Notes under the pieces: model-generated
Databases searched by the model: none
Seen by the model: the letters and a program-made list of their open reading frames with translations, nothing else
Told to the model about the DNA's origin: nothing
Translations under genes and position numbers: made by a program
Shown here: piece after piece, positions 1 through 64,000 of the stretch
How positions within the stretch are numbered: the stretch's first letter is position 1
How the letters are laid out: every line of letters starts with the position of its first letter
Origin: a virus
Taxonomy: Duplodnaviria > Heunggongvirae > Uroviricota > Caudoviricetes
IMG/VR virus record: IMGVR_UViG_3300047470_000520
Strand: one strand, 5' to 3'
Length of the DNA: 64,000 nucleotides

Positions 1-1
1 A

Positions 2-457
2 CAGGCCATGATCGATTCGGCAGTCAGCAAGGAAGTGAAATACCTGAAGTACATCCCAAAGGACAAGATCAAGAGGGAATGCCTGGAGCGACTGGTTGTC
101 GATGGCACGGAATGCTCTACTGATCTTGAGGCAGCCGGGTTGCTCGACTTCATGAGCGACTTGATGCGTGGTGGTTATTGGCCGAAGCTGGTGGACAAGC
201 CGTCGTCGCCGAAGGAAGCCCTGTATCTCATGCTGGACGTCCATGTCGCGGCTGAAAACCTGAAGGTCTACTACAAGGCTTTTGTACGATCTCATCCAAT
301 GGATGAGGTGTTGCCGCTGATGAAGTCGCCCGAGATGCAGACCTTGATGCTTGAGATCTACCGCGACGAAGAACTCATCCCTCATCTTCGTACGGGATTG
401 CTCAAGGGTGCCGGCAGGGTCAGGGGAAAACTGCTGGAAAATGGATTGGGGCTCTGA
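2..457 (+). CDS. LGL-tail family 1 protein, 5'-partial (C-terminal half only in window)
   Basis: ORF is open to the window edge. It aligns to the C-terminal half of gene 460-1329 (GYWPK..KPSS..YYKAF.R.HPMDEVLPLMKSPE.Q.LML.IY). Ends RGKLLENGLGL*. Confidence 0.8.
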   Translation, partial: QAMIDSAVSKEVKYLKYIPKDKIKRECLERLVVDGTECSTDLEAAGLLDFMSDLMRGGYWPKLVDKPSSPKEALYLMLDVHVAAENLKVYYKAFVRSHPMDEVLPLMKSPEMQTLMLEIYRDEELIPHLRTGLLKGAGRVRGKLLENGLGL

Positions 458-459
458 CG

Positions 460-1329
460 ATGACGCGTAATGACGTGACCAAACGCATTAAGAGCGGGTA
501 TGCCTACCGCTTCGACGAACTGCCACAGGAACACCTGGACAAGAATTTGATTATGGCCTGGCTCCGTGGCACGGATGGGTCGCTTGCAGAGGTTCCAAAG
601 CACCTGATCGATGACGATATTCGCCGGCACGCTGTCAGCACCTCCCATGACGATATGCGCACTGAGGATTACCCGCTCAAGTCGATCTCTATGTCGGACA
701 CCCAGTGTTACGAAGAGTTGGTGATGCTGGCGCTTGCGCAAAGCTCCATGAACATGGAGTACGTTGATCATGCTCTGCACAGCGAAGAGTTTTTCCTGAG
801 GGCGCTGGACGTCAACTCACAGTGCATGATGGGGTTCTTGTCTCGCTGGGCAGCGACAAAGATTGAGTGGTCTGATGCATTGATTGATGCCGCGATCATT
901 AAATCATCGGTCTACATGCGATTTTTCGACAAAAGCAGGATCAAAAAAGAAACCGTGAAGCGTCTGGTCGCGGAGGGTTTGGTCAGTGCGACCGAGGTAG
1001 CCGGGACTGGGTTTCTTGATGCCATGACCGAGCTAATGTCTGAAGGATATTGGCCGAAAAAGGTGAAAAAGCCTTCGTCGATAGAAGGTGCTTTTGTTCT
1101 TCTGCTGGACGCCCATCCAAAGGTGGAAACCCTGTGCATTTACTACAAATGCTTTCTGCGCACCTATCCGATGGAAGACGTACTGCCGCTGATGAAGTCA
1201 CCAGAGCTCCAGGCGTTGATGCTGAGCATTTACACGACCGAGGAACTGAATCCACACCTCCGATCCGGCCTTCTCAAAGGCGCAGGGAGGGTGAGGGGGA
1301 AGCTGCTTGAGGATGGTTTAGGCCTTTAA
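460..1329 (+). CDS. LGL-tail family 1 protein (289 aa)
   Basis: Paralog of the upstream gene. Tail ...KGAGRVRGKLLEDGLGL. Starts 2 nt after the upstream stop. Confidence 0.85.
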   Translation: MTRNDVTKRIKSGYAYRFDELPQEHLDKNLIMAWLRGTDGSLAEVPKHLIDDDIRRHAVSTSHDDMRTEDYPLKSISMSDTQCYEELVMLALAQSSMNMEYVDHALHSEEFFLRALDVNSQCMMGFLSRWAATKIEWSDALIDAAIIKSSVYMRFFDKSRIKKETVKRLVAEGLVSATEVAGTGFLDAMTELMSEGYWPKKVKKPSSIEGAFVLLLDAHPKVETLCIYYKCFLRTYPMEDVLPLMKSPELQALMLSIYTTEELNPHLRSGLLKGAGRVRGKLLEDGLGL

Positions 1330-1334
1330 TTAAG

Positions 1335-2707
<1,373 letters not shown>

Positions 2708-2765
2708 AGCTTGTTGCTACAGGTATGTTGAGCATAAGGGGCCGAGATTATCATTGCGGCCCGTT

Positions 2766-2798
2766 ATGGCTCTGCTTGAGGATGGACTAGGCCTATGA
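2766..2798 (+). pseudogene. Relic 3' end of a family-1 gene (…MALLEDGLGL*) preceding gene 2795
   Basis: Sequence 2772-2798 (ctgcttgaggatggactaggcctatga) matches 1300-1326 (3' end of gene 460-1329) at 24/27 positions. It is in frame with the TGA that overlaps the next ATG. Confidence 0.6.
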
Positions 2799-3667
2799 CG
2801 AGAGATGAGGTGGTATCGAAGGTCTTAGGCAGGCAGCTGGTGTTCTTTAGGGAAATTCCGGAGCATTTGCAGGACGCTGACTTGGCAAAGCTGTGGGTTA
2901 ACCAAAGCAATGGAAGCCTGCGTGACATCCCGGCTCACCTGATTGACGACGAAGTTCGGTTGTCGGCGATGACACCAACTGCCGGCAACAGATTTACAAA
3001 TTCACAAAACGTCGTTGACTCATTGAGCCTCATCGATCCGCAGCACACCGAGCGCTATGAGGAAATCGCTCTGAATGGAGTGTGTTCTTCCCCAAGAGCG
3101 ATTTGGTCGGTCGACTTTTCGTTTCTGAATAACTCTTTTTTCAAAAAAGCGCTTGATAGAAACTGCAACGCGTTGCTTTTTCTGGTCAACCAGCCTGAAA
3201 AGCTTGAACGCTCCAAGATCCTCATCGATCAGGACGTGATCGACTTGGCGGTATCTGGCAGTGCCTCCTATTTTGGTTATTTCAAAAATCATCAGTACCG
3301 CAAGGGGGCGCTGCGCAGTTGCATAAAAAACAACACGTTTGGATACGGAGATCTCGTGGCCATTGGTCGATTTGATGTGCTCGTCGATATGGTGCGAGAA
3401 GGCTTTTGGCCAATAAATGGCCCGGATCTTCCAGAAAACCTTGAGAGCGGCATTGTTGACATGCTTGCTGGGAGTCATATCCATCAGGCCTATGTGCAAA
3501 CGTTTCCTATCAAGGAAGTCGTTGATAACATGACGACGCCGATCAGGAAGATGGAGCTTTTGAAGATGTATTGCGCAGAAGAACTGGCCGCGATCCTTAA
3601 GACCACGCATCTTGGCCAGGACAGGGCTTTTAAGGCCCATATTCTCGAAAGCGGGCTTGGCCTGTGA
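2795..3667 (+). CDS. LGL-tail family 1 protein (subfamily A, 290 aa)
   Basis: ATGA overlap with the relic tail. N-terminal motif F.EIPEHLQ...W...GSL.DIP.HLIDD..R. Tail FKAHILESGLGL. Confidence 0.85.
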   Translation: MTRDEVVSKVLGRQLVFFREIPEHLQDADLAKLWVNQSNGSLRDIPAHLIDDEVRLSAMTPTAGNRFTNSQNVVDSLSLIDPQHTERYEEIALNGVCSSPRAIWSVDFSFLNNSFFKKALDRNCNALLFLVNQPEKLERSKILIDQDVIDLAVSGSASYFGYFKNHQYRKGALRSCIKNNTFGYGDLVAIGRFDVLVDMVREGFWPINGPDLPENLESGIVDMLAGSHIHQAYVQTFPIKEVVDNMTTPIRKMELLKMYCAEELAAILKTTHLGQDRAFKAHILESGLGL

Positions 3668-4533
3668 CGTCTGTCGAGGTAGCGATAGGCATTCGGCGTG
3701 GCATCTTCGCGAGATTTTCAGACATTCCCGAAGAACACCAAACAATTGAGGCCGCTACGGGCTGGGTTGACCTTGGAAAAGGCTCGCTCTACGACATCCC
3801 TGAGCGGTTGATCACTGACCCGGTCAGGGTCGCTGCCATGTCTCCATCGTCCGTCGAGGCGATGACGAATAACCTCATCATTGAGTCATTCATGAACATC
3901 AAGCCCTGGCAAACCGGGCGCTATGAAGAACTGGCGTTGCTTGGGATGAAGCGGGCCAATCAAATTTTCACGTACGTTGATGATGAGTTTCTGACCAAAG
4001 AATTTCTCATGCAGGCACTCATGGCAAATGCTCATGCATTAATGCCTCTGACGAAAAGCACACAAAAGCGTATCAAGCATGCTGTCGACCAAGAGGTTGT
4101 AGATTTTGCAGTGTCGCTTGCTGCGAGTTATTTGTTTCAGTTCGGTGCCGAACAATTGACAGATAAATCGGTCAGGTCATGCATCGCCAATCAAAGCTTT
4201 AATTACAAGATACTCATCGACATCGGGTTCTACCATGTCCTCGTCGACATGATCAGGGAAGGCTTCTGGCCAGGAGACCGGCCTAGCGCCCCTGACAGCC
4301 TGGAGGGTGGCATTGAGCGATTCTTGCCGATTCCAGAGTGCCTGCTGCACCGGGCCTATATACTCCAGTTCCCGATCCAAGACGTCATTACTCAGATGAA
4401 TACCCCGGAGAGAAAAAATGCGCTTTTTCACCTGTATTCAGCCGATGATCTGACTCCATATCTGAAGACCACGCATCTTGGCCAGGACAAGGCTTTCAAA
4501 GGCCGAATACTCGAAAGTGGGATGGGTCTATGA
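3664..4533 (+). CDS. LGL-tail family 1 protein (subfamily A)
   Basis: GTG start overlapping the upstream stop (GTGA). Tail KGRILESGMGL. Close paralog of 2795-3667. Confidence 0.85.
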   Translation: MTSVEVAIGIRRGIFARFSDIPEEHQTIEAATGWVDLGKGSLYDIPERLITDPVRVAAMSPSSVEAMTNNLIIESFMNIKPWQTGRYEELALLGMKRANQIFTYVDDEFLTKEFLMQALMANAHALMPLTKSTQKRIKHAVDQEVVDFAVSLAASYLFQFGAEQLTDKSVRSCIANQSFNYKILIDIGFYHVLVDMIREGFWPGDRPSAPDSLEGGIERFLPIPECLLHRAYILQFPIQDVITQMNTPERKNALFHLYSADDLTPYLKTTHLGQDKAFKGRILESGMGL

Positions 4534-5411
4534 CCCGCGACGATCTGTACAAGCAGATTGATGATTGGAAGCCGGTCTTGTTCATAGACATACCCGAAGA
4601 CCTTCAGGATGCAGAGACCGCTTACCGTTGGATCGCCAAGGGAATCGGCACGCTCATAAACGTTCCTAAGCATCTGATCGATGACAATCTGCGGCTGGCT
4701 GCCGTGAGCAGAGAGATAACCGGTGGGCTGCGGGGGGAAAGAACCATTTCCTTCAAATCGATCAATTTCTCGGACACGGATCGGTATGAGGAATTTGCGC
4801 TCATCGCCATCACCGATGATTACTTGAACATCCTGAATGTCGATGTGGCGCTCATGAGCAACGAATTCATGATGAAGGCGCTTGCTGCAAACGCGCACTC
4901 CCTTTATCCGCTGCTGGGTCACCCGAACATTCTTGAACAGCGCAAGATCACGATCACTCAGGAGATGATCGATTTCGCCGTGGCCAACAGCACGGCATAT
5001 TTTCGAACGATGCCATTTCGAGAAGATCAGTACCGGGTCGAAGCCGTGAGGAAATGCATCAAAAACCACTATTTCGACCTTAAACTGTTGCGCAAGATTG
5101 GCCACTTCTCGACATTGGTCAATGTAATTAAGGATGGATACTGGCCCGGCCATTTCTCTGAGCAGCCTGTCGACCTGGTTGATGCTTTTGAGAAAATAGA
5201 GCTCTTGCCAACGAATCAGGTGGTGTACCGCGCCTATGTCATGTCGCATCCGATTGAGGAAGTGATCGCTTGCATCGATACACGGGAACAAAAGATCGAA
5301 CTGCTGAACATGTACTCGCACTCAGATCTGATGCCATTCTTGAAGGGCAGTCACCTTGCAAAAGACCAGGAATTAAAGGGACTTTTGCTGGAAAACGTGC
5401 TGGGCGTCTGA
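4530..5411 (+). CDS. LGL-tail family 1 protein (subfamily A; tail variant …LENVLGV)
   Basis: ATGA overlap. Paralog. Tail KGLLLENVLGV. Confidence 0.85.
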   Translation: MTRDDLYKQIDDWKPVLFIDIPEDLQDAETAYRWIAKGIGTLINVPKHLIDDNLRLAAVSREITGGLRGERTISFKSINFSDTDRYEEFALIAITDDYLNILNVDVALMSNEFMMKALAANAHSLYPLLGHPNILEQRKITITQEMIDFAVANSTAYFRTMPFREDQYRVEAVRKCIKNHYFDLKLLRKIGHFSTLVNVIKDGYWPGHFSEQPVDLVDAFEKIELLPTNQVVYRAYVMSHPIEEVIACIDTREQKIELLNMYSHSDLMPFLKGSHLAKDQELKGLLLENVLGV

Positions 5412-5451
5412 TTTAATGATTAATTGACAAAGACCGGAAGGATGACCAGGT

Positions 5452-6342
5452 ATGAGCGGGATAGGCGGGATGATGAACAGCATCATCGACGGGGAATACG
5501 CGAAATTTTCCAACTATCCCCCGGAGCATCAGACGCCGGAGAGCGCAAGCGTTTGGTTTGACGTCAAAATGGCTTTGCTCGCCGATCCTGAGCAGGAAAC
5601 GGTGGAGGCCTATTACGACGAGATCCCCGAGGCGCTGCGATCCCATAAGCTCAATCAAAGCCTGATCAAATACAGTCCTTTCTCCCTCTCCAGATTCTCG
5701 CCAACGCACATGACTGAGCGTGAGTATTGCCAGCTGGTCTGTGAGGCCGCCATTCAGGATTCCACGTCCCTGAACCTGGTGGTGCCCGAGTACCAGACCG
5801 AGCGTACGGTTTTGATGGTCTTGTCCAAAGCCGAAAGCACGATCCATCGGTTGTTGAGGAATTGCCCCTGGGTGAAGCGAGAACTCACGCCCACCCTGAT
5901 CGACCTCAGCGCTCAAACGGGCGTGTCCGTCCTGCTGGCGGTGGATGAAAGCCAGCTCAGCAACAAGGCCTTGGACTATTTGCTCACAAACCATCTTGAT
6001 AGCCACTATCAGGTTCGAAAAGCCGGGAAGCTGCATTTGCTGACCAAGGGCATCGAGCTGGGTTACTGGCCACGGGCAAAGCTGTCCGGGCCGGTTTCAA
6101 AGCCGACCTGCTTGCCGGCTGGGGTTCGTATGCTGCTCTGTGCCAGCTCTGAGGACACAGAGTCGCTTTACCTGGCCTACGTGAAGACTTTCCCGGTTGG
6201 CAAGGTTGTGAGGCTCCTAAAGGGCCCTCAGGGGCGTAAGTTCTTGCTTGAAGCTTACACCACCGACGAACTCAGCCCGCACATCAAACAGATGGACTGC
6301 TCGCTCAAGGGGCAAGTGCTGGGTCGGGCGATGGGGTTATGA
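5452..6342 (+). CDS. LGL-tail family 1 protein (divergent member, 296 aa)
   Basis: Shares the GYWP and YLAYVKTFPV..V..LKGP...K.LLEAYTTDEL motifs. Tail KGQVLGRAMGL. Confidence 0.8.
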   Translation: MSGIGGMMNSIIDGEYAKFSNYPPEHQTPESASVWFDVKMALLADPEQETVEAYYDEIPEALRSHKLNQSLIKYSPFSLSRFSPTHMTEREYCQLVCEAAIQDSTSLNLVVPEYQTERTVLMVLSKAESTIHRLLRNCPWVKRELTPTLIDLSAQTGVSVLLAVDESQLSNKALDYLLTNHLDSHYQVRKAGKLHLLTKGIELGYWPRAKLSGPVSKPTCLPAGVRMLLCASSEDTESLYLAYVKTFPVGKVVRLLKGPQGRKFLLEAYTTDELSPHIKQMDCSLKGQVLGRAMGL

Positions 6343-7244
6343 GCACCGGTTTGTCGGACTCACTGACTCTCAGCGAGGTAGTCGCCGCCATCAGAGCTGG
6401 CCGGGTTCGGCACTTTGCTGAAATCCCGGCGCATCACATGTGCGAAAGAACAGCCATTGCCTGGCTGGATATGGCGTATGAGCTCAGTATGGGGGTGGAG
6501 GCATCCTTTGGTGAGGTGCCTCTTGAATGCCGGACGGCCACGTTCATGATGCTGGCAGCCAAGATGGGCTGCTCGGTGTTGGCTGAAACCACACCAGAGC
6601 AATGCAGCAATTACAGGGGGCTGGCGGAGACGTCAATTTCTGCAAAATATTCCGCGCTATATGATCTTGACTGCCATTTCCGTGATCAGAAGATGGTCGA
6701 ATTCGTGTTTGCGTGCTGGCCACGTGATGTGTGTGCGATTGCGCAGATGTGCCCATGGGTGATCGAGTTTATATCCGATGACCTTCTGAACAAATACGCG
6801 CATCAAGACCCGCTCTTTGCATTGGCGGTGCCTCCAGAGCGACTTCAAGAGCCATTGTGCCGGTACATGAGCTTGCACATCATCTCAGACAAGATGCACA
6901 AGTACAGGCCGATTCGAGAGATGGGTCGGCTTGACCTGCTGGCCATCCGGGTGGGCGAAGGTGATTGGTTTTACAACTATCGCGCAAACAGTGTGCCCAG
7001 GCCAGCCTCGCTAGATCAGGCTGTGGCGGTTTTGGGTGAGTTGAGTTCTCGCAAGCGCGATGAAGAGACAATGTACATGAGCTACATCATGTCTTTTCCG
7101 ATTGAGCAGGTGGTGCCGGCGATGAAGGGCTCTCGCCTGAAGGCGCTGTTGCTTGAGATGTACTCGATGGAGGCGCTGGCGCCTTTTTTGAAAGGTGACG
7201 TTGGATTGAGAGGCGTGATGTTGGAGAGGGCGTTGGGTCTGTGA
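6339..7244 (+). CDS. LGL-tail family 1 protein (subfamily B, ~300 aa)
   Basis: ATGA overlap. Motifs FPIEQVVPAMKGSRLKALLLEMYS.EAL.PFLK. Tail RGVMLERALGL. Confidence 0.85.
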   Translation: MSTGLSDSLTLSEVVAAIRAGRVRHFAEIPAHHMCERTAIAWLDMAYELSMGVEASFGEVPLECRTATFMMLAAKMGCSVLAETTPEQCSNYRGLAETSISAKYSALYDLDCHFRDQKMVEFVFACWPRDVCAIAQMCPWVIEFISDDLLNKYAHQDPLFALAVPPERLQEPLCRYMSLHIISDKMHKYRPIREMGRLDLLAIRVGEGDWFYNYRANSVPRPASLDQAVAVLGELSSRKRDEETMYMSYIMSFPIEQVVPAMKGSRLKALLLEMYSMEALAPFLKGDVGLRGVMLERALGL

Positions 7245-7249
7245 TCTTG

Positions 7250-7279
7250 TGTACCAGGCCTGGCTGCATCAGTCATAAT
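7250..7279 (+). promoter_or_regulatory. Conserved promoter-like element TGTACC-N18-CATAAT (copy 1 of 3)
   Basis: GCATCAGTCATAAT compares with GCATCCGCCATAAT at 13581-13594 and 14566-14579. The upstream TGTAC has the same 18-nt spacing. Located about 70 nt upstream of gene 7349. Confidence 0.4.
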
Positions 7280-7348
7280 TGGTGAATAATCATGGGTCAC
7301 GAACACCATTTTAAGGGTGCTCATGGCTTGAAACTGCGGATCAAGGCC

Positions 7349-8224
7349 ATGTCGAGCAAGCAGCAATTCTCTAGCAAAGATGAAGTGTATGAAGTCCTGT
7401 TCAAGGACGGTTTTAGGCATTTCTCTGACATTCCAAAAGATTTTGCTGATGACAAAATAGCCTTCGAGTGGTTAAGGCGCCAGCAGGGGGATGCAGACCT
7501 AGCTGGAGCGCTGTACGCTCAAATCCCACCGCAACTGAGGTCAGATGAGCTCCTTGAGTTCGTGGCCCGCGAAGGCGTTAATGTCCTGAGGGACACCAGT
7601 CCTGAGCAGACCAAACGTTACCCTCTCTTGATGTATCTGTGTTCGGCTCATGACTACAGAACGTTGCGAGATGTTGATCCTGCATTTCGTAATGACCAAA
7701 CGCTGCTGAAAAATATCTGCAGCAGATACAAAAGCGGCCTTGCGAAGCTGGTGAACGAGGTTGACTGGTTTGGCCCCGCAATGTCTGGCGATTTTTTCGA
7801 TGAATGCTGTCGGGATGATCTGCAATTTGCCCTCGATGTTTCTCCAACATTGATGCGCAAGAGCATTGTTGAGTATGTTGATCTTGATAGTCGTAAAAAC
7901 CTTCTGCTCCTAAGGTCTTGTGGCCGTGTAGATCTGATCGCAGAAAAAATCACCGTGGATCAATGGCCAGAGCAATACAATGAACCTAAGTCATTAGCGG
8001 AGGCCGTTGATGCAGTCCTGGATTGCAGGTCTGGTTATCCCACAGAAACGTTGCACATGGGGTATGTCATGCTCTATCCCATTGATGAAGTCGTGCCAGC
8101 CATGAAAGGGGCCAGGCTCAAAAAGCTGCTGCTGGAGATGTATCCTGCCGAGGCGCTCAAGCCCTTTATGAAGCACGATAGCGTCCTCAAAGGCGCATTG
8201 CTTGACGACGCATTAGGCCTTTAA
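7349..8224 (+). CDS. LGL-tail family 1 protein (subfamily B)
   Basis: Start set at MSSKQQ... (internal ATG of the longer ORF 7292-8224) because it aligns with the paralog N-termini. Tail KGALLDDALGL. Confidence 0.8.
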   Translation: MSSKQQFSSKDEVYEVLFKDGFRHFSDIPKDFADDKIAFEWLRRQQGDADLAGALYAQIPPQLRSDELLEFVAREGVNVLRDTSPEQTKRYPLLMYLCSAHDYRTLRDVDPAFRNDQTLLKNICSRYKSGLAKLVNEVDWFGPAMSGDFFDECCRDDLQFALDVSPTLMRKSIVEYVDLDSRKNLLLLRSCGRVDLIAEKITVDQWPEQYNEPKSLAEAVDAVLDCRSGYPTETLHMGYVMLYPIDEVVPAMKGARLKKLLLEMYPAEALKPFMKHDSVLKGALLDDALGL

Positions 8225-8238
8225 GAAGGGAAATTGCA

Positions 8239-9123
8239 GTGACCAATCGAATCTCTGCCCTCACCAATGAGCAGTTCATTGAAGAGCTTGTTCCAGATCA
8301 CTCTCTGGCATTTTCAGATATCCCCGCCGAGCTCCTCGGGGATGAGGTGATCATAAGGTGGCTGAGGGGGTCAATTGAGTTGGCCACTGAGCGCTATGCC
8401 CAAATCCCTCAATCCTATCGATCCGAGCGTGTTTTGCTCTACGCGGGAAGCGAAGGGGTGCCTGTTTTAAGGCATACGAAACCAAGCCAGGTAGAAAACT
8501 ACTATTGGCTCGTCATCACCTGTGTGAATCATGACTACACCGCCCTGGCCGACGTCGATCCCTCTTATCAAAACGACAGGCTTATCCAGGCGATGTTCAT
8601 GTGGAGAACCGCTGGTGATCAGATAGTGTTATTAAGGGAAATTGAGTGGATGGTCGATAAGATATCTAAAGACCTGCTGATCAATTACTCCCTCAAAGAT
8701 GTCAATTTTTTGCTGGATTTGCCGCCAAAGATCTTCCCTGAAAATGCCGATGAATACTTCCAGCTTGAGCTTCCAGAAACGCTTGCGATGCTCAGGGCCC
8801 GTGGCCGGCTGGATCTTCTTGCGGCTAAGATTTCTCGAGGCGGCTGGCATGAAAATGGAAATCCGTTCCTCCAATTTCATAAACCAGAATCATTGCAAAT
8901 GGCGATAGAGCATTTGGTTAATGCGCCACCCGGCCAGTACATCGAGACACTTTATCTCGGCTGTGTGATGACCTATCCCATTGAGCAGGTTGTGCCAGGC
9001 ATGAAAGGCAATCGCTTGAAGGCGCTTCTGCTTGAGGTGTATTCACCCGAGGCGCTCAAACCATTCTTGAGAGTCGATGCTGATCTGAGGGGCGCGATGC
9101 TGGAGGGGGCGCTAGGTCTATGA
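8239..9123 (+). CDS. LGL-tail family 1 protein (subfamily B)
   Basis: GTG start with AAGGG RBS. Tail RGAMLEGALGL. Confidence 0.85.
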   Translation: MTNRISALTNEQFIEELVPDHSLAFSDIPAELLGDEVIIRWLRGSIELATERYAQIPQSYRSERVLLYAGSEGVPVLRHTKPSQVENYYWLVITCVNHDYTALADVDPSYQNDRLIQAMFMWRTAGDQIVLLREIEWMVDKISKDLLINYSLKDVNFLLDLPPKIFPENADEYFQLELPETLAMLRARGRLDLLAAKISRGGWHENGNPFLQFHKPESLQMAIEHLVNAPPGQYIETLYLGCVMTYPIEQVVPGMKGNRLKALLLEVYSPEALKPFLRVDADLRGAMLEGALGL

Positions 9124-10031
9124 GCATTCTTTCAGAGAACAGCACGCTGGATGAGGTTGTTCAGGCCATTGAAAGTGGGCTGGTTCATGACTTCTTGGAG
9201 ATTCCTCAGCAATATCAGAGCGAATCGCTGGCGTTTGCATGGCTTGACAAGGCAAGGATCGGCGGGATCTGGCTGGACAATGGTGTCGATAACGTACCCT
9301 CCGAGTTTAGAACTCCAAGGTTTATGTTACTGGCGGCAGAAAAGGGATGTCCGGTGCTCTATCAAGCCACTCCAGAGAAATACCAAAATTACAGGGAGAT
9401 TGCCTTAGCTTCGATTACGAAAAACATCTCTCAACTGGGGTATCTCGATCCATGCTTTCGTGGAGAGATGCTAGAACATGCACAAAAAGTGTGGCCAAAG
9501 CACCTTTTTTACATGGCGGATATGAACGAATGGTTTTTTGAGTCTATGTCTGATGACTTGCTCGATAAATCGGTACGAGGCGATTCGCTATTGGCGCTGA
9601 TCGCGCCAGCACACAGGTTGCGAGAGCCGTTGCATCGCTACATCAATCTGAATGACCTCTCAACGCGCATGGGATTGTGCAGTTTTATCTGCAGAAATGG
9701 CTTACTCCCTATGCTGGCCACCAAGGTGCGCGAGGGCGAGTGGTTTGATGGCTATTTCGAAGACATGCCAACCAAGCAGATCCCAAGGCCTGATTCACTT
9801 GAGAGTGGCGTGATGGAACTGGGTAAGCGTCGACCAGACGACTCGGAAGGTGAGACCATTTTAATGGCCTACATCATGAGCCATCCGATTGCCGATGTGG
9901 TGCCGGCCATGAAGGACATTCGCCTGAAAAAGTTCCTGCTTGAAATGTACTCCAAGGTAGAGCTTGAGCCATTTATGAAGGAAGATGTCGGCCTACGTGG
10001 CGCGATGCTGGAAGGAGCCTTGGGGCTATGA
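9120..10031 (+). CDS. LGL-tail family 1 protein (subfamily B)
   Basis: ATGA overlap. Tail RGAMLEGALGL. Confidence 0.85.
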   Translation: MSILSENSTLDEVVQAIESGLVHDFLEIPQQYQSESLAFAWLDKARIGGIWLDNGVDNVPSEFRTPRFMLLAAEKGCPVLYQATPEKYQNYREIALASITKNISQLGYLDPCFRGEMLEHAQKVWPKHLFYMADMNEWFFESMSDDLLDKSVRGDSLLALIAPAHRLREPLHRYINLNDLSTRMGLCSFICRNGLLPMLATKVREGEWFDGYFEDMPTKQIPRPDSLESGVMELGKRRPDDSEGETILMAYIMSHPIADVVPAMKDIRLKKFLLEMYSKVELEPFMKEDVGLRGAMLEGALGL

Positions 10032-10936
10032 TCAAGCTGACGGAATCTTCGAAGTCGAACCAAGTGAAAGACGCTCTTAATTCAGGGGAAGTGCGCTGCT
10101 TCACTGACCTGCCTGAGTGTTTTCAGACGCCTGATATGGCGATCTATTATCTTCAGCATTTCACTAAATACAGTGACGTTAATAGCGAATTCCAATACAA
10201 CACAGTGCCGAAGCATTGTCGGACGGATGCCTTCTTAATGACGGCTGCGACCATTGGCTGCAGGGTTTTGAGGGATACCACTCCAGAAGACACCGAGATT
10301 TACCGTGATCTGGCCGTTGCCACTATTGGAGTCAGCAGGCTTGGCTTTAAAGACGTACCTCCTGCGTTTCGTGATGTAGAGATGGTCGAGTGCATCATTA
10401 GGAAATTTCCACGTGAAATACATTCCATGATGGGGCGGGTTGATTGGCTGATAGACGCTATGTCTGATGATCAGTTAGACAGATGTTGTCAGGAAGATTT
10501 AATGGTTGCTCTGGACGCGCCAGCACATCGAATCAAGGGAAGCGTCAGCCAATACCTGCATCTGGATAAGCTGACGGGCACTCAGATTGTCAACATCCGC
10601 AGCAAAGGGCGTCTTGACCTGATTGCCTTGAAGCTAAAAGAGGAAAAGTGGCCGTTTCCATTGTTCGGTGCCGAGGGCGAGAGTATGCCGATAGAGCCAG
10701 AATCGATGGAGAAGCTGTTGGGACGTCTGGAAGATTCAGGCCCAAACACGCCTTACGAGACCATATACATGGCTTGCATGATGCGTGAGCCCATCGACCA
10801 GGTGGTGTCGCTGATGGCCAGCAATCGCCTAAAGAAGCTGCTGTTGGAGATGTACTCAGAAGCCGAGCTTGCCCCATACTTGAAGGATGACAATCAGCTA
10901 AAGGGCGCCTACCTGGAAGACGCCTTAGGCATCTAG
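10028..10936 (+). CDS. LGL-tail family 1 protein (subfamily B; tail …LEDALGI)
   Basis: ATGA overlap. Tail KGAYLEDALGI. Confidence 0.85.
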   Translation: MIKLTESSKSNQVKDALNSGEVRCFTDLPECFQTPDMAIYYLQHFTKYSDVNSEFQYNTVPKHCRTDAFLMTAATIGCRVLRDTTPEDTEIYRDLAVATIGVSRLGFKDVPPAFRDVEMVECIIRKFPREIHSMMGRVDWLIDAMSDDQLDRCCQEDLMVALDAPAHRIKGSVSQYLHLDKLTGTQIVNIRSKGRLDLIALKLKEEKWPFPLFGAEGESMPIEPESMEKLLGRLEDSGPNTPYETIYMACMMREPIDQVVSLMASNRLKKLLLEMYSEAELAPYLKDDNQLKGAYLEDALGI

Positions 10937-10945
10937 CCACGGATC

Positions 10946-11842
10946 ATGACCATGCCGGATATCGGAATTTACCTCAACAAAGCGGAAGTCCACGAGGCCA
11001 TCGTTCTCGGTGTTTTTAAGCGCTTTGCAGATATTCCTGAGCAGTTCCTGGACGATGATCTGGTGTGTGACTGGGTGCATTTTTCGGGCAGTCCGATTGA
11101 AAGGTATTACGCTCAAGTGCCACAGCAGTGGCGGTCTGACGAATTTCTTAAATTTGCGGCCCACAGTGGATGCAACGTCCTAAAAGACACCAGCCCAAAA
11201 CAAACGCATTGCTACCGTGCCCTGGTAAACCTCTGCATGGCGAACGATTGCTGGGATCTTCGTGACGTTCATCCAGACTTCAGTGATAACGAAATTAAAC
11301 TCCGCGACGATGATCTACTGAAAATCGCGGTGAAAAGGCTTGGCGCTGTCGATTTCCTTAAGCTCATAAAGGATATTGACTGGATTGGCCAGGCGATGTC
11401 CGACGAACTGATAGAGCAATGCTGTCGAGACGACTTTTCATTTGCCATTGATGCTCCACCTGGTTTGTTGCGTAAGGACGTCCACGAATACATTAATTTT
11501 AGGTCGCACAAGGTTTTTAAAACTATCCATGATCGTGGGCGATTTGATCTGCTTTCACTCAAGCTGGCTGAAGGCTGGCCGGAAAACACCAATCTGCTCA
11601 GTCCTACCTCTTTGCCTCAGGCCATTGATGAGTTACGCCATACCTCACGAGTCAATTCAGCTGCAACGCTGTACATGGGCTACATCATGAGATTCCCAAT
11701 CGAAGACGTCGTGCCGGCCATGAGTGGAAGTCGACTCAAAAAGCTCCTGCTTGAAATGTACTCAAAGGAAGCCCTGGCTCCATTTATGAAGCAGGATAAT
11801 GGCTTGAAAGGCGTTCTCCTCGATGACGCGTTGGGTTTATAG
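10946..11842 (+). CDS. LGL-tail family 1 protein (subfamily B)
   Basis: Tail KGVLLDDALGL. 9-nt gap from the upstream gene. Confidence 0.85.
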   Translation: MTMPDIGIYLNKAEVHEAIVLGVFKRFADIPEQFLDDDLVCDWVHFSGSPIERYYAQVPQQWRSDEFLKFAAHSGCNVLKDTSPKQTHCYRALVNLCMANDCWDLRDVHPDFSDNEIKLRDDDLLKIAVKRLGAVDFLKLIKDIDWIGQAMSDELIEQCCRDDFSFAIDAPPGLLRKDVHEYINFRSHKVFKTIHDRGRFDLLSLKLAEGWPENTNLLSPTSLPQAIDELRHTSRVNSAATLYMGYIMRFPIEDVVPAMSGSRLKKLLLEMYSKEALAPFMKQDNGLKGVLLDDALGL

Positions 11843-11857
11843 GAAAGGATTTCGCTG

Positions 11858-12769
11858 ATGAGAACAAAGCATGACGTGCTGGCCGAGATGCGCACCGGAA
11901 GGGATATCCTCCTGAACTTCGACCGTATTCCAGAGCGCCTTCTGGACACTGAGGTCGTGATGGAGTGGATGACCATGCGCAATCTGCGGATGAGCCTCCG
12001 TGTTGATCTTTCCCTGCGCGACATCCCTCGCCGGCTGATCAATGATGCCTTGCTGATAAAGGCTATTGAGTTGGATTACGACGCTCTAAAATGCATCAGC
12101 CCGAATATGGCCGAAGACTACCCGGCCTTGGTGCTCCTTGCCGTCAATCGGTCAGCGTATGCCTACTCGTACATCAATCCAATGTATCAAACCGAGGCGA
12201 TGCTGGATGAAATCATTCTGCATGCGAACACGTACCTGAATATCAATGCCACTGACAAGCACTTGGCATGGATCCGGGCATTGATGACCCAGGAGCGCAT
12301 TGACCGGGTGTCGGAAACCAATTTCATGTTCGCCTCACGCGTGGGTCTGGAAAAAATGGAGTGGGGCGCCCTCAAAACCCTCCTTAAGAAAAGCTTCAAG
12401 TTTTACCCGTACCTCGATGGTCAGGATAAATTGCACTACCTGACAAAACTGATGGCCGAAGGGGAGTGGCCTGAGTTTGATCCAGATGATGACTGCTCGC
12501 CTGTGAGGTCTAAGACCCTTGAGGACGGGGTGTTACGCATGATGATTGGCGCTCTCCCTACTCTACCGAACGCTAACCGGACAGAAGGCTTCTACCTGTA
12601 CAAAGCCTACGTCATGACCCACCCCATCAAGGATGTCGTGGCGGCCATGCAGACGCCTGCCGGGCAGAAAGTGCTAATGGAAATGTACAGCACGGACGAG
12701 CTGCGTCCTTATGCGCACCTCAACAGGAACCTGCGTGGCGCCCTCTTGGAAGACGAGATGGGTTTGTAG
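11858..12769 (+). CDS. LGL-tail family 1 protein (subfamily C, 303 aa)
   Basis: Motifs THPIKDVVAAMQTPAGQKVLMEMYSTDELRPY. Tail RGALLEDEMGL. Confidence 0.85.
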   Translation: MRTKHDVLAEMRTGRDILLNFDRIPERLLDTEVVMEWMTMRNLRMSLRVDLSLRDIPRRLINDALLIKAIELDYDALKCISPNMAEDYPALVLLAVNRSAYAYSYINPMYQTEAMLDEIILHANTYLNINATDKHLAWIRALMTQERIDRVSETNFMFASRVGLEKMEWGALKTLLKKSFKFYPYLDGQDKLHYLTKLMAEGEWPEFDPDDDCSPVRSKTLEDGVLRMMIGALPTLPNANRTEGFYLYKAYVMTHPIKDVVAAMQTPAGQKVLMEMYSTDELRPYAHLNRNLRGALLEDEMGL

Positions 12770-12828
12770 GCAAAAAACAGGCTTTAAAAGCGCTTTGAAG
12801 CGGGGGGGCCGTCCCTGGCCACTGAACC

Positions 12829-13482
12829 TTAAACCAAGACAATTTCGCTTTCGTAGTGCACCAGCTCGTGGAAGCGTTTGGCCTTGGTTGGGCCGATTCC
12901 ATTGATCTGGGTAATCATTTCCGGTGTGGCGTTAACGACTCTGGCAATCGATCCAAAGTGCTCAAACAGTTTTTTGGAGTTTTCCGGGCCGATGCCTGGG
13001 AAGCTGCCAATCACGTACTGAGCAGAATCTGCATTGGCTTTGGGTTTTTTCGGGTGCAGGTTGATCTCATAACCCAACCCCTCCTGCAGATGGCGGGCCA
13101 TGTGCGCCAGCATGAGCAGACTTTCATTCTTGTTGGCCACGAAGATCACTTGCACATTAGCTATGGCCATCAGCCAAGACAAGGCGCCCCGGATGGATTC
13201 CTTGGTCATTTTGGAGCGAGTTTTGTAGACGTCCCCCTCAATCAAGACCATGGGACGAACGTAGTCCATCTTCATTTTTGGGACTTGGTTGAAGAGTCTG
13301 CCGTCTATGATTGAATTGACAAAGTCCTGAGCTTCCTTTCGCTCAACCACCACCTCCTGGCTCAGGACGTAGTCGCCACATGGCAGCTCGCCAACGAGGA
13401 CTTCGACGTTTTCCATGGCCTGGAGCGCTTTAATCATGCCTGATGTAGTTTCGCGACTGTCTGCAAAGATTTTGACCATCAT
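12829..13482 (-). CDS. ERCC4/XPF-family nuclease with C-terminal (HhH)2
   Basis: ERCC4 signature GDY...VVVERKEAQDFVNSIIDGRLFNQ, read as the GDx(n)ERKx3D motif. Two helix-hairpin-helix GIGP motifs sit near the C-terminus. It is the only opposite-strand gene inside the family-1 array. Confidence 0.75.
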   Translation of the reverse strand: MMVKIFADSRETTSGMIKALQAMENVEVLVGELPCGDYVLSQEVVVERKEAQDFVNSIIDGRLFNQVPKMKMDYVRPMVLIEGDVYKTRSKMTKESIRGALSWLMAIANVQVIFVANKNESLLMLAHMARHLQEGLGYEINLHPKKPKANADSAQYVIGSFPGIGPENSKKLFEHFGSIARVVNATPEMITQINGIGPTKAKRFHELVHYESEIVLV

Positions 13483-13564
13483 GGTCTCCTCAGTAGGGAT
13501 ATGGCAAGTGTGGAGGGGGTTTGTCGGCTGGTCAATTCACGGGCCATGAGAAAGTTTGGATGGC

Positions 13565-13594
13565 TGTACTCGCTTCGAACGCATCCGCCATAAT
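13565..13594 (+). promoter_or_regulatory. Conserved promoter-like element TGTACT-N18-CATAAT (copy 2 of 3)
   Basis: The core GCATCCGCCATAAT and the upstream TGTACT are shared with 14550-14579 and, with variation, 7250-7279. It lies directly upstream of gene 13655. Confidence 0.45.
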
Positions 13595-13654
13595 GGAGGT
13601 TCAGCAATGCTGATTCTTGAGCGGGATACGGGCTTTGAACTTGATGGAGAAAAA

Positions 13655-14527
13655 ATGACAAGTAATGAGTTCATCAACGAGCTCTACAGGAGCCCAGAGG
13701 ACTATGAGTCCTTCCACTCCATTCCAGTAGAGCATCGAAGCCAAGAGACCGTAGTCACTTGGATGAAGATGCAGCATATAAAGCTCGACATAAGCTCAAT
13801 TGATACACTCAGACAGGTTCCAGCTGATCTGAAAACTGAGCAAGTGCTTCTGATGGCAGTGAAAATTGACCCAGAGGCTATTGGGATCATTAAACCATCT
13901 GAGTCTGACGATTACCTTGCGCTTGTGCTGGATGCCGTTAACAGAGCTTCGGCGGCCTTCCTATTGATGGATGACAGCTACAAAACAGAAGAAGTCCTGG
14001 ACGCATTCATCGCTGACAAGGTTTTTTTTGATCTTGATTTCGACCATATAAACTGGGTTCTACCCCTACTCAATCAAGAACGTATCGACAAAATATCGGC
14101 CTACTCCTTCTGGTTTGCCACGACCATAGGACTGGAGAAAGTTTCTTGGCCTGTGGTCAGAGAGTGGCTCAAGAAAGACATTGATCAATATTCGCGTCTC
14201 GATGCCTCGGGTCAGCTTTGCTACCTCTCGAAGATGCTCAAAGAAAATGAGTGGCCGAAAAGCGAAGGGAAGCTGTCCTACCGTCCACTAAAGAATCTGG
14301 CCGATGGCGTCACGCGCTTCATGCGGTCACCCGCTGAGTCCGATTTTCACTACCTGTACAAGGCCTATGTCCTGACCTTTCCCGTGGAAGAGGTTATCGC
14401 GGCGATGAAGACGCCGACACGTCGCAAGATGCTCATGGAACTTTACCCCATGGATGTGTTGCTCCAGCACTCACAGGGCGACCGCGATCTGCGTGGCAGG
14501 ATTCTGGAGCAAGAGATGGGTCTTTAA
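13655..14527 (+). CDS. LGL-tail family 1 protein (subfamily C)
   Basis: Start chosen at MTSNEF... (GGAGA RBS) because it aligns with the paralog N-termini. An alternative ATG at 13607 has a GGAGG RBS. Tail RGRILEQEMGL. Confidence 0.8.
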   Translation: MTSNEFINELYRSPEDYESFHSIPVEHRSQETVVTWMKMQHIKLDISSIDTLRQVPADLKTEQVLLMAVKIDPEAIGIIKPSESDDYLALVLDAVNRASAAFLLMDDSYKTEEVLDAFIADKVFFDLDFDHINWVLPLLNQERIDKISAYSFWFATTIGLEKVSWPVVREWLKKDIDQYSRLDASGQLCYLSKMLKENEWPKSEGKLSYRPLKNLADGVTRFMRSPAESDFHYLYKAYVLTFPVEEVIAAMKTPTRRKMLMELYPMDVLLQHSQGDRDLRGRILEQEMGL

Positions 14528-14549
14528 TCTCCCAGTCGACAACACATGG

Positions 14550-14579
14550 TGTACTCGTCGCCAGCGCATCCGCCATAAT
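14550..14579 (+). promoter_or_regulatory. Conserved promoter-like element TGTACT-N18-CATAAT (copy 3 of 3)
   Basis: Same motif as 13565-13594, located about 60 nt upstream of gene 14641. Confidence 0.45.
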
Positions 14580-14640
14580 TGATCGAATGACACGCGGTTA
14601 AGGCATAACAGCCCTTGCTGGCGAACGGGAGCGTTAAGTG

Positions 14641-15519
14641 ATGAAGGCAGCGCAAAGGCGGTTCTACCATGAACTGGAAACGTTGACTGAGGGGTTTAGG
14701 GACTTCGGTGCGATTCCGCAAGAGTTCGTGAACACTGAAAACGCCATGCTCTGGATGACGACGCTTTCTAGGAAGTTGCGCATCAGTCCCTCCTTATCAT
14801 TAAGGCAAATTCCCAACGAGCTCATCACTCATGATCTGTTGATCAAGGCTGTTGATCTGAGCGTTTCAGCGCTGGGGTCTATCGATCCTGAGCAAGTCGA
14901 CGACTATCCAGCCATTGTTCTGCGGGCCGCGAACAACCTCAGTATGGCTTTTCACTACATCCACGAAAGCTACAGAACAGAAGCGATGCTCGACGCGCTC
15001 ATCGAAAATCAGGTGACGTTCGATCTTGAAGAGCCATGGATGGACTGGGTAAAGGCCCTGTTGACGCCGCAGCAGATGGATAAGATCGCGGCGAATGACT
15101 TCTGGTTCGCCATGAGTGTCGGCTTTGAGAGGCTGTCCTGGGACGTTGTGAAGGGCTTGCTGAAAACACACACCGCTCAGTACCAGCATGTGGCATCGCA
15201 AGGCCTTCTGCCTTACCTGACAAGGATGGTGACTGAAAATGAGTGGCCAGAGTCCCGCAAGAAATTCCAGTATCAGCCGCTGAAGAGCCTGGCTGACGGC
15301 GTGACACGAATGATGAGAGTGGGTCAAATGACCCCTCATTACCATCTGTTTAAGGCCTACGTCCTGTCATTCCCGGTCGAGGAGGTCATCGCGGCGATGA
15401 AGGCGCCGGCCCGTCAAAAGGTGCTTCTCGAAATGTACCCTGTCGAGGTGTTGCTCAAACATTCTCGTGATGACAAGGCCCTGCGCGGCAAGCTTCTTGA
15501 ACTGGAGATGGGGCTCTGA
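14641..15519 (+). CDS. LGL-tail family 1 protein (subfamily C)
   Basis: ATG at 14641, with an in-frame GTG at 14638. Tail RGKLLELEMGL. Confidence 0.85.
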   Translation: MKAAQRRFYHELETLTEGFRDFGAIPQEFVNTENAMLWMTTLSRKLRISPSLSLRQIPNELITHDLLIKAVDLSVSALGSIDPEQVDDYPAIVLRAANNLSMAFHYIHESYRTEAMLDALIENQVTFDLEEPWMDWVKALLTPQQMDKIAANDFWFAMSVGFERLSWDVVKGLLKTHTAQYQHVASQGLLPYLTRMVTENEWPESRKKFQYQPLKSLADGVTRMMRVGQMTPHYHLFKAYVLSFPVEEVIAAMKAPARQKVLLEMYPVEVLLKHSRDDKALRGKLLELEMGL

Positions 15520-16394
15520 TGAACCACGAATTTTATGACATTCACGACGTGAACGTGGCCATCAGCAACAAGCTGGTTCATAGCTTTGCGGAGATTCCAA
15601 AGCACCTTCAAAATGGTGATGTGGCCGAGGATTGGTTTGTTTCCATGATCACGCTCAAAAAGAAGTCGCTGGAAGCCTGCATGGGTGAGGTGCCGACTGA
15701 ATTATGGACTTCAAAACTCCTGATGACGGTTACCCGTTCTGGGTGCAACATCCTCCGTTTTATTGACCCAGGACAGAACCCTTTCCTTCAGGAGTTAGGG
15801 TTCACGTCCGTCAGAATTAACTACAAAAATCTTGTCTCCCTCGATCCGAAATACAGGCCTGAATTTGCCGAGCATCTAGGCCAGAACAATGTTCGAGAAA
15901 TCGATGTGATTGCTAGAGATTTTCCATGGGTCAGGGATCATATGCCAGCTAGTGTCGTTGGCTTTTGCTGCCTTAATATTGATTTTTCCATGGGTTACAA
16001 GGTGCTTCCTGATGGTGTTGGAAAGGACATCATGACCAATGGCGATGGCTTTGAAAAAATCCGGGCCCATGGCCGGCTAGACGTTTTGGCAGAACAGATT
16101 GCGGCAGGTGAATGGCCGAAAGAACTCTCGGTCTTCGGCTACCCAGGGCAAAGACCTAAATCCCTTGAGGATGGTATTTACTGCGTGTCAGAGACGTCGG
16201 CAACCAAGGATCGGCAAGCGCTGTACATGGCCTATGTCATGACTTATCCAATGGATGAAGTGGTTCCTCTGATGTGCGAACGCAAGCTGCACAAGCTGGT
16301 GCTGGAGATGTATCCCAAGGAAGCGCTGACTCCCTATATGAAGAAATACAGGGATCTGCGCGGTGTCGCGCTTGAGGAGGAGCTGGGCTTGTGA
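15519..16394 (+). CDS. LGL-tail family 1 protein (subfamily D, 291 aa)
   Basis: TGATG overlap. Motifs MTYPMDEVVPLMCERKLHKLVLEMYPKEAL. Tail RGVALEEELGL. Confidence 0.85.
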   Translation: MNHEFYDIHDVNVAISNKLVHSFAEIPKHLQNGDVAEDWFVSMITLKKKSLEACMGEVPTELWTSKLLMTVTRSGCNILRFIDPGQNPFLQELGFTSVRINYKNLVSLDPKYRPEFAEHLGQNNVREIDVIARDFPWVRDHMPASVVGFCCLNIDFSMGYKVLPDGVGKDIMTNGDGFEKIRAHGRLDVLAEQIAAGEWPKELSVFGYPGQRPKSLEDGIYCVSETSATKDRQALYMAYVMTYPMDEVVPLMCERKLHKLVLEMYPKEALTPYMKKYRDLRGVALEEELGL

Positions 16395-17272
16395 TGCACG
16401 AAGAGTTTAATGATGTTGATGACGTCTACGCCGCCATCAGCAAGCGACTGTTTTCCAATTTTGATGAAATTCCACAGCGCTTTCAGAGTGGCTGGGTGGC
16501 TTTGGAGTGGTTTAAGTCCATGGCGACATCGTCGCCGAACCAGTCTCTTGAGCAATTGTTTTGCCAAGTGCCTTCTGAGTTTTGGTCAATGGAGTTCCTG
16601 CTGGCTGCGTCAGATGCGGGGTGCAACATACTCGGCCATATTGACATGGGCAAAGACAACAACCATGCAAGTGCTGGTCTGCGCTGTATGAGGAAAAATT
16701 ACAAACACCTCTCAGCTCTTGACCCTAAATACAGGGGCTTAGCCGCTGAGCACATGGCCTGGAACAGCACCCATAACGTGCATCTGATTGCCCGCGAGTT
16801 CCCGTGGTTCAGAGACCATTTGCAAAGCAGCGAACTCGAAAGGTGCTGCATCAACATTGATTTTGTCTTGGACAGTGTCGATCTGCCCGTCGATATCCGC
16901 AGAAAAATTCTACTAAATGGGGATGGTCTTGACACAATCCGGGCCTGTGGCCGGCTAGACGTGCTGGCCGATCAAATTGCAATTGGTTGGTGGCCTAAGA
17001 GGATTTCAGGTTTTGAATTATCCACCCCGATCCCAACTTCCCTTGAGGACGCCGTGAGCTGGATCCCCCTGTGTCAGCCTGACAAGGTTGTTGAGAGTCT
17101 TTACATGAGTTACCTCATGAACCAGCCGATTGATCAGGTGATTCCGTTGATGTGCGAGCGCAAGATGGCGAAGCTGGTTCTGGAGATGTACTCGGAGGAA
17201 GCGCTGGCGCCATACTTGAAAAAATACAGGGCGCTGCGTGGCGTCGTGCTTGAGGATGCGATGGGGCTATGA
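16391..17272 (+). CDS. LGL-tail family 1 protein (subfamily D)
   Basis: Start overlaps the upstream stop. Tail RGVVLEDAMGL. Confidence 0.85.
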   Translation: MMHEEFNDVDDVYAAISKRLFSNFDEIPQRFQSGWVALEWFKSMATSSPNQSLEQLFCQVPSEFWSMEFLLAASDAGCNILGHIDMGKDNNHASAGLRCMRKNYKHLSALDPKYRGLAAEHMAWNSTHNVHLIAREFPWFRDHLQSSELERCCINIDFVLDSVDLPVDIRRKILLNGDGLDTIRACGRLDVLADQIAIGWWPKRISGFELSTPIPTSLEDAVSWIPLCQPDKVVESLYMSYLMNQPIDQVIPLMCERKMAKLVLEMYSEEALAPYLKKYRALRGVVLEDAMGL

Positions 17273-18117
17273 GCGAATTTTACGGTTTCGACGTGCGATT
17301 TGGCGAGCTGCCTCGGGAGTTTCAGAATTTAGAGATGGCTCACGAGTGGTTTCTGCACAAAATAAAGGCCGGCACCGAGCCTTTGGAAGAGTGCTACTAC
17401 CAGATTCCCATATCATTGCGGTTTCCTAATCTTGTGCCCTTGATCGCCAGGGATGCTGACATCACTATCCTCGAAGGCTTTGATACACGGTTGCCAGGCT
17501 ACCGCGAGCTCGCAGAAGCGTTTGTACGCAAAAACTATAAGCATGCGGATATGATCGATCCGGATGCCAGGCGAGAAATGATGCCGATGTTTTGCGCCGA
17601 AAATATTACGAAAATTCACTCGATTGCCAAGGAATTTGAGTGGTTCATGGAGGCGTTGTCCCCGGAATGCTTTAAAACATGCGCCAAGAACATCGAGTTT
17701 TTACTGGACACTCCTGAGGAGCAAATTCCAGAGAACATTCGTCGATACGCAATGATTGAGAACTACTGCGTGATTACAGCCCTGACCTTAAGGGCTCGCG
17801 CAAGGGTGGGTCTTTTGGCTGATCAGATCAGCGCAGGTGGCTGGCCAAATAATCAATACGTCAAATATACCAGGCAGCCGACCTCACTGTCGGATGGCGT
17901 CGAGCGACTGTCAGCCTCTGTGCCCGGTAAAGAACACGAGACGCTGTACATGGCGTACCTCATGACACAGCCGATGGATCAGGTTGTCCCGCTGATGACC
18001 AATCGAAGGTTGCAGAAGCTGCTTTTCGAGATGTACTCCACCGAGTCGCTTCAGCCATACTTGAAGAAAAGCCGGGCGCTACGTGGTAGCTTTCTTGAGG
18101 ACTCAATTGGCCTATGA
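17269..18117 (+). CDS. LGL-tail family 1 protein (subfamily D)
   Basis: ATGA overlap. Tail RGSFLEDSIGL. Confidence 0.85.
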   Translation: MSEFYGFDVRFGELPREFQNLEMAHEWFLHKIKAGTEPLEECYYQIPISLRFPNLVPLIARDADITILEGFDTRLPGYRELAEAFVRKNYKHADMIDPDARREMMPMFCAENITKIHSIAKEFEWFMEALSPECFKTCAKNIEFLLDTPEEQIPENIRRYAMIENYCVITALTLRARARVGLLADQISAGGWPNNQYVKYTRQPTSLSDGVERLSASVPGKEHETLYMAYLMTQPMDQVVPLMTNRRLQKLLFEMYSTESLQPYLKKSRALRGSFLEDSIGL

Positions 18118-18983
18118 CCACCTCACTTAATCGAGATACGGACGGCTTCGGCAGTCTGAAGATCCTCCGTTTTTCGGAATTTCCCGAAGAGTTGATGACT
18201 CCAGAAAACGCCAAAAAATGGTTTCTTCACAAGACCTACAGAGCCAATGAGTCACTGAGCGCTTGTTACCAGGAAATTCCGCTAGGCTTGCGCAGCTTTG
18301 AAGTGATGCTCTGCGCTGCTAAAGAGGGTGGCGTCAATGTCCTTCAAGGATTGAGTGCGCACCAAACGCCGGGCTACTCCATCATTGCAGAGGCCGTTAC
18401 GCGCAGGAACTACAAGACCATTACCTCGGTAGATCCCGATGCACTGTGGCAAATCCTGCCGGATTACTGCTGGACTCACATGGATACGATTGACAAAATC
18501 GCCAAGGAGCTTGACTGGTTTCGAGGCGCACTGAGTCCAGTGATCTTTGAGAAGTGCTGTCTGAATATCGACTTTGCTTTAGACACTTCCTTTGAGCAGC
18601 TACCTAAAGACTACCTTACAAACCTGATGACAAAGCAATGCAGCTCTTTCCTGGTGTTTCGCAGGCGTGGCATGCTCGATGTCATGGCGGATCGCATCAC
18701 TATCGGCGATTGGCCAACAAATTACGCGTATAAAGCCTTCAAGCCGTCAACGCTTGAGGAAGGCGTTGAGAAGCTGAAAGCGACCTCGCCTAATAGCGAA
18801 CATGAGGCGTTGTACATGGCCTATGCCATGACCTACCCAATTGAACAGGTCGTGCCTGTGATGCGCGGTAGCCGGCTTAGGGCGCTGATGGTAGAGATGT
18901 ACTCATTCGATTCGCTAAAGCCGTTCATGAGGGCTGACAGGGAGCTTAGGGGCGCCATGCTTGAGGACGGACTGGGGTTATGA
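18114..18983 (+). CDS. LGL-tail family 1 protein (subfamily D)
   Basis: ATGA overlap. Tail RGAMLEDGLGL. Confidence 0.85.
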   Translation: MTTSLNRDTDGFGSLKILRFSEFPEELMTPENAKKWFLHKTYRANESLSACYQEIPLGLRSFEVMLCAAKEGGVNVLQGLSAHQTPGYSIIAEAVTRRNYKTITSVDPDALWQILPDYCWTHMDTIDKIAKELDWFRGALSPVIFEKCCLNIDFALDTSFEQLPKDYLTNLMTKQCSSFLVFRRRGMLDVMADRITIGDWPTNYAYKAFKPSTLEEGVEKLKATSPNSEHEALYMAYAMTYPIEQVVPVMRGSRLRALMVEMYSFDSLKPFMRADRELRGAMLEDGLGL

Positions 18984-19861
18984 ATAAGGAAATACTGCTG
19001 AGATCACTGGAGTCGAAAGAGAACGTCGCGCTGTTCTCCTCCATCAAAGTCATACCCGAGAGCCTTCTCGATTCAGAGGTGGCGCTCAAGTGGCTCGAAA
19101 CGAGCGTGAGTCTGCGCAGACAGGGCTCTGACTGGGCCATTCAAGAGATTCCAAGGCACTTGGTCAACGACGACATCCGTCGAAGTGCGGTGAAGCTTGG
19201 CGTACGGGCGTTGATGTTCATAAATCCGGACGACACCGACATTTACATGGAACTGGTGTTGATGGCGACAGCCATCTCCAACTTTGGCTACATCATGATC
19301 GATGACCGGCTAAAAACCCGTGAGACCGTCGAAGCCATCATTAATCACGATCCTCAGCACATGTCGCTGGAATGGAATGGGCAGGCTTGGATCAAACCGC
19401 TGCTCACCCAGGCTGACATTGATCGAGTGAGCGCCATCAGCTACAACTTCATGATGAGTGTGGGCGTCGACAACGTGGCCTGGTCGTCGGTGAAAAAAGT
19501 GCTCATCGACAACCCGGATCGCTACCCAGATCTGATGCAGCGTGGCGGCGGCGATCTGCTCGTCAAGGTGGTGCAAGAGGGCGGCTGGCCAGCCAAGATT
19601 GATGGCCAAAATGTCTACCGGCCAAAAGGTATTTTTGAGCTGGCATCACTTATTTCAAAGACCCAAGAGCACGAGGTTAAATTTCCCCTGTATTGCGCTT
19701 GCCTGAAGACGTTCCCAATCAACAAGGTGCTCAAGGTGATGTACACAGAGCAGCAGCGAAAAATTCTCTTGAGCCTCTACCCACAAGACGTCCTGGTCGA
19801 ACACGCGAAAACCAACAGACCTCTCAGAGGGCTGCTGCTTGAGGACGCCCTGGGTCTATGA
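18980..19861 (+). CDS. LGL-tail family 1 protein (subfamily E)
   Basis: ATGA overlap. Motifs LKTFPINKVLKVMYTEQQRKILLSLYPQDVL. Tail RGLLLEDALGL. Confidence 0.85.
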   Translation: MNKEILLRSLESKENVALFSSIKVIPESLLDSEVALKWLETSVSLRRQGSDWAIQEIPRHLVNDDIRRSAVKLGVRALMFINPDDTDIYMELVLMATAISNFGYIMIDDRLKTRETVEAIINHDPQHMSLEWNGQAWIKPLLTQADIDRVSAISYNFMMSVGVDNVAWSSVKKVLIDNPDRYPDLMQRGGGDLLVKVVQEGGWPAKIDGQNVYRPKGIFELASLISKTQEHEVKFPLYCACLKTFPINKVLKVMYTEQQRKILLSLYPQDVLVEHAKTNRPLRGLLLEDALGL

Positions 19862-20760
19862 ACAAGCAGGAGCTTTTAATCGCACTGGACGCCAGAGAAC
19901 ATCGCGAGCTGTACAATAGTTTCGACGCCATGCCTGAGGATCTGCTCGATACGGAGGTCGTGATCAAATGGATGCAGAGCACCTTCTTTCAAAGGCTGAG
20001 GGGAGCCAGTACAGTCCTGGTGGCAGTTCCTAAGCATCTGGTTAACGATGAGGTGCGGCGTGTGGCGGTAAGCCTTGGTGCGGATGCCCTTGAATGTATT
20101 CACCCCGAGGACACCGATATCTACCTTGAATTAGTGTTGAAGGCGACAGCCGACTCTAGTTTTGGGTACAAATTTATTCATGAGAGCTTTAAAACCACCG
20201 AAATTCTCGAATTAATTATCGATAATTGCCATCGTCACCTGGATCTTCTTAGTTGGCCCTATCAGGAGTGGGTGAGGCCGCTCATGACCCAGGACATGAT
20301 TGATCGAGTGGCAGCGACCAATTATCGATTTGCAGTCGGCATTGGCCTCCAGAATATTTCCTGGTCTGCCATGAAAGAGCTGCTCATCAACAGATCGGAT
20401 AGCTACGAGGACGTGGTGAGTCATGGTGGAGCACACCTGCTGGTCAGAATGATCCAGGAGGGTGGGTGGCCGGCACAGATCAACGGGCAGAGAAGCTACA
20501 GGCCAAGAGGGCTCTTTGAGCTGGCAAACCTCATCACCCAATACAAAGACGAAAGTGGCTTGGGTGATCAGTACCTGCTTTATTGCGCCTATCTGAAAAC
20601 CTTCCCGATAAACAGCGTGATTAAGGTGATGAACGCCCCAGAGCGACGAGACATATTGATGAGCCTTTACCCGCATGATGATCTGCTCGCGCATGCAAAA
20701 ACCACAAACAACAGCCGGGCCCTCAGAGGCATGCTGGTTGAGGATGCCCTGGGATTATGA
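19858..20760 (+). CDS. LGL-tail family 1 protein (subfamily E)
   Basis: ATGA overlap. Tail RGMLVEDALGL. Confidence 0.85.
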   Translation: MNKQELLIALDAREHRELYNSFDAMPEDLLDTEVVIKWMQSTFFQRLRGASTVLVAVPKHLVNDEVRRVAVSLGADALECIHPEDTDIYLELVLKATADSSFGYKFIHESFKTTEILELIIDNCHRHLDLLSWPYQEWVRPLMTQDMIDRVAATNYRFAVGIGLQNISWSAMKELLINRSDSYEDVVSHGGAHLLVRMIQEGGWPAQINGQRSYRPRGLFELANLITQYKDESGLGDQYLLYCAYLKTFPINSVIKVMNAPERRDILMSLYPHDDLLAHAKTTNNSRALRGMLVEDALGL

Positions 20761-21635
20761 ACCTACAAGCACAAGAAGATGCGCTGATTGAAAGCTTCAG
20801 CAACGCATACAGGCCTGATTTTGCCGATCTCCCTGAACACCTCAAAACCACCAGAGTGGCTGGGGAATGGTTCAGCTTCATGGGTGATATAGATTACGAC
20901 AGTGAGTCGAAGGCCTGGCGGCAGATCCCTTTGCATTTAGTGACGGACGATCTGCGCTTCACCGCCATTGACCTCGAACCAGAGATTTTCCAATACATTT
21001 CCCCAGACGATACTGATCGCTACCTGGATTTGTTCTTTAAGGCCCACAACAGGACTTTTCTGGCGACACAATACCTGCACCCGAATTTCAGAAACACTGA
21101 AACGGTCGGGGTCATGATGGCGTCTGGCGAATTTGAGCGAAGCTATTGGGATAATCGCTGGATCGCTGAGGTCATGACGGCTGACCAGGTGGAGTCAGCC
21201 TCCAGGATGAGCGCGAAAATCATGGTTAAGTTGCCGGTCGAGCAGATCAGCGCAAAAGCCCTGAGCATTCATTTGACCGACAGCTTTTGGGCTTATGGAT
21301 TAATGCGCACGGAAGGCAAGCTCAGGGTGGCTGCAGATTTCATGAGGTCTGATCGCTGGCCTGAGTCAGCAAATCCCTTTGAGAGCGGTAAAAGAGAGCC
21401 AGAGAGTGTGGCGCAGGCCGTTGATCTGCTCATGGACACCACTGCCCATAATACCCAGGCCGTATACATGGCTCATCTGATGAATCAGCCTTTTGAGGAT
21501 GTCATGGCGTTGATGACCACGCGCCAGCACATCAAACTGGCCATCGAGATGTACACCGAAGCGGAGCTTAGGCCGCTGATGAAAAACAACCGGCTCTTGA
21601 AGGCCGCGCTGCTTGAGGAGTCATTGGGGTTATGA
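20757..21635 (+). CDS. LGL-tail family 1 protein (subfamily F)
   Basis: ATGA overlap. Motifs LMNQPFEDVMALMTTRQHIKLAIEMYTEAELRPLMK. Tail KAALLEESLGL. Confidence 0.85.
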   Translation: MNLQAQEDALIESFSNAYRPDFADLPEHLKTTRVAGEWFSFMGDIDYDSESKAWRQIPLHLVTDDLRFTAIDLEPEIFQYISPDDTDRYLDLFFKAHNRTFLATQYLHPNFRNTETVGVMMASGEFERSYWDNRWIAEVMTADQVESASRMSAKIMVKLPVEQISAKALSIHLTDSFWAYGLMRTEGKLRVAADFMRSDRWPESANPFESGKREPESVAQAVDLLMDTTAHNTQAVYMAHLMNQPFEDVMALMTTRQHIKLAIEMYTEAELRPLMKNNRLLKAALLEESLGL

Positions 21636-22510
21636 GTTTTTTGACAGAAGACGAGCTGATTGACAGCTTCGGCGGCGGATATTCCCCAGCTTTTGCCGAG
21701 ATCCCTGATCACCTTAAAACACAGAAGGTAGCGGCGGGCTGGTTCGGCTTCGTTGCTCATGATGATTTTTTAAAAATACATGAATATTGGCAGCAGATAC
21801 CCACGGATCTCGTGACGGACGCTCTGCGCCACACCGCCTTAGGCATGGACGCAGGTCTGATCAGGTACATGGACACTGGCGACACCGAACACTATTTGGC
21901 TTTGTTCGCCAGGGCGCATGCAACCAGCTTCAGGGTGACCAAGCTGCTGCCCACGGAGTTTAGAACCAGCCAAGCGGTTGAGGCCATGCTGGAATCTCCG
22001 AGCGAATTTGAACTCAGCTTCCTGACCAACCCCTGGGTCGCGCAGGTCATGACGGCAGAGCAAATGGAAACCGCTGCCAGGTTCAGTGCGAAAGTCATGG
22101 TTCGCTTGCCGGTCGACAAGATCAGTGAGAACTCCCTGTACATCCATTTGGTCGAAGGCGCCATGGGTTACCATTATCTGCGCGAAGTGAGAAAGCTTCG
22201 TCTCGCCGCTGATTTTTTGAAGTCCGGCCATTGGCCTCAGTTAGCCAGTTTTGTTGTGGGCTCTCAGGACAAGCCAAAGGATATTGCAGAAGCCGTGCGG
22301 CTGATTGATGAGCCTGAAAACGCCCTGATCCAGGCCCTCAACATGGCCTTCTTGATGACCTACCCTATTGATGACGTCATGGCGCTGATGACCACCCGAA
22401 AGCTCATCAAGCTGGCCATGGAAATGTACACCGACGACGAACTGCGACCACTGATGAAAACGAACAAGCTCTTAAAATCCCCGCTTCTTGAGGAAGCCCT
22501 TGGTTTATGA
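21632..22510 (+). CDS. LGL-tail family 1 protein (subfamily F)
   Basis: ATGA overlap. Tail KSPLLEEALGL. Confidence 0.85.
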   Translation: MSFLTEDELIDSFGGGYSPAFAEIPDHLKTQKVAAGWFGFVAHDDFLKIHEYWQQIPTDLVTDALRHTALGMDAGLIRYMDTGDTEHYLALFARAHATSFRVTKLLPTEFRTSQAVEAMLESPSEFELSFLTNPWVAQVMTAEQMETAARFSAKVMVRLPVDKISENSLYIHLVEGAMGYHYLREVRKLRLAADFLKSGHWPQLASFVVGSQDKPKDIAEAVRLIDEPENALIQALNMAFLMTYPIDDVMALMTTRKLIKLAMEMYTDDELRPLMKTNKLLKSPLLEEALGL

Positions 22511-23382
22511 ACGAGATCGATGAATCAAGGGATCTCGATGAAATCGTCAAGATCTACGGGTCTCACGGTCGGTTTTCGTTACTGCCAGATGACCTTCAGA
22601 CACAGCAGGGCGCCTATGACTGGCTCCGTGTTATGAATCATGAGGGGATCAGGGGCATCACCTATTACTGGATGCAAATTCCTGTCGAGCTGGTGACCGA
22701 CACGTTGCGGGGGCTGGCTATAGATCAGGAACCCTCGATCCTCAGCAGTATCGATCCAAAAGATACGCCAGCTTATGCAGAGCTTTGCCAGTTCGCGTAC
22801 GAATTAAGCACTTCTGCGGTGGATTACATTGATCAGGATTATCGCACCGAAGCAACGGTGGCCGCGATGATCAAAAAACCACGAAATTTCACATTCTGTT
22901 TTCTCAATTACGATTGGATCGCTGGCCTTATGACACCTCAGATGACTGAGGATGCCTCTCTTGCATGCCCCGAATTCATGTCCATGCTGCCGGTAAATCA
23001 GATCTCTCAAGCGGCATTGGACAAGCACCTTAGCACGGGGTATCTGGGCTACCGAGCATTGCAGGATGAGGGAAAGGTGCGCCTGGCTGCTGACTATCTG
23101 AGAAAAGGACATTGGCCGGCTCCAGAGGAAAATTCAGCCTTAATCATTGAAAAACCACAATCACTTGAGGAAGCGTTGAAGCGGATCTTCGACGAGGATG
23201 AATGGGATGAGCTCTACATCGCTTACGCGATGAGCTTTCCTCTCGAGGAAGTAGTGCCTTTGATGAACCATCGGCTCATTGAACTCGCGCTGCGGATGTA
23301 CACGGTCGAAGAGCTTCGACCACTCATGAAAACCAATCGCTACCTCAGTGGCGTGCTACTAGAGGATGCGTTGGGATTATGA
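22507..23382 (+). CDS. LGL-tail family 1 protein (subfamily F)
   Basis: ATGA overlap. Tail SGVLLEDALGL. Confidence 0.85.
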   Translation: MNEIDESRDLDEIVKIYGSHGRFSLLPDDLQTQQGAYDWLRVMNHEGIRGITYYWMQIPVELVTDTLRGLAIDQEPSILSSIDPKDTPAYAELCQFAYELSTSAVDYIDQDYRTEATVAAMIKKPRNFTFCFLNYDWIAGLMTPQMTEDASLACPEFMSMLPVNQISQAALDKHLSTGYLGYRALQDEGKVRLAADYLRKGHWPAPEENSALIIEKPQSLEEALKRIFDEDEWDELYIAYAMSFPLEEVVPLMNHRLIELALRMYTVEELRPLMKTNRYLSGVLLEDALGL

Positions 23383-24257
23383 ATTTTGAACACCGCCTGA
23401 AGGAATACAAAAAGAAGGCGTTTGCCTTGTTTCCGCACAAGGCCTTCGCTGACGTACCTGTAAAATACAGGACGCCAGAAGGCGCTTGCAGCTGGATGAG
23501 CACCCGGCTTTCCGGCTCGTTTACGCCGGTCAAGGAGCTGTTCAATGAAATCCCTGCGGAGCTGGTGAGTGACGATTTGCGGCAGATCGCTTTGATGAGG
23601 GATGCGCATTTCATCCAGAGCATTCATCCTGGGGATACAGATCAATACCTGGATCTGTTCATCACCGCCTACCTGAGAGGCGATAGCCTCATAAAGCCTC
23701 ATCCGGATTTTCAAACGCCCGAAACCGTAGAGCGGATGATGGCGTATTCCGGATCGTTTATCGGTAATTTCAACAAAAACCCATGGATCGCCGAGGTTAT
23801 GACGCCAGCACAGTGCGAAGTAGCGTCCGAACAAAACATTCAATTCATGGTGAAATTTCCAATGGAGCGGGTTAGCCAAAAAGCACTGGAGAACCACCTC
23901 AAGCATGGCTACGGAGGCTACAGCGCCTTACGAAAAGAGGGAAAGTTAAGGCTCGCCGCCCAATACCTGAAAACCGGAGCCTGGCCGACCTCAAGTGTTT
24001 TTGAGGATGACCAGCCAAAGCCACAAGACCTTCAGGATGCAATCAGGATCATGGTTCGGGGCGGGCCTGCAGTTTGCGCGGATCTTTACATGGCATGGGT
24101 CATGGCCCAACCAATAGAACAGGTCATTGCGCTGATGACAAGCCGGGTGCTGATTGATCTGGCCATCGAGATGTACAGCGAAAAAGAACTCAGGCCGTAC
24201 TTGAGCACGAACCGGCACCTGAAGGCTGCCTTGCTAGAGAGCACTCTGGGCCTATGA
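23379..24257 (+). CDS. LGL-tail family 1 protein (subfamily F)
   Basis: ATGA overlap. Tail KAALLESTLGL. Confidence 0.85.
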   Translation: MNFEHRLKEYKKKAFALFPHKAFADVPVKYRTPEGACSWMSTRLSGSFTPVKELFNEIPAELVSDDLRQIALMRDAHFIQSIHPGDTDQYLDLFITAYLRGDSLIKPHPDFQTPETVERMMAYSGSFIGNFNKNPWIAEVMTPAQCEVASEQNIQFMVKFPMERVSQKALENHLKHGYGGYSALRKEGKLRLAAQYLKTGAWPTSSVFEDDQPKPQDLQDAIRIMVRGGPAVCADLYMAWVMAQPIEQVIALMTSRVLIDLAIEMYSEKELRPYLSTNRHLKAALLESTLGL

Positions 24258-25246
24258 GCATTAAAGACATTGCCATCAAAGAGCTTGAGAGACAGAAGGC
24301 ATCAAGCGCAGATAGCGAAGCGATGCATGATCTCATTCGGAATATCTACGCCTATCGGGCCTACGAGGCCTTCTCAGACATCCCGGACAACATGAAAACC
24401 AAGGAGGGTGCCTACAATTGGTTGTTCATGAAGCGGCCAGTGTACCCATCGCCGTCGAACCCAACAGTGTACCCATCGCCGTCGAACCCAATGAGGGACT
24501 ACTTTCTTCAAATACCGCATGCGCTTGTTTTGGATAAAACGCGTGAAATTGCGGTGGGTGCTGACTCAAGGGTTTTGGCCGATATTGATCCAAATGACGT
24601 CAAGGATTACCTGGATCTCTTCCTCAAGGGCTATGGCAACAGCCATCTGGCCGCGACCTACCTTCATGAGGACTTCAGGACGGCAGAAGCCGTTGAAGCC
24701 ATGATCTCGGCTGGAATGCCTGAATATTTTTCGAAAAGCCATGCCGAGAACGCCTGGATGTCCCGCGTCATGACGCCTGAGCTTGTCGACAAGGCCTCCA
24801 TTGCCAGCCGATTTTTCATGGTGAGCCTTCCTGAGTCACAGATCACTGACGAAGCCCTGAAGTCCCATCTGGAGGTAGGCTATTCCGGGTATTTGCACCT
24901 GCGTGATGTTGGCCGGCTAAACCTGGCTGGGCGCTACATGAAGGCAGGCATTTGGCCTAGGCCATTGGAGATCCTTGGCGATGAATATCAATGTCCGCCC
25001 AGGGATATTGACCACGCTCTTGAGTTGGCAGTCGAGGATCGTCAGGATCATAGGAATAGGGCGTATCAGAGCTTGTACATGGCCTATGTATTGTCCCATC
25101 CTGTAGGTGAGGTGGCGCCCAAGCTGAAGGTCAGGGAGTACGTCTCTATGGCCTTGGAACTGTATTCGGAAGTGGAGCTCAGGCCTTTCATGAAAACCAA
25201 CCGGCACCTGAAGGCTGCCATGCTTGAGGAGTCGCTGGGATTATGA
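24254..25246 (+). CDS. LGL-tail family 1 protein (subfamily F, 330 aa with internal duplicated VYPSPSNP insert)
   Basis: ATGA overlap. Contains the tandem peptide PVYPSPSNPTVYPSPSNPM. Tail KAAMLEESLGL. Confidence 0.85.
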   Translation: MSIKDIAIKELERQKASSADSEAMHDLIRNIYAYRAYEAFSDIPDNMKTKEGAYNWLFMKRPVYPSPSNPTVYPSPSNPMRDYFLQIPHALVLDKTREIAVGADSRVLADIDPNDVKDYLDLFLKGYGNSHLAATYLHEDFRTAEAVEAMISAGMPEYFSKSHAENAWMSRVMTPELVDKASIASRFFMVSLPESQITDEALKSHLEVGYSGYLHLRDVGRLNLAGRYMKAGIWPRPLEILGDEYQCPPRDIDHALELAVEDRQDHRNRAYQSLYMAYVLSHPVGEVAPKLKVREYVSMALELYSEVELRPFMKTNRHLKAAMLEESLGL

Positions 25247-26118
25247 GTTTCGTCGAAGACATGCAGCCGTTTGATGACAAAACCTTTAGTTACTCGAAGT
25301 ACGCAGCCTTTGCTGATATTCCCGATGACTTGAAGACACCGCTTGGGGCTGGGCTTTGGCTGAAAGCCATGAAAACCACCGGGATCGGCAAATTTGTTGA
25401 TTACTTTGAACAGATCCCGAAAGCATTTCTGTCCCAGGGCCTGCTGAAATTTGTGGTTCAGTGGGATGTCAGGTTGCTCGCCAATATTAATCCCAGTGAC
25501 AGTCCTGATTATGCCGAGCTGTGCCTCGCGGCTTACACGAGAGGCCACCTGGCGGCTAACTATTTTCACGAAGACTTTCGGACGGCGCAGACCGTCGCGT
25601 CATTGATAGGGTCAACCATTGATGCAGCGTTTGCAGATGTGCCCTGGATCAGAGAGGTCATCACACCGGATCTGATCGAAGCTGCCGCACTCGAGAACCT
25701 GTACTTCATGGCAGGTTTGCCAGATGAGCAGATCAGTGAGGCCGCTTTGAACAAGCATCTCGCTTGGGATGCTCACTTCGAGGCCCTCAGGGACACCGGT
25801 AAATTGCACCTTGCGGCTAAACATCTAAAAACAGGGGCCTGGCCAGAGCCTCTGGCGAAAAGTGATGCCAGGCAACCCAAGCCAAGAACCCTTGAGAGTG
25901 CGTTCAATCATATGCTCTCAAAGGAAATGAAGAGCCGTCAGGCGCTGTACATGGCGAATTTGATGACCTACCCCATCGAGGAGGTCATGCCGTTGATACA
26001 GACGCGCCAGCACGTCGCCATGGCGTTGGAGATGTATTCAGCAGAAGAGTTGAAACCCTTCATGAAAGGAAACCGGCACCTGAAGGCGGCCATGCTTGAG
26101 GAGTCGTTGGGTTTATGA
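25243..26118 (+). CDS. LGL-tail family 1 protein (subfamily F)
   Basis: ATGA overlap. Tail KAAMLEESLGL. Confidence 0.85.
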   Translation: MSFVEDMQPFDDKTFSYSKYAAFADIPDDLKTPLGAGLWLKAMKTTGIGKFVDYFEQIPKAFLSQGLLKFVVQWDVRLLANINPSDSPDYAELCLAAYTRGHLAANYFHEDFRTAQTVASLIGSTIDAAFADVPWIREVITPDLIEAAALENLYFMAGLPDEQISEAALNKHLAWDAHFEALRDTGKLHLAAKHLKTGAWPEPLAKSDARQPKPRTLESAFNHMLSKEMKSRQALYMANLMTYPIEEVMPLIQTRQHVAMALEMYSAEELKPFMKGNRHLKAAMLEESLGL

Positions 26119-26987
26119 ATATCAATGTAAGTGGTGACAATTTCTACAAGGTTTATGACCGTTTCGATAAGCTTCCAGAGCATTGCAAAAATGAGTTTGG
26201 AGCCTCCAGGTGGTTTAAAGCATTGGCGACTGACGGAACCGATCCAGCTTTTGCGTGTGATTGCTTTCAGCAAATACCGCTAAATCTTATGACCGACGAA
26301 CTCAGAAAATTTGCGGTTTACGAATTCGTTCGTGTGCTGTCCTTGATTGATCCAGGTGATACGCCCGCCTACAAGTCGATTTGCCTGATTGCCTACCGCT
26401 CTAGCTACAAGGCTGCGCAGTTTTTCAAGGCCGAGGTACATACGGCAGAGGTGGTCGAGCTGATGATCCGGGATTACAACGGGTCGTTCCTCAATGCTTA
26501 TCGGTCATTCCCATGGATCGCTGAATTGATGACGCCCGCCCTGATCGAAACGGCGTGTCTTAACAGTGTCACGTTCATGCTGTCACTGCCGGATGATCAG
26601 ATGAGTCAAACCGCGCTGAATAAGCACCTCGGGGAGGGCCCTTCAACGTATTCAGAATTGAAAAGGGCTGGAAAGCTGCGCATTGGCGTTGATTTTTTGA
26701 AAAGCGGTCGCTGGCCTGAATCGGACGGGCCATTCGATGACGATGTACAAAAACCTGAAAGCCTGCTTGAGGCATTCTCCTTGCTGCTGGGTGGTGGAGA
26801 CATTCCTCGTGCTCTGTACATGGCGTACGTCATGACTTATGACATTGAGGATGTCATGGCCATGGTGGTGACCCCGTCGTGCGCAAAACTGGTTGTTGAG
26901 ATGTATGAGGAAAAGGAGCTTCGCCCGCACATCAGGAGCAACCGGCACTTGAAAGCGGCTATGCTTGAGACTTCATTGGGACTTTAA
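26115..26987 (+). CDS. LGL-tail family 1 protein (subfamily F)
   Basis: ATGA overlap. Tail KAAMLETSLGL. Confidence 0.85.
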   Translation: MNINVSGDNFYKVYDRFDKLPEHCKNEFGASRWFKALATDGTDPAFACDCFQQIPLNLMTDELRKFAVYEFVRVLSLIDPGDTPAYKSICLIAYRSSYKAAQFFKAEVHTAEVVELMIRDYNGSFLNAYRSFPWIAELMTPALIETACLNSVTFMLSLPDDQMSQTALNKHLGEGPSTYSELKRAGKLRIGVDFLKSGRWPESDGPFDDDVQKPESLLEAFSLLLGGGDIPRALYMAYVMTYDIEDVMAMVVTPSCAKLVVEMYEEKELRPHIRSNRHLKAAMLETSLGL

Positions 26988-27044
26988 GGCGCCCTGCGAC
27001 TTACGAATTGGCTGAAGCACCGGCACTGGCAATGGGAAACTTAA

Positions 27045-27500
27045 ATGATGACGTCTCTGGAACATTTTCTGACGCGCCCGTTAGAGGAGGTGTCGGATGA
27101 AGATTTGCGTCGAAGCTGCCTTTCCTTTGGCACTCAAGGCTATCAGGAGGCGAGGAAGGCTGGCCGGCTCGACCTGATCGCGAAACTGTTTAAAACAGGA
27201 TTCTGGCCGACCATTTTTCATGTTTCAGATCCCTTTAATCCACATTGGGAGGCAGTGAAAAAACCAAAGAGCCTTCAGCACGCTTTTTATCTGCTGCTGG
27301 AGCCGTGTGATGCCGATAGCTGCCCGCTTTTCATGGCCTATGTCATGACTTATGACATGAATGATGTCATGGCCTTGGTGGTGGGTTCGGCGCCAGCAAG
27401 GGTGGTGGTCACGATCTACAATGAAAAAGATCTTCATCCGTATATTTCCACCAATCGACACCTGAAAGCGGCTTTGCTTGAGAGCACGATGGGCCTATGA
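27045..27500 (+). CDS. LGL-tail family 1 protein, N-terminally truncated (151 aa; possibly pseudogene)
   Basis: Aligns only to the C-terminal half of its neighbours (GRLDLIAKLFKTGFWP...MAYVMTYDMNDVMALVV). It is preceded by a scrambled copy of the tail-coding sequence. Tail KAALLESTMGL is intact. Confidence 0.65.
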   Translation: MMTSLEHFLTRPLEEVSDEDLRRSCLSFGTQGYQEARKAGRLDLIAKLFKTGFWPTIFHVSDPFNPHWEAVKKPKSLQHAFYLLLEPCDADSCPLFMAYVMTYDMNDVMALVVGSAPARVVVTIYNEKDLHPYISTNRHLKAALLESTMGL

Positions 27501-28369
27501 CGAACGATTTGGATGAAACCAGTTTGTTTTACAAGCGTTTTAAAAGATTCGATGATCTTCCTGCACACCACAAGAACCTATATGGGGCATTTCAGTGGAT
27601 AAAGGCGATGGTATCGTCGTCAGGTCGGGCCTTTTCCCCTCATTATTTACAGCAAATTCCGCAGCGGTTCGTTACTGACGCCCTCCGGAAATATGCCATT
27701 TCCTGCGATGTTCGTTCGCTCGAATTGATTGATCCAGAGGACACTGAGCAATACACCCAATTGTGCCTGCTTGGTTACCACACTCACTTCAATGCGGTGA
27801 GGTATTTCCATGAGGTGGCATGCACGCAAGAGACTGTTGAGGCGATGCTGGACGAGCCCAGCAATTTCTCTCGCAGCCACCAAGAATTTCCCTGGATCGC
27901 TCAAGTGATGACCCCGGCGATGATTGAGAGGGCGTCCATGGCCAGCCTGGACTTCATGCTGACATTGCCTGATGCTCAAATCAGTGGTGCTGCGCTACAG
28001 AAGTACCTTGCCCCAGATTACTTTTCCTATACCGCCCTGAGAGCCTTTGGAAAGTTGCGTCTTGCCGCGAATTATTTGAGGGAAGGGTCATGGCCAGAAA
28101 ACTACTCATCGGTTGGAACGTCACGGGCCAAACCAAGCACTATTGAGGAGGCGTTTACGTTCATCTTCAATGAGGATTTACACGTTTTTGTGGCGTTGTA
28201 TATGGCCTATGTCATGACTCATCCAACAGAGGATGTCATTGAGCATGTGGTGAGCCAGGCGCACGCCAAGCTGGTTATGGAGATGTACGGCGAAGATCAG
28301 ATCCGCCCGCACTTCACGAAAAACCAACACCTGAAAGCGGCATTGCTCGAGGAGTCCCTGGGCCTATGA
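27497..28369 (+). CDS. LGL-tail family 1 protein (subfamily F)
   Basis: ATGA overlap. Tail KAALLEESLGL. Confidence 0.85.
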   Translation: MTNDLDETSLFYKRFKRFDDLPAHHKNLYGAFQWIKAMVSSSGRAFSPHYLQQIPQRFVTDALRKYAISCDVRSLELIDPEDTEQYTQLCLLGYHTHFNAVRYFHEVACTQETVEAMLDEPSNFSRSHQEFPWIAQVMTPAMIERASMASLDFMLTLPDAQISGAALQKYLAPDYFSYTALRAFGKLRLAANYLREGSWPENYSSVGTSRAKPSTIEEAFTFIFNEDLHVFVALYMAYVMTHPTEDVIEHVVSQAHAKLVMEMYGEDQIRPHFTKNQHLKAALLEESLGL

Positions 28370-29154
28370 AATTTCTGCGCGCAGGGTGGGACACTGAAAA
28401 TCAAGTAGATCCAGCGGTCATTCTTTCCTTTTTTTACAATCGGCCAGTGGCTGAGGTGACAGATGAGATGCGCAAGTCTGCGATCTCACTCGATTACCGC
28501 GCACTGGGGCACATCGAACCAAAGGATACGGCTGATTACTTGGCCTTGTTCAGGTTTGCTTTTGCTAACAATCCTCGGGCCATCGATTGTCTTCATGATG
28601 ACTTCAAGACGTCTGAGACTGTCGAGGTGATGATGCCTTCCAGGCAGCATTTTCATGTTGCCTACATGGAGAGTGCCTGGATTGCTGAGGTGATGACGCC
28701 GGCCCAAATTGATCAGGCATGCCTGATCGATTTTTCAATACTGCTCTGCCAACCAGATCATCTGATTACTGAGGCCGTGCTGAAAAGCCATCTCGAGAAG
28801 GGGTATTTCAAGTACATGAGGTTGCGCCTCGAGGGACGGCTTCGCCTTGCCGCGACCTTTATGCAGACAGGCGCTTGGCCACAAAACGCAGGCTCGCTTG
28901 AGCCGATTCAAGACCGTCCTAACAGCATCGAGCACGCGTTGGCATTGTGCCTGGCCGATGAGGAACAGATATATGTGGCGACCTACATGGCCTGGATGAT
29001 GATCCAGCCCATCGAAGACGTGGTTGCCAGGATTACTTGTCGCGAACACGCGGTATTGGCCCTAGAGATGTTCAGCGCGGATCAGCTCCTTGCGCTAGCC
29101 GGCAGCAATCGACACCTGAAAGCTGCTTTGCTTGAGGCTTCGCTCGGTCTGTAG
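28366..29154 (+). CDS. LGL-tail family 1 protein (subfamily F, shorter 262 aa)
   Basis: ATGA overlap. The N-terminus is about 30 aa shorter than neighbouring genes. Tail KAALLEASLGL. Confidence 0.8.
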   Translation: MKFLRAGWDTENQVDPAVILSFFYNRPVAEVTDEMRKSAISLDYRALGHIEPKDTADYLALFRFAFANNPRAIDCLHDDFKTSETVEVMMPSRQHFHVAYMESAWIAEVMTPAQIDQACLIDFSILLCQPDHLITEAVLKSHLEKGYFKYMRLRLEGRLRLAATFMQTGAWPQNAGSLEPIQDRPNSIEHALALCLADEEQIYVATYMAWMMIQPIEDVVARITCREHAVLALEMFSADQLLALAGSNRHLKAALLEASLGL

Positions 29155-29202
29155 AATAGGGTAAGGCTCCTGAAAAATGAGCTTTGGCACCGACACTGGA
29201 AG

Positions 29203-30123
29203 ATGCAAGAAATGATGCTTTTCGTTTATGAGTTCGAAGAAGATTATCAGGAAGGCGTCAAGCCATTCGAGCGATATCCAGAGTTTGCGGACGTCCCCGA
29301 AAAAACGTCTGAGAATGCACTGAATTGGTTGATGGCAATCCACGCTACCAGGCAAAAAACACTGCAAGAGCAGTTTGAGCAGATCCCTGTCGAGTTATGG
29401 ACGCCAAAATTGCTTCACTTTGCCGTGACGTATGAGCCAACCATTTTAAAGCTGATTCAGCCAAAGCATGCCCCCAATTATCAATCACTGTGCGTCCTCG
29501 CTTCCCGCAAAGATTATCGAATGGCAGGGGAGTTTCATGAGGACTTTCGCACGCCAGAAACCATTGAGCGGATGTTGGATGAAAGGAAGGACTTTCACCT
29601 CAGCTATCAACAGTTTCCCTGGATTGCCGACGCCATGAACCCGGAGCTCATGGAGAAAGCCACCAGGAGTTCGCTGGCGTTCTTGTTCACTCTCCCTTCA
29701 GCGCTGGTTTCTGACGCCGCTTTGAAAATCCGTTTTGGTGCTGGACTCGACTGTCATTTTCTAGCGCGACGAGCAGGGCGACTGGATCTTCCCGCCAGAC
29801 TTCTGCGTAATGGAGAGTGGCCCAGAGTCGCTGATCCTGCGTGCGCTAGGGAGGAGGACGTAAGTTTAATCAGGTTTGTTGAGCGGCCAGAGAGCCTGCG
29901 GTGTGCCCTGGATCTGATCCTGGAGGGCGATGATCGCGGGTTGCGTCCATTGTACATGGCCTACGTCATGTCCCATCCACTCGACGACGTCATCGCCCAT
30001 ATCAATCACCGAAAATACATCCCATACATCATCGAGATGTACAAAGACGAAGAGATTCGTCCCTATATCAATACCAACCGGTACTTGAAGGCTGGGTTGC
30101 TGGAGAGCGCGTTGGGTCTTTGA
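29203..30123 (+). CDS. LGL-tail family 1 protein (subfamily F, last gene of array)
   Basis: Tail KAGLLESALGL. Followed by a hairpin terminator. Confidence 0.85.
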   Translation: MQEMMLFVYEFEEDYQEGVKPFERYPEFADVPEKTSENALNWLMAIHATRQKTLQEQFEQIPVELWTPKLLHFAVTYEPTILKLIQPKHAPNYQSLCVLASRKDYRMAGEFHEDFRTPETIERMLDERKDFHLSYQQFPWIADAMNPELMEKATRSSLAFLFTLPSALVSDAALKIRFGAGLDCHFLARRAGRLDLPARLLRNGEWPRVADPACAREEDVSLIRFVERPESLRCALDLILEGDDRGLRPLYMAYVMSHPLDDVIAHINHRKYIPYIIEMYKDEEIRPYINTNRYLKAGLLESALGL

Positions 30124-30129
30124 TTAGCC

Positions 30130-30160
30130 ATTAAAAAAGCCTCCAGGGGAGGCTTCGTTG
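30130..30160. terminator. Bidirectional rho-independent terminator
   Basis: Hairpin AAGCCTCC-agg-GGAGGCTT flanked by an A-run on the 5' side and a T-rich run on the 3' side. It sits between the convergent gene ends 30123 (+) and 30177 (-). Confidence 0.7.
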
Positions 30161-30176
30161 TGCAGCGGCCTGCGCA

Positions 30177-31523
30177 TCAGTGCACCAAATCAGAGCCTTC
30201 ATGCGTCTTGCTGACGGGTTTTTTTGTAATCTTTTCCATCAGGTCGTCATCCATGAAGGTCGACAGGGAGTCCGACTTCGACAGGTCGATCACAGCCCTT
30301 AATATCGGGCTTGCTGCGGCCTGCTTGGTCTTCTCGTTGGCGAGCACTTCCTCGTAGGCTTCCTTGAACGCAATCTGCATTGGGTTGGACTGGAAGTCTT
30401 TCTGGTTCAGATACCTCTGACCTTCCGAGTTAACACCGGCTGCCTCGAAGCCATAACCAGGCCCGCTCATGACCATGATCGATGAGTGAGGATGCATTTG
30501 CGAAGCGTGGAAGGCTTGTGCGGCCTCTTTAGCATCGAAGTACTTGGTCGCGTCACCAATGATCTCGTACCAAGGCCCGTTCAGCTTTGCCTCATGATCC
30601 AGGATGTCCTGATAAGCCTTTTGAAAGGCCTTGGTCATGTCATGATCCTGGAAGTCCAGCTTGTTTAGGTATGCGTCACCTTGGCTGTTAACGCCGGCCA
30701 CTTGATGCCCGTAGCCGATGCCTTTCATGACCATGACTTCAGAGTGCGGGTTTTTCGGGCCTTTATGGAACGCCATCGCTGCTTGCTGTGCGTCGTAGTA
30801 CTTGGTGCTGTCGCCGGGCACAGAAAAGTACGCCGGCTCTGCTGGCTTAACCACTTCAGGTGCTGCAATGACCGGAGGAACGACAACGGGCGCGACAACC
30901 TGTGGTTCAACCGCCTGCGCAACAGCCTCAGGCGCGACGACCTGAGGTTTAGGCTCATTGACCGGGCGAGGGCCGCGAGTCGCAACAAGACCCTCCCAGG
31001 CGCTCTGGAAAGCCTTGGTCATCGGGTCGCTCTGGAAGTCGAGCTTATTGAGGAATGCTTGGCCGTTGGCGTTGTTGCCCGCCACCTCGTGCCCATAGCC
31101 GACGCCTTTCATGACCATGGCCTGGTTCGAAGGTGAGCTGCCTGCGTCATAAAAAGCCTCAGCTGCTAGCTGGGCATCATAAAACTTGTTGCCAAAGCCA
31201 TTCACGGCGTAATAAGGCTTCTCAGCTGGCGCGGCCACTTCAGGTGCTGCACTAGGGGCAGGTATCTGTCGGTAGGCACTTTGAAACGCCTGCGTCATCG
31301 CACTCGACTGGAAATCAATGGTGTTCAGATAGGTGTCGCCGTTGGCGTTAACCCCAGCCACTTCATGTCCGATACCCGGAGCGGTCATCACCATGACCAT
31401 CGTTTGGTTCGGTCGCTTTATGGCCTTATGAAAGGCTTTAACGGCTTCCTGAGCATCTCTATAGATGGAGTCATCGTCTGGAGTCACGACGAAATATGGG
31501 TAATTGCGATTTTCGTTAATCAC
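30177..31523 (-). CDS. Tetra-repeat protein (4 x ~100-aa repeats joined by Pro/Ala/Val-rich linkers), unknown function
   Basis: Four internal repeats: YY..D.(Q/K)(E/A)A..AFH....P....MVM.G.GYGHEVAGVNANG..YLN..DFQS..MT.AFQ.AY. No signal peptide. No LGL tail. Confidence 0.75.
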   Translation of the reverse strand: MINENRNYPYFVVTPDDDSIYRDAQEAVKAFHKAIKRPNQTMVMVMTAPGIGHEVAGVNANGDTYLNTIDFQSSAMTQAFQSAYRQIPAPSAAPEVAAPAEKPYYAVNGFGNKFYDAQLAAEAFYDAGSSPSNQAMVMKGVGYGHEVAGNNANGQAFLNKLDFQSDPMTKAFQSAWEGLVATRGPRPVNEPKPQVVAPEAVAQAVEPQVVAPVVVPPVIAAPEVVKPAEPAYFSVPGDSTKYYDAQQAAMAFHKGPKNPHSEVMVMKGIGYGHQVAGVNSQGDAYLNKLDFQDHDMTKAFQKAYQDILDHEAKLNGPWYEIIGDATKYFDAKEAAQAFHASQMHPHSSIMVMSGPGYGFEAAGVNSEGQRYLNQKDFQSNPMQIAFKEAYEEVLANEKTKQAAASPILRAVIDLSKSDSLSTFMDDDLMEKITKKPVSKTHEGSDLVH

Positions 31524-31718
31524 TTAACCACCATCCTTGTTATTTTATTTTCTTTAGTATTCCATATAAGTAATGACTGCCTCAACGTATGGTGTGAGTT
31601 GTTTGGATAAAACAAGAAGACAGATTATTTATGATGTAATTGACAAATTGTCAATCGATGCTTAGAGTGTGCGTCATGGCGGGGCGCACGAGGCGGCTCC
31701 GATGGTTTAGGATCCAGC

Positions 31719-32360
31719 ATGAGCGTACCTTCAGTGCTTGCAGATCGCGGCAAAAAAATGTTCTGGAAGGTCGGTTTGGCAGCAGTCTGCGCCGCTGGGG
31801 TGGCACCCTGGCTGATGACCAGGGTGATTGTCACCGAGCCTGGCTACAACACCGTGGTGGTCAATGCACCATGGATTGGCGAGTACTCCTATGAAAAAGA
31901 GGCGCTACCACCTGGGCGCACCATGGTATGGGTTTATTCTTTCGGGATCCCGGTAAAAACTGGCACTGACACGATCTTTGTGCAGGGCGAAGAGGTCGCA
32001 ACCAAGGATGGCAAGTCCGTTATCCTCTATGCGCAGGTCAAGCTACGCGTGACAGACCCCCAGCTCCTGATCTCATCGTTCGGCGAAAACTGGTACAAGG
32101 ATTGGGCAAAGCCCCTCATGCAAAAGTCCTTGGAGATCTATGCCGGCAAGCATGACCGTGATTTCTTCCAGGCGATGAATGGCCCACAGGCCTCCTCCTT
32201 TGAATTGCTGGAAAGGATGCAGGACGACTTCGAGGACTTCAGCATGCCGCTTGAAGTGCAGTACGCGGCGCCAGATTACGTCCAAAACCTCAAAGAGCCT
32301 CGGTACGTTTTAAGCGCTGATGCCAAAAAATGGACAATGAATCCAGACTACCGAAACTAA
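31719..32360 (+). CDS. Membrane-anchored hypothetical protein, weak SPFH/band-7-like pattern
   Basis: One N-terminal TM helix followed by a ~190-aa domain. Paralog of 32383-33015. Confidence 0.6.
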   Translation: MSVPSVLADRGKKMFWKVGLAAVCAAGVAPWLMTRVIVTEPGYNTVVVNAPWIGEYSYEKEALPPGRTMVWVYSFGIPVKTGTDTIFVQGEEVATKDGKSVILYAQVKLRVTDPQLLISSFGENWYKDWAKPLMQKSLEIYAGKHDRDFFQAMNGPQASSFELLERMQDDFEDFSMPLEVQYAAPDYVQNLKEPRYVLSADAKKWTMNPDYRN

Positions 32361-32382
32361 ATCACCATTCAGGGAAAATGTC

Positions 32383-33015
32383 ATGATGACTTCCAAGACT
32401 GAGGGCCCTAGCACGACCGCCATTGTGCTCGGGTTGATTGCAACCGTCATTGCCCTTGCATTGGGCTTCTCGGCCAGATTTATCACGACCAACGTTGGTT
32501 ACGAGACAGTGCTGGTGAGCCAGCCAATACTGGGTGACTACAAAGTGTTGCCTCACCCTCTGAAGCCAGGCAGAAGCCTTGAGTTAAAGACGGTTCGCGG
32601 CATCCCGGTCAAGACCGATAAAATGGACTTCTATTATCGGTACTCGGATTACTCGGGCAAAGGCGGCGACACCATTCAGGCAAAGATGGTCGTGAAGTCA
32701 AAAGACTCGGTGGCTCTGATCACCCGATTCGGCGAATTCTGGTACACCGACTATGTCGAGGACATCTTCGGTCAGGCAGTCGCAGATACTGCCCGCGAGT
32801 ATTACAAAGGTGCGCAAGCGGATAGCCGGATCTTTCAAACCGATTTCAACGGCAGGCTTCGGGCAGTAATACAGCAAAAGTTCAATTCTGCGGGTATCCC
32901 GCTTGCAGTATTTGTCGCGAGTGGTGAATACAGCCCTATTCGTGGCTCAAGCACTAATAGTTACGTGCGCAAGGAACATCAATTAACTGGCCAGGGAGTC
33001 AGATACGAAGAATAA
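32383..33015 (+). CDS. Membrane-anchored hypothetical protein, paralog of 31719-32360
   Basis: N-terminal TM helix. Shared motifs GIPVKT, SFGE.WY.D. Confidence 0.6.
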   Translation: MMTSKTEGPSTTAIVLGLIATVIALALGFSARFITTNVGYETVLVSQPILGDYKVLPHPLKPGRSLELKTVRGIPVKTDKMDFYYRYSDYSGKGGDTIQAKMVVKSKDSVALITRFGEFWYTDYVEDIFGQAVADTAREYYKGAQADSRIFQTDFNGRLRAVIQQKFNSAGIPLAVFVASGEYSPIRGSSTNSYVRKEHQLTGQGVRYEE

Positions 33016-33093
33016 TGCTAAATACATGCTAATTGACAATTTGCCAATTATCTGCAATGATTCAACCTCAAACCCTCATTAAGGAACACAAAA

Positions 33094-34029
33094 ATGGCTG
33101 GCGGTAGCCTGCTCACACTGTTTGATGACGTTACCACTCTGTTGGATGACGTCGCCTTGCTGACCAAAACCACCACGCAAAAGACGGCGGGTGTTTTGGG
33201 CGACGATTTGGCCCTGAACGCAGAGCAGGTTTCTGGCGTACGGGCTGAGCGCGAACTCCCAGTAGTGTGGGCCGTAGCGAAGGGATCGCTCAAAAACAAA
33301 GCCATCTTGGTTCCAAGCGCGATGCTGATCAGTGCGCTCGCACCGTGGGCCATCACCCCGATCCTGATGCTCGGTGGTTCCTACCTGTGCCTGGAGGGCT
33401 TCGAAAAGATCGCCCACAAGTACCTCGACCACTCCGCCGATGATGCTGCTGATGCTGAAGAAGCCAAGGCTGCCATTGGCAAGTCGCCGGCTGAGCTTGA
33501 GCGCCAGAAAATCAAAGGTGCTATCACTACGGATTTGGTGCTTTCCGCAGAAATCATGGCCATCGCCCTGGGCGCCGTGGCCGGTGCCTCTCTGCTGAAT
33601 CAGTTTCTTGTCCTGTCGGCGGTTGCACTGTTGGTAACGGTGGGCGTTTACGGCCTCGTTGCCCTGATTGTACGGATGGACGATGTCGGCTTCTACCTGG
33701 AAAAGAAACAAAGCCAGGTTGCCAAATCGGTGGGTAGAAAGATCATCCAGGCCGCGCCTATCCTCATGAAATTGCTGACAATTATCGGCACATGTGCGAT
33801 GTTTTTGGTCGGGGCCTCGATAATACTCCACGGAATTCCTGTCCTGTCCAACCTCAAGCATTCCGTCGAGCACGCTGCGGCAGCTCTGCCGGTGATCGGT
33901 GGCGTCATGGACGTGGCTCTGCCAATTATCATTGACGGTGTGGCTGGCGTCTTGTTCGGTGCCATCGTGCTGGCGGTGGTGACCCAGTTCCAGAAGGTGC
34001 TTGGCCTGTTCAAGAAATCTGCTAAGTAA
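33094..34029 (+). CDS. yedI: DUF808 family inner-membrane protein (YedI-like)
   Basis: N-terminus MAGGSLLTLFDDVTTLLDDV plus the GVLGDDLALNAEQVSGVRAERELPVVW block align with E. coli YedI, roughly 60% identical by eye. Confidence 0.9.
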   Translation: MAGGSLLTLFDDVTTLLDDVALLTKTTTQKTAGVLGDDLALNAEQVSGVRAERELPVVWAVAKGSLKNKAILVPSAMLISALAPWAITPILMLGGSYLCLEGFEKIAHKYLDHSADDAADAEEAKAAIGKSPAELERQKIKGAITTDLVLSAEIMAIALGAVAGASLLNQFLVLSAVALLVTVGVYGLVALIVRMDDVGFYLEKKQSQVAKSVGRKIIQAAPILMKLLTIIGTCAMFLVGASIILHGIPVLSNLKHSVEHAAAALPVIGGVMDVALPIIIDGVAGVLFGAIVLAVVTQFQKVLGLFKKSAK

Positions 34030-34147
34030 TCCTTAGTCACTGACGAAAAACAGAGCGTAAGAGCGCGGGGGGAAAGCTTGTTTGGCTACAAAAACAAAGG
34101 CTTTTTCTCTTCGCTCTCTCGTATGTGATGCTGGCCCGGAGGCCCCT

Positions 34148-34408
34148 ATGATCATTGAAAACGTGTTGGAAAAACGGGTGGCGACTGACCGTTGCCAGTG
34201 GATGGAAAACGGCAAAGTCTTCATGATTGAAGAGCTGTCTCGCGAAGATCTGATGCAGGTGGCGGCCCAGGCGCTGGCGCTGATCACTCGCACTGAAAAC
34301 CGCGTCCTGACTCTGTGCGCTGATCTTGATTCGTGGAACAAGGGTGAGCCCATTGCCCTTGAGCCTGAGCCAGCGACGGGCGACCATCTGTGGGATTTGA
34401 GGGCTTGA
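34148..34408 (+). CDS. Small acidic hypothetical protein (86 aa)
   Basis: ATG with a GGAGG RBS 6 nt upstream. The ORF 34082-34408 extends upstream without an RBS. Confidence 0.5.
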   Translation: MIIENVLEKRVATDRCQWMENGKVFMIEELSREDLMQVAAQALALITRTENRVLTLCADLDSWNKGEPIALEPEPATGDHLWDLRA

Positions 34409-34497
34409 TAGCCCCAAGACTTAAAGCGCGCCATGGCACGCTTTAACGGACTTAATACGCCCCGTAGCGCGCCTTATCCCTCTTGCAGGATGCCAAC

Positions 34498-35013
34498 ATG
34501 CTCAAAAAACTTAACTCCTTCGACATGCTGAAATCCATTAACGCCGGCATCGCCCTGCATAACGTGGATCAGGCACTGACGACCAGTCTGTATTCGGCAG
34601 AAGACTATTTCGCGGCAGGGTACTGCGAGCTGAAGATGGCGGAAGGCGCTGCGATCATCGAGGCCTTGCCGATTCGTGATCAGAAGCTGATCCGTCACTT
34701 GGCCGAGCGAACGCTTGAAGGCGATAAACACGGCTTCATGATGGCCCTGAAGCCTGGGCCTCAGATCGTGCTGGAAGAGAACGGATCGTCGCGTCGACTG
34801 GTCAGTACGGACTTTCAAGTGATAGCAGAAATCAACGGCAGCGGGTATGATGCGCCCTGCATTATCCAACTGTCCGATGGCTTCAAAGTATCCGGTCAAA
34901 CGCTGCTGGCTCATGCTGAAGTCAATGGCGAGCAACGCTATTTGATCAAACAGCGTACCCCGGTTGAAATGATTTGCTGCGCCATCGGCCTGATCAAAGA
35001 AAGGCTCTGGTGA
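34498..35013 (+). CDS. Hypothetical protein (171 aa)
   Basis: ORF with plausible codon usage. No recognisable domain. The alternative start at 34483 is only 5 codons upstream. Confidence 0.5.
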   Translation: MLKKLNSFDMLKSINAGIALHNVDQALTTSLYSAEDYFAAGYCELKMAEGAAIIEALPIRDQKLIRHLAERTLEGDKHGFMMALKPGPQIVLEENGSSRRLVSTDFQVIAEINGSGYDAPCIIQLSDGFKVSGQTLLAHAEVNGEQRYLIKQRTPVEMICCAIGLIKERLW

Positions 35014-35035
35014 TCCCAGGCCTTTAAGGGCCGAC

Positions 35036-35533
35036 ATGAATTTGCTGCACACGCTGTTAGGGTTTCCTGAATTAACAGATATTGACATTCAGCTTGGGGC
35101 TGCCATCGACGATGAGCCGGCTCCCGAGCTGAAGGCGTTGTACCTCCAATTGATGGTGGGTTTTCAGCTCATCAGCGAGCGCAACAACTACCCTGGCTAT
35201 GCCTTGATCGGTAATGAAGGCGTAGAGGACGGCGAGCTTCGATTGGTGTTGGAGCGCGAACACGCCGCAATTTCTGCCGCAAAAAGGTCGCATGGTTATT
35301 GGCGCACCGCTGTTCTGGCTGCGCAACAAAAAGCCAGGCGGTACGCTGTAATCCTCAAGGGCCGTCTGAAATGGATTGAGGCAATTGATCCTATTTTGTT
35401 CAGCGCCATGGAAAATAGTGGCAAGCCATTGTGCAATCGGGATTGCGGTCACCTGTTGGTTCATTTCAATATGGAACAAGAAGTCAAACGGCCTCTGTCG
35501 AAAGTACAGACGGCTCAAGACTGGCCTGCGTAG
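35036..35533 (+). CDS. Hypothetical protein, paralog of 35547-36176
   Basis: Shares YWRT...RL.WIEAIDPILFSAMENS with FRWLQRIDPVLYTAMAVAME in the next gene. Confidence 0.55.
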   Translation: MNLLHTLLGFPELTDIDIQLGAAIDDEPAPELKALYLQLMVGFQLISERNNYPGYALIGNEGVEDGELRLVLEREHAAISAAKRSHGYWRTAVLAAQQKARRYAVILKGRLKWIEAIDPILFSAMENSGKPLCNRDCGHLLVHFNMEQEVKRPLSKVQTAQDWPA

Positions 35534-35546
35534 GGGAGAATAGGCC

Positions 35547-36176
35547 TTGGGAATTATGCACAGCGACTTGATTGAACAAGCTCTTGAGCAGTTGGGCCCG
35601 CCCTTGACGGTGGAGCCTGAAATTCTGCATTACAAGGCCTATACCCAGGTGATCCGTGGCCTGTCGATGCACGTCACGGGCGACACCGAAATGGCGCTGA
35701 TGACGCTGTCACGGTTCATTGATAAGGGGCCGCCGATCCTTGTCCCCGATGAGTTGGAGGAGGCATCCGCCGCCCACTTCTACTGGAGGACGACGATCAT
35801 TCGGATGTACGTCATCGCCAACCAGGTCAGTCCCATCAATCAGCAGAACTTTCGCTGGCTGCAGAGAATTGACCCGGTGCTGTACACCGCGATGGCCGTT
35901 GCCATGGAGGCCCTCAAACCACACGTCTCCTGCTTTCGCCTGATGCATCACTACGGCCTGGAGGTTGGTCAGGAGCGGCCAATTCGGTTCGAGTCGCTTG
36001 AGGAATCGCTCCAGCGAACGCCGTATGAGAAACAAATTGCGCAGCACCTTAAAAACAAGGCAGATGAAGAGAAGGCGAAGGCACCACCAATGCCCGTTCC
36101 TACCGAGATACCGCCCAGCGGTCTCCATCTGCTGTTCAATAAATTGATCGCCGCAGTGCGAAACCGTAAGAACTAA
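35547..36176 (+). CDS. Hypothetical protein, paralog of 35036-35533, Lys/Glu-rich C-terminus
   Basis: See above. GGGAGA lies upstream. Confidence 0.55.
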   Translation: MGIMHSDLIEQALEQLGPPLTVEPEILHYKAYTQVIRGLSMHVTGDTEMALMTLSRFIDKGPPILVPDELEEASAAHFYWRTTIIRMYVIANQVSPINQQNFRWLQRIDPVLYTAMAVAMEALKPHVSCFRLMHHYGLEVGQERPIRFESLEESLQRTPYEKQIAQHLKNKADEEKAKAPPMPVPTEIPPSGLHLLFNKLIAAVRNRKN

Positions 36177-36184
36177 GGAAATCC

Positions 36185-36658
36185 ATGATGGATGCAACAA
36201 AACAAGGCTGGGTCGACAAAACCCATGAAGCGATTTTGAGCGTCGAGCGCTACCTCGGCATCAAAGGTGACAGTGATCGCGTCAGAGATTTCTCGACCCT
36301 GGCCAACTGGATCTATGGCGCTGAAGCCAACCCCCATGCATTTATGCCTTCAGGCTGGGAAAGCGTTAAAGACTCCGCGCAATCGTTCGCAGCCTTTCTC
36401 CAGACACTGCACCACTCGATGCTGGACGATGGCAGTCTGATCTTCCTGGAGGTTCAAGGTGGCCCGAGCTTCATGATCCTGAATGTCGATGATGACAACA
36501 CGGCCACGATTCAGGAGATTTTCGAGAAGCGCTCCAGTTGGCCTTATGACCGGCCATATGAAGTGCATCATGACGTGGCCAGGTTCATCAAGCAGTCGAA
36601 CTGGTACGGCAACAAAGGTACTGTTACCCAGGCTGATCCAGAAGTCGAAACGGCCTGA
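36185..36658 (+). CDS. Hypothetical protein (157 aa)
   Basis: AAGGAAA RBS then ATG. No recognisable domain. Confidence 0.55.
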   Translation: MMDATKQGWVDKTHEAILSVERYLGIKGDSDRVRDFSTLANWIYGAEANPHAFMPSGWESVKDSAQSFAAFLQTLHHSMLDDGSLIFLEVQGGPSFMILNVDDDNTATIQEIFEKRSSWPYDRPYEVHHDVARFIKQSNWYGNKGTVTQADPEVETA

Positions 36659-36755
36659 GGTTGACCAGGAAAGGATTGGAGGGGTTTCCCCGTTGATTGC
36701 CTCTCCGATCCGTCCCTATACTGGCTGAAAGGACGGTTAACAGCGGAGTTTTTCG

Positions 36756-37604
36756 ATGACCAGCAACGTGCCAGCACCAGCAGCAAAAACCATTTATGAC
36801 GATCTTGATCCAACTCAGGATTTGTCCAGGGTCAATGGCGACCCCATTTTTGGGTTCTACCCAAAACCTGAAGCAAAGACAAAGTCATTTCTGCTTGAAT
36901 TTGCAAAGGCGCCTGAGCATTGGAAGAGCAGTGAGGCTCACTCAACAGTCCCTTATCCAGAATTTGACCGGGCGATCACATCTGCCGATATCGAGAACCT
37001 GACAAAAGCCGCTGCAAGCCAGGAAGTATTCGCGAGCTCGCCAAGATTATCGGCTGCAGTGATGGGTTCCACCAAGGCATTTACCGAGATTACCAAGCAG
37101 GAATTCGCCAAGGCTCACATTGAAGCCATTCAACAGCCTCAGTGCGCTGGTTTTTTCGCCGTTGTGGCAATGGGGCGTGTGCTCAAGGATCTTAGCCAGT
37201 CATTTGGCCATAACAGCATTACGTCGCCAGGCAATTTTGCTGCGCGCACTGCACATCCTGAATTATTGACGCAAATCGGGCTGTTGGCTTCGGTTGCCTA
37301 TAACCTTAAGGTTGCGAATCCGAGTGATTTTCTGATGTCAGCGCAGTTCTTCCGGGCAAACGAATGGGAAAAGGCCCCGCTGACTGCTGAAGAAGTTCTG
37401 GCAATCCCGTTTGTCCTTGGCGAGCTGGCTGAAGTCTACGCCGAAGTTGAGCATGACCTGGGGCGCCATGCTGAATCGTGCGCCAAAAAGCTCGAGAGCG
37501 CCGGCTACCATGATGTGGCTGCGTACATCCACAAGGATTTAGCGCTCAAGGCTGAAGCTTCCAAGCCACAGCGCAAGCACGAAGATCCTGGCCTGGGCAT
37601 GTAA
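36756..37604 (+). CDS. LGL-tail family 3 protein (282 aa; tail …EDPGLGM)
   Basis: Shares blocks EF.KA.IEAIQQPQ..GFFA and PLT.EE..AIPF..G...E.YAEVEH..G.HA..CA.K....G with the other family-3 genes. Followed by a terminator. Confidence 0.8.
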   Translation: MTSNVPAPAAKTIYDDLDPTQDLSRVNGDPIFGFYPKPEAKTKSFLLEFAKAPEHWKSSEAHSTVPYPEFDRAITSADIENLTKAAASQEVFASSPRLSAAVMGSTKAFTEITKQEFAKAHIEAIQQPQCAGFFAVVAMGRVLKDLSQSFGHNSITSPGNFAARTAHPELLTQIGLLASVAYNLKVANPSDFLMSAQFFRANEWEKAPLTAEEVLAIPFVLGELAEVYAEVEHDLGRHAESCAKKLESAGYHDVAAYIHKDLALKAEASKPQRKHEDPGLGM

Positions 37605-37621
37605 ACCGCGCAACTCGAAGC

Positions 37622-37660
37622 AAAAAAGGCGAAACCATCACTGGCTTCGCCTTTTTCGCA
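37622..37660 (+). terminator. Rho-independent terminator (type A, identical copy at 38766)
   Basis: AAAAAGGCGAA-accatcactgg-CTTCGCCTTTTT. Confidence 0.75.
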
Positions 37661-37699
37661 TCTGCGCTTTTCCCATCAGTGATTGTTTAGTCTCGCGCT

Positions 37700-37737
37700 C
37701 TCTCACTACACTGTTGGGAGAGCCAGGAGATTTTTGC
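37700..37737 (+). promoter_or_regulatory. Conserved family-3 5' leader/promoter region (TACACT … AGCCAGGAGATTTTTGC-ATG)
   Basis: Near-identical to 42580-42609 and 43898-43937 over the RBS and first codons (AAGGAGATTTTTGCATGACCGA). Confidence 0.5.
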
Positions 37738-38748
37738 ATGACCGATTTAAAAAATGAGCCACAAGGCGAGCCAAACCCACGATCAAAGCTCGAGGAAAAC
37801 CTGTCTAATCAACAAGAAGACATGGAGCTCGGTCGTACGGATACCCTTGGGAATAAACTTCACAAGAACGGCTTGATAAGCACTCTTGCAGATAAGGCGA
37901 AGCCTTTCTTTGAAAAATTGTTCAATCCCAAACCAAATGCTGAAGTCGAAGCCAAACAAAGAGGCATTTTTTATGGATTCGATACCACCATGAATCACCC
38001 CAATGCGAATGGAGAGCCGTTCTTCGGTCTGTACCTCAGAGCTAGCAAATATACCCATAACCCTTTTTCCGAACCTTTACGCTATGAGTACCCTGCTGCC
38101 GATTCAGAATACGCGGGTACACCGCTGCTTTATCTGCACAAGATCGACGAATCAGATCTAGATGCCATGAGAGCGAGTCTGAATAACCCTGGCTTTAGCA
38201 TGTTCTCAGAAAAAAATCTGAAGGCCATTTTGAATTCGCTGTCCGACACAACTCCGATCACCCGCAAGGAGTTCGTCAGCGCGTTCGTGGATGCCATCCA
38301 AACGCCACAGGCTGCGACCTTTATGGCAGCAGCGGCTCTTTCGCTCACTGCGCCAAAGTCCGAATACAACGGGTTGAGCTTTTATGAGCCTGTGCGCAGC
38401 ATCTATACGGAGCGCGATTGGCTTTCTCAGATGGCTACCGGGTCAACGTTTGGTAACTATGCCATGGAATTCGTGCCATCGGCTCAGATTTTCAGAGTGG
38501 ATGAGTTCGCTAAAAATCCACTGACAGAAGATGAGATCAAAGCGATCCCGGCGCTCACTGGCTTTTATGCCGAGGCCTATGAAGAAGCGGGTCAAGATCA
38601 CAGTGCTCATGCGCTCAGCGTGACTAACAAGTTGCGAGAGGCAGGCTTCCCCGAAGTAGCCGCTGAGATCGCCAAGCTGAATGGCATCGAAATCAAGGTG
38701 GAAAAGCGCTCCACGCCGATAAGCTATGATGGCGGCCTGGGGCTTTAA
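37738..38748 (+). CDS. LGL-tail family 3 protein (336 aa; tail …YDGGLGL)
   Basis: Start at the conserved ATGACCGA (MTDLKNEP). Blocks KEFVSAFVDAIQTPQAATFMAAAALSL and PLTEDEIKAIPALTGFYAEAYEEAGQDHSAHA. Confidence 0.8.
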   Translation: MTDLKNEPQGEPNPRSKLEENLSNQQEDMELGRTDTLGNKLHKNGLISTLADKAKPFFEKLFNPKPNAEVEAKQRGIFYGFDTTMNHPNANGEPFFGLYLRASKYTHNPFSEPLRYEYPAADSEYAGTPLLYLHKIDESDLDAMRASLNNPGFSMFSEKNLKAILNSLSDTTPITRKEFVSAFVDAIQTPQAATFMAAAALSLTAPKSEYNGLSFYEPVRSIYTERDWLSQMATGSTFGNYAMEFVPSAQIFRVDEFAKNPLTEDEIKAIPALTGFYAEAYEEAGQDHSAHALSVTNKLREAGFPEVAAEIAKLNGIEIKVEKRSTPISYDGGLGL

Positions 38749-38765
38749 GCCTCCACCACTCCTAG

Positions 38766-38805
38766 CAAAAAAGGCGAAGCCATCACTGGCTTCGCCTTTT
38801 TCGCA
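38766..38805 (+). terminator. Rho-independent terminator (type A)
   Basis: Same hairpin sequence as 37622-37660. Confidence 0.75.
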
Positions 38806-38990
38806 TCTACGCTCGCCACCCGCTGAGGCATAAGAGGGGAATCGCTACACGGTAGCCATTGGCTCTGGAGTCTTCCCCCTAGCACGTCCATCACAAGCCA
38901 GCCTGGTGCCAGTGGAGCACTGGTTCAGCAGGCCGAACAGCGTGGCGCTGTAGACCTCTCTACATTACCACCGCAGCCTGTCAGCTTCAA

Positions 38991-39731
38991 TCAGGCGCCA
39001 ATAGCCTCTGGCGCCTGGGTCATGCGCAGGTTCACATTCTTGGTGCGGGTCTGATCTTTCTCAATGATGCTGTCGATGATCTCGGACACCGATTGCTTGA
39101 TGTTTTTGTAGTCACGCACTTCTGACTCACTGATCTTGACGACGACGTCCAGCGAAAGGTCTTCGTCGGCGTAGCCCATCATGCAGTTTCTGGCGTCCTG
39201 TACGCCATCGGACAGGTAGCAGTAGATGGCCATGTCGGTGTTGCCCTTTTTGTCGGGCTTAAGATAAAAATCGACGCGATCTGGATGCCCTTCAGATGAC
39301 CGGCCACGCACGTAGGTCAGGCCGTTTTCGACAACCACTTTGGGAAACGGCGTGCTTTTGGCGTCCTGGTAATTCTTTGGGTTGTAGAGGGACTTTAGCG
39401 TGGTCTTGATTGGCAGGTTGAAGCTGGAGGAAATAGGCTTCAGGGTGATGGAGAAATTGTGAGCCCTTTCGATGGCGCCAGACATGCTGTCGGCATTTTC
39501 TATGTAGGATGTTGAAGCCTGGATCTGAAGGGTATTGGGCTCATCGCCACAGGTGATGGCGTTGATGCTTGGGTTTTGACCGTCATCGGAGGGCATAAAA
39601 CGGTCAGGCAATTTGATGTGGAGCTCGCTGACCATGGGGCACGCTGCGCCCTGGGTTTGGGAAGCCATCAGCTTTTCGGAGACGGGTATCGTGAAGAATA
39701 AAAGAGCAGAAAAAATATTGGAAAATTTCAT
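38991..39731 (-). CDS. Secreted/periplasmic hypothetical protein (signal peptide)
   Basis: N-terminal MKFSNIFSALLFFTIPVS... has a hydrophobic core. 246 aa. Confidence 0.6.
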   Translation of the reverse strand: MKFSNIFSALLFFTIPVSEKLMASQTQGAACPMVSELHIKLPDRFMPSDDGQNPSINAITCGDEPNTLQIQASTSYIENADSMSGAIERAHNFSITLKPISSSFNLPIKTTLKSLYNPKNYQDAKSTPFPKVVVENGLTYVRGRSSEGHPDRVDFYLKPDKKGNTDMAIYCYLSDGVQDARNCMMGYADEDLSLDVVVKISESEVRDYKNIKQSVSEIIDSIIEKDQTRTKNVNLRMTQAPEAIGA

Positions 39732-39916
39732 GATAAATGGCAGCGACGAGTAAAGAGGCCGCGCATGGTAGCCACCAAAGCACTTTTTTTCAATTATTTT
39801 TGAACTTATTGCGGGAATGCGAATCGGAGTCAGGTTTTTCCTGATGGCAGGCTTCAGGGAATCCCTTCAATTGGCCAGGTCTCCCCCGCTATAATGCCTG
39901 AAATTGGAGGCTTACC

Positions 39917-40558
39917 GTGGATCGAGCAGAAATCGTCAAGCAGAGAGTGCTCAAGAACTCTGGCGTTGGTAGCCGGTACGAAACGCTTGCGCTGAATTCA
40001 AGAATGCAAATTGACGTGGCCATCACCATCATTTGCTGCGGCTTTGAGCAGGCAGGGGTGAAGCACCTGGAGACTCGAAGTAGTCTAGGGTATTACGTTT
40101 TTCATGGCCTTCTGGATGAACCAAACCTGACGAAGGAAGACATTATTCATAAATTGTCTGATATTCACCTCAAGACATCCCCTTTCATGAGCGTTTCCCA
40201 ATATTGCTCAATGTTGACCACGACCCTGTATGCGCTGAGGAAGTACGACTACAAGGTTGAGCCCTTCATCCGGCAAGTATGGTCGGATACGCTGAGGACT
40301 TCGGAGGACGACAATGTTAAAAAGCTCTTGGGCGTGGGCCCTGGATCGGGTCGGCGTATGTCTGATGGCGATGACGTCACTCAGGGGCTGATCCTCAAGG
40401 TGTTGCTCGAGCAGGACGGTGGCAAGGCACACATCATCAAGCACTTCACCAAGCCGACACTCGGCAAGATGGTTTTGAAGCACAGTTTGAGTGGTTTCGA
40501 AGGGGTGATCAGCCGAAAAGATGCGGGTTCGCTGCTGTCTGATCAATTGGGCCTGTGA
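39917..40558 (+). CDS. LGL-tail family 4 protein (213 aa; tail …RKDAGSLLSDQLGL)
   Basis: GTG start with GGAGG 6 nt upstream. Paralog of the next gene. Confidence 0.7.
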   Translation: MDRAEIVKQRVLKNSGVGSRYETLALNSRMQIDVAITIICCGFEQAGVKHLETRSSLGYYVFHGLLDEPNLTKEDIIHKLSDIHLKTSPFMSVSQYCSMLTTTLYALRKYDYKVEPFIRQVWSDTLRTSEDDNVKKLLGVGPGSGRRMSDGDDVTQGLILKVLLEQDGGKAHIIKHFTKPTLGKMVLKHSLSGFEGVISRKDAGSLLSDQLGL

Positions 40559-40598
40559 CCATCGATCCACGGATATACTGAGTAAAATTGGAGGAAAA

Positions 40599-41240
40599 AT
40601 GAATCACGAAGACCTGGTCAGAATGAACGTCATGAAGGAAGCTGGCGTAGATGGGCGATTTTCCTGGCTTGCCGAGTATGAGCAGCAAGAGCTGGATGCC
40701 GCGATTGCCATCGTGCGCCAGGGTTTTCAGCCCGAGTTGATTAGCGGCCTTTCGTCTCTCACTGAGCTGGGTGTTTACCTGCTGAGTGCCCTTGAAACGG
40801 ATCATGATCGCCCCCGCGAAGACATTTTTTACAGATTGGCAGAGACGCATGTCGAGTGCTCAAAATCGCTGGACATGTCGAGCTACTACCAAATGCTGGG
40901 GGCGACGGTTAAACGCTTCAAGGATGACAAGTCGGACGTAAGGCTATTCGTTCATGGCTTGTGGGCAATCACCGTAGAGCGGCTTGATGCCTCCGGAGTC
41001 CTGAAGCTTATTGGCGTGGCCCCAGAAATCACCCACAACAAGATCGGTACTGAAATCTTCGCCCAAGGTGCCATCCTGCGGTTCTTCACCGAGATGCCCG
41101 GTCACAAGGAATTTCTGATCAAGCACGTTCCACAACACACGCTGGGCAAGCTCGTACGCAAGTATGAACTGGAGGGCCTGGAAGGCGCTATCAGCCGTAA
41201 AGACGCCGGGCATCTACTGTCTGATCGATTAGGTCTTTGA
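40599..41240 (+). CDS. LGL-tail family 4 protein (213 aa; tail …RKDAGHLLSDRLGL)
   Basis: ATG with a GGAGGA RBS. Shared blocks with 39917-40558 (KLLGVGP/LIGVAPE, LEGVISRKDAG). Confidence 0.75.
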   Translation: MNHEDLVRMNVMKEAGVDGRFSWLAEYEQQELDAAIAIVRQGFQPELISGLSSLTELGVYLLSALETDHDRPREDIFYRLAETHVECSKSLDMSSYYQMLGATVKRFKDDKSDVRLFVHGLWAITVERLDASGVLKLIGVAPEITHNKIGTEIFAQGAILRFFTEMPGHKEFLIKHVPQHTLGKLVRKYELEGLEGAISRKDAGHLLSDRLGL

Positions 41241-41270
41241 GCCCCCACAACGCCTTACAGGAGCTTTCGC

Positions 41271-42500
41271 ATGCTGTTAGTTTTTGAGTTTGAATCTGCC
41301 GAGTGCCTAAGCGACTTCCTGGGCGTTGCTGCTCATGGCGATACCGAGAAGAACGAAGAACTGGAGTACTGCATTAACCGCGAGCGCGCCGTTGAGATCC
41401 TGGCCTGCCGTGAGTTAAAGATCCCCTACGTGGTGGTGTCTAAGGTCTTGAGCTTCGAGAAAGGCACCAAGCCGGTGACGATCATCGACACCAACACCGA
41501 CGTGACACGAATGACCTTGGCCAGCGCTGTAGTCTGGCGGGTGTCATCGACAAGAATCAAACATCCAGACCTGGATAATTTCCCGCGCTACATCTCAGGG
41601 GCCAGTGAGTATGGCGTAAAACACTGGCCAGAGAACCTTAAAAACCCAGACCACTTCCTCAAGCGCACTGTCGTGGAGCTGAGCAAGGCCAGGTTCAACG
41701 AGATGATGGGCGCAGGGGATATTCACCCTCCGGTGTTCATCAAGGGGGTGGAGAAGGGTAGTGGCTTTAGCCTTCATCATGTCGTGAAGACCGAGGATGA
41801 CCTTCACGCGCTCATCAAGCCGGCTGGAGAGCTAAAAGCTCTGTTTGGGCACAAAATGCTTTTCGACCAAAGCGTTAAGGACAGTGACTTCATGGCCTTC
41901 TTCCAGATGCCCGAGTGGTATTGTCCGTACCGGGACAGCATGGAGCCTGGCCGGCTGTGCCTGTTCGACCCGGAAGAGGGGGTAATGCTCTCCGACGCCC
42001 TGGAATTTGAAAGGCATCCTGAGCACAAGGGCGAGTTCCGAGGATTCATTGTCGACGGCAAGGTCACCAGCCTCTCGTCGTACACGGACTACGAAAGCTA
42101 TCCGGTGCCAGAGGCGATTCAAACGCTGGCCGAAGAGTTTGCTCAGCAGAATAAACATCTGGCGTCGGCCTATGTGGCGGACTTTGGCATGACGGATCGC
42201 GGCCCGGTGCTGGTAGAGCTCAACAGCCTCAAGCATTCCGGCAGATACGTCGGTAACGACCCCCAGGCGCTGTTACAGGCGATTGAGCAACACATTGGTG
42301 TCGTTGACCGTCGCTTCATCTGTGAACCGCTGGTGGCGGTGCCAGAGGCGAAGGTTAGTCAGGATATTGAGCTAGGGATCGGCTCGGGTCGACTCTTTGA
42401 TCCGCGTGATGAGCAGGGGCTGGTGTCAGTCGATGTCGATGAGTTGCCTGGCTTGAGGCTACGGCCTGGACTGGGTGATGCGGAGCCGAGTATCGATTGA
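41271..42500 (+). CDS. ATP-grasp superfamily protein (ligase-like), unknown substrate
   Basis: C-terminal half has an ATP-grasp pattern: PPVFIKGVEKGSGFSLHHV (Lys-containing ATP-binding strand), EFRGFIVDGKV, and YVADFGMTDRGPVLVELNSLKHSG (the ExN motif). AGGAG RBS. Confidence 0.65.
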   Translation: MLLVFEFESAECLSDFLGVAAHGDTEKNEELEYCINRERAVEILACRELKIPYVVVSKVLSFEKGTKPVTIIDTNTDVTRMTLASAVVWRVSSTRIKHPDLDNFPRYISGASEYGVKHWPENLKNPDHFLKRTVVELSKARFNEMMGAGDIHPPVFIKGVEKGSGFSLHHVVKTEDDLHALIKPAGELKALFGHKMLFDQSVKDSDFMAFFQMPEWYCPYRDSMEPGRLCLFDPEEGVMLSDALEFERHPEHKGEFRGFIVDGKVTSLSSYTDYESYPVPEAIQTLAEEFAQQNKHLASAYVADFGMTDRGPVLVELNSLKHSGRYVGNDPQALLQAIEQHIGVVDRRFICEPLVAVPEAKVSQDIELGIGSGRLFDPRDEQGLVSVDVDELPGLRLRPGLGDAEPSID

Positions 42501-42515
42501 CGATTTACACCACAA

Positions 42516-42548
42516 CAAACCCGCTGTGACAGGCGGGTTTTTGTTGTC
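42516..42548 (+). terminator. Rho-independent terminator
   Basis: AAACCCGC-tgtgacag-GCGGGTTTTTGTTG. Confidence 0.65.
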
Positions 42549-42579
42549 TTGCGGTTGTCTATGTTCTCGCTCGCTCCCT

Positions 42580-42609
42580 ATACTCAATCAAGACCAAGGA
42601 GATTTTTGC
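42580..42609 (+). promoter_or_regulatory. Conserved family-3 5' leader/promoter region (CCTATACT…AAGACCAAGGAGATTTTTGC)
   Basis: Matches 43898-43937 at about 36/40 positions. The -10-like TATACT lies about 16 nt upstream of the ATG. Confidence 0.5.
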
Positions 42610-43755
42610 ATGACCGAGTACAAAACCAAGCATCCAGGCAAGCTGGCTCTCGACTTCCTGCGAGGGTCTAAGCTTCACGCTAGTTTGGACGCTGCCACCG
42701 ATAGCGGTGAAATCAATGATGTTTTGGTCAGTGCAAAGCATCTCGTTGCGCTGATGAAGACCGGTGAGAATGAAAGCTTTTGGAAAAAAGAGTTGCAGAC
42801 TGCTCCTCAAGATCTTCCTTTATTGGCCACACTGCTGACAGCAATTGATGAAGATCGTCTTGATGCAGCTGGTTCCAAAGCTCTTAGGGCTTTGACTAAA
42901 ACCATTATCGGGGTAACTCTCCCATCGATGGGCAATCAATTTAATGGCCTTTCATTGCCAGAGATTCCGCCTAACAGCATTTACAGCGGGAAGAACCCTG
43001 CAACATCAAATCTTTTGGATGGAGAGCCGGCTGAATTTGGAATCTACCCTGAAGAGCAGCCTTATAATTCAGTGGTGTCTGCGTTCTTTATTAAGAATCG
43101 CAAATACATCACGGATCAGAAACGGACTAACAATCCAGATCCGGTACTTGAAGTGCCCATCACTAAAAAAGATTTGATTGGATTAGAATTTGATGCAGTC
43201 AGCGGTGACTATCAGATGTTTTCCGCAAAGCCGATCAAATGCATTATGGCTTCGCCTAATGCTTTCTCAGAAGTTTCTAGGAAGGAGTTTGTTTCGGCTT
43301 ACCTAAAAGCAGCTGAACAACCACAGACTGTTGGTTTTTTTGCAATGACTGCTCTGACTAGCGTATATGCAAAAAATATTATGGAAACTAATAATTTTGA
43401 GCATCAAGATGAAGAAATGAAGAAGCGTGGGCTTTTCATTGACCGGATTTACAACCTTAAATCTGATTCCTTTCGCGGGAATTTCATGTTCTCTGCGAAG
43501 GAGTTCACTGTCAACGAGTTTGCGCAAAAACCACTGACAGTTGAAGAGATCAAGGCGATCCCTTTCTTGACCGGTCTGTATAATGAGATTTATGCCGAGG
43601 TGGAGCACAATCATGGCGTTCATGCACAAGCATGCGCGGACAAGATGAGGTCTGCCGGTCACGACATCCTGGCTGAAGCCATCGAGCTCAATATTCCGGC
43701 CAAGGCGTCAAAGCCGGTGCGCAAGCACGACGACGATCTGAGCCCCGGCATGTGA
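42610..43755 (+). CDS. LGL-tail family 3 protein (381 aa; tail …DDDLSPGM)
   Basis: Start MTEYKTKHPGK at the conserved leader. Close paralog of 43938-45071. Confidence 0.8.
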   Translation: MTEYKTKHPGKLALDFLRGSKLHASLDAATDSGEINDVLVSAKHLVALMKTGENESFWKKELQTAPQDLPLLATLLTAIDEDRLDAAGSKALRALTKTIIGVTLPSMGNQFNGLSLPEIPPNSIYSGKNPATSNLLDGEPAEFGIYPEEQPYNSVVSAFFIKNRKYITDQKRTNNPDPVLEVPITKKDLIGLEFDAVSGDYQMFSAKPIKCIMASPNAFSEVSRKEFVSAYLKAAEQPQTVGFFAMTALTSVYAKNIMETNNFEHQDEEMKKRGLFIDRIYNLKSDSFRGNFMFSAKEFTVNEFAQKPLTVEEIKAIPFLTGLYNEIYAEVEHNHGVHAQACADKMRSAGHDILAEAIELNIPAKASKPVRKHDDDLSPGM

Positions 43756-43771
43756 TTTAGTCACTGAAACG

Positions 43772-43797
43772 AAAACGCGCTTCGGCGCGTTTTTTGT
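43772..43797 (+). terminator. Rho-independent terminator (type B, copy at 45086)
   Basis: AAACGCGC-ttcg-GCGCGTTTTTTG. Confidence 0.8.
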
Positions 43798-43897
43798 TGA
43801 GGGTGCGTACGGCAAGACCCTCAGCGCTGGCTCTATAATTCTAAGGTATCGCGGGCCCAACGAGCGTTGAATGCCTTGTTGATTGCCTGGCTAATAG

Positions 43898-43937
43898 CTC
43901 AATTCCTATACTGGGTAAAGACCAAGGAGATTTTTGC
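43898..43937 (+). promoter_or_regulatory. Conserved family-3 5' leader/promoter region
   Basis: Same leader as 42580-42609. Confidence 0.5.
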
Positions 43938-45071
43938 ATGACCGAGTTAAAAACCAAGCATCGCGGTGAGCCAGCCCTCAACTTCCTGAGAGCGCCAGAC
44001 CTTCCTGAGCGCATCGATGCGGCCATCAAAGATGGTTCAATCGGCAATATCATGGAGAGCGCCAAGTTCCTGGCTGTGCTGATTTCCGTGGGCGAAAACT
44101 CCGACTACTGGAAAAAAGAGCTTAGTGTTACGCCCGATGACCTTCGCCTCCTGCAGAAGCTGACAGAAATTGATGGCGGCAGTCTGGACATCTTCGGGCA
44201 GAAAACCCTCAAGGTCTTGATCGACACAATTATTTCTCAGTCGATGATCTTTGTTGACCGAATTTTCCCTGAAGATCATAACAAGCCGATCATTTCGAAA
44301 GATAGTATTTATGAATACAGCAACAGGACGGCACCACGCGTGAGCGGGGAACCTGATGAATTTGGCATCTATGAAAAAGGTCAGCCTTACGACTCTGTGC
44401 TCACTCGCTATCTCCATGAGTACAAAGATTTCATTAAAAAAAATAAAAACACCAATGCACCGTTACCTTTGTTTGAAAAAGCGCTGATAGGAAATGATGT
44501 TCTTGCCTTGGATCTTGATGCCATTAGTGGTAACTATGAAATGTTCACCGTAAGGCCACTGAAGGCCTTAATGGATTCCCCAAAGGCTTTCTCAATCATC
44601 TCAAAACAAGCCTTCGCACAAAGATATATTGATGCAGTCGAGCAGCCAAAGGCGCTTGGCATGTTTGTTTTAATGGCGATCACTACAGCGTATTCTATCC
44701 GCACTAAAAGTACTGAATATCCAGAAAACAAAGAGGTCTATGATCAACAATCGCCTCTGATTGATAGGCTCTGTGGGATGGGAAGCTCCTTTCGCGGGAA
44801 CTTCTTATTATCTGCAAAAGAATTCACCATTAATGAATTTGCATCAAATCCATTAACGGTCGATGAATTAAAAGCCATTCCTTACTTGTTGGGCTTTCAC
44901 AAAGAAGTCTATGCCGAGGTTAAGCACAATCACGGTGTACACGCCCAAGCATGCGCAGCCAAAATGAGGGCGGCGGGTCATGATGTCGTGGCTGATGCCA
45001 TAGAGCTCAACAACCCGGACAAGGCCGTCAAACCAGTGCGTAAGCACGACGACCTGAGCCCAGGAATGTAA
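43938..45071 (+). CDS. LGL-tail family 3 protein (377 aa; tail …HDDLSPGM)
   Basis: Start MTELKTKHRGE. Paralog of 42610-43755. Confidence 0.8.
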   Translation: MTELKTKHRGEPALNFLRAPDLPERIDAAIKDGSIGNIMESAKFLAVLISVGENSDYWKKELSVTPDDLRLLQKLTEIDGGSLDIFGQKTLKVLIDTIISQSMIFVDRIFPEDHNKPIISKDSIYEYSNRTAPRVSGEPDEFGIYEKGQPYDSVLTRYLHEYKDFIKKNKNTNAPLPLFEKALIGNDVLALDLDAISGNYEMFTVRPLKALMDSPKAFSIISKQAFAQRYIDAVEQPKALGMFVLMAITTAYSIRTKSTEYPENKEVYDQQSPLIDRLCGMGSSFRGNFLLSAKEFTINEFASNPLTVDELKAIPYLLGFHKEVYAEVKHNHGVHAQACAAKMRAAGHDVVADAIELNNPDKAVKPVRKHDDLSPGM

Positions 45072-45085
45072 TTCAGTCGCTCAAA

Positions 45086-45112
45086 GAAAAACGCGCTTCG
45101 GCGCGTTTTTTC
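45086..45112 (+). terminator. Rho-independent terminator (type B)
   Basis: AAACGCGC-ttcg-GCGCGTTTTTTCG. Confidence 0.8.
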
Positions 45113-45140
45113 GTTGTAGCTCGGTAGTGAATCACGGGCC

Positions 45141-45767
45141 TTATTTGCCCATTTCAAGCCGATTTTTGAAGTCACGAATGATGATCGCCATAGCCCCTTC
45201 TTCCTCAAGCAATGTCCAGCGAGGAACGCCTTCTTCAGGCTCGCCGTAATAATCCATGTGCGTGGCCAGCCAGCCGATGAGCATGTTCACCTGGGGGATG
45301 TCAGAGGTGTCGATACCCAAGGCCCTTACGAGATTGCCGACGCCAGGCTTGACCTTGTTTTGGTGAAACTGAAAGGCGGGGAAGTATTTGCGGCGATCCT
45401 TGGTGTACGCCAGCAGCTCACCGGATTTAGTCTTTAAGCTCAGCGCTTGCTTGGTGATGCCGAGGATGGTGCAGACATCGTTGGATTTAATCAGCTCATA
45501 AGCGGCTGCAACGGAAACAAAAGCCCTGTCTTTCATCAAGGCGAAGGCCAGTTCATTGCGGGTTTTGACACTCAGCGGTTTTGGCGGCTTGTCGCGCTTC
45601 TCAACGATCATGGCCAGGGCGGCGTCATCGTCCAGGAGCATCGCCTCCAGCACCATGAAGCGTGGAAGCGAATCGACCTTCTGGATGAACTTGAGCACCA
45701 GCGAGGCTTTGGCCTCTTCCAGTGCTTGATTTTGACTGCCTTCGTTCTCGGCGCTTTCGATGCTCAT
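45141..45767 (-). CDS. Hypothetical protein with predicted helix-turn-helix
   Basis: Start at MSIESAENEG, with GAGGAG 7 nt upstream. The HTH-like segment is NDVCTILGITKQALSLKTKSGELLAY. Confidence 0.6.
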   Translation of the reverse strand: MSIESAENEGSQNQALEEAKASLVLKFIQKVDSLPRFMVLEAMLLDDDAALAMIVEKRDKPPKPLSVKTRNELAFALMKDRAFVSVAAAYELIKSNDVCTILGITKQALSLKTKSGELLAYTKDRRKYFPAFQFHQNKVKPGVGNLVRALGIDTSDIPQVNMLIGWLATHMDYYGEPEEGVPRWTLLEEEGAMAIIIRDFKNRLEMGK

Positions 45768-45829
45768 ACTGCTCCTCGCTGGCCCAAAAGTGAGCCAGTG
45801 AGGCCATGCTAGCAATGAATATTTATTCG

Positions 45830-45856
45830 AGTCAAGTAGTCAAGTAGTCAAGTTGT
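45830..45856. repeat. Tandem 8-bp direct repeat (TCAAGTAG x2 + TCAAGTTG)
   Basis: gagTCAAGTAGTCAAGTAGTCAAGTTGtca, located about 65-90 nt upstream of the HTH gene start. Confidence 0.7.
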
Positions 45857-45859
45857 CAT

Positions 45860-46282
45860 TCAGGCAAGGTAATCGGTTCCGGGTATCAGCCGGCGCCCGC
45901 GACCTTGTCCGATGAAGGTGTGATACAGCGTTGTCACCTCAAAAACGGCACGATCCTGCTTGATCTCGGTGGTCGCCTCGACCTGCACCGGTTCATCAAA
46001 TATGCAGTTAGAGGCAAACTTGATTGACACCGAAAAAGGCCTGACAAAAAACCAGCCGCGCATGCCACTCAGGGTGACCGTGTAGGTCATAAGACCTTGG
46101 CGTTCGACAGCCGGATCCTGCCGAATGTCGTACGAGACCTTAAAGCGTGCGTTGATCACGCCGGCTTGCTTGATCACATCGCGAATCAGGTCATGCAGGT
46201 CTTCGAATTCCATCGCGCCACTGACTTGGTCGCGGAAGAATTTCCGCAGACGCTTCTCGCTGTACAGACCTTTAAAAAACAT
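45860..46282 (-). CDS. Hypothetical protein (140 aa)
   Basis: Start MFFKGLYS with GGAGG 6 nt upstream. The longer ORF to 46315 lacks an RBS. Confidence 0.55.
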   Translation of the reverse strand: MFFKGLYSEKRLRKFFRDQVSGAMEFEDLHDLIRDVIKQAGVINARFKVSYDIRQDPAVERQGLMTYTVTLSGMRGWFFVRPFSVSIKFASNCIFDEPVQVEATTEIKQDRAVFEVTTLYHTFIGQGRGRRLIPGTDYLA

Positions 46283-46337
46283 TGTGTCACCTCCAGTGAC
46301 ATTGGAGCCCGACAATCAGGCTCCGTAAGCATAGTCG

Positions 46338-46730
46338 TTAGGCTGCCTTCAGCTCTTCGATCAGCTTGCCGTGGAACGGGATGTTTTCACGTGGCTCGAA
46401 GGTCGTGTAGCTCACGTACTGGCCCTTGTAGTGCATCAGCAGACAGAACTGCTCATCACAGGCCGCTGGGTAAGCGCGTTTGTCCGGCGCCATCAAATCC
46501 ACCTGGACTTCGTCATTGCTGATCGAATTGAGGATCCCGTCACGGGTGTAGATCACGCGATGAATCTGGCGATCCTTGAGGTAGACGTGGAAGGTTTCGC
46601 GCTCACAGGTGAAGCCATACAGCAGGGTACGATCCTGGTCAGGGTTATTCAGCTCATCAACATGGATACGCTGCACTTCTTTAGACTTTTGCATCAGCTC
46701 CCGGAGCTTGTTGTAGGCATCGATGTTCAT
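46338..46730 (-). CDS. Hypothetical protein (130 aa)
   Basis: ORF with an AGGAATACCCTCATG start context on the minus strand. No recognisable domain. Confidence 0.5.
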   Translation of the reverse strand: MNIDAYNKLRELMQKSKEVQRIHVDELNNPDQDRTLLYGFTCERETFHVYLKDRQIHRVIYTRDGILNSISNDEVQVDLMAPDKRAYPAACDEQFCLLMHYKGQYVSYTTFEPRENIPFHGKLIEELKAA

Positions 46731-46943
46731 GAGGGTATTCCTTGTCTTGAGTGGTGATCAGCATAACCCTATTAGGGTATTCTGTAAACATACCGATTGG
46801 TATTTTTACACCCGCAAAAAATTTAACCGAAGATCTTGAAATTACTTTTGTCAATATTTTAAAATTATTTTGTCACGGCCTATCGGCGTGATGCGCAGGC
46901 CTTCGGGGTGCGTTTACCACAGTCGCTCAATGAGGACGAAATC

Positions 46944-47372
46944 ATGAGACACGCAACACTCGCTTATCTGATCAACAGCAACCTGGCTTTTGGCACCGAT
47001 TACATGGCCCGCCAGATCGCCAGCGCACGCGCTGACCTGAAGGCTATCCCATACCCGCCTACTGACATCCTGATGCACGGCGACAACGACTTCGAGATTC
47101 AGATGGCCTTGGCCGGCTACGATGAAAACAACATCGATGTCTCGGTGGAAGGCAAGGAGATGACCATCTCGGGTAAACCGACCGGCCAGCCGGAAGGGAC
47201 TCAATACTATGCCAGGGGGATCTCACGTAAAGACTTCAAGCAAACGCTGCAGTTTGCCCACCCCGTGGAAGTGTCGGAAGCGACCTTCAAGCAAGGCATG
47301 TTGATCGTCAGAGTCAAAGCGATCATCCCTGACGCCGAGAAGCCGCGCACCATTAAGGTCAACGCTGCTTAA
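46944..47372 (+). CDS. ibpA: Small heat-shock protein, Hsp20/alpha-crystallin family (IbpA-like)
   Basis: PYPPTDILMHGDNDFEIQMALAGYDENNIDVSVEG...ISGK...YYARGISRKDFKQT...IIPDAEKPRTIKV aligns to the IbpA/IbpB core and the C-terminal I-x-I/V motif region. Confidence 0.85.
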   Translation: MRHATLAYLINSNLAFGTDYMARQIASARADLKAIPYPPTDILMHGDNDFEIQMALAGYDENNIDVSVEGKEMTISGKPTGQPEGTQYYARGISRKDFKQTLQFAHPVEVSEATFKQGMLIVRVKAIIPDAEKPRTIKVNAA

Positions 47373-47388
47373 AGCTGGTCGAGGAACG

Positions 47389-47415
47389 AGGCCCCGCTCT
47401 GCGGGGTCTTTTTGT
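47389..47415 (+). terminator. Rho-independent terminator after sHSP gene
   Basis: GGCCCCGC-tct-GCGGGGTC followed by TTTTTGTTTG. Confidence 0.7.
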
Positions 47416-47518
47416 TTGCCAGCAAAAAACAACGCAAAGCTGGAAAGCAAAAGCAGGTTGGTCAGGCAGGAAAGTCTGTTGGGAAGGAAGCCACTTTGAG
47501 CGTATTACCAGACGCTCT

Positions 47519-47776
47519 CTAGCGATCAGGCTGACGCCCACGCAATCCTTCGTTCCACATGGCCTTGATGTTCTTGCCAGCGCCCACGGTGAGTACCGTA
47601 GCCCTGCAATCCTCACAGGCGACACTCACCATCAGTGGCGAGACCAAGATCCTGGCGTGACCGCCACAGAGGCATTTATTAATCCCAGAGCGAGCGCACT
47701 CATCACATCGCCACACGGAATCAGGAAGATCTGAATCCCCGCCGTGTTGGCGGCATAGCTTGCCGGTGGCGCCCAT
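47519..47776 (-). CDS. Cys-rich hypothetical protein (possible zinc ribbon)
   Basis: Contains CDEC...CLC...CEDC cysteine pairs. No family is recognised. Confidence 0.35.
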   Translation of the reverse strand: MGATGKLCRQHGGDSDLPDSVWRCDECARSGINKCLCGGHARILVSPLMVSVACEDCRATVLTVGAGKNIKAMWNEGLRGRQPDR

Positions 47777-47848
47777 GGAAAAGCCTCAGGTTGGTCAAGA
47801 AGGGAATGGTGTAGGTTTACGGCAAGGCACTGCCAGTAAGTACCCGAT

Positions 47849-48049
47849 TTATTTCTTCGCCGCTGACAACGCAAGCCGCACCAGACACACCTGTTTAACC
47901 TCGATCTTCTTCTCGCTGGAATACTGGTTCCAGTCCCTGACCTCGGCCACCGTGCGCCCACAGCCCGTGCAAACGTCTCCGCCCACATTATGTGAGCAGA
48001 TCCCTCGGCAAGGGCTTGAATCTGGCTTGTTGGGGCGTGAAATGCTCAT
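47849..48049 (-). CDS. DUF1289 family protein (YdhL-like)
   Basis: SPCRGICSHNVGGDVCTGCGRTVAEVRDWN matches the DUF1289 SPC.G.C.....G.C.GC.R...E...W signature of E. coli YdhL. Confidence 0.75.
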   Translation of the reverse strand: MSISRPNKPDSSPCRGICSHNVGGDVCTGCGRTVAEVRDWNQYSSEKKIEVKQVCLVRLALSAAKK

Positions 48050-48416
48050 GACGGGTCAGTCTCGTGGTGGGTGCCAAACATATTACACAAATTGCCATTT
48101 TTTGCCTGCAAAAACAGGGCGGGTCTTTTTCCCTAGCGACAATCAAACTGCTCTTACCGGGAGATCTGACGTTTTACTTTGGCGAAGCGTGCGTTGATGG
48201 TGTCGGCGTCTTCCGAGCTGAGGTCTCGCGCAAACGAACTCACTGGCTTGTTCGACCGGTAGCGATCCAAGACCCTGGAGGTTAAATCTTTCTTTCTCCA
48301 GAAGCATAAAGCGGGGATTAAACCGATCATAAGTCCCCTTAAGGCGCGTGATACCTGATGAAAGGCTGAAGGTTGGTCAGGCAAAGGAGTTATTGGGGCA
48401 GGGCAAGGGCAGGCTA

Positions 48417-48782
48417 TCACTCCCCCCGATTGTTGTCCTTGAAGTCATGCTGCCAACGCTTGATCAGGATTCCCTTTGAATCGAAGTCAAAAAGGGTCGC
48501 TTGCGATCTCATGTCATCAATGGCCAAGGGGTTGGTACTGTAGCGCTTGAAGCTGTAGATCCACAGTTCATGGCCAGCTTTCTTTTGCTTGCGGGAGGGT
48601 TCGCCCAGAGCTGCCTTGATGGCAGATGAGGGGGTGCTGCCTGGAATAAAACTGCTGAACGTTGATTTGGAGACCTCAACCCCTTCCTGCTTGATAAAGA
48701 GATCCGCCATGTCCGAGGCACATCCGGTCATGAACAACGGGCAAGCAGCGAGCAAGAGCGCCAAACCAATCCGATTATTCAT
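48417..48782 (-). CDS. Lipoprotein, hypothetical
   Basis: Signal peptide with lipobox LFMTGC. 121 aa. Confidence 0.65.
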   Translation of the reverse strand: MNNRIGLALLLAACPLFMTGCASDMADLFIKQEGVEVSKSTFSSFIPGSTPSSAIKAALGEPSRKQKKAGHELWIYSFKRYSTNPLAIDDMRSQATLFDFDSKGILIKRWQHDFKDNNRGE

Positions 48783-49227
48783 GCCTTTTCTCCCGGCTTT
48801 TTTATGATATTGACACGAAAAGCTGGCTCAAAGTCAACAACCTAAATATTGGAGTGACGGAAGGGCTGGGTGAAGATGAAAAAGCCTTGAAATTTAAGGG
48901 GCAGTGGTAGGGCTGTTTTTTGATCACAACCTACCCCCCACCATTTTTGTTGATTGAGGCGGAAGAAAAACAAAGGCAGAAACGAAGGGCATGGTAGAGA
49001 TTTTAAGGTGGTAGAGAGGCAATGGTAGAGAAGCGAAAAGCAGGTTGTACAGGATGGGAGAATTGTAGGATTTTCTTCGAAAATCCAAAATGAGGTCGTC
49101 GCTGCGCGCCGGAAGGCATTAAAGATCGTACAGGCCTGGCGAGCCGTACTGGCGTGTGGCTCGGGCCTTGAAAGCGATCTTAAAATGCCAACAGCCTGGT
49201 ATTTTGAGGCCAAGTTGTTGCCAGGCA

Positions 49228-49797
49228 CTATAGGCCCAGCGAGTCCTCAAGGAGCTTTCCCTTGATCTGTTTTGCAAGGCGACTTGGAAGGTAGCTAGTA
49301 GCTTTAATGCCGAACACATCAACAAACGCAGCGCCGGCCTTTTCGTCAGTTATTAACGCCGAAATCCGCTCCGCGCCTCTGTGCTGCAGGAGCTTTTTGA
49401 TTTCTTTGGTAGTGGCTTCGTCCTCTGGGCTATAAGTTGGCTCCCTGTACGCCGAAAACCAGATCTCATCAGCAATGAAAGGTAGCGACAGCTCGACACC
49501 GTAGGCTTCAAGGAAGAACTTGGCGCGCCCAGTGCCATGCACTTCTTTGGCTGTGTTGGTGATGTCTGTTTCCGATAGCCATATCCGATGCAAAGCGTAG
49601 GTTGGGTGCCATGGGGCTGCTCTCATACCGCGCACAAAAATCTCGTCGATGCCTATGTTCTCGTCGCGTTTATATTCGCCAGCGGCAATGCATCGGCGAA
49701 CATATAAATATTTGTCTTCGGTCGATAGCGCGTCGTAAAGAACAGGCGAGTCGTGAACTTTTTTGAAAGTTCGGTCAAAAGGATTCTTGGTATCCAT
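49228..49797 (-). CDS. LGL-tail family 2 protein (~189 aa)
   Basis: ATG at 49797. The longer ORF to 49830 begins with TTG. Motifs ...AKFFLEAYGVELSLPFIADEIWFSAY...AFVDVFGIKATSYLPSRLAKQIKGKLLEDSLGL. Confidence 0.8.
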   Translation of the reverse strand: MDTKNPFDRTFKKVHDSPVLYDALSTEDKYLYVRRCIAAGEYKRDENIGIDEIFVRGMRAAPWHPTYALHRIWLSETDITNTAKEVHGTGRAKFFLEAYGVELSLPFIADEIWFSAYREPTYSPEDEATTKEIKKLLQHRGAERISALITDEKAGAAFVDVFGIKATSYLPSRLAKQIKGKLLEDSLGL

Positions 49798-49888
49798 GTT
49801 CGCACATGCCTTTAAATTGGTTTTCTTCAATTTTAACCGAGGAGCTTAAAGTGGCGCATGTGCTTAATGTTTCCAGGCCAGCAACAGA

Positions 49889-49990
49889 TCAGAGGCCAAG
49901 CTGAACCTCAAGGTGCCCGCCTTTTCTTGTGCGGCGATATGTCTGTGTAGGTGCCGATTGTAGGATTCTAGCTCTTGCTGGCGCAAGAAA
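49889..49990 (-). pseudogene. Decayed 3' fragment of a family-2 gene (…RKGGHLEVQLGL*) plus conserved 3'-flank motif
   Basis: Minus-strand translation gives ...TYRRTRKGGHLEVQLGL* with no upstream start or full ORF. The 3' flank 49842-49872 matches the 3' flank of gene 52387 (52340-52370). Confidence 0.55.
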
Positions 49991-50005
49991 GCTGGCCGAC
50001 GACCA

Positions 50006-50581
50006 TCAAAGACCAAGCTGGTCTTCGAGGTGCCGGCCTTTTATTTGAGAGGCGATGTCTTTGGGCACAAGGCTTGCGGTTTTGATGCCAAAGATCTCGA
50101 CAAACAACTCGCCTAATTCGACGGTTTTAACTTCGGCGGACACGATTTCTGCACCATGGCTTTCGATCAGCTTCCGGACTTCGAGCTTACTGGCGCCTTC
50201 GAAGTCGCTGAAAATGTGCATCAGGCTGTAGATATCCAGCCAGCATTCGACTGTTTTATGCGGCTTGGCACGTTCGAAGCCAAACGCGTCAATGAACAGC
50301 AAATGGTCGACTTCGCTGTTTAGGTAGTTGACCACCGCCGCTGGATCCTTCCGGCCAAGCAGCACTCGGTAAAGGAAATAATCCGGAGTGCCAGTGTCCA
50401 CGGCGCTGCCCAGGTACAGCAGATCAGGGGTTTCCAGCGCGTCGAGTTCATGGTGCTTGCCGCTTCCTAGCTCATGCTCTACAAACGCTCGACGGCCTGC
50501 AGCATCCAGGGTGGCGTAGTAGGCTGGCGCTGCGATGTGGACGGTCGATTGCAGAGCACTCAGTTGTCGGATGGTTTTCAT
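50006..50581 (-). CDS. LGL-tail family 2 protein
   Basis: Tail IKGRHLEDQLGL. ATGA overlap with the upstream gene on the minus strand. Confidence 0.85.
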   Translation of the reverse strand: MKTIRQLSALQSTVHIAAPAYYATLDAAGRRAFVEHELGSGKHHELDALETPDLLYLGSAVDTGTPDYFLYRVLLGRKDPAAVVNYLNSEVDHLLFIDAFGFERAKPHKTVECWLDIYSLMHIFSDFEGASKLEVRKLIESHGAEIVSAEVKTVELGELFVEIFGIKTASLVPKDIASQIKGRHLEDQLGL

Positions 50582-51156
50582 AAGCCAAGGCCATCTTCGA
50601 GGTGTTTGCCTTTAAATTTGTTTGCTACGTCTCTGGGTACGTGATTGAGCGCTTTCAGGCTAAAGACCTCGACGAATAGCTTGCACAGTTTGGTGTTTGA
50701 CACATCGGCGCCGACCACTGCAGCGCCGCGCTCTTCGAGCATGGTTTTGACGTCCGTATCAGACACATAAATATCATCACCGAAATCATCCAGCAGGCCG
50801 TAGGTCTCCAGCAGCTTCGCGCTACTCAAGTGCGTCTTGGCGAGATCGTGGCCATATATCTCGAAGAAAAATACGAAATCCAGCTCATCAACCAAATTGG
50901 ACTCGACCACTGCAGGGTCTTTACGCGCCATGATTTGCCGGTAGAGGAAATACTCAGGGCTTTCACCACCGGTCTTCCCGGCGAAATAGAACAGATCCTC
51001 GATGGACAGGGATTCTTCGAAAACATGATTTCCAGTCACCAGCTCTTGGGCAACAAAGGCACTGCGTTGCTCCGTACTCATGGCCTGATAGTCTTCAGGA
51101 GGCTTGATCCGGGTGAGTTCGTAATCTTCGCGCTGACGATTGGTTAGCTTTTTCAT
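50578..51156 (-). CDS. LGL-tail family 2 protein
   Basis: Tail FKGKHLEDGLGL. Confidence 0.85.
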   Translation of the reverse strand: MKKLTNRQREDYELTRIKPPEDYQAMSTEQRSAFVAQELVTGNHVFEESLSIEDLFYFAGKTGGESPEYFLYRQIMARKDPAVVESNLVDELDFVFFFEIYGHDLAKTHLSSAKLLETYGLLDDFGDDIYVSDTDVKTMLEERGAAVVGADVSNTKLCKLFVEVFSLKALNHVPRDVANKFKGKHLEDGLGL

Positions 51157-51740
51157 AGTCCAAGGGATTCCTCTAGGTATTTTCCCCTGACCTGGTCGGA
51201 AATTCGTTTGGGGAGGTGTTTGATCGCTTCTATGCCGAAAATTTCAAGGTAGGCGATACCTCTCGACGCATTAACCACTTCAGCAATACGTTCGGCCCCT
51301 CGCCGCTGGAGGATCGATTTAATTTGTTGGGTGGTGTCTTCGTTGGCCATATGCGTCTTCATGTAGGCACTAAACCAGAGATGATCATCAAGAAACTCAG
51401 CTGACGTTTCGAGTCCGTAAGACTCAAGAAAAAACCTTGCGTGGCTCGACCCCAAGACTTTCTCTGCCGCGAGGGCTGGGTCGACCTCGGATAGCAATAC
51501 CTGGTACATGATGTGGTCGGCGTTCCGATAATCTGCTTGTGATCCATTGGTTAACAGGGTCGCAATACTGATTTCATCCGAACGAACGTATCGCCCTGAA
51601 GCCAGCTCGCTGCAAACCCACGAATGACGCTCCGCTGGCGAGATTCCATCGAAATCTTTTGGCTGGCTGGTGATTTCCATCAGAGGACGCCTGATCTCAT
51701 CATCGCGGGTCAGCGCTGCTTGACTGCGGAAATGGCTCAT
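51153..51740 (-). CDS. LGL-tail family 2 protein
   Basis: Tail VRGKYLEESLGL. Confidence 0.85.
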   Translation of the reverse strand: MSHFRSQAALTRDDEIRRPLMEITSQPKDFDGISPAERHSWVCSELASGRYVRSDEISIATLLTNGSQADYRNADHIMYQVLLSEVDPALAAEKVLGSSHARFFLESYGLETSAEFLDDHLWFSAYMKTHMANEDTTQQIKSILQRRGAERIAEVVNASRGIAYLEIFGIEAIKHLPKRISDQVRGKYLEESLGL

Positions 51741-52312
51741 AGGCCCAATGACTCCTCTAGGTGTTTCCCCTTGAGCTGTTTCGCCAGGCGTAGGGGGAGA
51801 TTAGCGGTTGCTTCTATGCCGAAAATATCGACGTACACAGCGCCGGCTTTTTCGTTGAAGATCAACTCGGCAATCCGCTCTGCGCCTCTGTGCTGCAGGA
51901 GTGTTTTAATCTCAAGCTTGGTGGCCTTTTCCTCTTTTCCGAATACCTCCTCCGAAAAAGCCGTGAACCAAATTTCATCGTCAATGAATGGCAGTGATCG
52001 TTCTAGGCCGTAAGCCTCAAGGAAGAACCTGGCACTCCTGGAATCCGTGACCCTATTCGCAGCAAGGGCAGGGTCGAAATCCGTCAGCAATAGCCGAAAC
52101 ATGAGGTAGTCGGCGTTCCAGGGTGAGGCGTTCATGCCGAGAAAAAACAGGGAGGAGAGGCCAATATTTTCGGCGCTCTCATACTTCCCGGCGGCGAGTT
52201 CTGCTCGCACCCAGGTGTACCGCTCATGCGGCTCGAGTGCGTCATAATAGGATGGCTGAAGGGTGATTCTCCTGCGCGGATAATTCACCAATTCATCGTC
52301 AGTCAGTGCCAT
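51737..52312 (-). CDS. LGL-tail family 2 protein
   Basis: Tail LKGKHLEESLGL. Confidence 0.85.
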   Translation of the reverse strand: MALTDDELVNYPRRRITLQPSYYDALEPHERYTWVRAELAAGKYESAENIGLSSLFFLGMNASPWNADYLMFRLLLTDFDPALAANRVTDSRSARFFLEAYGLERSLPFIDDEIWFTAFSEEVFGKEEKATKLEIKTLLQHRGAERIAELIFNEKAGAVYVDIFGIEATANLPLRLAKQLKGKHLEESLGL

Positions 52313-52386
52313 GCTTGCCTACCGAGTGGAGTCATGCCCCATGTTAGCTGAGGAGCTTACGCTGGCGCATGTGCTTGATGACGCCA

Positions 52387-52788
52387 TCAGAGGCCGAGCT
52401 GATCTTCGAGGAGTGTCCCTTTGACCTTGTTCGAAAGGGATCTTCCTAGCAGGTGAGCTTTCTCAATGCCGAACATCTCAATGAAGCAGGTGGCCAACGG
52501 CAAGTTATTCTCGGCCTGCTCAATCTCTCGAGCAACCTGCTCAAGTCCACGCACCTCAATGGTTCTTGCAAATAACATGTAGAGGTAGGAGGCAGGATTT
52601 CGGTTGTTAGTGATTACCGAATTTAGGCATGTCACCGAAGTCATGTAGTCCATTCCTGGCTGCTCGCGGGTCAAGACAGCTCGATCTACAAGTTTAACCT
52701 TTTGCGCATGGGGCAGCTCGGCCCAGACAATCCTTCCGGTGCTGATATCGTCCATTACGGTTGAAGATCTGACGGTGGTGATGTTCAT
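52387..52788 (-). CDS. LGL-tail family 2 protein, N-terminally shortened (133 aa)
   Basis: Tail VKGTLLEDQLGL. Lacks the first ~60 aa of its neighbours. Confidence 0.75.
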   Translation of the reverse strand: MNITTVRSSTVMDDISTGRIVWAELPHAQKVKLVDRAVLTREQPGMDYMTSVTCLNSVITNNRNPASYLYMLFARTIEVRGLEQVAREIEQAENNLPLATCFIEMFGIEKAHLLGRSLSNKVKGTLLEDQLGL

Positions 52789-53360
52789 AATCCCAGCTCA
52801 TTTTCTAGGTAGTGACCTTTGACCTGATTAGCCAGGTCGTCAGGCAGCAGAGAAAGCGATTTGAAACCAAAAATCTCGACAAAGTGTGCGCCAGTTTCCT
52901 TGTCCTTTACAAATGGCAGCACCGCTTCTGCGCCACGACTTTTCAGCAGAAGCTTGATCATGTCCCTCGCTTTCATCTCTTCCGGGGTGAAAGGGCATTC
53001 GGACATTGCCTCAAGCCAAAGGCTGCTGGGGACGTAAGGCGCTGCTCTCTCAACACCGTAGGCTTGGATAAACAATACGGCCAGGCGAGTGTGTTTAATA
53101 TGTGTGGCAGCTTCACCGGGATCGAACGCCGACAACAGGATCAGGTACAAATAGTACAAAGGACTCCACTCGTGGCAGGTCACGCCGAAATTGAGCACCA
53201 TGTTAATGGACTGGCTTTTGGCTTCCGAGTAATCCCCCGCTGATAGCTCTTTTTCAACCCATGCGTGCCGGTCAGTTGCGCTGAGGTAGCCGAAATTTGC
53301 AGGTTTGTTTTTAAGGTAATTGCTGGCTAACTTCTTGCGAAAATCGAGGGTGGTTGGCAT
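52785..53360 (-). CDS. LGL-tail family 2 protein
   Basis: Tail VKGHYLENELGL. Confidence 0.85.
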   Translation of the reverse strand: MPTTLDFRKKLASNYLKNKPANFGYLSATDRHAWVEKELSAGDYSEAKSQSINMVLNFGVTCHEWSPLYYLYLILLSAFDPGEAATHIKHTRLAVLFIQAYGVERAAPYVPSSLWLEAMSECPFTPEEMKARDMIKLLLKSRGAEAVLPFVKDKETGAHFVEIFGFKSLSLLPDDLANQVKGHYLENELGL

Positions 53361-53603
53361 CAGATTAAAAGCTCGCTATGAACTACCTCCACCTGAATCG
53401 AAGATTGCAGGAGGGGAATGGTCTGTCTTTTGCTCAAAGACGGTGGCTTTCTGGGTGGTGGGTGTGCAATGGTCGATGATTCCGGTGTGCCGGGCCAGCT
53501 TTTTCTGCGCTTTCGGAAAGATAATTTGGTGCCACAATCCTTGTAAAATTGCAGACATTCCGCATATATTGACACCCACAATCAATTGCCATGAGGCACG
53601 ACA

Positions 53604-53870
53604 ATGCACTTCCCAGGATCCCGTCTGTTCGAACTCAAAGACACGCATGGCCTGTCTCTGGAAAACGCCCTGGATCAACTCCAGGCACGTGGCGTAGAAG
53701 TCGAGTGGCCAAGCTTTGTTGAAGCCGCTCGCAAGGCTGGCTGGTACGATTTCAAGACCATCGATGCCATCGAGTTTGCCATGGCCGATGCTGGCGCCAC
53801 ACGAAGCTATCAGGACGGCGTGAAGATCCGGCTGCGCCAATACGTGCTTGAGCATCCGCTGGCGGCCTGA
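53604..53870 (+). CDS. Hypothetical protein (88 aa) embedded on opposite strand within family-2 array
   Basis: Clean ORF in the only sizeable gap in the array (53361-53879). No recognisable domain. Confidence 0.4.
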   Translation: MHFPGSRLFELKDTHGLSLENALDQLQARGVEVEWPSFVEAARKAGWYDFKTIDAIEFAMADAGATRSYQDGVKIRLRQYVLEHPLAA

Positions 53871-53879
53871 CGCTTTGTT

Positions 53880-54467
53880 TTAAAGGCCTAGCTCAGATTC
53901 CAAGTGCCGGCCCTTGAAGCGAGACGCCATCTCAGGTGGCAGTCCATCAAGGGCTTTCAGGCCGAAGATCTCGATGAAACTCTTCGCCCACATCACCGAG
54001 AGATTCATGCGCCTGATTTGCGCGGGTGTACGGTTCTTGATCTCGTCGCAGACCTGGTCGACGCCACGTTCGAGCAGGATGGCCTTTACCTGAATTTTCG
54101 TTTCCGGGCTCGCCGAGGACTGGTAACGGGAATTGAAGTAAGCGCAAACCCACGTGTAGCTGGAGAGGAAAGGCTTGGCGCGCTCAGGGCCGTAGGCCTC
54201 CAGAAAAAACCGGGCCTGGTTGGTTTTTATGTCAACCACGGACACTGCCGGATCGATGTTTTCAAGCTGGATGCGGTACTGGTAGTACTCGGGCTCTGTT
54301 TCCAGGCGGTGCGAGCCTCGATCCAATATCTGCCGAACAGAGATGTAGCTCTCGTTCGGGTGTTTTCCCTCAAGCATTAAGGCGCGTATGTGGGCCCGGC
54401 GCTCAGCCATGCTCATCTCGAGAAATGGCTTCTGATTTTCAGGCTGTGCGGTGTTCAATTCGGTCAT
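53880..54467 (-). CDS. LGL-tail family 2 protein
   Basis: Tail FKGRHLESELGL. Confidence 0.85.
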   Translation of the reverse strand: MTELNTAQPENQKPFLEMSMAERRAHIRALMLEGKHPNESYISVRQILDRGSHRLETEPEYYQYRIQLENIDPAVSVVDIKTNQARFFLEAYGPERAKPFLSSYTWVCAYFNSRYQSSASPETKIQVKAILLERGVDQVCDEIKNRTPAQIRRMNLSVMWAKSFIEIFGLKALDGLPPEMASRFKGRHLESELGL

Positions 54468-54497
54468 GGTGTCGGCCCAATATGTGATTCAGAGCGA

Positions 54498-55103
54498 TTA
54501 CATCCCCAGCGCGTGCTCAAGATGTCTGCTTTTGATTTTGGTGGCCAGCTCAAGGGGTAGCCCAGACACGGCCTTCAGCCCAAGGATCTCAATGAAACTT
54601 TCGCCCCATTGGTTGTTGGAAAGCATTCTGTAGAGTTCTTCTGGCGTTCTGCTGCAGATCTCTTCGCAAACATGTCCAGCGCCCCGATGAGCGATCAGCA
54701 GCCCGATGTTATGCTTGGTCTGTGCATTGTCATCGAACGTCCCTACAGCGCCGTGGTAGGCGTTAATCCAGTTGTAGCTGGGCAAAAAAGGCTTTGAGCG
54801 ATCAAGACCGTAGGCCTCAATGAAAAACCTGGTCTTGTTGATCGTTAGGGCGTGTTTTGCCGCAAGGGCTGGATCAACCCACTCCAATTGGACGCGGTAT
54901 TTGTAGTAATCCCACTGAGGATCGCGGTACGCCAGCCCGCTCTGGATGATCTGTTCGGCAGTGAGGTTCTTCTCGTACCACAACGAACCATCCATCATCA
55001 TTTCACGAATCCACTCACGGCGTTCGACAGCACTTTTGTGCAAGAAGGGCTTTCCCCCGTCCTTATGGAACCAGTAGTCATTGGGATTACTCGATGTGTA
55101 CAT
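54498..55103 (-). CDS. LGL-tail family 2 protein (tail …LEHALGM)
   Basis: Tail IKSRHLEHALGM. Confidence 0.85.
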   Translation of the reverse strand: MYTSSNPNDYWFHKDGGKPFLHKSAVERREWIREMMMDGSLWYEKNLTAEQIIQSGLAYRDPQWDYYKYRVQLEWVDPALAAKHALTINKTRFFIEAYGLDRSKPFLPSYNWINAYHGAVGTFDDNAQTKHNIGLLIAHRGAGHVCEEICSRTPEELYRMLSNNQWGESFIEILGLKAVSGLPLELATKIKSRHLEHALGM

Positions 55104-55157
55104 AGGGCCTGCCAGGCTGTGTAGGGTTGGTTGCTGGCCGTTTACGCTCTAAGAGAA

Positions 55158-55769
55158 TCACAACCCCAAGGCACTCTCAAGATGCCAGCCTTTGATTTTT
55201 CTGGCTAGCTCAGGTGGTAAACCAGAGGCAGCCTTAATACCAAGGATCTCGACAAAACTCTCTCCCCATCGCCTGTGATCTATCATTCGCTGAATCTGAT
55301 CCGGACTGCGTTTGCAGATCTCATCACAGACCTTTTCCGCCCCTCTGTCCGCGATGAGGCGGCCTATGTCGCGTTTGGTTTGCGCATTGTCTTCGAACTT
55401 CCCTACAGACCGCTGGTACGCATTTATCCAGACAAAGCTGCTCAAAAAAGGCTTTGCGCGCTCAAGTCCGTAGCTGTCCATGAAAAATCTGGCCTGATTG
55501 GACGTTGCGAACTCAAGTTCCCTGGCCACAATGCCAGGATCAATGCCCTCTAGATGAATGCGATAGATGTAGTAATCCCTCTCTGCGCTCACGAAGGTCA
55601 TGCCTGTTTCGAAAATCTCAAAGACAGGCATCTTTTTGTCGTATTGGATCGTCCCGTCAAGAACGAGACCGCGAGTCCAGGCCCGACGCTCATCCACGCT
55701 CATGTTCCAGAAAAGCTTTACGGTCTCTGTTTGAGGGTGAGTATCTTTGGCTGCGGTTGATTCGTTCAT
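55158..55769 (-). CDS. LGL-tail family 2 protein
   Basis: Tail IKGWHLESALGL. Confidence 0.85.
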   Translation of the reverse strand: MNESTAAKDTHPQTETVKLFWNMSVDERRAWTRGLVLDGTIQYDKKMPVFEIFETGMTFVSAERDYYIYRIHLEGIDPGIVARELEFATSNQARFFMDSYGLERAKPFLSSFVWINAYQRSVGKFEDNAQTKRDIGRLIADRGAEKVCDEICKRSPDQIQRMIDHRRWGESFVEILGIKAASGLPPELARKIKGWHLESALGL

Positions 55770-56131
55770 AAACCCAAGGCATCCTCAAGGTGACGCCCCT
55801 TGGCCTGCTTGAGCAGATTCTCTGGCAGCGCCTTGCCGGCTTCAATGCCGAACACATCAAGGAAGATGCAAGCGCCTGTTTTGTCTATCACCTGCGGGGC
55901 GACTTGGTCGATGCCAAAGCCGGACAAGATTCCACTCACCTGAACGTAGTCATCGCCAGCCTTAAAGAATCCGCTAAGGAGCAAGTCGATCAGGTTATTT
56001 CTGTTGTGGCCCAAGGGGATTGTTACATCCCCGGTGGCGATGGCCGAGAGAAAGCGTTTGCGCTCGCCTGGACTCATATCGCCTAGCGGGATTGTCCTGT
56101 TCAAAATGCGTTCTAACACGTGATTGCTCAT
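55766..56131 (-). CDS. LGL-tail family 2 protein, N-terminally shortened (121 aa)
   Basis: Start reassigned to MSNHVLERIL (ATG at 56131). The ORF's annotated 170-aa form would overlap the upstream gene by 86 nt. Tail AKGRHLEDALGL. Confidence 0.7.
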   Translation of the reverse strand: MSNHVLERILNRTIPLGDMSPGERKRFLSAIATGDVTIPLGHNRNNLIDLLLSGFFKAGDDYVQVSGILSGFGIDQVAPQVIDKTGACIFLDVFGIEAGKALPENLLKQAKGRHLEDALGL

Positions 56132-56192
56132 GCCGATCTCCTCGTTCTTGCAATCAGTATTGCAGTTGAGCCGTGGCCAAATGAAAGCTTTT

Positions 56193-56798
56193 TTAGAGGC
56201 CCAACGCGTCCTCGACATGCTGTCCCTTGAGCTTACGCGCCAAAGCGGGTGGAAAGAACGACGCCGCTTTGATACCAAAAATATCGATCATGATGCGGCC
56301 TAGTCGCTCATCACTCTGGAGAAGAAATTCAGAAGTAAAGGTTTCGGCTGCAATGTGTTCTGCGCCCCGGCATTCGAGGATGTACTTCACATGGTGGCGC
56401 GTCTCGAGCTTTGTACTGCCATCGCCGTAGACTTCAAGCCAAAGCCGGCTCGGGAGGAATGGCTTGGCGCGCTCATGCCCGTAGGACTCAATGAAGATCC
56501 TGGCGTCATCGCGACTTTCCATTTCCTTAGCCGAAACAGCCGGATCGATGGCTTCAAGTGCCATCCGGTAGCGGTAGTATTCTGGCTCCCACTCGCCATA
56601 GATGTCAGCGAGGTTGAGGATATCCTGAACGCTCAACGTCGCGTCGGAGGCGTACTCGCCCCTTTTGATCTGCTCGCGCACGAAAAACTCACGATCCTCG
56701 GGTTGCATGGCCGCGAAGGATTCAGCCAGTGCTTCTTCCCTCAGTCTTTTTTCGTTGAATTTTCGTAGCTGCTCCGGGCTCTGGCTCATTACGGGCAT
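56193..56798 (-). CDS. LGL-tail family 2 protein
   Basis: Tail LKGQHVEDALGL. Confidence 0.85.
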   Translation of the reverse strand: MPVMSQSPEQLRKFNEKRLREEALAESFAAMQPEDREFFVREQIKRGEYASDATLSVQDILNLADIYGEWEPEYYRYRMALEAIDPAVSAKEMESRDDARIFIESYGHERAKPFLPSRLWLEVYGDGSTKLETRHHVKYILECRGAEHIAAETFTSEFLLQSDERLGRIMIDIFGIKAASFFPPALARKLKGQHVEDALGL

Positions 56799-56874
56799 TC
56801 CGATGTTTGATGAGAGATTCGGCCATTCAAGCGCGAAGCGCGATGGCTACGCACTTGAATCGATGTCTGGATCA

Positions 56875-57633
56875 TTAACCCTTGATGGTCAGTAGGGCGA
56901 TGGCCTTGATGGCCTGGGCGCGTACCTGGTCGTAGTTCATGTTCAGGTTAGGGCTGAAGCCCACACGGAACGCCAAGCCCAGGGTTTCGTCCTTGTAGAG
57001 GTATTCGCACGATTCAGGGCCTTCGTCCTCGCGTTGATACGTCTTGCAGACCTTGTACGGCGCCATCTTCCCGGTGCCTGGGTCTAGGCCATAGGTGTAT
57101 TCGTGTCCGTAGTAGTGCCCATCATTAAGCTTGCCCAAGGCACGGCTCAAAGAGGACATGGAGACCTCCTGATTGGTCTGCCTGGCCAGTTCACGCTGAA
57201 CGATGTCGCCGTCTATGGCTTTACGCGCACCGAGCTCATACGGGCGCTGGATGGCCCCCACGATCAAATAGGTGGACTGCATGCCGGACAGGCCCATGGT
57301 CTTCGAGGGATCCAGGTTCTGAATGTTCAGATAGACCCCAGCAATGATCAGCGGGTGATCGCAACCTTCCCCGGCGATGTCTGCGTCAAAGATGGCGCCA
57401 GCAGAGGTGTACTCAATAGGAATAGTGAAACGGTGGCTGGCGATCACGCCGCAGATTGGCTTGAGCTCAGGTGGTTTTGGCTCAGCGGGCTTAGCCTCAA
57501 CAGGCTTTACGGGTTGTTGCGCCACGACGGGCTTTTTCGGTGCGACCGGTACAGGTTTCTTCGGGTCGGCGTAGGTGACTGGCACTGCAAATAGCGAAAA
57601 CATGATCGCATAGGCGAGCGGGATCAATTTCAC
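56875..57633 (-). CDS. Secreted hypothetical protein with Pro/Lys-rich linker
   Basis: Signal peptide MKLIPLAYAIMFSLFAVPVTYA, then (KP/PV)-rich repeats, then a ~180-aa C-terminal domain. Confidence 0.65.
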   Translation of the reverse strand: MKLIPLAYAIMFSLFAVPVTYADPKKPVPVAPKKPVVAQQPVKPVEAKPAEPKPPELKPICGVIASHRFTIPIEYTSAGAIFDADIAGEGCDHPLIIAGVYLNIQNLDPSKTMGLSGMQSTYLIVGAIQRPYELGARKAIDGDIVQRELARQTNQEVSMSSLSRALGKLNDGHYYGHEYTYGLDPGTGKMAPYKVCKTYQREDEGPESCEYLYKDETLGLAFRVGFSPNLNMNYDQVRAQAIKAIALLTIKG

Positions 57634-57897
57634 GGAGTCACCGGGCAGAAATCAGGGTAGGAAGACAATATTTCGTCAATATACATGTAAATAATTGAGT
57701 CGTGAATGCCAAATCCCTGTTTTTACGGGGCTTTTTGCGCAATCGATTCCGTGTGGGGAGTCGGCGTCTTCGATGGGGCTGGATTGCCTCAGGAGCCCGA
57801 GTAGCTGGGGCTTTGCGGGCGGGCACTTGGCTCATTGACCAGCGGGCAATTACTGATATATTCCAAGACATCCTACTTTGTAAAAAAGACCGAAATT

Positions 57898-59913
57898 ATG
57901 ACCCGTGCCGTTGATGATGAAGTGTTTTCTCAAGCCGACCCTGTTTCAACTGAAGCAGAACAGGCTTTGCATGAGTCACTGGATGATCATTTTACTCCAG
58001 ACATAGACATCAATTTCGATGACGTGGTCATGGTCGCGGACATCGATGGCGGTGAAATATCAGAAGTCGTGAACGAAGCGTTTGCGATTAATTCTTTTGA
58101 GGATCTCGAAGCGCTCGTATGTGCCGACACGCCTTACGCCAGTGGCAGTTATGTCTTCAAGGCAAAAGACGTCGGGTCAGATTTTACAGTGAGCTCTGAC
58201 TCGCCGCGAATAGCATTGGACTATCTTCCGGCTTACATTGGATTGTCCAGGGAGAAACTTAATTATACACCTGATAGCATTAAGGCCCTTAAATATATTT
58301 CACATTACATGGAGTTTGATAAAGAGTTAATTGAAGATGCATTAAAATGTTTCGAAAAAATTGATGTGCTTAACTCAAGTACATTATTTAGCTTTGACAA
58401 AGGTGTCTTGAAGCTGCCCTATGGAGAGTTCGCAGTCTCCAATCAAGCAACCAGCGTGTTCAATCCTTTGTTGGTTCAGAGAATTGTTGACATCTATTGC
58501 GATAAAACTAATTTTGCTCGAGATGAAATAATCAAGGTTATTGAGCGTAATCTGTATGAACAGATATACAGCAATGATGATTTAACAACCCCGATAGCAG
58601 AGCTTGGCGGACATCAATTATATGCCGCCATCGGGTTTCCAGAGCTTAAGGCTAAAGAGTATTCAGTCCTATCAAACAATGCTTCCAATGCGTGGCAGGC
58701 TATCGATGATTTCTTCTTTAGGACAATTTTACCCCTTGCTCTCATGAATGACGCCTTCAAAAGTTTCGTAGGCTGCTCACTACTTACTCATGATGATTTC
58801 ACCAGCAGCAACTATGAAAGAATGGGTGTTGCTTATGCATACTATGCTTGCGGGTTAAAAGATATATCCAGAGTTTTAAATACAAAATATAGAGACATTG
58901 CAAGTTTCGATGCCAGCGCAATATTCGCTGGAAAGTATTCTTTATCAACTCAAAAAAGAGCTGAGTTGTTTATAGATAAACAAGAGAACGCAGTCAAGAA
59001 GCAGGTCATCACATCTACTTTTGCCATAGACGGCGAAAAGCGCCAGAAGATTGAATTGACGGGCTTGTCGGTATCATCAGACGCCATGAATGCTTTCACC
59101 GCCCTTGGTCAAAAACACCCCCATTTTTCGAAAGTTTTCGACTATCTGCTGCCGTTTGTTGAATCGTCGTTTTTCAATGGCAGCCCACTGGTCATTCCGC
59201 CAATGCTGATCGCCGGCCCGCCTGGTATCGGCAAGACTAAGTTCCTCTCTGAATTGTTCGCAGTCTTTGGTTATCCCATCAGCCATTGCCATTCATCCCA
59301 GTTCACCTGCGGGTCTGGTTTGGTTGGCCTGCAATCCACCTGGTCGAATACTCAACCTGGCTATGTCGCTGAGACCCTGCGCCGGACGAAATTCTTCAAC
59401 CCGCTGATTGCCTTCGATGAGCTTGAGCGGGTGCGGATGTCGACCAGTAGCGGGAATGGTATCTCTGTTGAGGCGGCCTTCATGCGCTTGCTGGAACCGC
59501 TGGAGGCCACCCGGTTCGTCGACGCCTGCGGGCAGTTACCGCACGACGTTTCGAAGGTGAACTGGATTTTCACCTGCAACGACCCTTTGAGTATTCCGCC
59601 TGCGCTTTTGAGTCGATTGAATAAGGTGTGCGTGTACCCGCCGACCGAGGAGTCAGTCATCGACAACATCCATCGCGATATCTGGCTGGATCTGGTCAAC
59701 CAGTACGCGTCGGGGAGCCTGATCAAGCCCTGGGTATCGGCTGACGCATTGGAGAGTCTTCGTGAGGTGTACTACGGCGATTTGAACTTCAGGTCGGGCA
59801 TTAAGATCATGAAGAATTGCCTGAACAAGCTCATGAGCGGCGTGCAGGATTCCAACTATCTGACGCTCGATGTGATAGCCAGCAAGACCCTTAAGCGAGC
59901 CTCTTTGAACTGA
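57898..59913 (+). CDS. AAA+ ATPase, Lon-like ATPase module without protease domain, ~450-aa N-terminal domain of unknown function
   Basis: Walker A AGPPGIGKTKF, Walker B LIAFDELE, sensor-1 FTCND, and a sensor-2/Arg-finger region IPPALLSRLNKV that resembles Lon IPGPLLDRMEVI. The ORF ends about 160 aa after the Walker A motif, so there is no room for a Ser-Lys protease domain. Confidence 0.7.
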   Translation: MTRAVDDEVFSQADPVSTEAEQALHESLDDHFTPDIDINFDDVVMVADIDGGEISEVVNEAFAINSFEDLEALVCADTPYASGSYVFKAKDVGSDFTVSSDSPRIALDYLPAYIGLSREKLNYTPDSIKALKYISHYMEFDKELIEDALKCFEKIDVLNSSTLFSFDKGVLKLPYGEFAVSNQATSVFNPLLVQRIVDIYCDKTNFARDEIIKVIERNLYEQIYSNDDLTTPIAELGGHQLYAAIGFPELKAKEYSVLSNNASNAWQAIDDFFFRTILPLALMNDAFKSFVGCSLLTHDDFTSSNYERMGVAYAYYACGLKDISRVLNTKYRDIASFDASAIFAGKYSLSTQKRAELFIDKQENAVKKQVITSTFAIDGEKRQKIELTGLSVSSDAMNAFTALGQKHPHFSKVFDYLLPFVESSFFNGSPLVIPPMLIAGPPGIGKTKFLSELFAVFGYPISHCHSSQFTCGSGLVGLQSTWSNTQPGYVAETLRRTKFFNPLIAFDELERVRMSTSSGNGISVEAAFMRLLEPLEATRFVDACGQLPHDVSKVNWIFTCNDPLSIPPALLSRLNKVCVYPPTEESVIDNIHRDIWLDLVNQYASGSLIKPWVSADALESLREVYYGDLNFRSGIKIMKNCLNKLMSGVQDSNYLTLDVIASKTLKRASLN

Positions 59914-60911
59914 GGTTGGTGCAAGAGAGTCAGCGAACAACTGGGGGAGTCGAGAGGCCTACCCCCAGCAGAAGGCGATCACCACTAATGCAGCGGCGTA
60001 CAGGCCAATACCCAGTATTTTGTATTTCGACGGCCACCTTGCGAAGAAGTGTATGTACCCCGGCATAATCAAAAGTCCCAGCCGAATCAGAATGTCGGTC
60101 ATAACCATCACCTTCGTTTATTGGTTTGAAGTTATAGCCTGGGATTCTGTTGAGGCCGCGCCCGCCTTGGCTTCATCATTACCGACATTGGTTTCCGTGA
60201 TGTAGATGGCGGCCACGATGCATCCAGCCGTCCAAAGCGCTTGATATTTATAGTGGCTCTTTGTGAAGGCGTTGATGCAAAACGGAATGAATCCGATGCA
60301 GATAACTAAAAATGTGTTCATGGAACACCTTAAGGAATTTTGTTTTTGATTGGCTGCGTTGCTAAGTCAGAGATTCTGATAGCCTTAACCGCCTTGGGTG
60401 GTTGTGATACATCGACTGACGTGGTCTGTACCGCAGGGACGCTCGAGGGCTTTACCTCTTCGTTGACCTTCCCATTTTTAATAACCACCATCATAAATAG
60501 GCCGGCGACACTACCTATAAGTGTTTTTATGAGGCACTCAAGCATGATTGTCCTTAATTACGCTGTGGGCGTTAGTAGGTTGATTATTGGTCGCGTACGT
60601 TATTGGTGCGTCTGATTTATTGGCGAATGACAAATTGTCCATACTGGTGCAGACAGCCAACCCAAAAACGGAACTAAGGAACGACAGATGTCTGCATGGC
60701 ATTTTATCTTATCCTGATTTTTGTCCAGCAATGCGCCAATCACAATGGCATGACCCATAAGTGAGCATTCCATGCGTTTATTGTGCCAAATATACGCCAT
60801 AAAAAATGTAAATCAATACATCAAAAAATCACTTCCCCACCATGGAAAATATGTCATTCTGTAGTTACGTGCCGTTATATGGCTAACGGCATCGAATAAG
60901 AGGTCGTTTTC

Positions 60912-61409
60912 ATGAAACATGACACTTATGCAGCAAACGTGGTGAAGTACGATTTTCACAACCATGTCGCCATCGAGTCGATGGCCACAGCCCTGAGGGA
61001 ATTCGAACAAGAACATATCAACGCACTCACCCGCCAATATTCGACCATTCACCATGATCACAACGACCTGATCAGGTGGGGCCTTTCGCTCGAAACTGAG
61101 CACCAGCGGCTTTTCTTCGACGCCGACGAACTCTCTCACCTTAACCATCTGCGCCGAACCTCGATGACCTCCGCCCAAGTGCGACAGGCCCTGGGCTGCA
61201 CCTACCATGAACTCAATCAGTGGGACGCAGACGGCTCGCTACCGCATGCCTTCACCGAGACCATTCCGACGCCGCGCAAGGATGACCAGATGCGTCTATG
61301 GATGCGCCACGACGTTCAGGAATTCAGGCGTAAGGTCGAGGACAAGCGCCGCTCAGATGACCTGAAGCGCCGGTTTTTGAACACAAAAAACCCGCTTAAG
61401 CTTGTTTGA
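60912..61409 (+). CDS. Hypothetical protein (165 aa)
   Basis: ORF only. No recognisable domain. Confidence 0.45.
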   Translation: MKHDTYAANVVKYDFHNHVAIESMATALREFEQEHINALTRQYSTIHHDHNDLIRWGLSLETEHQRLFFDADELSHLNHLRRTSMTSAQVRQALGCTYHELNQWDADGSLPHAFTETIPTPRKDDQMRLWMRHDVQEFRRKVEDKRRSDDLKRRFLNTKNPLKLV

Positions 61410-61533
61410 GTCACGTTAACGACACCAGGGCAGGGCGATAATCTCGCCCTGTTCGCTTTTCTGCACCCGGCACCCTGTGTACTTCCCGATGGCGCACCTG
61501 GCAAAATCAGTGAATACCTATGGGGAAGTTTTC

Positions 61534-62133
61534 ATGCAAATTGACAGTCGAGTGACCAGCGCCAGCCTCAAGACAATCCGCGCAGGGCTCAAGGACAAGA
61601 CCTTGACCCTCGGTTTTCACGGATCGAACGACTACATCCAGGACTTCACCACGGACAAGATTGGCTTGGGTGGCGATGGCAACTCGTCCCTTGGACTGTT
61701 CACGACCGAAATCCCCGAGAAGGCCGCTGAGTACGCCGAAATCGCCAGGGAGCAGGTGGAACAGGACGAGTCCTATATTCATGTCCTGATCATCCCGACA
61801 CGCAAGACCTATGAGGTCGCCGACTTTGCAGAAATGTTCGAGCCCGAGGGCGTCACCGACCGGAAAGCTCACTTCGCTGCTGTGAGAGAGTCGCTCATTC
61901 TGCAAGGCTACGATTCGGCTTCTTACGAGGACGGTGAGGACGTGATGATGATCAGCCTGCTGCCGGAACAGGTGCAGATCCTGGGCGTTCTAACCGAGGA
62001 TGAGTGCTATGAGCTCGACGAGGACTGCTCCTGTCGGTGCGACGGCGTGAAGATGCTGAAGCTGCTGATGAAAGGCATGCCGCTGGTGGCGAAGGCGTGG
62101 TCTGCTCATGAAGAAGATTCGCTGTCCCGATAA
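61534..62133 (+). CDS. Hypothetical protein (199 aa), acidic with Cys-rich C-terminus
   Basis: ATG with a GGGAAG RBS. ...DECYELDEDCSCRCDG... Confidence 0.5.
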   Translation: MQIDSRVTSASLKTIRAGLKDKTLTLGFHGSNDYIQDFTTDKIGLGGDGNSSLGLFTTEIPEKAAEYAEIAREQVEQDESYIHVLIIPTRKTYEVADFAEMFEPEGVTDRKAHFAAVRESLILQGYDSASYEDGEDVMMISLLPEQVQILGVLTEDECYELDEDCSCRCDGVKMLKLLMKGMPLVAKAWSAHEEDSLSR

Positions 62134-62201
62134 GGCTGGCTCATTGACACGAAGCTGGTTAATGGTATACTGGCGGTATATCGTTAATGGAAGACCTGAC
62201 C

Positions 62202-62777
62202 ATGAATCTGCTTGAAGCCGCCAAGCGTGTTGACCGCTCCGAATGGAACAAAAGCTGTGCCGATTTTGACGAGCTGTGTACGGAGCTCAATTACCAGGCC
62301 AGTCAATACAACTGGGACGGTTTTCAGGCAGAGGTCACGGAGTTTTGGCTCCATAAGCGGCTGGTAAGCTTCGACACCGATGTCGGGGTATCGGTCGGCG
62401 TGATTGGTGGTGAAGTCGTTTACATTCGTACCGTGACAGGTCGCAGGTCGCCCGTACAGTATGCGTTTGTCTCCGAGGTTACTGCTGAGCGGGTGCTGCA
62501 AGCCATCAAGCGTCACTGTACGGATCGTTTGCCAGTGACCCTGCTGAATCACGCCATGGACATTGATGACTTCTACAGAGCAAGTCATGGTGAGGAGATT
62601 CAGGTCGAGAAAGGTTTCCACAATGGCGTCCCGGTCACCCATAACCTGAAGGCTGGCTGGCAGAGTTTGAATGGCCGTGATATTTTCGTCCTAATTGACG
62701 AGACGCAGGAAAAGATCACCATTCCCTGCACCGAATTCATGATGCCATTGCATTTGGCACCGACTGAGCCTCTTTAA
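62202..62777 (+). CDS. Hypothetical protein (191 aa)
   Basis: ATG with a GGAAGA RBS. The ORF extends to 62187. Confidence 0.5.
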   Translation: MNLLEAAKRVDRSEWNKSCADFDELCTELNYQASQYNWDGFQAEVTEFWLHKRLVSFDTDVGVSVGVIGGEVVYIRTVTGRRSPVQYAFVSEVTAERVLQAIKRHCTDRLPVTLLNHAMDIDDFYRASHGEEIQVEKGFHNGVPVTHNLKAGWQSLNGRDIFVLIDETQEKITIPCTEFMMPLHLAPTEPL

Positions 62778-62779
62778 AA

Positions 62780-63142
62780 ATGATCAATTCTGGACTGGTG
62801 CCTGGTGCATCTGCTGTTGTTCTGCTGATGCGCCGCAACCTGAACATCGACCTCACCGACTCTCAGGCCAACAAGCTGTGGGTCGAGGTTCGCAAGGATC
62901 TGCTGAGCAAAGGCAAGTTCATGGCGGTACTCAAGGCGCAGCGCAGCTACTTCGGTAAGGTTGAAGCGGCTTTTGAGGTCGACTTGTATGAGTCGATGGG
63001 CATGGTCATGGGGCAGGGTGCCTGGCCGGTGCCGGTGAATGGCGTTATCGAAGCCTCTCCTTTCCTAGCCAACCTCGGTACGTACATCGCGCAGCATGGC
63101 TACAAGATAGCGCCAGCCCCGATCAGCCAAATGGCCGGCTAA
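62780..63142 (+). CDS. Hypothetical protein (120 aa)
   Basis: ORF tightly packed after the upstream stop. Confidence 0.45.
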   Translation: MINSGLVPGASAVVLLMRRNLNIDLTDSQANKLWVEVRKDLLSKGKFMAVLKAQRSYFGKVEAAFEVDLYESMGMVMGQGAWPVPVNGVIEASPFLANLGTYIAQHGYKIAPAPISQMAG

Positions 63143-63173
63143 GCTGGTTGTTCAAATTACCTGAGTCGCCGAC

Positions 63174-63437
63174 ATGAATCGCATCCCCAAGATGACCGAA
63201 GCGCAGTACCTGGCAAAGCTCGAGGCGATTGGCCTCTCTGAAGAGCAGACACGGCTAATCACCGATGTTATCGACGAGATGCTACAGCCGATCAATGCCA
63301 AGGCTCATATTGCGGCGCAGATGCCTGGTAGCGCGGGGATGCAGATGTATCTGGATGGCAAGGCCGAAGGCATGAACGTGTTGTACAAGTTCTTTGCCAA
63401 AACCTTGCAATACACCGACGAAATCGAACACGACTAG
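63174..63437 (+). CDS. Hypothetical protein (87 aa)
   Basis: ORF only. Confidence 0.4.
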   Translation: MNRIPKMTEAQYLAKLEAIGLSEEQTRLITDVIDEMLQPINAKAHIAAQMPGSAGMQMYLDGKAEGMNVLYKFFAKTLQYTDEIEHD

Positions 63438-63448
63438 GAGGGTCAGCA

Positions 63449-63769
63449 GTGATGAACTCCATGATCTTAATTATGACCATGTTGTTTGTATTATCGATGG
63501 TGATGTCCGCGAATGCCTGCAGCCTTAAGAAAGCAGGCCTGGCTATGCGACTCTTTCGATATGTTATCGGATGCCTTTCGATAGCAGGCGGATGGTTTTT
63601 TGCGACGTTGTTTTGTGCCTACGCAAAGCCGGAATCAGTCAGCATGATCGTATTTCCCTTCATCACCGCCTTGCCTGGGGCTTTGGGCGTTGTGATGGCC
63701 CATTGGATGGATGTGATCGATGCGCAACAGCCGGTCGCTGAAGCCGGTCAAGCCACCGCATCTCGTTAA
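63449..63769 (+). CDS. Small membrane protein (3 predicted TM helices)
   Basis: Hydrophobic segments MILIMTMLFVLSMVM, LSIAGGWFFATLFCAY and IVFPFITALPGALGVVMAHW. Confidence 0.5.
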   Translation: MMNSMILIMTMLFVLSMVMSANACSLKKAGLAMRLFRYVIGCLSIAGGWFFATLFCAYAKPESVSMIVFPFITALPGALGVVMAHWMDVIDAQQPVAEAGQATASR

Positions 63770-63791
63770 AACACGGAAAGGACGTCAAACC

Positions 63792-64000
63792 ATGTCAGGC
63801 ACCAAAGTCATTCAATACTTGATGAAGAAAGTTTGCGTCCTGACGGACGAGCAGGCAGCCGAGTTGTGGGCTGATGTCCGTGCACGGCTGAAAGCCAAGC
63901 GCTGCACGCCTACCATCAAGGAAGTTGAAGCCTGCGCCAGCGGAAACCTTGATACCGCCCCGCGTGATATCACTCAGGACGCACTGGCGTTCGCACTGAC
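63792..64000 (+). CDS. Hypothetical protein, 3'-partial at window edge
   Basis: ATG with AAAGGAC upstream. The ORF stays open to the end of the window. Confidence 0.4.
   Translation, partial: MSGTKVIQYLMKKVCVLTDEQAAELWADVRARLKAKRCTPTIKEVEACASGNLDTAPRDITQDALAFAL

Follow-up and report, generated by a model that had tools for sequence, protein, structure and literature searches.

A tandem array of 36 paralogous genes

The analyzed stretch of DNA (hereinafter, the window; 64,000 nucleotides) contains, at positions 8-30123 of the plus strand, 32 paralogous genes (family 1) that were delineated by ORF listing, translation and alignment. A profile HMM built from the family (A1) matched all 32 members, with E-values from 1e-35 to 1e-102, and none of the other plus-strand ORFs in the window. 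Full-length members (29 of the 32) encode proteins of 282-330 aa; the others are a gene that runs across the window edge (8-457; contig L001, which overlaps the window, has all 302 aa), a true half copy that corresponds to the C-terminal half (27045-27500; 151 aa, with a 95% identical 151-aa protein, P0121, in a public protein collection) and a 262-aa member without the N-terminal motif (28366-29154). Contig L001 contains four additional members upstream of the window, for an array total of 36, and these are preceded by two ~530-aa genes (the head pair). The first-pass annotation had described 32 paralogs on one strand, at least six blocks of closer relatives, two breaks (an IS200-kdsA insertion and an opposite-strand nuclease gene) and conserved bipartite, GxWP and C-terminal motifs. 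All these features were recovered, the motifs in agreement with the A1 consensus, which includes FxxIP...W, QIPxxLxxDxLxxxA, GxWP, LYMAYxMTxPIExV, KLLLEMYSxxxLxP and LKGxLLExxLGL.

Pairwise identity within the array is 19-57%, and all-against-all BLASTP groups the members, in array order, as 1-2, 3-5, 6, 7-12, 13-15, 16-19, 20-21 and 22-32 (blocks A to G, with member 6 as a singleton). Block A (8-457 and 460-1329; HMM E-values 8e-35 and 7e-73) is a pair with 57% identity. It is followed by a lineage-specific insertion that consists of an IS200/IS605 Y1 transposase gene, tnpA (1409-1816, plus strand; Y1_Tnp match in L001), and kdsA (1868-2707, plus strand), which shares 89-94% identity with its counterparts in the Pseudomonas putida group; at the equivalent position in L003, L007 and L013, there is no called gene with a Y1_Tnp match. 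Block B (2795-3667, 3664-4533 and 4530-5411) is joined by ATGA/GTGA overlaps, and the singleton (5452-6342; HMM E-value 2e-82), which carries the variant C-terminus ...VLGRAMGL, is 22-31% identical to the remaining members. Block C, assigned by HMM and BLASTP, comprises 6339-7244, 7292-8224, 8239-9123, 9120-10031, 10028-10936 and 10946-11842, and its top matches in the related replicon L002 are 43-68% identical. Block D starts with 11858-12769 (HMM E-value 8e-89; L002 ortholog 71% identical) and continues, by HMM and BLASTP, with 13556-14527, for which a start at ATG 13655 is more likely, and 14638-15519. Between the first two genes of this block, on the minus strand, lies a gene outside family 1 for an ERCC4/XPF-type nuclease with an HhH2 domain (12829-13482; Pfam ERCC4, E = 4e-28; HHH_5, E = 1e-8; NCBIfam match Hef/Xpf), which is absent from L002, where the equivalent position has only 136 nt. 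Block E (15519-16394, 16391-17272, 17269-18117 and 18114-18983) has L002 orthologs with 61-69% identity; block F (18980-19861 and 19858-20760) is a pair with 50% identity; and block G consists of 11 genes (20757-21635, 21632-22510, 22507-23382, 23379-24257, 24254-25246, 25243-26118, 26115-26987, the half copy, 27497-28369, the N-terminally short member and 29203-30123).

The packing of the array is indeed tight, as originally described, with the number of overlaps revised from 23 to 20 of the 31 junctions (19 four-base ATGA/GTGA overlaps and one TGATG); the rest are gaps of 2, 9, 14, 15, 40, 47, 48, 57 and 110 nt plus the two large interruptions. The final Leu codon is CTA or TTA in 18 of 30 cases compared to the 10% background (P = 3e-11), codon -7 is CTT in 15 of 31 (17% background; P = 5e-5), and a Shine-Dalgarno-like 4-mer is found upstream of the start at 24 of the 31 junctions; promoter-like and terminator-like sites were not enriched within the array. 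Serial tandem duplications would have built up the array from a unit in which the stop codon overlaps the next start (ATGA). A single ancestral unit of this kind hands the overlap to all copies, so that the overlaps need not be independently selected and the operon-like packing would be inherited by descent; it would stay functional because the codons of LE[DE]xLG double as a Shine-Dalgarno-like GAGG before the next start.

The array is not an assembly artefact, an explanation that the first-pass annotation had raised and that is ruled out by the low identity of direct repeats in the DNA (none above 83% over 41-51 nt and none above 76% over more than 80 nt) and by exact independent assemblies. 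One independent Logan assembly covers window positions 1-2170 and matches them at 100% identity; two further assemblies encode the exact 165-aa product of 35036-35533 with the gene order kept, and Logan contig L018 also covers the last seven array genes.

Protein architecture and a shared C-terminal tail

The family 1 proteins (~290 aa) are soluble, mildly acidic and negative in GRAVY; their N-termini are hydrophilic, without an obvious signal peptide or membrane segment on inspection of the sequences. The all-alpha solenoid of the AF2 model (pLDDT 91.8, pTM 0.83, 19 helices) is predicted with confidence, and no solved structure is close to it. The family profile matches true multi-repeat DUF4116 proteins (E-values 1e-20 to 1e-33; profile positions ~14-140), and single members match PF13475 below the threshold only, the best of those tested being 11858-12769 (E = 3.9e-4); by profile comparison, the N-terminal two-thirds of the protein is a divergent or degenerate DUF4116-type repeat region. 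A conserved helical domain makes up the remaining, C-terminal third, and its closing residues, +G-x-x-L-E-[DE]-x-L-G-L, coincide with the carboxyl terminus of the protein. Nothing above the threshold was found for the family in Pfam, NCBIfam, PADLOC, PHROGs or PDB, in line with the initial view that no described system explains the array. The accompanying statement that the proteins contain no known domain holds with respect to well-characterized families and fails with respect to the DUF4116 repeats, to which no function has itself been assigned; the profile searches led to DUF4116 and to no well-characterized family.

Chief among the new results is the tail at the C-terminus, +GxxLE[DE]xLGL-COOH. 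Tail-bearing ORFs number 50 and cover 62% of the window, and the tail ends at least five families besides family 1. The carriers include family 1, family 2, the head pair, family 4 and a 428-aa protein, with a looser form in family 3. Family 2 forms a second tandem array on the minus strand (49228-56798) of 12 paralogs of ~130-200 aa, all ending in ...KGxHLE[DE]xLGL (49228-49830, 50006-50581, 50578-51156, 51153-51740, 51737-52312, 52387-52788, 52785-53360, 53880-54467, 54498-55103, 55158-55769, 55766-56131 and 56193-56798). The ORF listing extends 55766-56131 to 55766-56278, from an upstream TTG. The family 2 model is all-alpha as well (pLDDT 85.8), and hhalign of families 1 and 2 aligns A1 columns 175-278 with A3 columns 15-111 (88% probability, E = 3e-6); no common part of the head family with families 1 and 2 was detected by hhalign outside the last ~25 residues. 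On the plus strand, family 4 is a pair with 35% identity (39917-40558, ...AGSLLSDQLGL; 40521-41240, ...AGHLLSDRLGL), and family 3 consists of 36756-37604 (...HEDPGLGM), 37714-38748 (...YDGGLGL), 42475-43755 (...HDDDLSPGM) and 43938-45071 (...HDDLSPGM), comparable with pPL1 proteins that end in ...DDLSPGF and ...DLSPSF.

In megaplasmids of cultured strains, the four-residue core of the tail, tested as [DE]-hydrophobic-[GSE]-hydrophobic-COOH, is ~100-fold more common at C-termini than internally; it ends 10 of 122 ORFs in FeN3W (P = 1e-17) and 6 of 53 in pPL1 of P. silesiensis G3 (P = 1e-11). The tail consensus varies with the replicon and not with the protein family: head-family proteins end in MLExAMGL in the window lineage vs FSKDLGL in pPL1, and family 1 proteins end in LLEDxLGL in the window vs YDFEM and IDLEI in FeN3W. 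Such tracking of the replicon is expected when many ligands follow one receptor. In the AF2 model, the tail forms the terminal helix of a folded domain (pLDDT ~86), and structure could account in part for how well it is conserved in families 1 and 2. Most likely, the tail marks the proteins for a putative shared receptor; its presence in at least five other families points to a common address or handle, in keeping with the repertoire or arsenal reading that the first-pass annotation had dismissed.

Evolution of the array and its megaplasmid context

By its backbone genes, the replicon can be classified as a ~1 Mb Pseudomonas-type megaplasmid related to the pMPPla107 family. RepB identity is 48-57%, the gene order Rep, head family, DUF808, DotM_C-like is common to the window lineage and pPL1, and the GC content is 52% compared to 52.84% for pMPPla107 (PMC6482414). 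In the related replicon L002, array orthologs are collinear and 57-78% identical, with local duplications, losses and one truncated copy; 18980-19861 has three co-orthologs, and the ortholog of 13556-14527 is missing. Across 12 window-L002 ortholog pairs, dN/dS is 0.11-0.26, and every member tested is under purifying selection; the array genes are real, old and individually maintained. A sister strain carries one split, pseudogene-like family 1 copy and an IS607 insertion polymorphism. A second family 1 locus is located on the same replicon, ~680 kb away; FeN3W has two scattered single copies (three regions examined), and pPL1 has no member within the 50 kb examined, which indicates that the family works outside an array. 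This pattern fits a repertoire under gene birth and death rather than a complex of fixed stoichiometry.

Two genes 5 kb downstream of the array, 35036-35533 (PF23127, 28.9 bits vs the gathering threshold of 27; E = 1.6e-6) and 35547-36176 (19.9 bits), both on the plus strand, encode soluble paralogs (BLASTP E = 4e-10) similar to DotM_C. The matches are marginal and cover ~80 residues; the ortholog profile has IcmP/DotM as its six best PDB matches (E = 0.01), the syntenic place in pPL1 holds a homolog, and an N-terminal hydrophobic membrane anchor was not seen on inspection of the sequences. The cytoplasmic domain of Legionella DotM binds C-terminal effector signals (PMC5802825). The T4BSS core genes dotL, dotB, dotO and dotG were found neither in the window nor in the retrieved loci of the lineage; the presence of a T4BSS is taken from the literature on pMPPla107, which carries a complete Dot/Icm-like T4SS for which effector secretion was stated to be unknown (PMC3136466); FeN3W has an IncI-type thin-pilus cluster with PilV.

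A putative repertoire addressed by the tail

We favor, with a probability of roughly 0.4, the reading that the array encodes a putative repertoire of binders or effectors addressed by the tail, probably to the type IVB system of the plasmid. The array would then be the largest unit in a collection of tail-sharing proteins specific to the megaplasmid, in which the DUF4116-type repeat region is the putative target-binding part and the tail is the common address, read by a replicon-encoded receptor. The likeliest receptor would be the coupling apparatus of the Dot/Icm-like type IVB (I-type conjugation) system of this megaplasmid family, with the two DotM_C-like proteins as candidate readers; a single export machine would receive the proteins and deliver them into conjugation recipients or other target cells, where different solenoids would engage different targets. 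We infer the signal role of the tail, its reading by DotM-like proteins or the T4BSS, the export and the bound targets alike.

Half as probable, in our estimate, is that the tail is an intracellular handle, without export, for docking on a plasmid machine (an AAA ATPase acting as an unfoldase or remodeller with C-termini as its recognition sites, a protease or a protein compartment), possibly with the solenoids as interchangeable adaptors that carry host or plasmid clients to that machine. Such a role agrees with a tail that sits at the very end of proteins from several families and co-varies with the replicon, and with soluble, mildly acidic proteins whose hydrophilic N-termini lack an obvious signal peptide or membrane segment; hydrophobic-Gly-hydrophobic endings loosely resemble encapsulin cargo-loading peptides. 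An alternative candidate tail partner is a 692-aa AAA ATPase (57835-59913, plus strand; PF00004 at residues 457-598, E = 8e-11) that is divergent from array 2 and has its best plasmid homologs on the megaplasmids pPL1 and pBASL58. However, it is linked to the tail through adjacency only, the window searches yielded no shell protein, protease or adaptor domain, and what the DotM_C-like proteins suggest is a coupling complex for secretion, not a machine for degradation.

It is improbable that the locus serves polyimmunity or anti-defence, with diversified binders neutralizing, within the carrier cell, the many toxins or host defences that a broad-host-range megaplasmid encounters. Polymorphic-toxin systems are known to carry diverged paralogous immunity genes in tandem, the birth-and-death dynamics fit, and the second family 1 cluster adjoins a TpsA/CdiA-like exoprotein with TPS, ESPR, YDG and MBG_2 domains (L015, L016). 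Nevertheless, no toxin domains were found flanking the main array, the families lack PADLOC and PHROGs matches, and ordinary pI values give no suggestion of DNA mimicry; we know of no immunity families with a strict C-terminal peptide across unrelated folds.

Very unlikely is a stoichiometric complex of the kind favored in the first-pass annotation, in which the 36 products would be subunits of one heteromeric assembly, such as a solenoid filament or lattice, with coupling setting equal stoichiometry and the tail possibly a subunit-to-subunit contact. Peptides in extended or helical form are common ligands of solenoid grooves, and the overlapping junctions with Shine-Dalgarno-like sequences within the tail codons, the lack of an excess of internal promoter-like and terminator-like sites and the purifying selection are all compatible with an assembly. 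Yet, copy number and content vary among related replicons and strains, half and shortened copies are still present as ORFs, members occur outside the array and at the distant second locus, and the ATGA junctions are passed on by tandem duplication; furthermore, a contact specific to one subunit type leaves unexplained why unrelated families end in the same tail. Release into the medium, with the tail as a type I secretion signal, has similarly slim chances: the acidic-then-hydrophobic end of the tail, which is similar to the motif that terminates the protease, lipase and HasA class of ABC-exporter substrates, the C-terminal enrichment of the core and an HlyD-family type I adaptor gene ~5 kb from a family 1 homolog in FeN3W favor it, but that gene is short (819 nt), the window lacks genes for an ABC exporter, membrane-fusion protein or TolC, the proteins lack RTX or Ca-binding repeats, and the sole secretion-related matches near the arrays are the DotM_C-like genes.

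Some features speak against delivery of a tail-addressed repertoire through the type IVB system, the reading that we prefer. The tail is not an acidic, Glu-rich E-block, since only one or two of its residues are acidic and it is approximately neutral overall, and it varies far less than any type IV signal known to us. To our knowledge, known effector sets are not arranged as a 36-gene translationally coupled operon.

The tandem array and its evolution

The tandem array is real, old and under selection, and it has not been described before. ORF listing and translation confirmed 32 ORFs of a single family (family 1, ~290 aa) on the plus strand at 8-30123, and an HMM built from the family alignment (A1) recovered 32/32 members, with E-values from 1e-35 to 1e-102, and no further plus-strand ORF of the window. 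Twenty-nine members are full length, the ORF at 28366-29154 lacks the N-terminal motif, the one at 27045-27500 is a true half copy, and another is truncated where the window begins; an overlapping contig (L001) adds four members upstream, for a total of 36. The motifs listed in the first-pass annotation were recovered in the MAFFT consensus of A1 (30 of the 32 members), which includes FxxIP...W, QIPxxLxxDxLxxxA, GxWP, LYMAYxMTxPIExV, KLLLEMYSxxxLxP and LKGxLLExxLGL-stop. The genes are as tightly packed as that annotation described, although its count of 23 stop-start overlaps is slightly high: 20 of the 31 junctions overlap (19 ATGA/GTGA and one TGATG), and the other gaps are 2-110 nt, two insertions excepted. 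These breaks in the array, an IS200 TnpA gene with kdsA and an opposite-strand ERCC4/HhH nuclease gene, were likewise borne out. The blocks of closer relatives were reproduced by all-against-all BLASTP, in which paralogs are at most 57% identical and most pairs share 20-30% identity.

The first insertion (1409-2707, +) consists of an IS200/IS605 Y1 transposase gene followed by kdsA; it separates two array members and is restricted to this lineage. The kdsA gene is 89-94% identical to that of the Pseudomonas putida group, and two such kdsA loci are present in some Pseudomonas genomes. The second (12829-13482, -) encodes an ERCC4 nuclease of the XPF/Hef type that also contains HhH2, a protein uncommon in bacteria, and is absent at the equivalent place of the related replicon L002.

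An assembly artefact can be ruled out. The array contains no DNA repeats with more than 83% identity over ~45 nt, and independent assemblies are concordant over the parts they cover: a Logan assembly is identical to window positions 1-2170, and the exact 165-aa product of the gene at 35036-35533 is present in other assemblies with the gene order unchanged, one of which (the Logan contig L018) extends across the final seven members of the array as well. Thus, collapse or inflation of the array during assembly is not an issue.

In L002, a 1.13 Mb contig, the array is found in the same order, with orthologs 57-78% identical, far above any paralog pair from different sub-blocks. The dN/dS ratios of 12 window/L002 ortholog pairs are in the range of 0.11 to 0.26 (with dS near saturation), which rules out non-coding or decaying ORFs. 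The two arrays also differ by local triplications, duplications and losses. Between L003 and L005, two strains of one lineage, an IS607-type insertion (serine recombinase and TnpB-like genes; L003 13676-15943) splits the array in the former and is absent in the latter, and in L005 one member is split into ORFs of 258 and 45 aa. The combination of collinear orthologs, local gain and loss, and differences between strains points to gene birth-and-death within a repertoire, each member of which is maintained.

Beyond the main array, ten distant family-1 members form a second cluster ~680 kb away on the same 1.13 Mb contig (pieces L015/L016). This cluster (L015/L016 1-17737; JGI 3300046522 contig 2, 38-59 kb) directly follows a gene for a TpsA/CdiA-like exoprotein (TPS, ESPR, YDG and MBG_2 domains). 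The megaplasmid of Pseudomonas sp. FeN3W carries two scattered single-copy homologs (three regions, ~130 kb), and no family-1 member was found within the 50 kb examined of pPL1, the megaplasmid of P. silesiensis.

Across the copies, the best conserved DNA stretch is the junction itself (...CTT GAG GAx xxx CTG GGx xTA TGA), which encodes the C-terminal peptide +GxxLE[DE]xLGL-COOH, hereafter the tail. Synonymous sites within the final eight codons show unusual conservation at array junctions (e.g. 19822-19862 and 20721-20761). The final leucine codon is CTA or TTA in 18/30 family-1 junctions, compared to a background of 10% (P = 3e-11), because the ATGA overlap forces this choice; codon -7 is CTT in 15/31 junctions, compared to 17% (P = 5e-5), and an SD-like 4-mer precedes 24/31 array starts. 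The tail codons thus double as the site of ribosome binding for the gene that follows, and, judging from the sequence, coupled translation along the array is plausible; scans for promoters and terminators within the array showed no enrichment and were uninformative. The tail is retained where no coupled gene follows, that is, in the ~530-aa proteins encoded ahead of the array (the head family) and in the last array member, which argues that selection at the protein level is primary; the overlap can be explained as inheritance from the ancestral duplication unit. Among old tandem families, the array is an unusually clean example of a junction with four simultaneous roles: protein tail, stop codon, start codon and site of ribosome binding.

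Divergent DUF4116 repeats and the predicted fold

The first-pass annotation recognised no known domain in family 1, which holds insofar as no member reaches a Pfam gathering score, but not at the profile level, where the N-terminal two-thirds of the protein is related to DUF4116. Among nine members compared with Pfam, the best match was to DUF4116 (PF13475; 20.3 bits, E = 3.9e-4, against a gathering score of 24.9), two others scored 13-14 bits, and 6/9 had no match to this model. When 1.84 billion representative proteins were searched exhaustively with the A1 profile, 1714 matched at E <=1e-3, 100 of these at E <=1e-30. Most are proteins of ~290 aa that share the tail ending; the search also retrieved long proteins that are matched repeatedly by A1 positions ~14-140 at E-values from 1e-20 to 1e-33. 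Eight of the latter (public proteins P0107, P0139, P0141, P0147, P0152, P0159, P0162 and P0168) contain 5-11 matched stretches each (1e-21 to 2e-33) and are unambiguous DUF4116 repeat arrays (DUF4116 E-values of 1e-38 to 1e-118), indicating that the N-terminal two-thirds of family 1 is a divergent DUF4116 repeat region. The array also provides a first defined bacterial context for DUF4116-type repeats, for which our literature search found no assigned function.

The AF2 model of family 1 (pLDDT 91.8) is an alpha-solenoid of 19 helices, and its structural neighbours are confined to ARM, HEAT, TOG and PPR-like folds; a model of DUF4116 has also been described as an alpha-solenoid (PMC8078820). 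A search of PDB sequences with the family-1 profile gave no match. The family-1 proteins appear to be soluble and mildly acidic, and neither a signal peptide nor a membrane segment is obvious in their sequences; with a median pI of 5.5 and a median net charge of about -9, they are unlikely to be DNA-mimic anti-restriction proteins. NCBIfam, PADLOC and PHROGs contain no match to family 1, and an origin from a phage or a defence system was rejected given that neither PHROGs nor PADLOC matches any tail-bearing family and that a pattern scan of IMG/VR was empty. Family-1 motif patterns, when scanned against the species genomes of GTDB and against JGI metagenome contigs, likewise retrieved no relative.

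A replicon-specific tail on a megaplasmid

Upstream of the 36-member array, L001 encodes two paralogous head-family proteins, RNase R and a small opposite-strand gene, which in sister contigs are preceded by a CorC/CNNM gene and a gene for a Rep_3/RepB plasmid initiator. The RepB protein is 57% identical to that of FeN3W, 53% to that of pPL1 and 48% to that of pMPPla107, all ~1 Mb Pseudomonas megaplasmids, and the backbone order of RepB, head family (four tandem genes in pPL1), DUF808 and DotM_C-like genes is common to pPL1. The GC content of the window is ~52% (0.49-0.54), compared to 52.84% in pMPPla107 (PMC6482414), and the related JGI contigs are 1.11-1.28 Mb long. Members of the pMPPla107 family are recognised by a related RepB, backbone synteny, a GC content of ~52-55% and a length of ~1 Mb; the replicon agrees with them in these respects, and the window is thus assigned to an undescribed lineage of these megaplasmids. 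Relative to pPL1, the array is an expansion located after the head genes and ahead of DUF808. The four head-family homologs of pPL1 (L012 13991-21183; NZ_CP143488) lie ~11 kb downstream of RepB and end in ...FSKDLGL; the PLSDB record of this plasmid is without annotation.

The tail is not confined to family 1. In a second tandem array (family 2; 49228-56798, -), 12 paralogs with lengths of ~130-200 aa, several joined by ATGA overlaps, all end in ...KGxHLE[DE]xLGL. Family 2 aligns with the C-terminal domain of family 1 (hhalign probability 88%, E = 3e-6) and is predicted to be all-alpha (AF2, pLDDT 85.8), with only generic solenoids as structural neighbours. The two head proteins end in ...RGxMLExAMGL, and hhalign detected nothing in common between the head family and families 1 and 2 except for the last ~25 residues. 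Further variants are found in a 428-aa protein of the second cluster (...RGHVLMESMGL; L015) and in family 4 (...AGxLLSDxLGL; 39917-41240, +), with looser ones in family 3 (...HEDPGLGM, ...YDGGLGL and ...DDLSPGM; 36756-38748 and 42475-45071, +). Altogether, 50 ORFs, or 62% of the window, bear the tail.

Related megaplasmids have tails of their own. In pPL1, ...FSxDLGL terminates the head family as well as proteins of 397 and 501 aa, and DLSPGF or DLSPSF is found on others, ...DDLSPGF and ...DLSPSF being the counterparts of the family-3 endings; in FeN3W, the tails take the form ...[IL][SN]x[DE]-hydrophobic-[ESG]-hydrophobic. The four-residue core is ~100-fold enriched at C-termini over internal positions in both plasmids (P = 1e-17 in FeN3W and 1e-11 in pPL1). 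Homologous families bear the tail of their own replicon, whereas within a replicon one tail is common to unrelated families. A tail that follows the replicon rather than the family is the pattern expected of many ligands tracking a single co-evolving receptor, and is not one that structural conservation within a domain would produce.

A 448-aa protein (30177-31523, -) contains four internal repeats of ~110 aa (consensus YYDAQxAAxAFH...MVMxGxGYGHxVAGxNxxGxAYLNKLDFQSxxMTKAFQxAY), with no Pfam match above threshold and a faint precomputed match to DUF8575. Other genes recognised between the arrays encode a pair of SPFH/Band_7 paralogs (31719-33015, +), DUF808 (33094-34029, +), an R2K-clade ATP-grasp protein (41271-42500, +), Hsp20 (46908-47372, +) and a weak match to the ART-PolyVal ADP-ribosyltransferases (61477-62133, +). 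Divergently from the family-2 array, a 692-aa protein (57835-59913, +) combines a classic AAA domain (PF00004) with ~450 N-terminal residues that have no assignment; among plasmids, the megaplasmids pPL1 and pBASL58 encode its best homologs.

Candidate receptor, possible functions and comparison with known systems

Five kilobases past the array, the product of the gene at 35036-35533 (+) matches DotM_C (PF23127), the C-terminal cytoplasmic domain of the DotM/IcmP protein of type IVB coupling complexes, with 28.9 bits, against a gathering score of 27, and is followed by a paralog with a weaker match (35547-36176, +). All orthologs bear a precomputed PF23127 match, the six best matches of the ortholog profile in the PDB are Legionella IcmP/DotM (E ~0.01), and pPL1 encodes a homolog at the syntenic position. 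The DotM_C scores of the window pair are marginal, and both proteins appear to be soluble, no N-terminal hydrophobic membrane anchor being evident in their sequences. Glu-rich signals at the C-termini of Dot/Icm effectors are ligands of the cytoplasmic domain of Legionella DotM (PMC5802825); the tail likewise lies at the C-terminus, but it is not rich in Glu, as it contains one or two acidic residues and a basic residue flanks it. The assignment of the DotM_C-like proteins as the tail receptor is thus no more than suggestive. A Dot/Icm-like system was reported for pMPPla107 in the first paper on this plasmid, which left open whether it functions in conjugation only or in protein secretion too (PMC3136466). 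In FeN3W, an IncI-type thin-pilus cluster is present, and one 50 kb stretch showed this cluster only; no core genes of a type IVB secretion system (T4BSS) were seen in the window or in the examined loci of its lineage.

The likeliest account, to which we assign a probability of about 0.4, is that the array encodes a repertoire of solenoid binders for which the tail would be the address and which would probably be passed to the type IVB apparatus of the plasmid. A fuller version, possible but rather doubtful, is that the ~12-residue replicon-specific C-terminus acts as a zip code of the pMPPla107 family, marking dozens of otherwise unrelated plasmid proteins and co-evolving with soluble DotM-like receptors, and that the 36-gene coupled operon would supply a fixed cocktail of solenoid binders injected through conjugative type IVB machinery into recipients, preparing them for a 1 Mb replicon. 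If so, this would be a large plasmid-borne effector system aimed at other bacteria.

Alternatively, the tail could be a handle for docking inside the cell, with the adjacent AAA ATPase as one possible partner, which we consider unlikely; in the version of this scenario in which the tail marks encapsulin cargo, an HK97-fold shell gene (Linocin_M18/encapsulin match) would be expected close by, and none was found among the scanned ORFs of the window or in the precomputed Pfam lists of neighbours. A stockpile of polyimmunity or anti-defence proteins is improbable: the secondary cluster does follow a TpsA-like exoprotein gene, and polyimmunity loci of polymorphic toxin and CDI systems resemble the array in their long same-strand runs of diverged small paralogs with gene gain and loss, but no toxin gene flanks the main array, and a tail common to unrelated families has no known counterpart among immunity families. 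The fixed-stoichiometry complex proposed in the first-pass annotation on the strength of the coupling is not supported by comparison, as one-to-one orthology fails (duplications and losses relative to L002, half and short copies, and differences between L003 and L005); with gene content not conserved one-to-one among relatives, a heteromeric complex is very improbable. Type I secretion, which the enrichment of an acidic-then-hydrophobic C-terminal ending might suggest, is equally so, given that the window encodes no exporter and that the one candidate gene, of the HlyD family and close to a FeN3W homolog, is short.

Roughly three in four genes carried by the ~1 Mb Pseudomonas megaplasmids are hypothetical. 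Together, the strict, replicon-covarying tail, the 36-gene array and the nearby DotM_C-like genes offer a concrete handle on the secretion question of pMPPla107. The tail supplies a sequence rule from which lists of candidate substrates can be drawn up for any member of the plasmid family, along with short peptides for binding and translocation tests, for which P. silesiensis G3 with pPL1, Pseudomonas sp. FeN3W and the hosts of pMPPla107 and pBASL58 are available in culture; it is this experimental access to an old megaplasmid problem that makes the finding of interest.

Compared to known systems, the replicon resembles pMPPla107 and pBASL58 in that its genes are mostly hypothetical and include copies of housekeeping genes (kdsA, RNase R) (PMC6482414), but the family-1 and family-2 arrays are in no PLSDB plasmid: in tblastn searches of that database, family 1 was matched by FeN3W only and family 2 by nothing. 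The literature that we searched on this plasmid family mentions neither tandem paralog arrays nor the C-terminal motif. With DUF4116 proteins, family 1 shares profile homology over the N-terminal ~130 positions and the predicted alpha-solenoid, and it differs in being short (~290 aa), in having its own conserved C-terminal domain and tail, and in forming a 36-gene tandem array. The Bartonella Bep proteins (BID domain and tail) and the Xanthomonas XVIPCD proteins are locally duplicated paralogs with different N-termini and a conserved C-terminal module that is recognised by the type IV coupling protein. The present proteins match BID or XVIPCD in neither sequence nor fold (the latter effectors are covered in PMC8740702), their shared module spans ~12-25 residues, and they are encoded by 36 gene copies, compared to fewer than 10 in those systems, with overlaps between genes. 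Finally, the Dot/Icm repertoires of Legionella and Coxiella likewise comprise many repeat-rich paralogs with a signal-like extreme C-terminus, and DotM_C-like genes lie nearby here; however, the tail described here is strict and nearly neutral, whereas the E-block is loose and acidic, and the paralogs form a translationally coupled, operon-like array on a conjugative-type Pseudomonas megaplasmid rather than the arsenal of an intracellular pathogen.

Follow-up and report, generated by a model that had tools for sequence, protein, structure and literature searches.

The open reading frame at 41271-42500 on the plus strand of the window (the whole 64-kb stretch of DNA that was analysed) starts with ATG and encodes a 409-aa protein, which is a genuine ATP-grasp ligase of the R2K clade. 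It represents a rare sub-family, new within this known, biochemically uncharacterised clade, and it is a backbone gene of the ~1-Mb megaplasmids that resemble pMPPla107 and carry a Dot/Icm-like type IVB system. The initial annotation had suggested that the enzyme is dedicated to the ...LGL-COOH ends shared by many proteins of the window. This suggestion is not supported, and the comparison of plasmid sequences appears to weaken it. We consider it reasonably likely that the protein is a stand-alone and intact R2K amidoligase of the megaplasmid backbone, which acts on a protein or peptide and is not a dedicated writer of LGL tails.

Catalytic motifs and clade assignment

The protein matches two Pfam models above their curated cut-offs, namely R2K_2 (PF18299; 43.5 bits versus a cut-off of 26.2, E = 3.8e-11) and R2K_3 (PF14243, also known as DUF4343; 43.7 bits versus a cut-off of 26.3, E = 4.5e-11). 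Both matches are confined to residues 252-338 of 409, and the two models score alike, which leaves the assignment to a sub-family ambiguous. R2K_2/R2K_3 domains are also precomputed in all 23 homologs of the protein. The three motifs from which an ATP-grasp enzyme had originally been recognised are all present on the plus strand: the ATP-binding strand and loop PPVFIKGVEKGSGF (aa 153-166, nt 41727-41768), the strand EFRGFIVDGKV (aa 255-265, nt 42033-42065) and the motif VLVELNSLKHSG (aa 313-324, nt 42207-42242). In the first of these, with the context FIK158GVEK162GSG, K158 lies in a strand (residues 155-159 in the AF2 model), and K162 lies in the loop. The Mg/ATP site, at 42177-42242 on the same strand, comprises ADFG (D304) and VELN (E316-x-N318), followed by an invariant SGRY. 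Residues K158, K162, E255, R257, D304, E316 and N318 are invariant in the 24-sequence alignments (A1 and A2).

[quoted passage not shown] A pair of lysines, the first in a strand and the second in the loop after it, defines the R2K clade (PMC4431377), and the protein shares with this clade the second lysine in the loop after the RAGNYA lysine strand, the ExN Mg site and the profile scores above both cut-offs. Judging from these residues, the enzyme is probably catalytically active.

Several more specific assignments were rejected. In one R2K family, R2K.3, ExGD stands in place of ExN (PMC4431377), and R2K.3 in the sense of Burroughs 2015, with ExGD in the last strand, was excluded because the protein reads VELN, i.e., ExN. 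Membership in the RimK family was excluded, since searches of Pfam and NCBIfam at E <= 0.1 matched no RimK model. A LysX/ArgX carrier system was excluded as well: neither a LysW-type carrier nor biosynthetic genes, including those for lysine or arginine, accompany the enzyme in the window and the 12 related contexts, and the adjacent family-4 protein is modelled as an alpha-solenoid rather than a zinc-ribbon carrier. In NCBIfam, only sub-threshold matches to D-Ala-D-Lac ligases were obtained, a profile search of PDB sequences returned a marginal Ddl match alone (E = 0.1), PADLOC reported nothing for the enzyme or its neighbours, and the sole match in PHROGs was phrog_7313, which has no assigned function. 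To our knowledge, no bacterial member of the R2K clade, R2K.2 and R2K.3 included, has a known substrate.

Predicted structure and the N-terminal domain

The AF2 model, built on the 24-sequence alignment, has a mean pLDDT of 82.6 and a pTM of 0.79; it is ordered from residue 1 to residue 361, and pLDDT drops to 31-39 over residues 362-409. The model resembles LysX, ArgX and RimK, which are among the closest solved folds. A kinship with ligases of protein tails, for which RimK had been named as the precedent, is in agreement with this result and with the R2K assignment. The sequences are nevertheless far apart: identity is just 12-13% to LysX/ArgX in their complexes with LysW (PDB 3vpb, 5k2m) and 8-14% to RimK, the poly-glutamate ligase of S6 (PDB 5zct, 5zk6, 7qys, 4iwx). 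The RAGNYA loop differs from that of RimK and is of the R2K type. The ATP-grasp fold is also shared with tubulin tyrosine ligase and the TTLL enzymes, which add amino acids to protein C-terminal tails.

The N-terminal part of the protein had been described as an extension of ~150 aa. It is instead the family's own conserved alpha/beta domain (approximately aa 1-130, nt 41271-41660, plus strand), as the alignment and the model indicate, and it lies outside the Pfam matches, which cover just residues 252-338. In the model, the domain contains strands at 2-7, 53-57, 71-74 and 87-90 as well as helices at 10-22 and 31-49; pLDDT exceeds 85 over most of it. Invariant positions are E29, C34, R37, E38, E42, R47, P52, Y53 and N75, and the first eight of these are kept even in a 29%-identical Vibrio homolog. 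The topology of the model suggests that this may be the pre-ATP-grasp, substrate-side domain. Unlike the R2K clade at large, the sub-family combines its own conserved N-terminal domain of ~130 aa with a variable, disordered C-terminal extension.

Gene neighbourhood and LGL tails

A Shine-Dalgarno-like caGGAG, read directly in the sequence, is located at 41258-41263 on the plus strand, 7 nt 5' of the ATG. Directly upstream are two tail-bearing genes of family 4 on the same strand (39917-41240, i.e., 39917-40558, ending ..SDQLGL, and 40599-41240, ending ..SDRLGL), and the stop codon of the second is separated from the ligase gene by 30 nt. Two family-3 genes (42610-43755 and 43938-45071), both ending ..DDLSPGM, follow on the 3' side, so that the reported flanking by a family-4 pair and two family-3 genes holds in coordinates and ends. 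A consensus scan placed an intrinsic-terminator-like hairpin with a T-rich tract at 42517-42550 on the plus strand (hairpin 42517-42540). It has a 9-bp stem with 5 G-C pairs, starts 17 nt past the ligase stop codon and is the best in the region; a promoter-like site, also a consensus match, lies at 42555-42584 between the hairpin and the next gene. Because this hairpin comes only after the ligase gene and the promoter-like site precedes the next one, the family-4 pair and the ligase gene probably form one transcription unit. No tRNA genes were found within the 64-kb window. Elsewhere in the window, a KdsA copy at 1868-2707 falls in the same 90%-identity cluster as Pseudomonas KdsA.

The tail comprises 12 residues and follows the pattern L-[KR]-G-x-hydrophobic-L-E-[DE]-x-L-G-L (for example, LKGALLEDALGL); 48 ORFs of the window end in this module. 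Synonymous codons vary across the copies, which argues for selection at the protein level, and the terminal Leu is genetically encoded. To compare replicons, tail frequencies were counted in samples with a looser three-residue pattern, and expectations were taken from the internal frequency of this pattern. By this measure, 45 of the 83 window ORFs (54%) are tailed versus 0.97 expected. The claim that the ligase gene is embedded among tail-bearing genes is therefore true of its location, but the arrangement is not above chance: the enzyme sits among such genes because over half of the genes around it carry the tail, and adjacency at this frequency is uninformative.

Distribution on megaplasmids

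The family is rare. Homologs at 30-75% identity number 23 in 5.8 billion clusters, and full-length matches were found in ~29 clusters among 1.84 billion representatives. The identical 409-aa protein is encoded on a JGI metagenome contig of 303,896 bp. Homologs are carried by pMPPla107, by pBASL58, by the plasmid of Pseudomonas sp. FeN3W and by four Vibrio plasmids of ~0.9 Mb, with further homologs on metagenomic contigs of 0.95 and 1.06 Mb; the replicons that bear homologs are thus ~0.9-1 Mb in size. Both pMPPla107 and pBASL58 are typed as MPF_I, and a Vibrio plasmid with a full-length ortholog also has genes for DotI, DotG, IcmJ and DotD. The gene of the window sits on a giant Pseudomonas-type plasmid. 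Within the window's own lineage, it belongs to a conserved block that runs from DUF808 to DUF1289 in the order DUF808, two DotM_C-like genes, a gene of ~160 aa, a gene of ~240 aa on the minus strand, family 4 in some members, the ATP-grasp gene and, after further genes, HSP20 and DUF1289.

A family-alignment search of genome contigs found just three distant relatives of Clostridia type, which either matched no more than the C-terminal half or were 24% identical, and which had no tails nearby. In PLSDB, neither megablast of positions 30000-49000 nor tblastn of a 290-aa array protein gave a match. Our literature searches turned up no account of the LGL tail, nor of this enzyme on plasmids of the pMPPla107 type. 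The R2K clade shares with this sub-family its sporadic occurrence and its association with mobile elements, and distant relatives are found in jumbo phages as well.

Proposed activity and candidate substrates

If the enzyme works as its residues suggest, Mg-ATP would be bound through K158, K162, E255, D304, E316 and N318, a carboxylate of the substrate would be phosphorylated to an acyl-phosphate, and an amine, probably an amino acid, would then be joined to it. In this way, a protein or peptide conserved throughout the plasmid family would receive a peptide-type modification. Tail-rich and tail-poor lineages alike keep the charged residues of the N-terminal domain without change, which points to one substrate shared by every lineage. 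Most likely this is a conserved protein or peptide of the plasmid or the host; a metabolite is less likely.

Among the alternatives, the one that fares best, while unlikely overall, is that the enzyme is itself type IVB cargo, modifying a protein of the recipient host and so aiding plasmid establishment. The C-terminal extension (aa 362-409, nt 42354-42497, plus strand) is consistent with this possibility. It is disordered and acidic, with 11 D/E versus 4 K/R among its 48 residues, and it ends ..PGLGDAEPSID. Among 48 family members, its length and end motif differ by clade: the window's clade ends ..Phi(x)D, and elsewhere ..LG, ..L[ETAG]P and, once, the canonical ..STLGI are found. Near-tail ends (..[LI]G or ..L[ETAG]P) occur in 16 further members. 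Publications on R2K enzymes suggest that they serve as effectors, Legionella effectors included, and in conflicts, and the gene shares the backbone block with the DotM_C-like proteins. However, the window's protein ends ..PSID, which is not a tail, 18 of the 48 members have unrelated ends, and some (P0016, P0030 and P0046) have no extension. The ligase was accordingly rejected as a tail-bearing protein, the canonical tail being present in one of the 48 members.

A role as a small-molecule ligase in the synthesis or repair of a metabolite or cofactor, with the gene as one of the many housekeeping-like genes of these megaplasmids, is distinctly unlikely. The concern had been raised that the closest homologs might be small-molecule ligases with a conserved operon context of their own, and no biosynthetic partner is conserved across the contexts. 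The lack of such an operon keeps a protein or peptide substrate plausible. Moreover, R2K enzymes are predicted to modify proteins (Burroughs, Zhang and Aravind 2015, PMC4431377), and a large conserved N-terminal domain together with a long disordered tail would be atypical of metabolite ligases.

Co-occurrence of the enzyme and the tails

According to the proposal of the initial annotation, the enzyme would ligate amino acids onto the ...LGL-COOH ends, or be primed by them, as RimK does with S6 and TTL with tubulin; in a variant of this scheme, the conserved Glu/Asp at tail positions -6 and -5 would be modified. A part of the evidence points in this direction. The nearest solved folds act on C-terminal tails (the RimK-RpsF and ArgX/LysX-LysW complexes), the predicted preference of the clade for proteins fits, and in 9 of the 48 family members, the protein ends with ..[LI]G, the canonical tail without its last residue. 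A tail-bearing gene is immediately upstream of the enzyme in 7 of 12 contexts; however, these contexts share a common descent, and the tail frequency on these elements is 17-54%.

The initial annotation named co-occurrence of the enzyme with tail genes across genomes as a test of its proposal. In the sampled counts, such co-occurrence is contradicted in both directions. On the one hand, the enzyme occurs without the tails. In the ~0.9-Mb Vibrio plasmids, the ortholog is full length and aligned over residues 1-338, and tails are at chance; in a 125-kb sample of the Vibrio vulnificus FORC_036 plasmid, 4 of 138 ORFs have the pattern versus 1.5 expected, with no C-terminal positional bias. Tails are found on 0 of 24 ORFs at a locus with a 40%-identical ortholog (L013) and on 1 of 17 at locus L016. 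By comparison, 15 of 87 ORFs are tailed in a 75-kb sample of pMPPla107, and 8 of 25 in a 25-kb sample of pBASL58. On the other hand, tails occur without the enzyme on the 1.17-Mb plasmid pPL1 of Pseudomonas silesiensis, which has the syntenic block and tail-bearing paralogs. In this block, DUF808 (58% identity) is accompanied by two DotM_C-like genes and by homologs of the proteins of 246 and 121 aa, and the plasmid also has four tandem genes of ~520-580 aa ending ..KDLGL and other genes ending ..DLSPGF. This plasmid was not one of the seven PLSDB records that matched the enzyme at E <= 1e-3, in a search that caught 30%-identical orthologs at 1e-32.

The adjacency itself is lineage-specific, and at locus L009 the ortholog has no tail-bearing neighbour. 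Only in the window and at L007, its 75%-identical relative, is the enzyme flanked by family-3 genes. A family-4 gene immediately precedes the enzyme in the window and at L007, L015 and L018; at L017, it is one gene removed. The tails themselves also argue against the proposal. Since the terminal Leu is encoded, by varied codons, a ligase is unnecessary for making the tail end, and in the AF2 model of the second family-4 protein (pLDDT 83.6), which is an alpha-helical solenoid, the tail lies inside a packed terminal helix and offers no free flexible end. Taken together, these observations make action on the LGL ends quite improbable.

It is similarly doubtful that the substrate is the family-4 protein encoded just upstream, in analogy to LysW-LysX or to pairs of RiPP precursor and ligase. 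The short intergenic gap, the shared strand, the terminator-like hairpin only after the ligase gene and the upstream position of family 4 at the loci listed above are in favour of such a pair, and family 4 is nearly invariant over its last ~25 residues. Least likely of all is an enzyme that edits tails and controls export, adding or restoring a residue on ...LG/...LGL-COOH or glutamylating the acidic residues of the module; if true, it would be an on/off switch for Dot/Icm-like recognition of hundreds of megaplasmid proteins and a bacterial parallel to the tubulin tyrosination cycle, with the orthologs that end in ..LG (the tail minus its last Leu) as self-substrates.

The tail as a candidate type IVB secretion signal

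A ligase had been invoked as the reason why the extreme C-terminus is so constrained. We suggest that recognition by the Dot/Icm-like type IVB system is a better account: a signal that is read by a receptor would explain an invariant C-terminus that is encoded in the genes, without any ligase. The tail may be read by the coupling machinery of the secretion system or by the two soluble DotM_C-like proteins encoded 5 kb upstream of the ATP-grasp gene, in the conserved backbone block (35036-36176, i.e., 35036-35533 and 35547-36176, plus strand). The first of these matches Pfam PF23127 with E = 1.6e-6 (28.9 bits versus a cut-off of 27), and the second with E = 9.5e-4, which is below the cut-off. 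The pair is kept at loci L007, L009, L015, L017, L018 and L021.

Published data provide a precedent. Legionella DotM recognises acidic effector signals at the C-terminus through its cytoplasmic domain, and in the consensus effector signal, a change of the C-terminal Leu to Glu abolishes transport (PMC5802825). Plasmid pMPPla107 encodes a Dot/Icm-like type IV secretion system, for which no known effectors were found (PMC3136466). The Legionella signals are the closest known analogue of the tails, and not of the enzyme. The likeness is in the location at the extreme C-terminus, in acidic residues a few positions in, in hydrophobic residues at -3 and -1, in the MPF_I or Dot/Icm-like systems encoded by the plasmid family and in the presence of DotM_C-like proteins nearby. 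There are differences as well. The Legionella signals are loose and compositional, whereas the tails are a near-invariant 12-residue module ending in LGL; the DotM_C-like proteins are small, soluble and encoded away from any secretion gene cluster. The hydrophobic LGL end also sets the tails apart from the substrates of RimK, which end in Glu.

Significance

With its fixed place in the backbone of ~1-Mb conjugative megaplasmids, this rare sub-family offers a clean candidate in which to look for the substrate of an R2K enzyme. As for the many LGL-ended paralogs of the window, this ligase is not needed to account for their tails, and attention shifts to the type IVB system and to the DotM_C-like proteins, which may read the tails. 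The interesting biology of the window lies in the tails and their probable reader rather than in the ATP-grasp gene. If the tails are translocation signals, plasmids of the pMPPla107 type would export a very large protein repertoire.

Arrays of tailed genes and their insertions

The LGL tail, a 12-residue C-terminal module, is carried by nearly every gene in two very large arrays of diverged tandem paralogs, where it takes the form L[KR]Gx(Phi)LE[DE]xLGL. The first array (8-30123, plus strand) consists of approximately 32 genes of ~290 aa, and the second (49228-56798, minus strand) of 12 genes of ~195 aa. Stop and start codons of these genes frequently overlap by 4 nt. Representatives of the arrays had no matches in Pfam, PHROG or PADLOC, and a tblastn search with a 290-aa array protein found no homologs in PLSDB.

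Two adjoining genes on the plus strand lie inside the ~290-aa array: an ORF similar to IS200/IS605-type Y1 transposases (1409-1816), the C-terminus of which matches a gene of the related locus L013 with the Pfam domain Y1_Tnp, and a copy of KdsA (1868-2707) with at least 90% identity to Pseudomonas chromosomal KdsA. The insertion of these two genes in the array suggests that a host gene was captured recently, and hints that the host is a Pseudomonas. It should be noted that an ERCC4/XPF-type nuclease with helix-hairpin-helix motifs (12829-13482, minus strand; Pfam E=4e-28) is located in the middle of the same array, on the opposite strand. Directly past the ~195-aa array there is an AAA ATPase of 692 aa (57835-59913, plus strand; Pfam AAA, E=8e-11); its counterpart in the related locus L017 has 658 aa.

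C-termini of the ATP-grasp family and the 3' boundary of the gene

Members of the ATP-grasp family (P0001-P0049; for the protein encoded in the window, the C-terminus is at 42354-42497) have short, clade-specific end motifs that follow a variable disordered linker. The ends are ..Phi(x)D (n=13), ..[LI]G (n=9), ..L[ETAG]P (n=7), a canonical ..LGI tail (n=1) and others (n=18). The ..LG ends look like the LGL tail without its last residue. The 3' end of the ATP-grasp gene is overlapped by a mechanically called ORF, 42475-43755 (region concerned, 42475-42609). Comparison with the paralog that begins at 43938 indicates that the true start of this ORF is the ATG at about 42610, which is located 3' of a terminator-like hairpin and a promoter-like site; with this start, the ATP-grasp gene and the downstream gene have no true overlap.

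Distribution of the ATP-grasp gene and of the tails

The ATP-grasp gene is common to the Pseudomonas megaplasmids and the ~0.9-Mb Vibrio plasmids (L019, and L014 at 329-350 kb of the Vibrio vulnificus FORC_036 plasmid); however, tail enrichment is absent from the Vibrio plasmids. Although their mobility type is given as "non-mobilizable", the Vibrio plasmids encode Dot/Icm-like components (DotI, DotG, IcmJ, DotD and TraN). A gene cluster for a type IVb pilus is also present, as are numerous housekeeping-like genes (recA, ligA, smpB, lpxC and NAD salvage). The syntenic backbone block is present in Pseudomonas silesiensis pPL1, a 1.17-Mb plasmid (L021, NZ_CP143488.1, 129022-169516; unannotated in PLSDB). 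In pPL1 there are four tandem genes ending in ..KDLGL and others ending in ..DLSPGF, and no ATP-grasp homolog was found on this plasmid.

The DotM_C-like pair

Two small, soluble proteins encoded side by side on the plus strand (35036-35533 and 35547-36176) are similar to the domain with which DotM binds effectors in the cytoplasm (PF23127); the score of one is above the cut-off and that of the other below it. The pair is remote from any secretion gene cluster, and its place in the backbone block is conserved across L007, L009, L015, L017, L018 and pPL1. These DotM_C-like proteins are candidate readers or adaptors of LGL tails.
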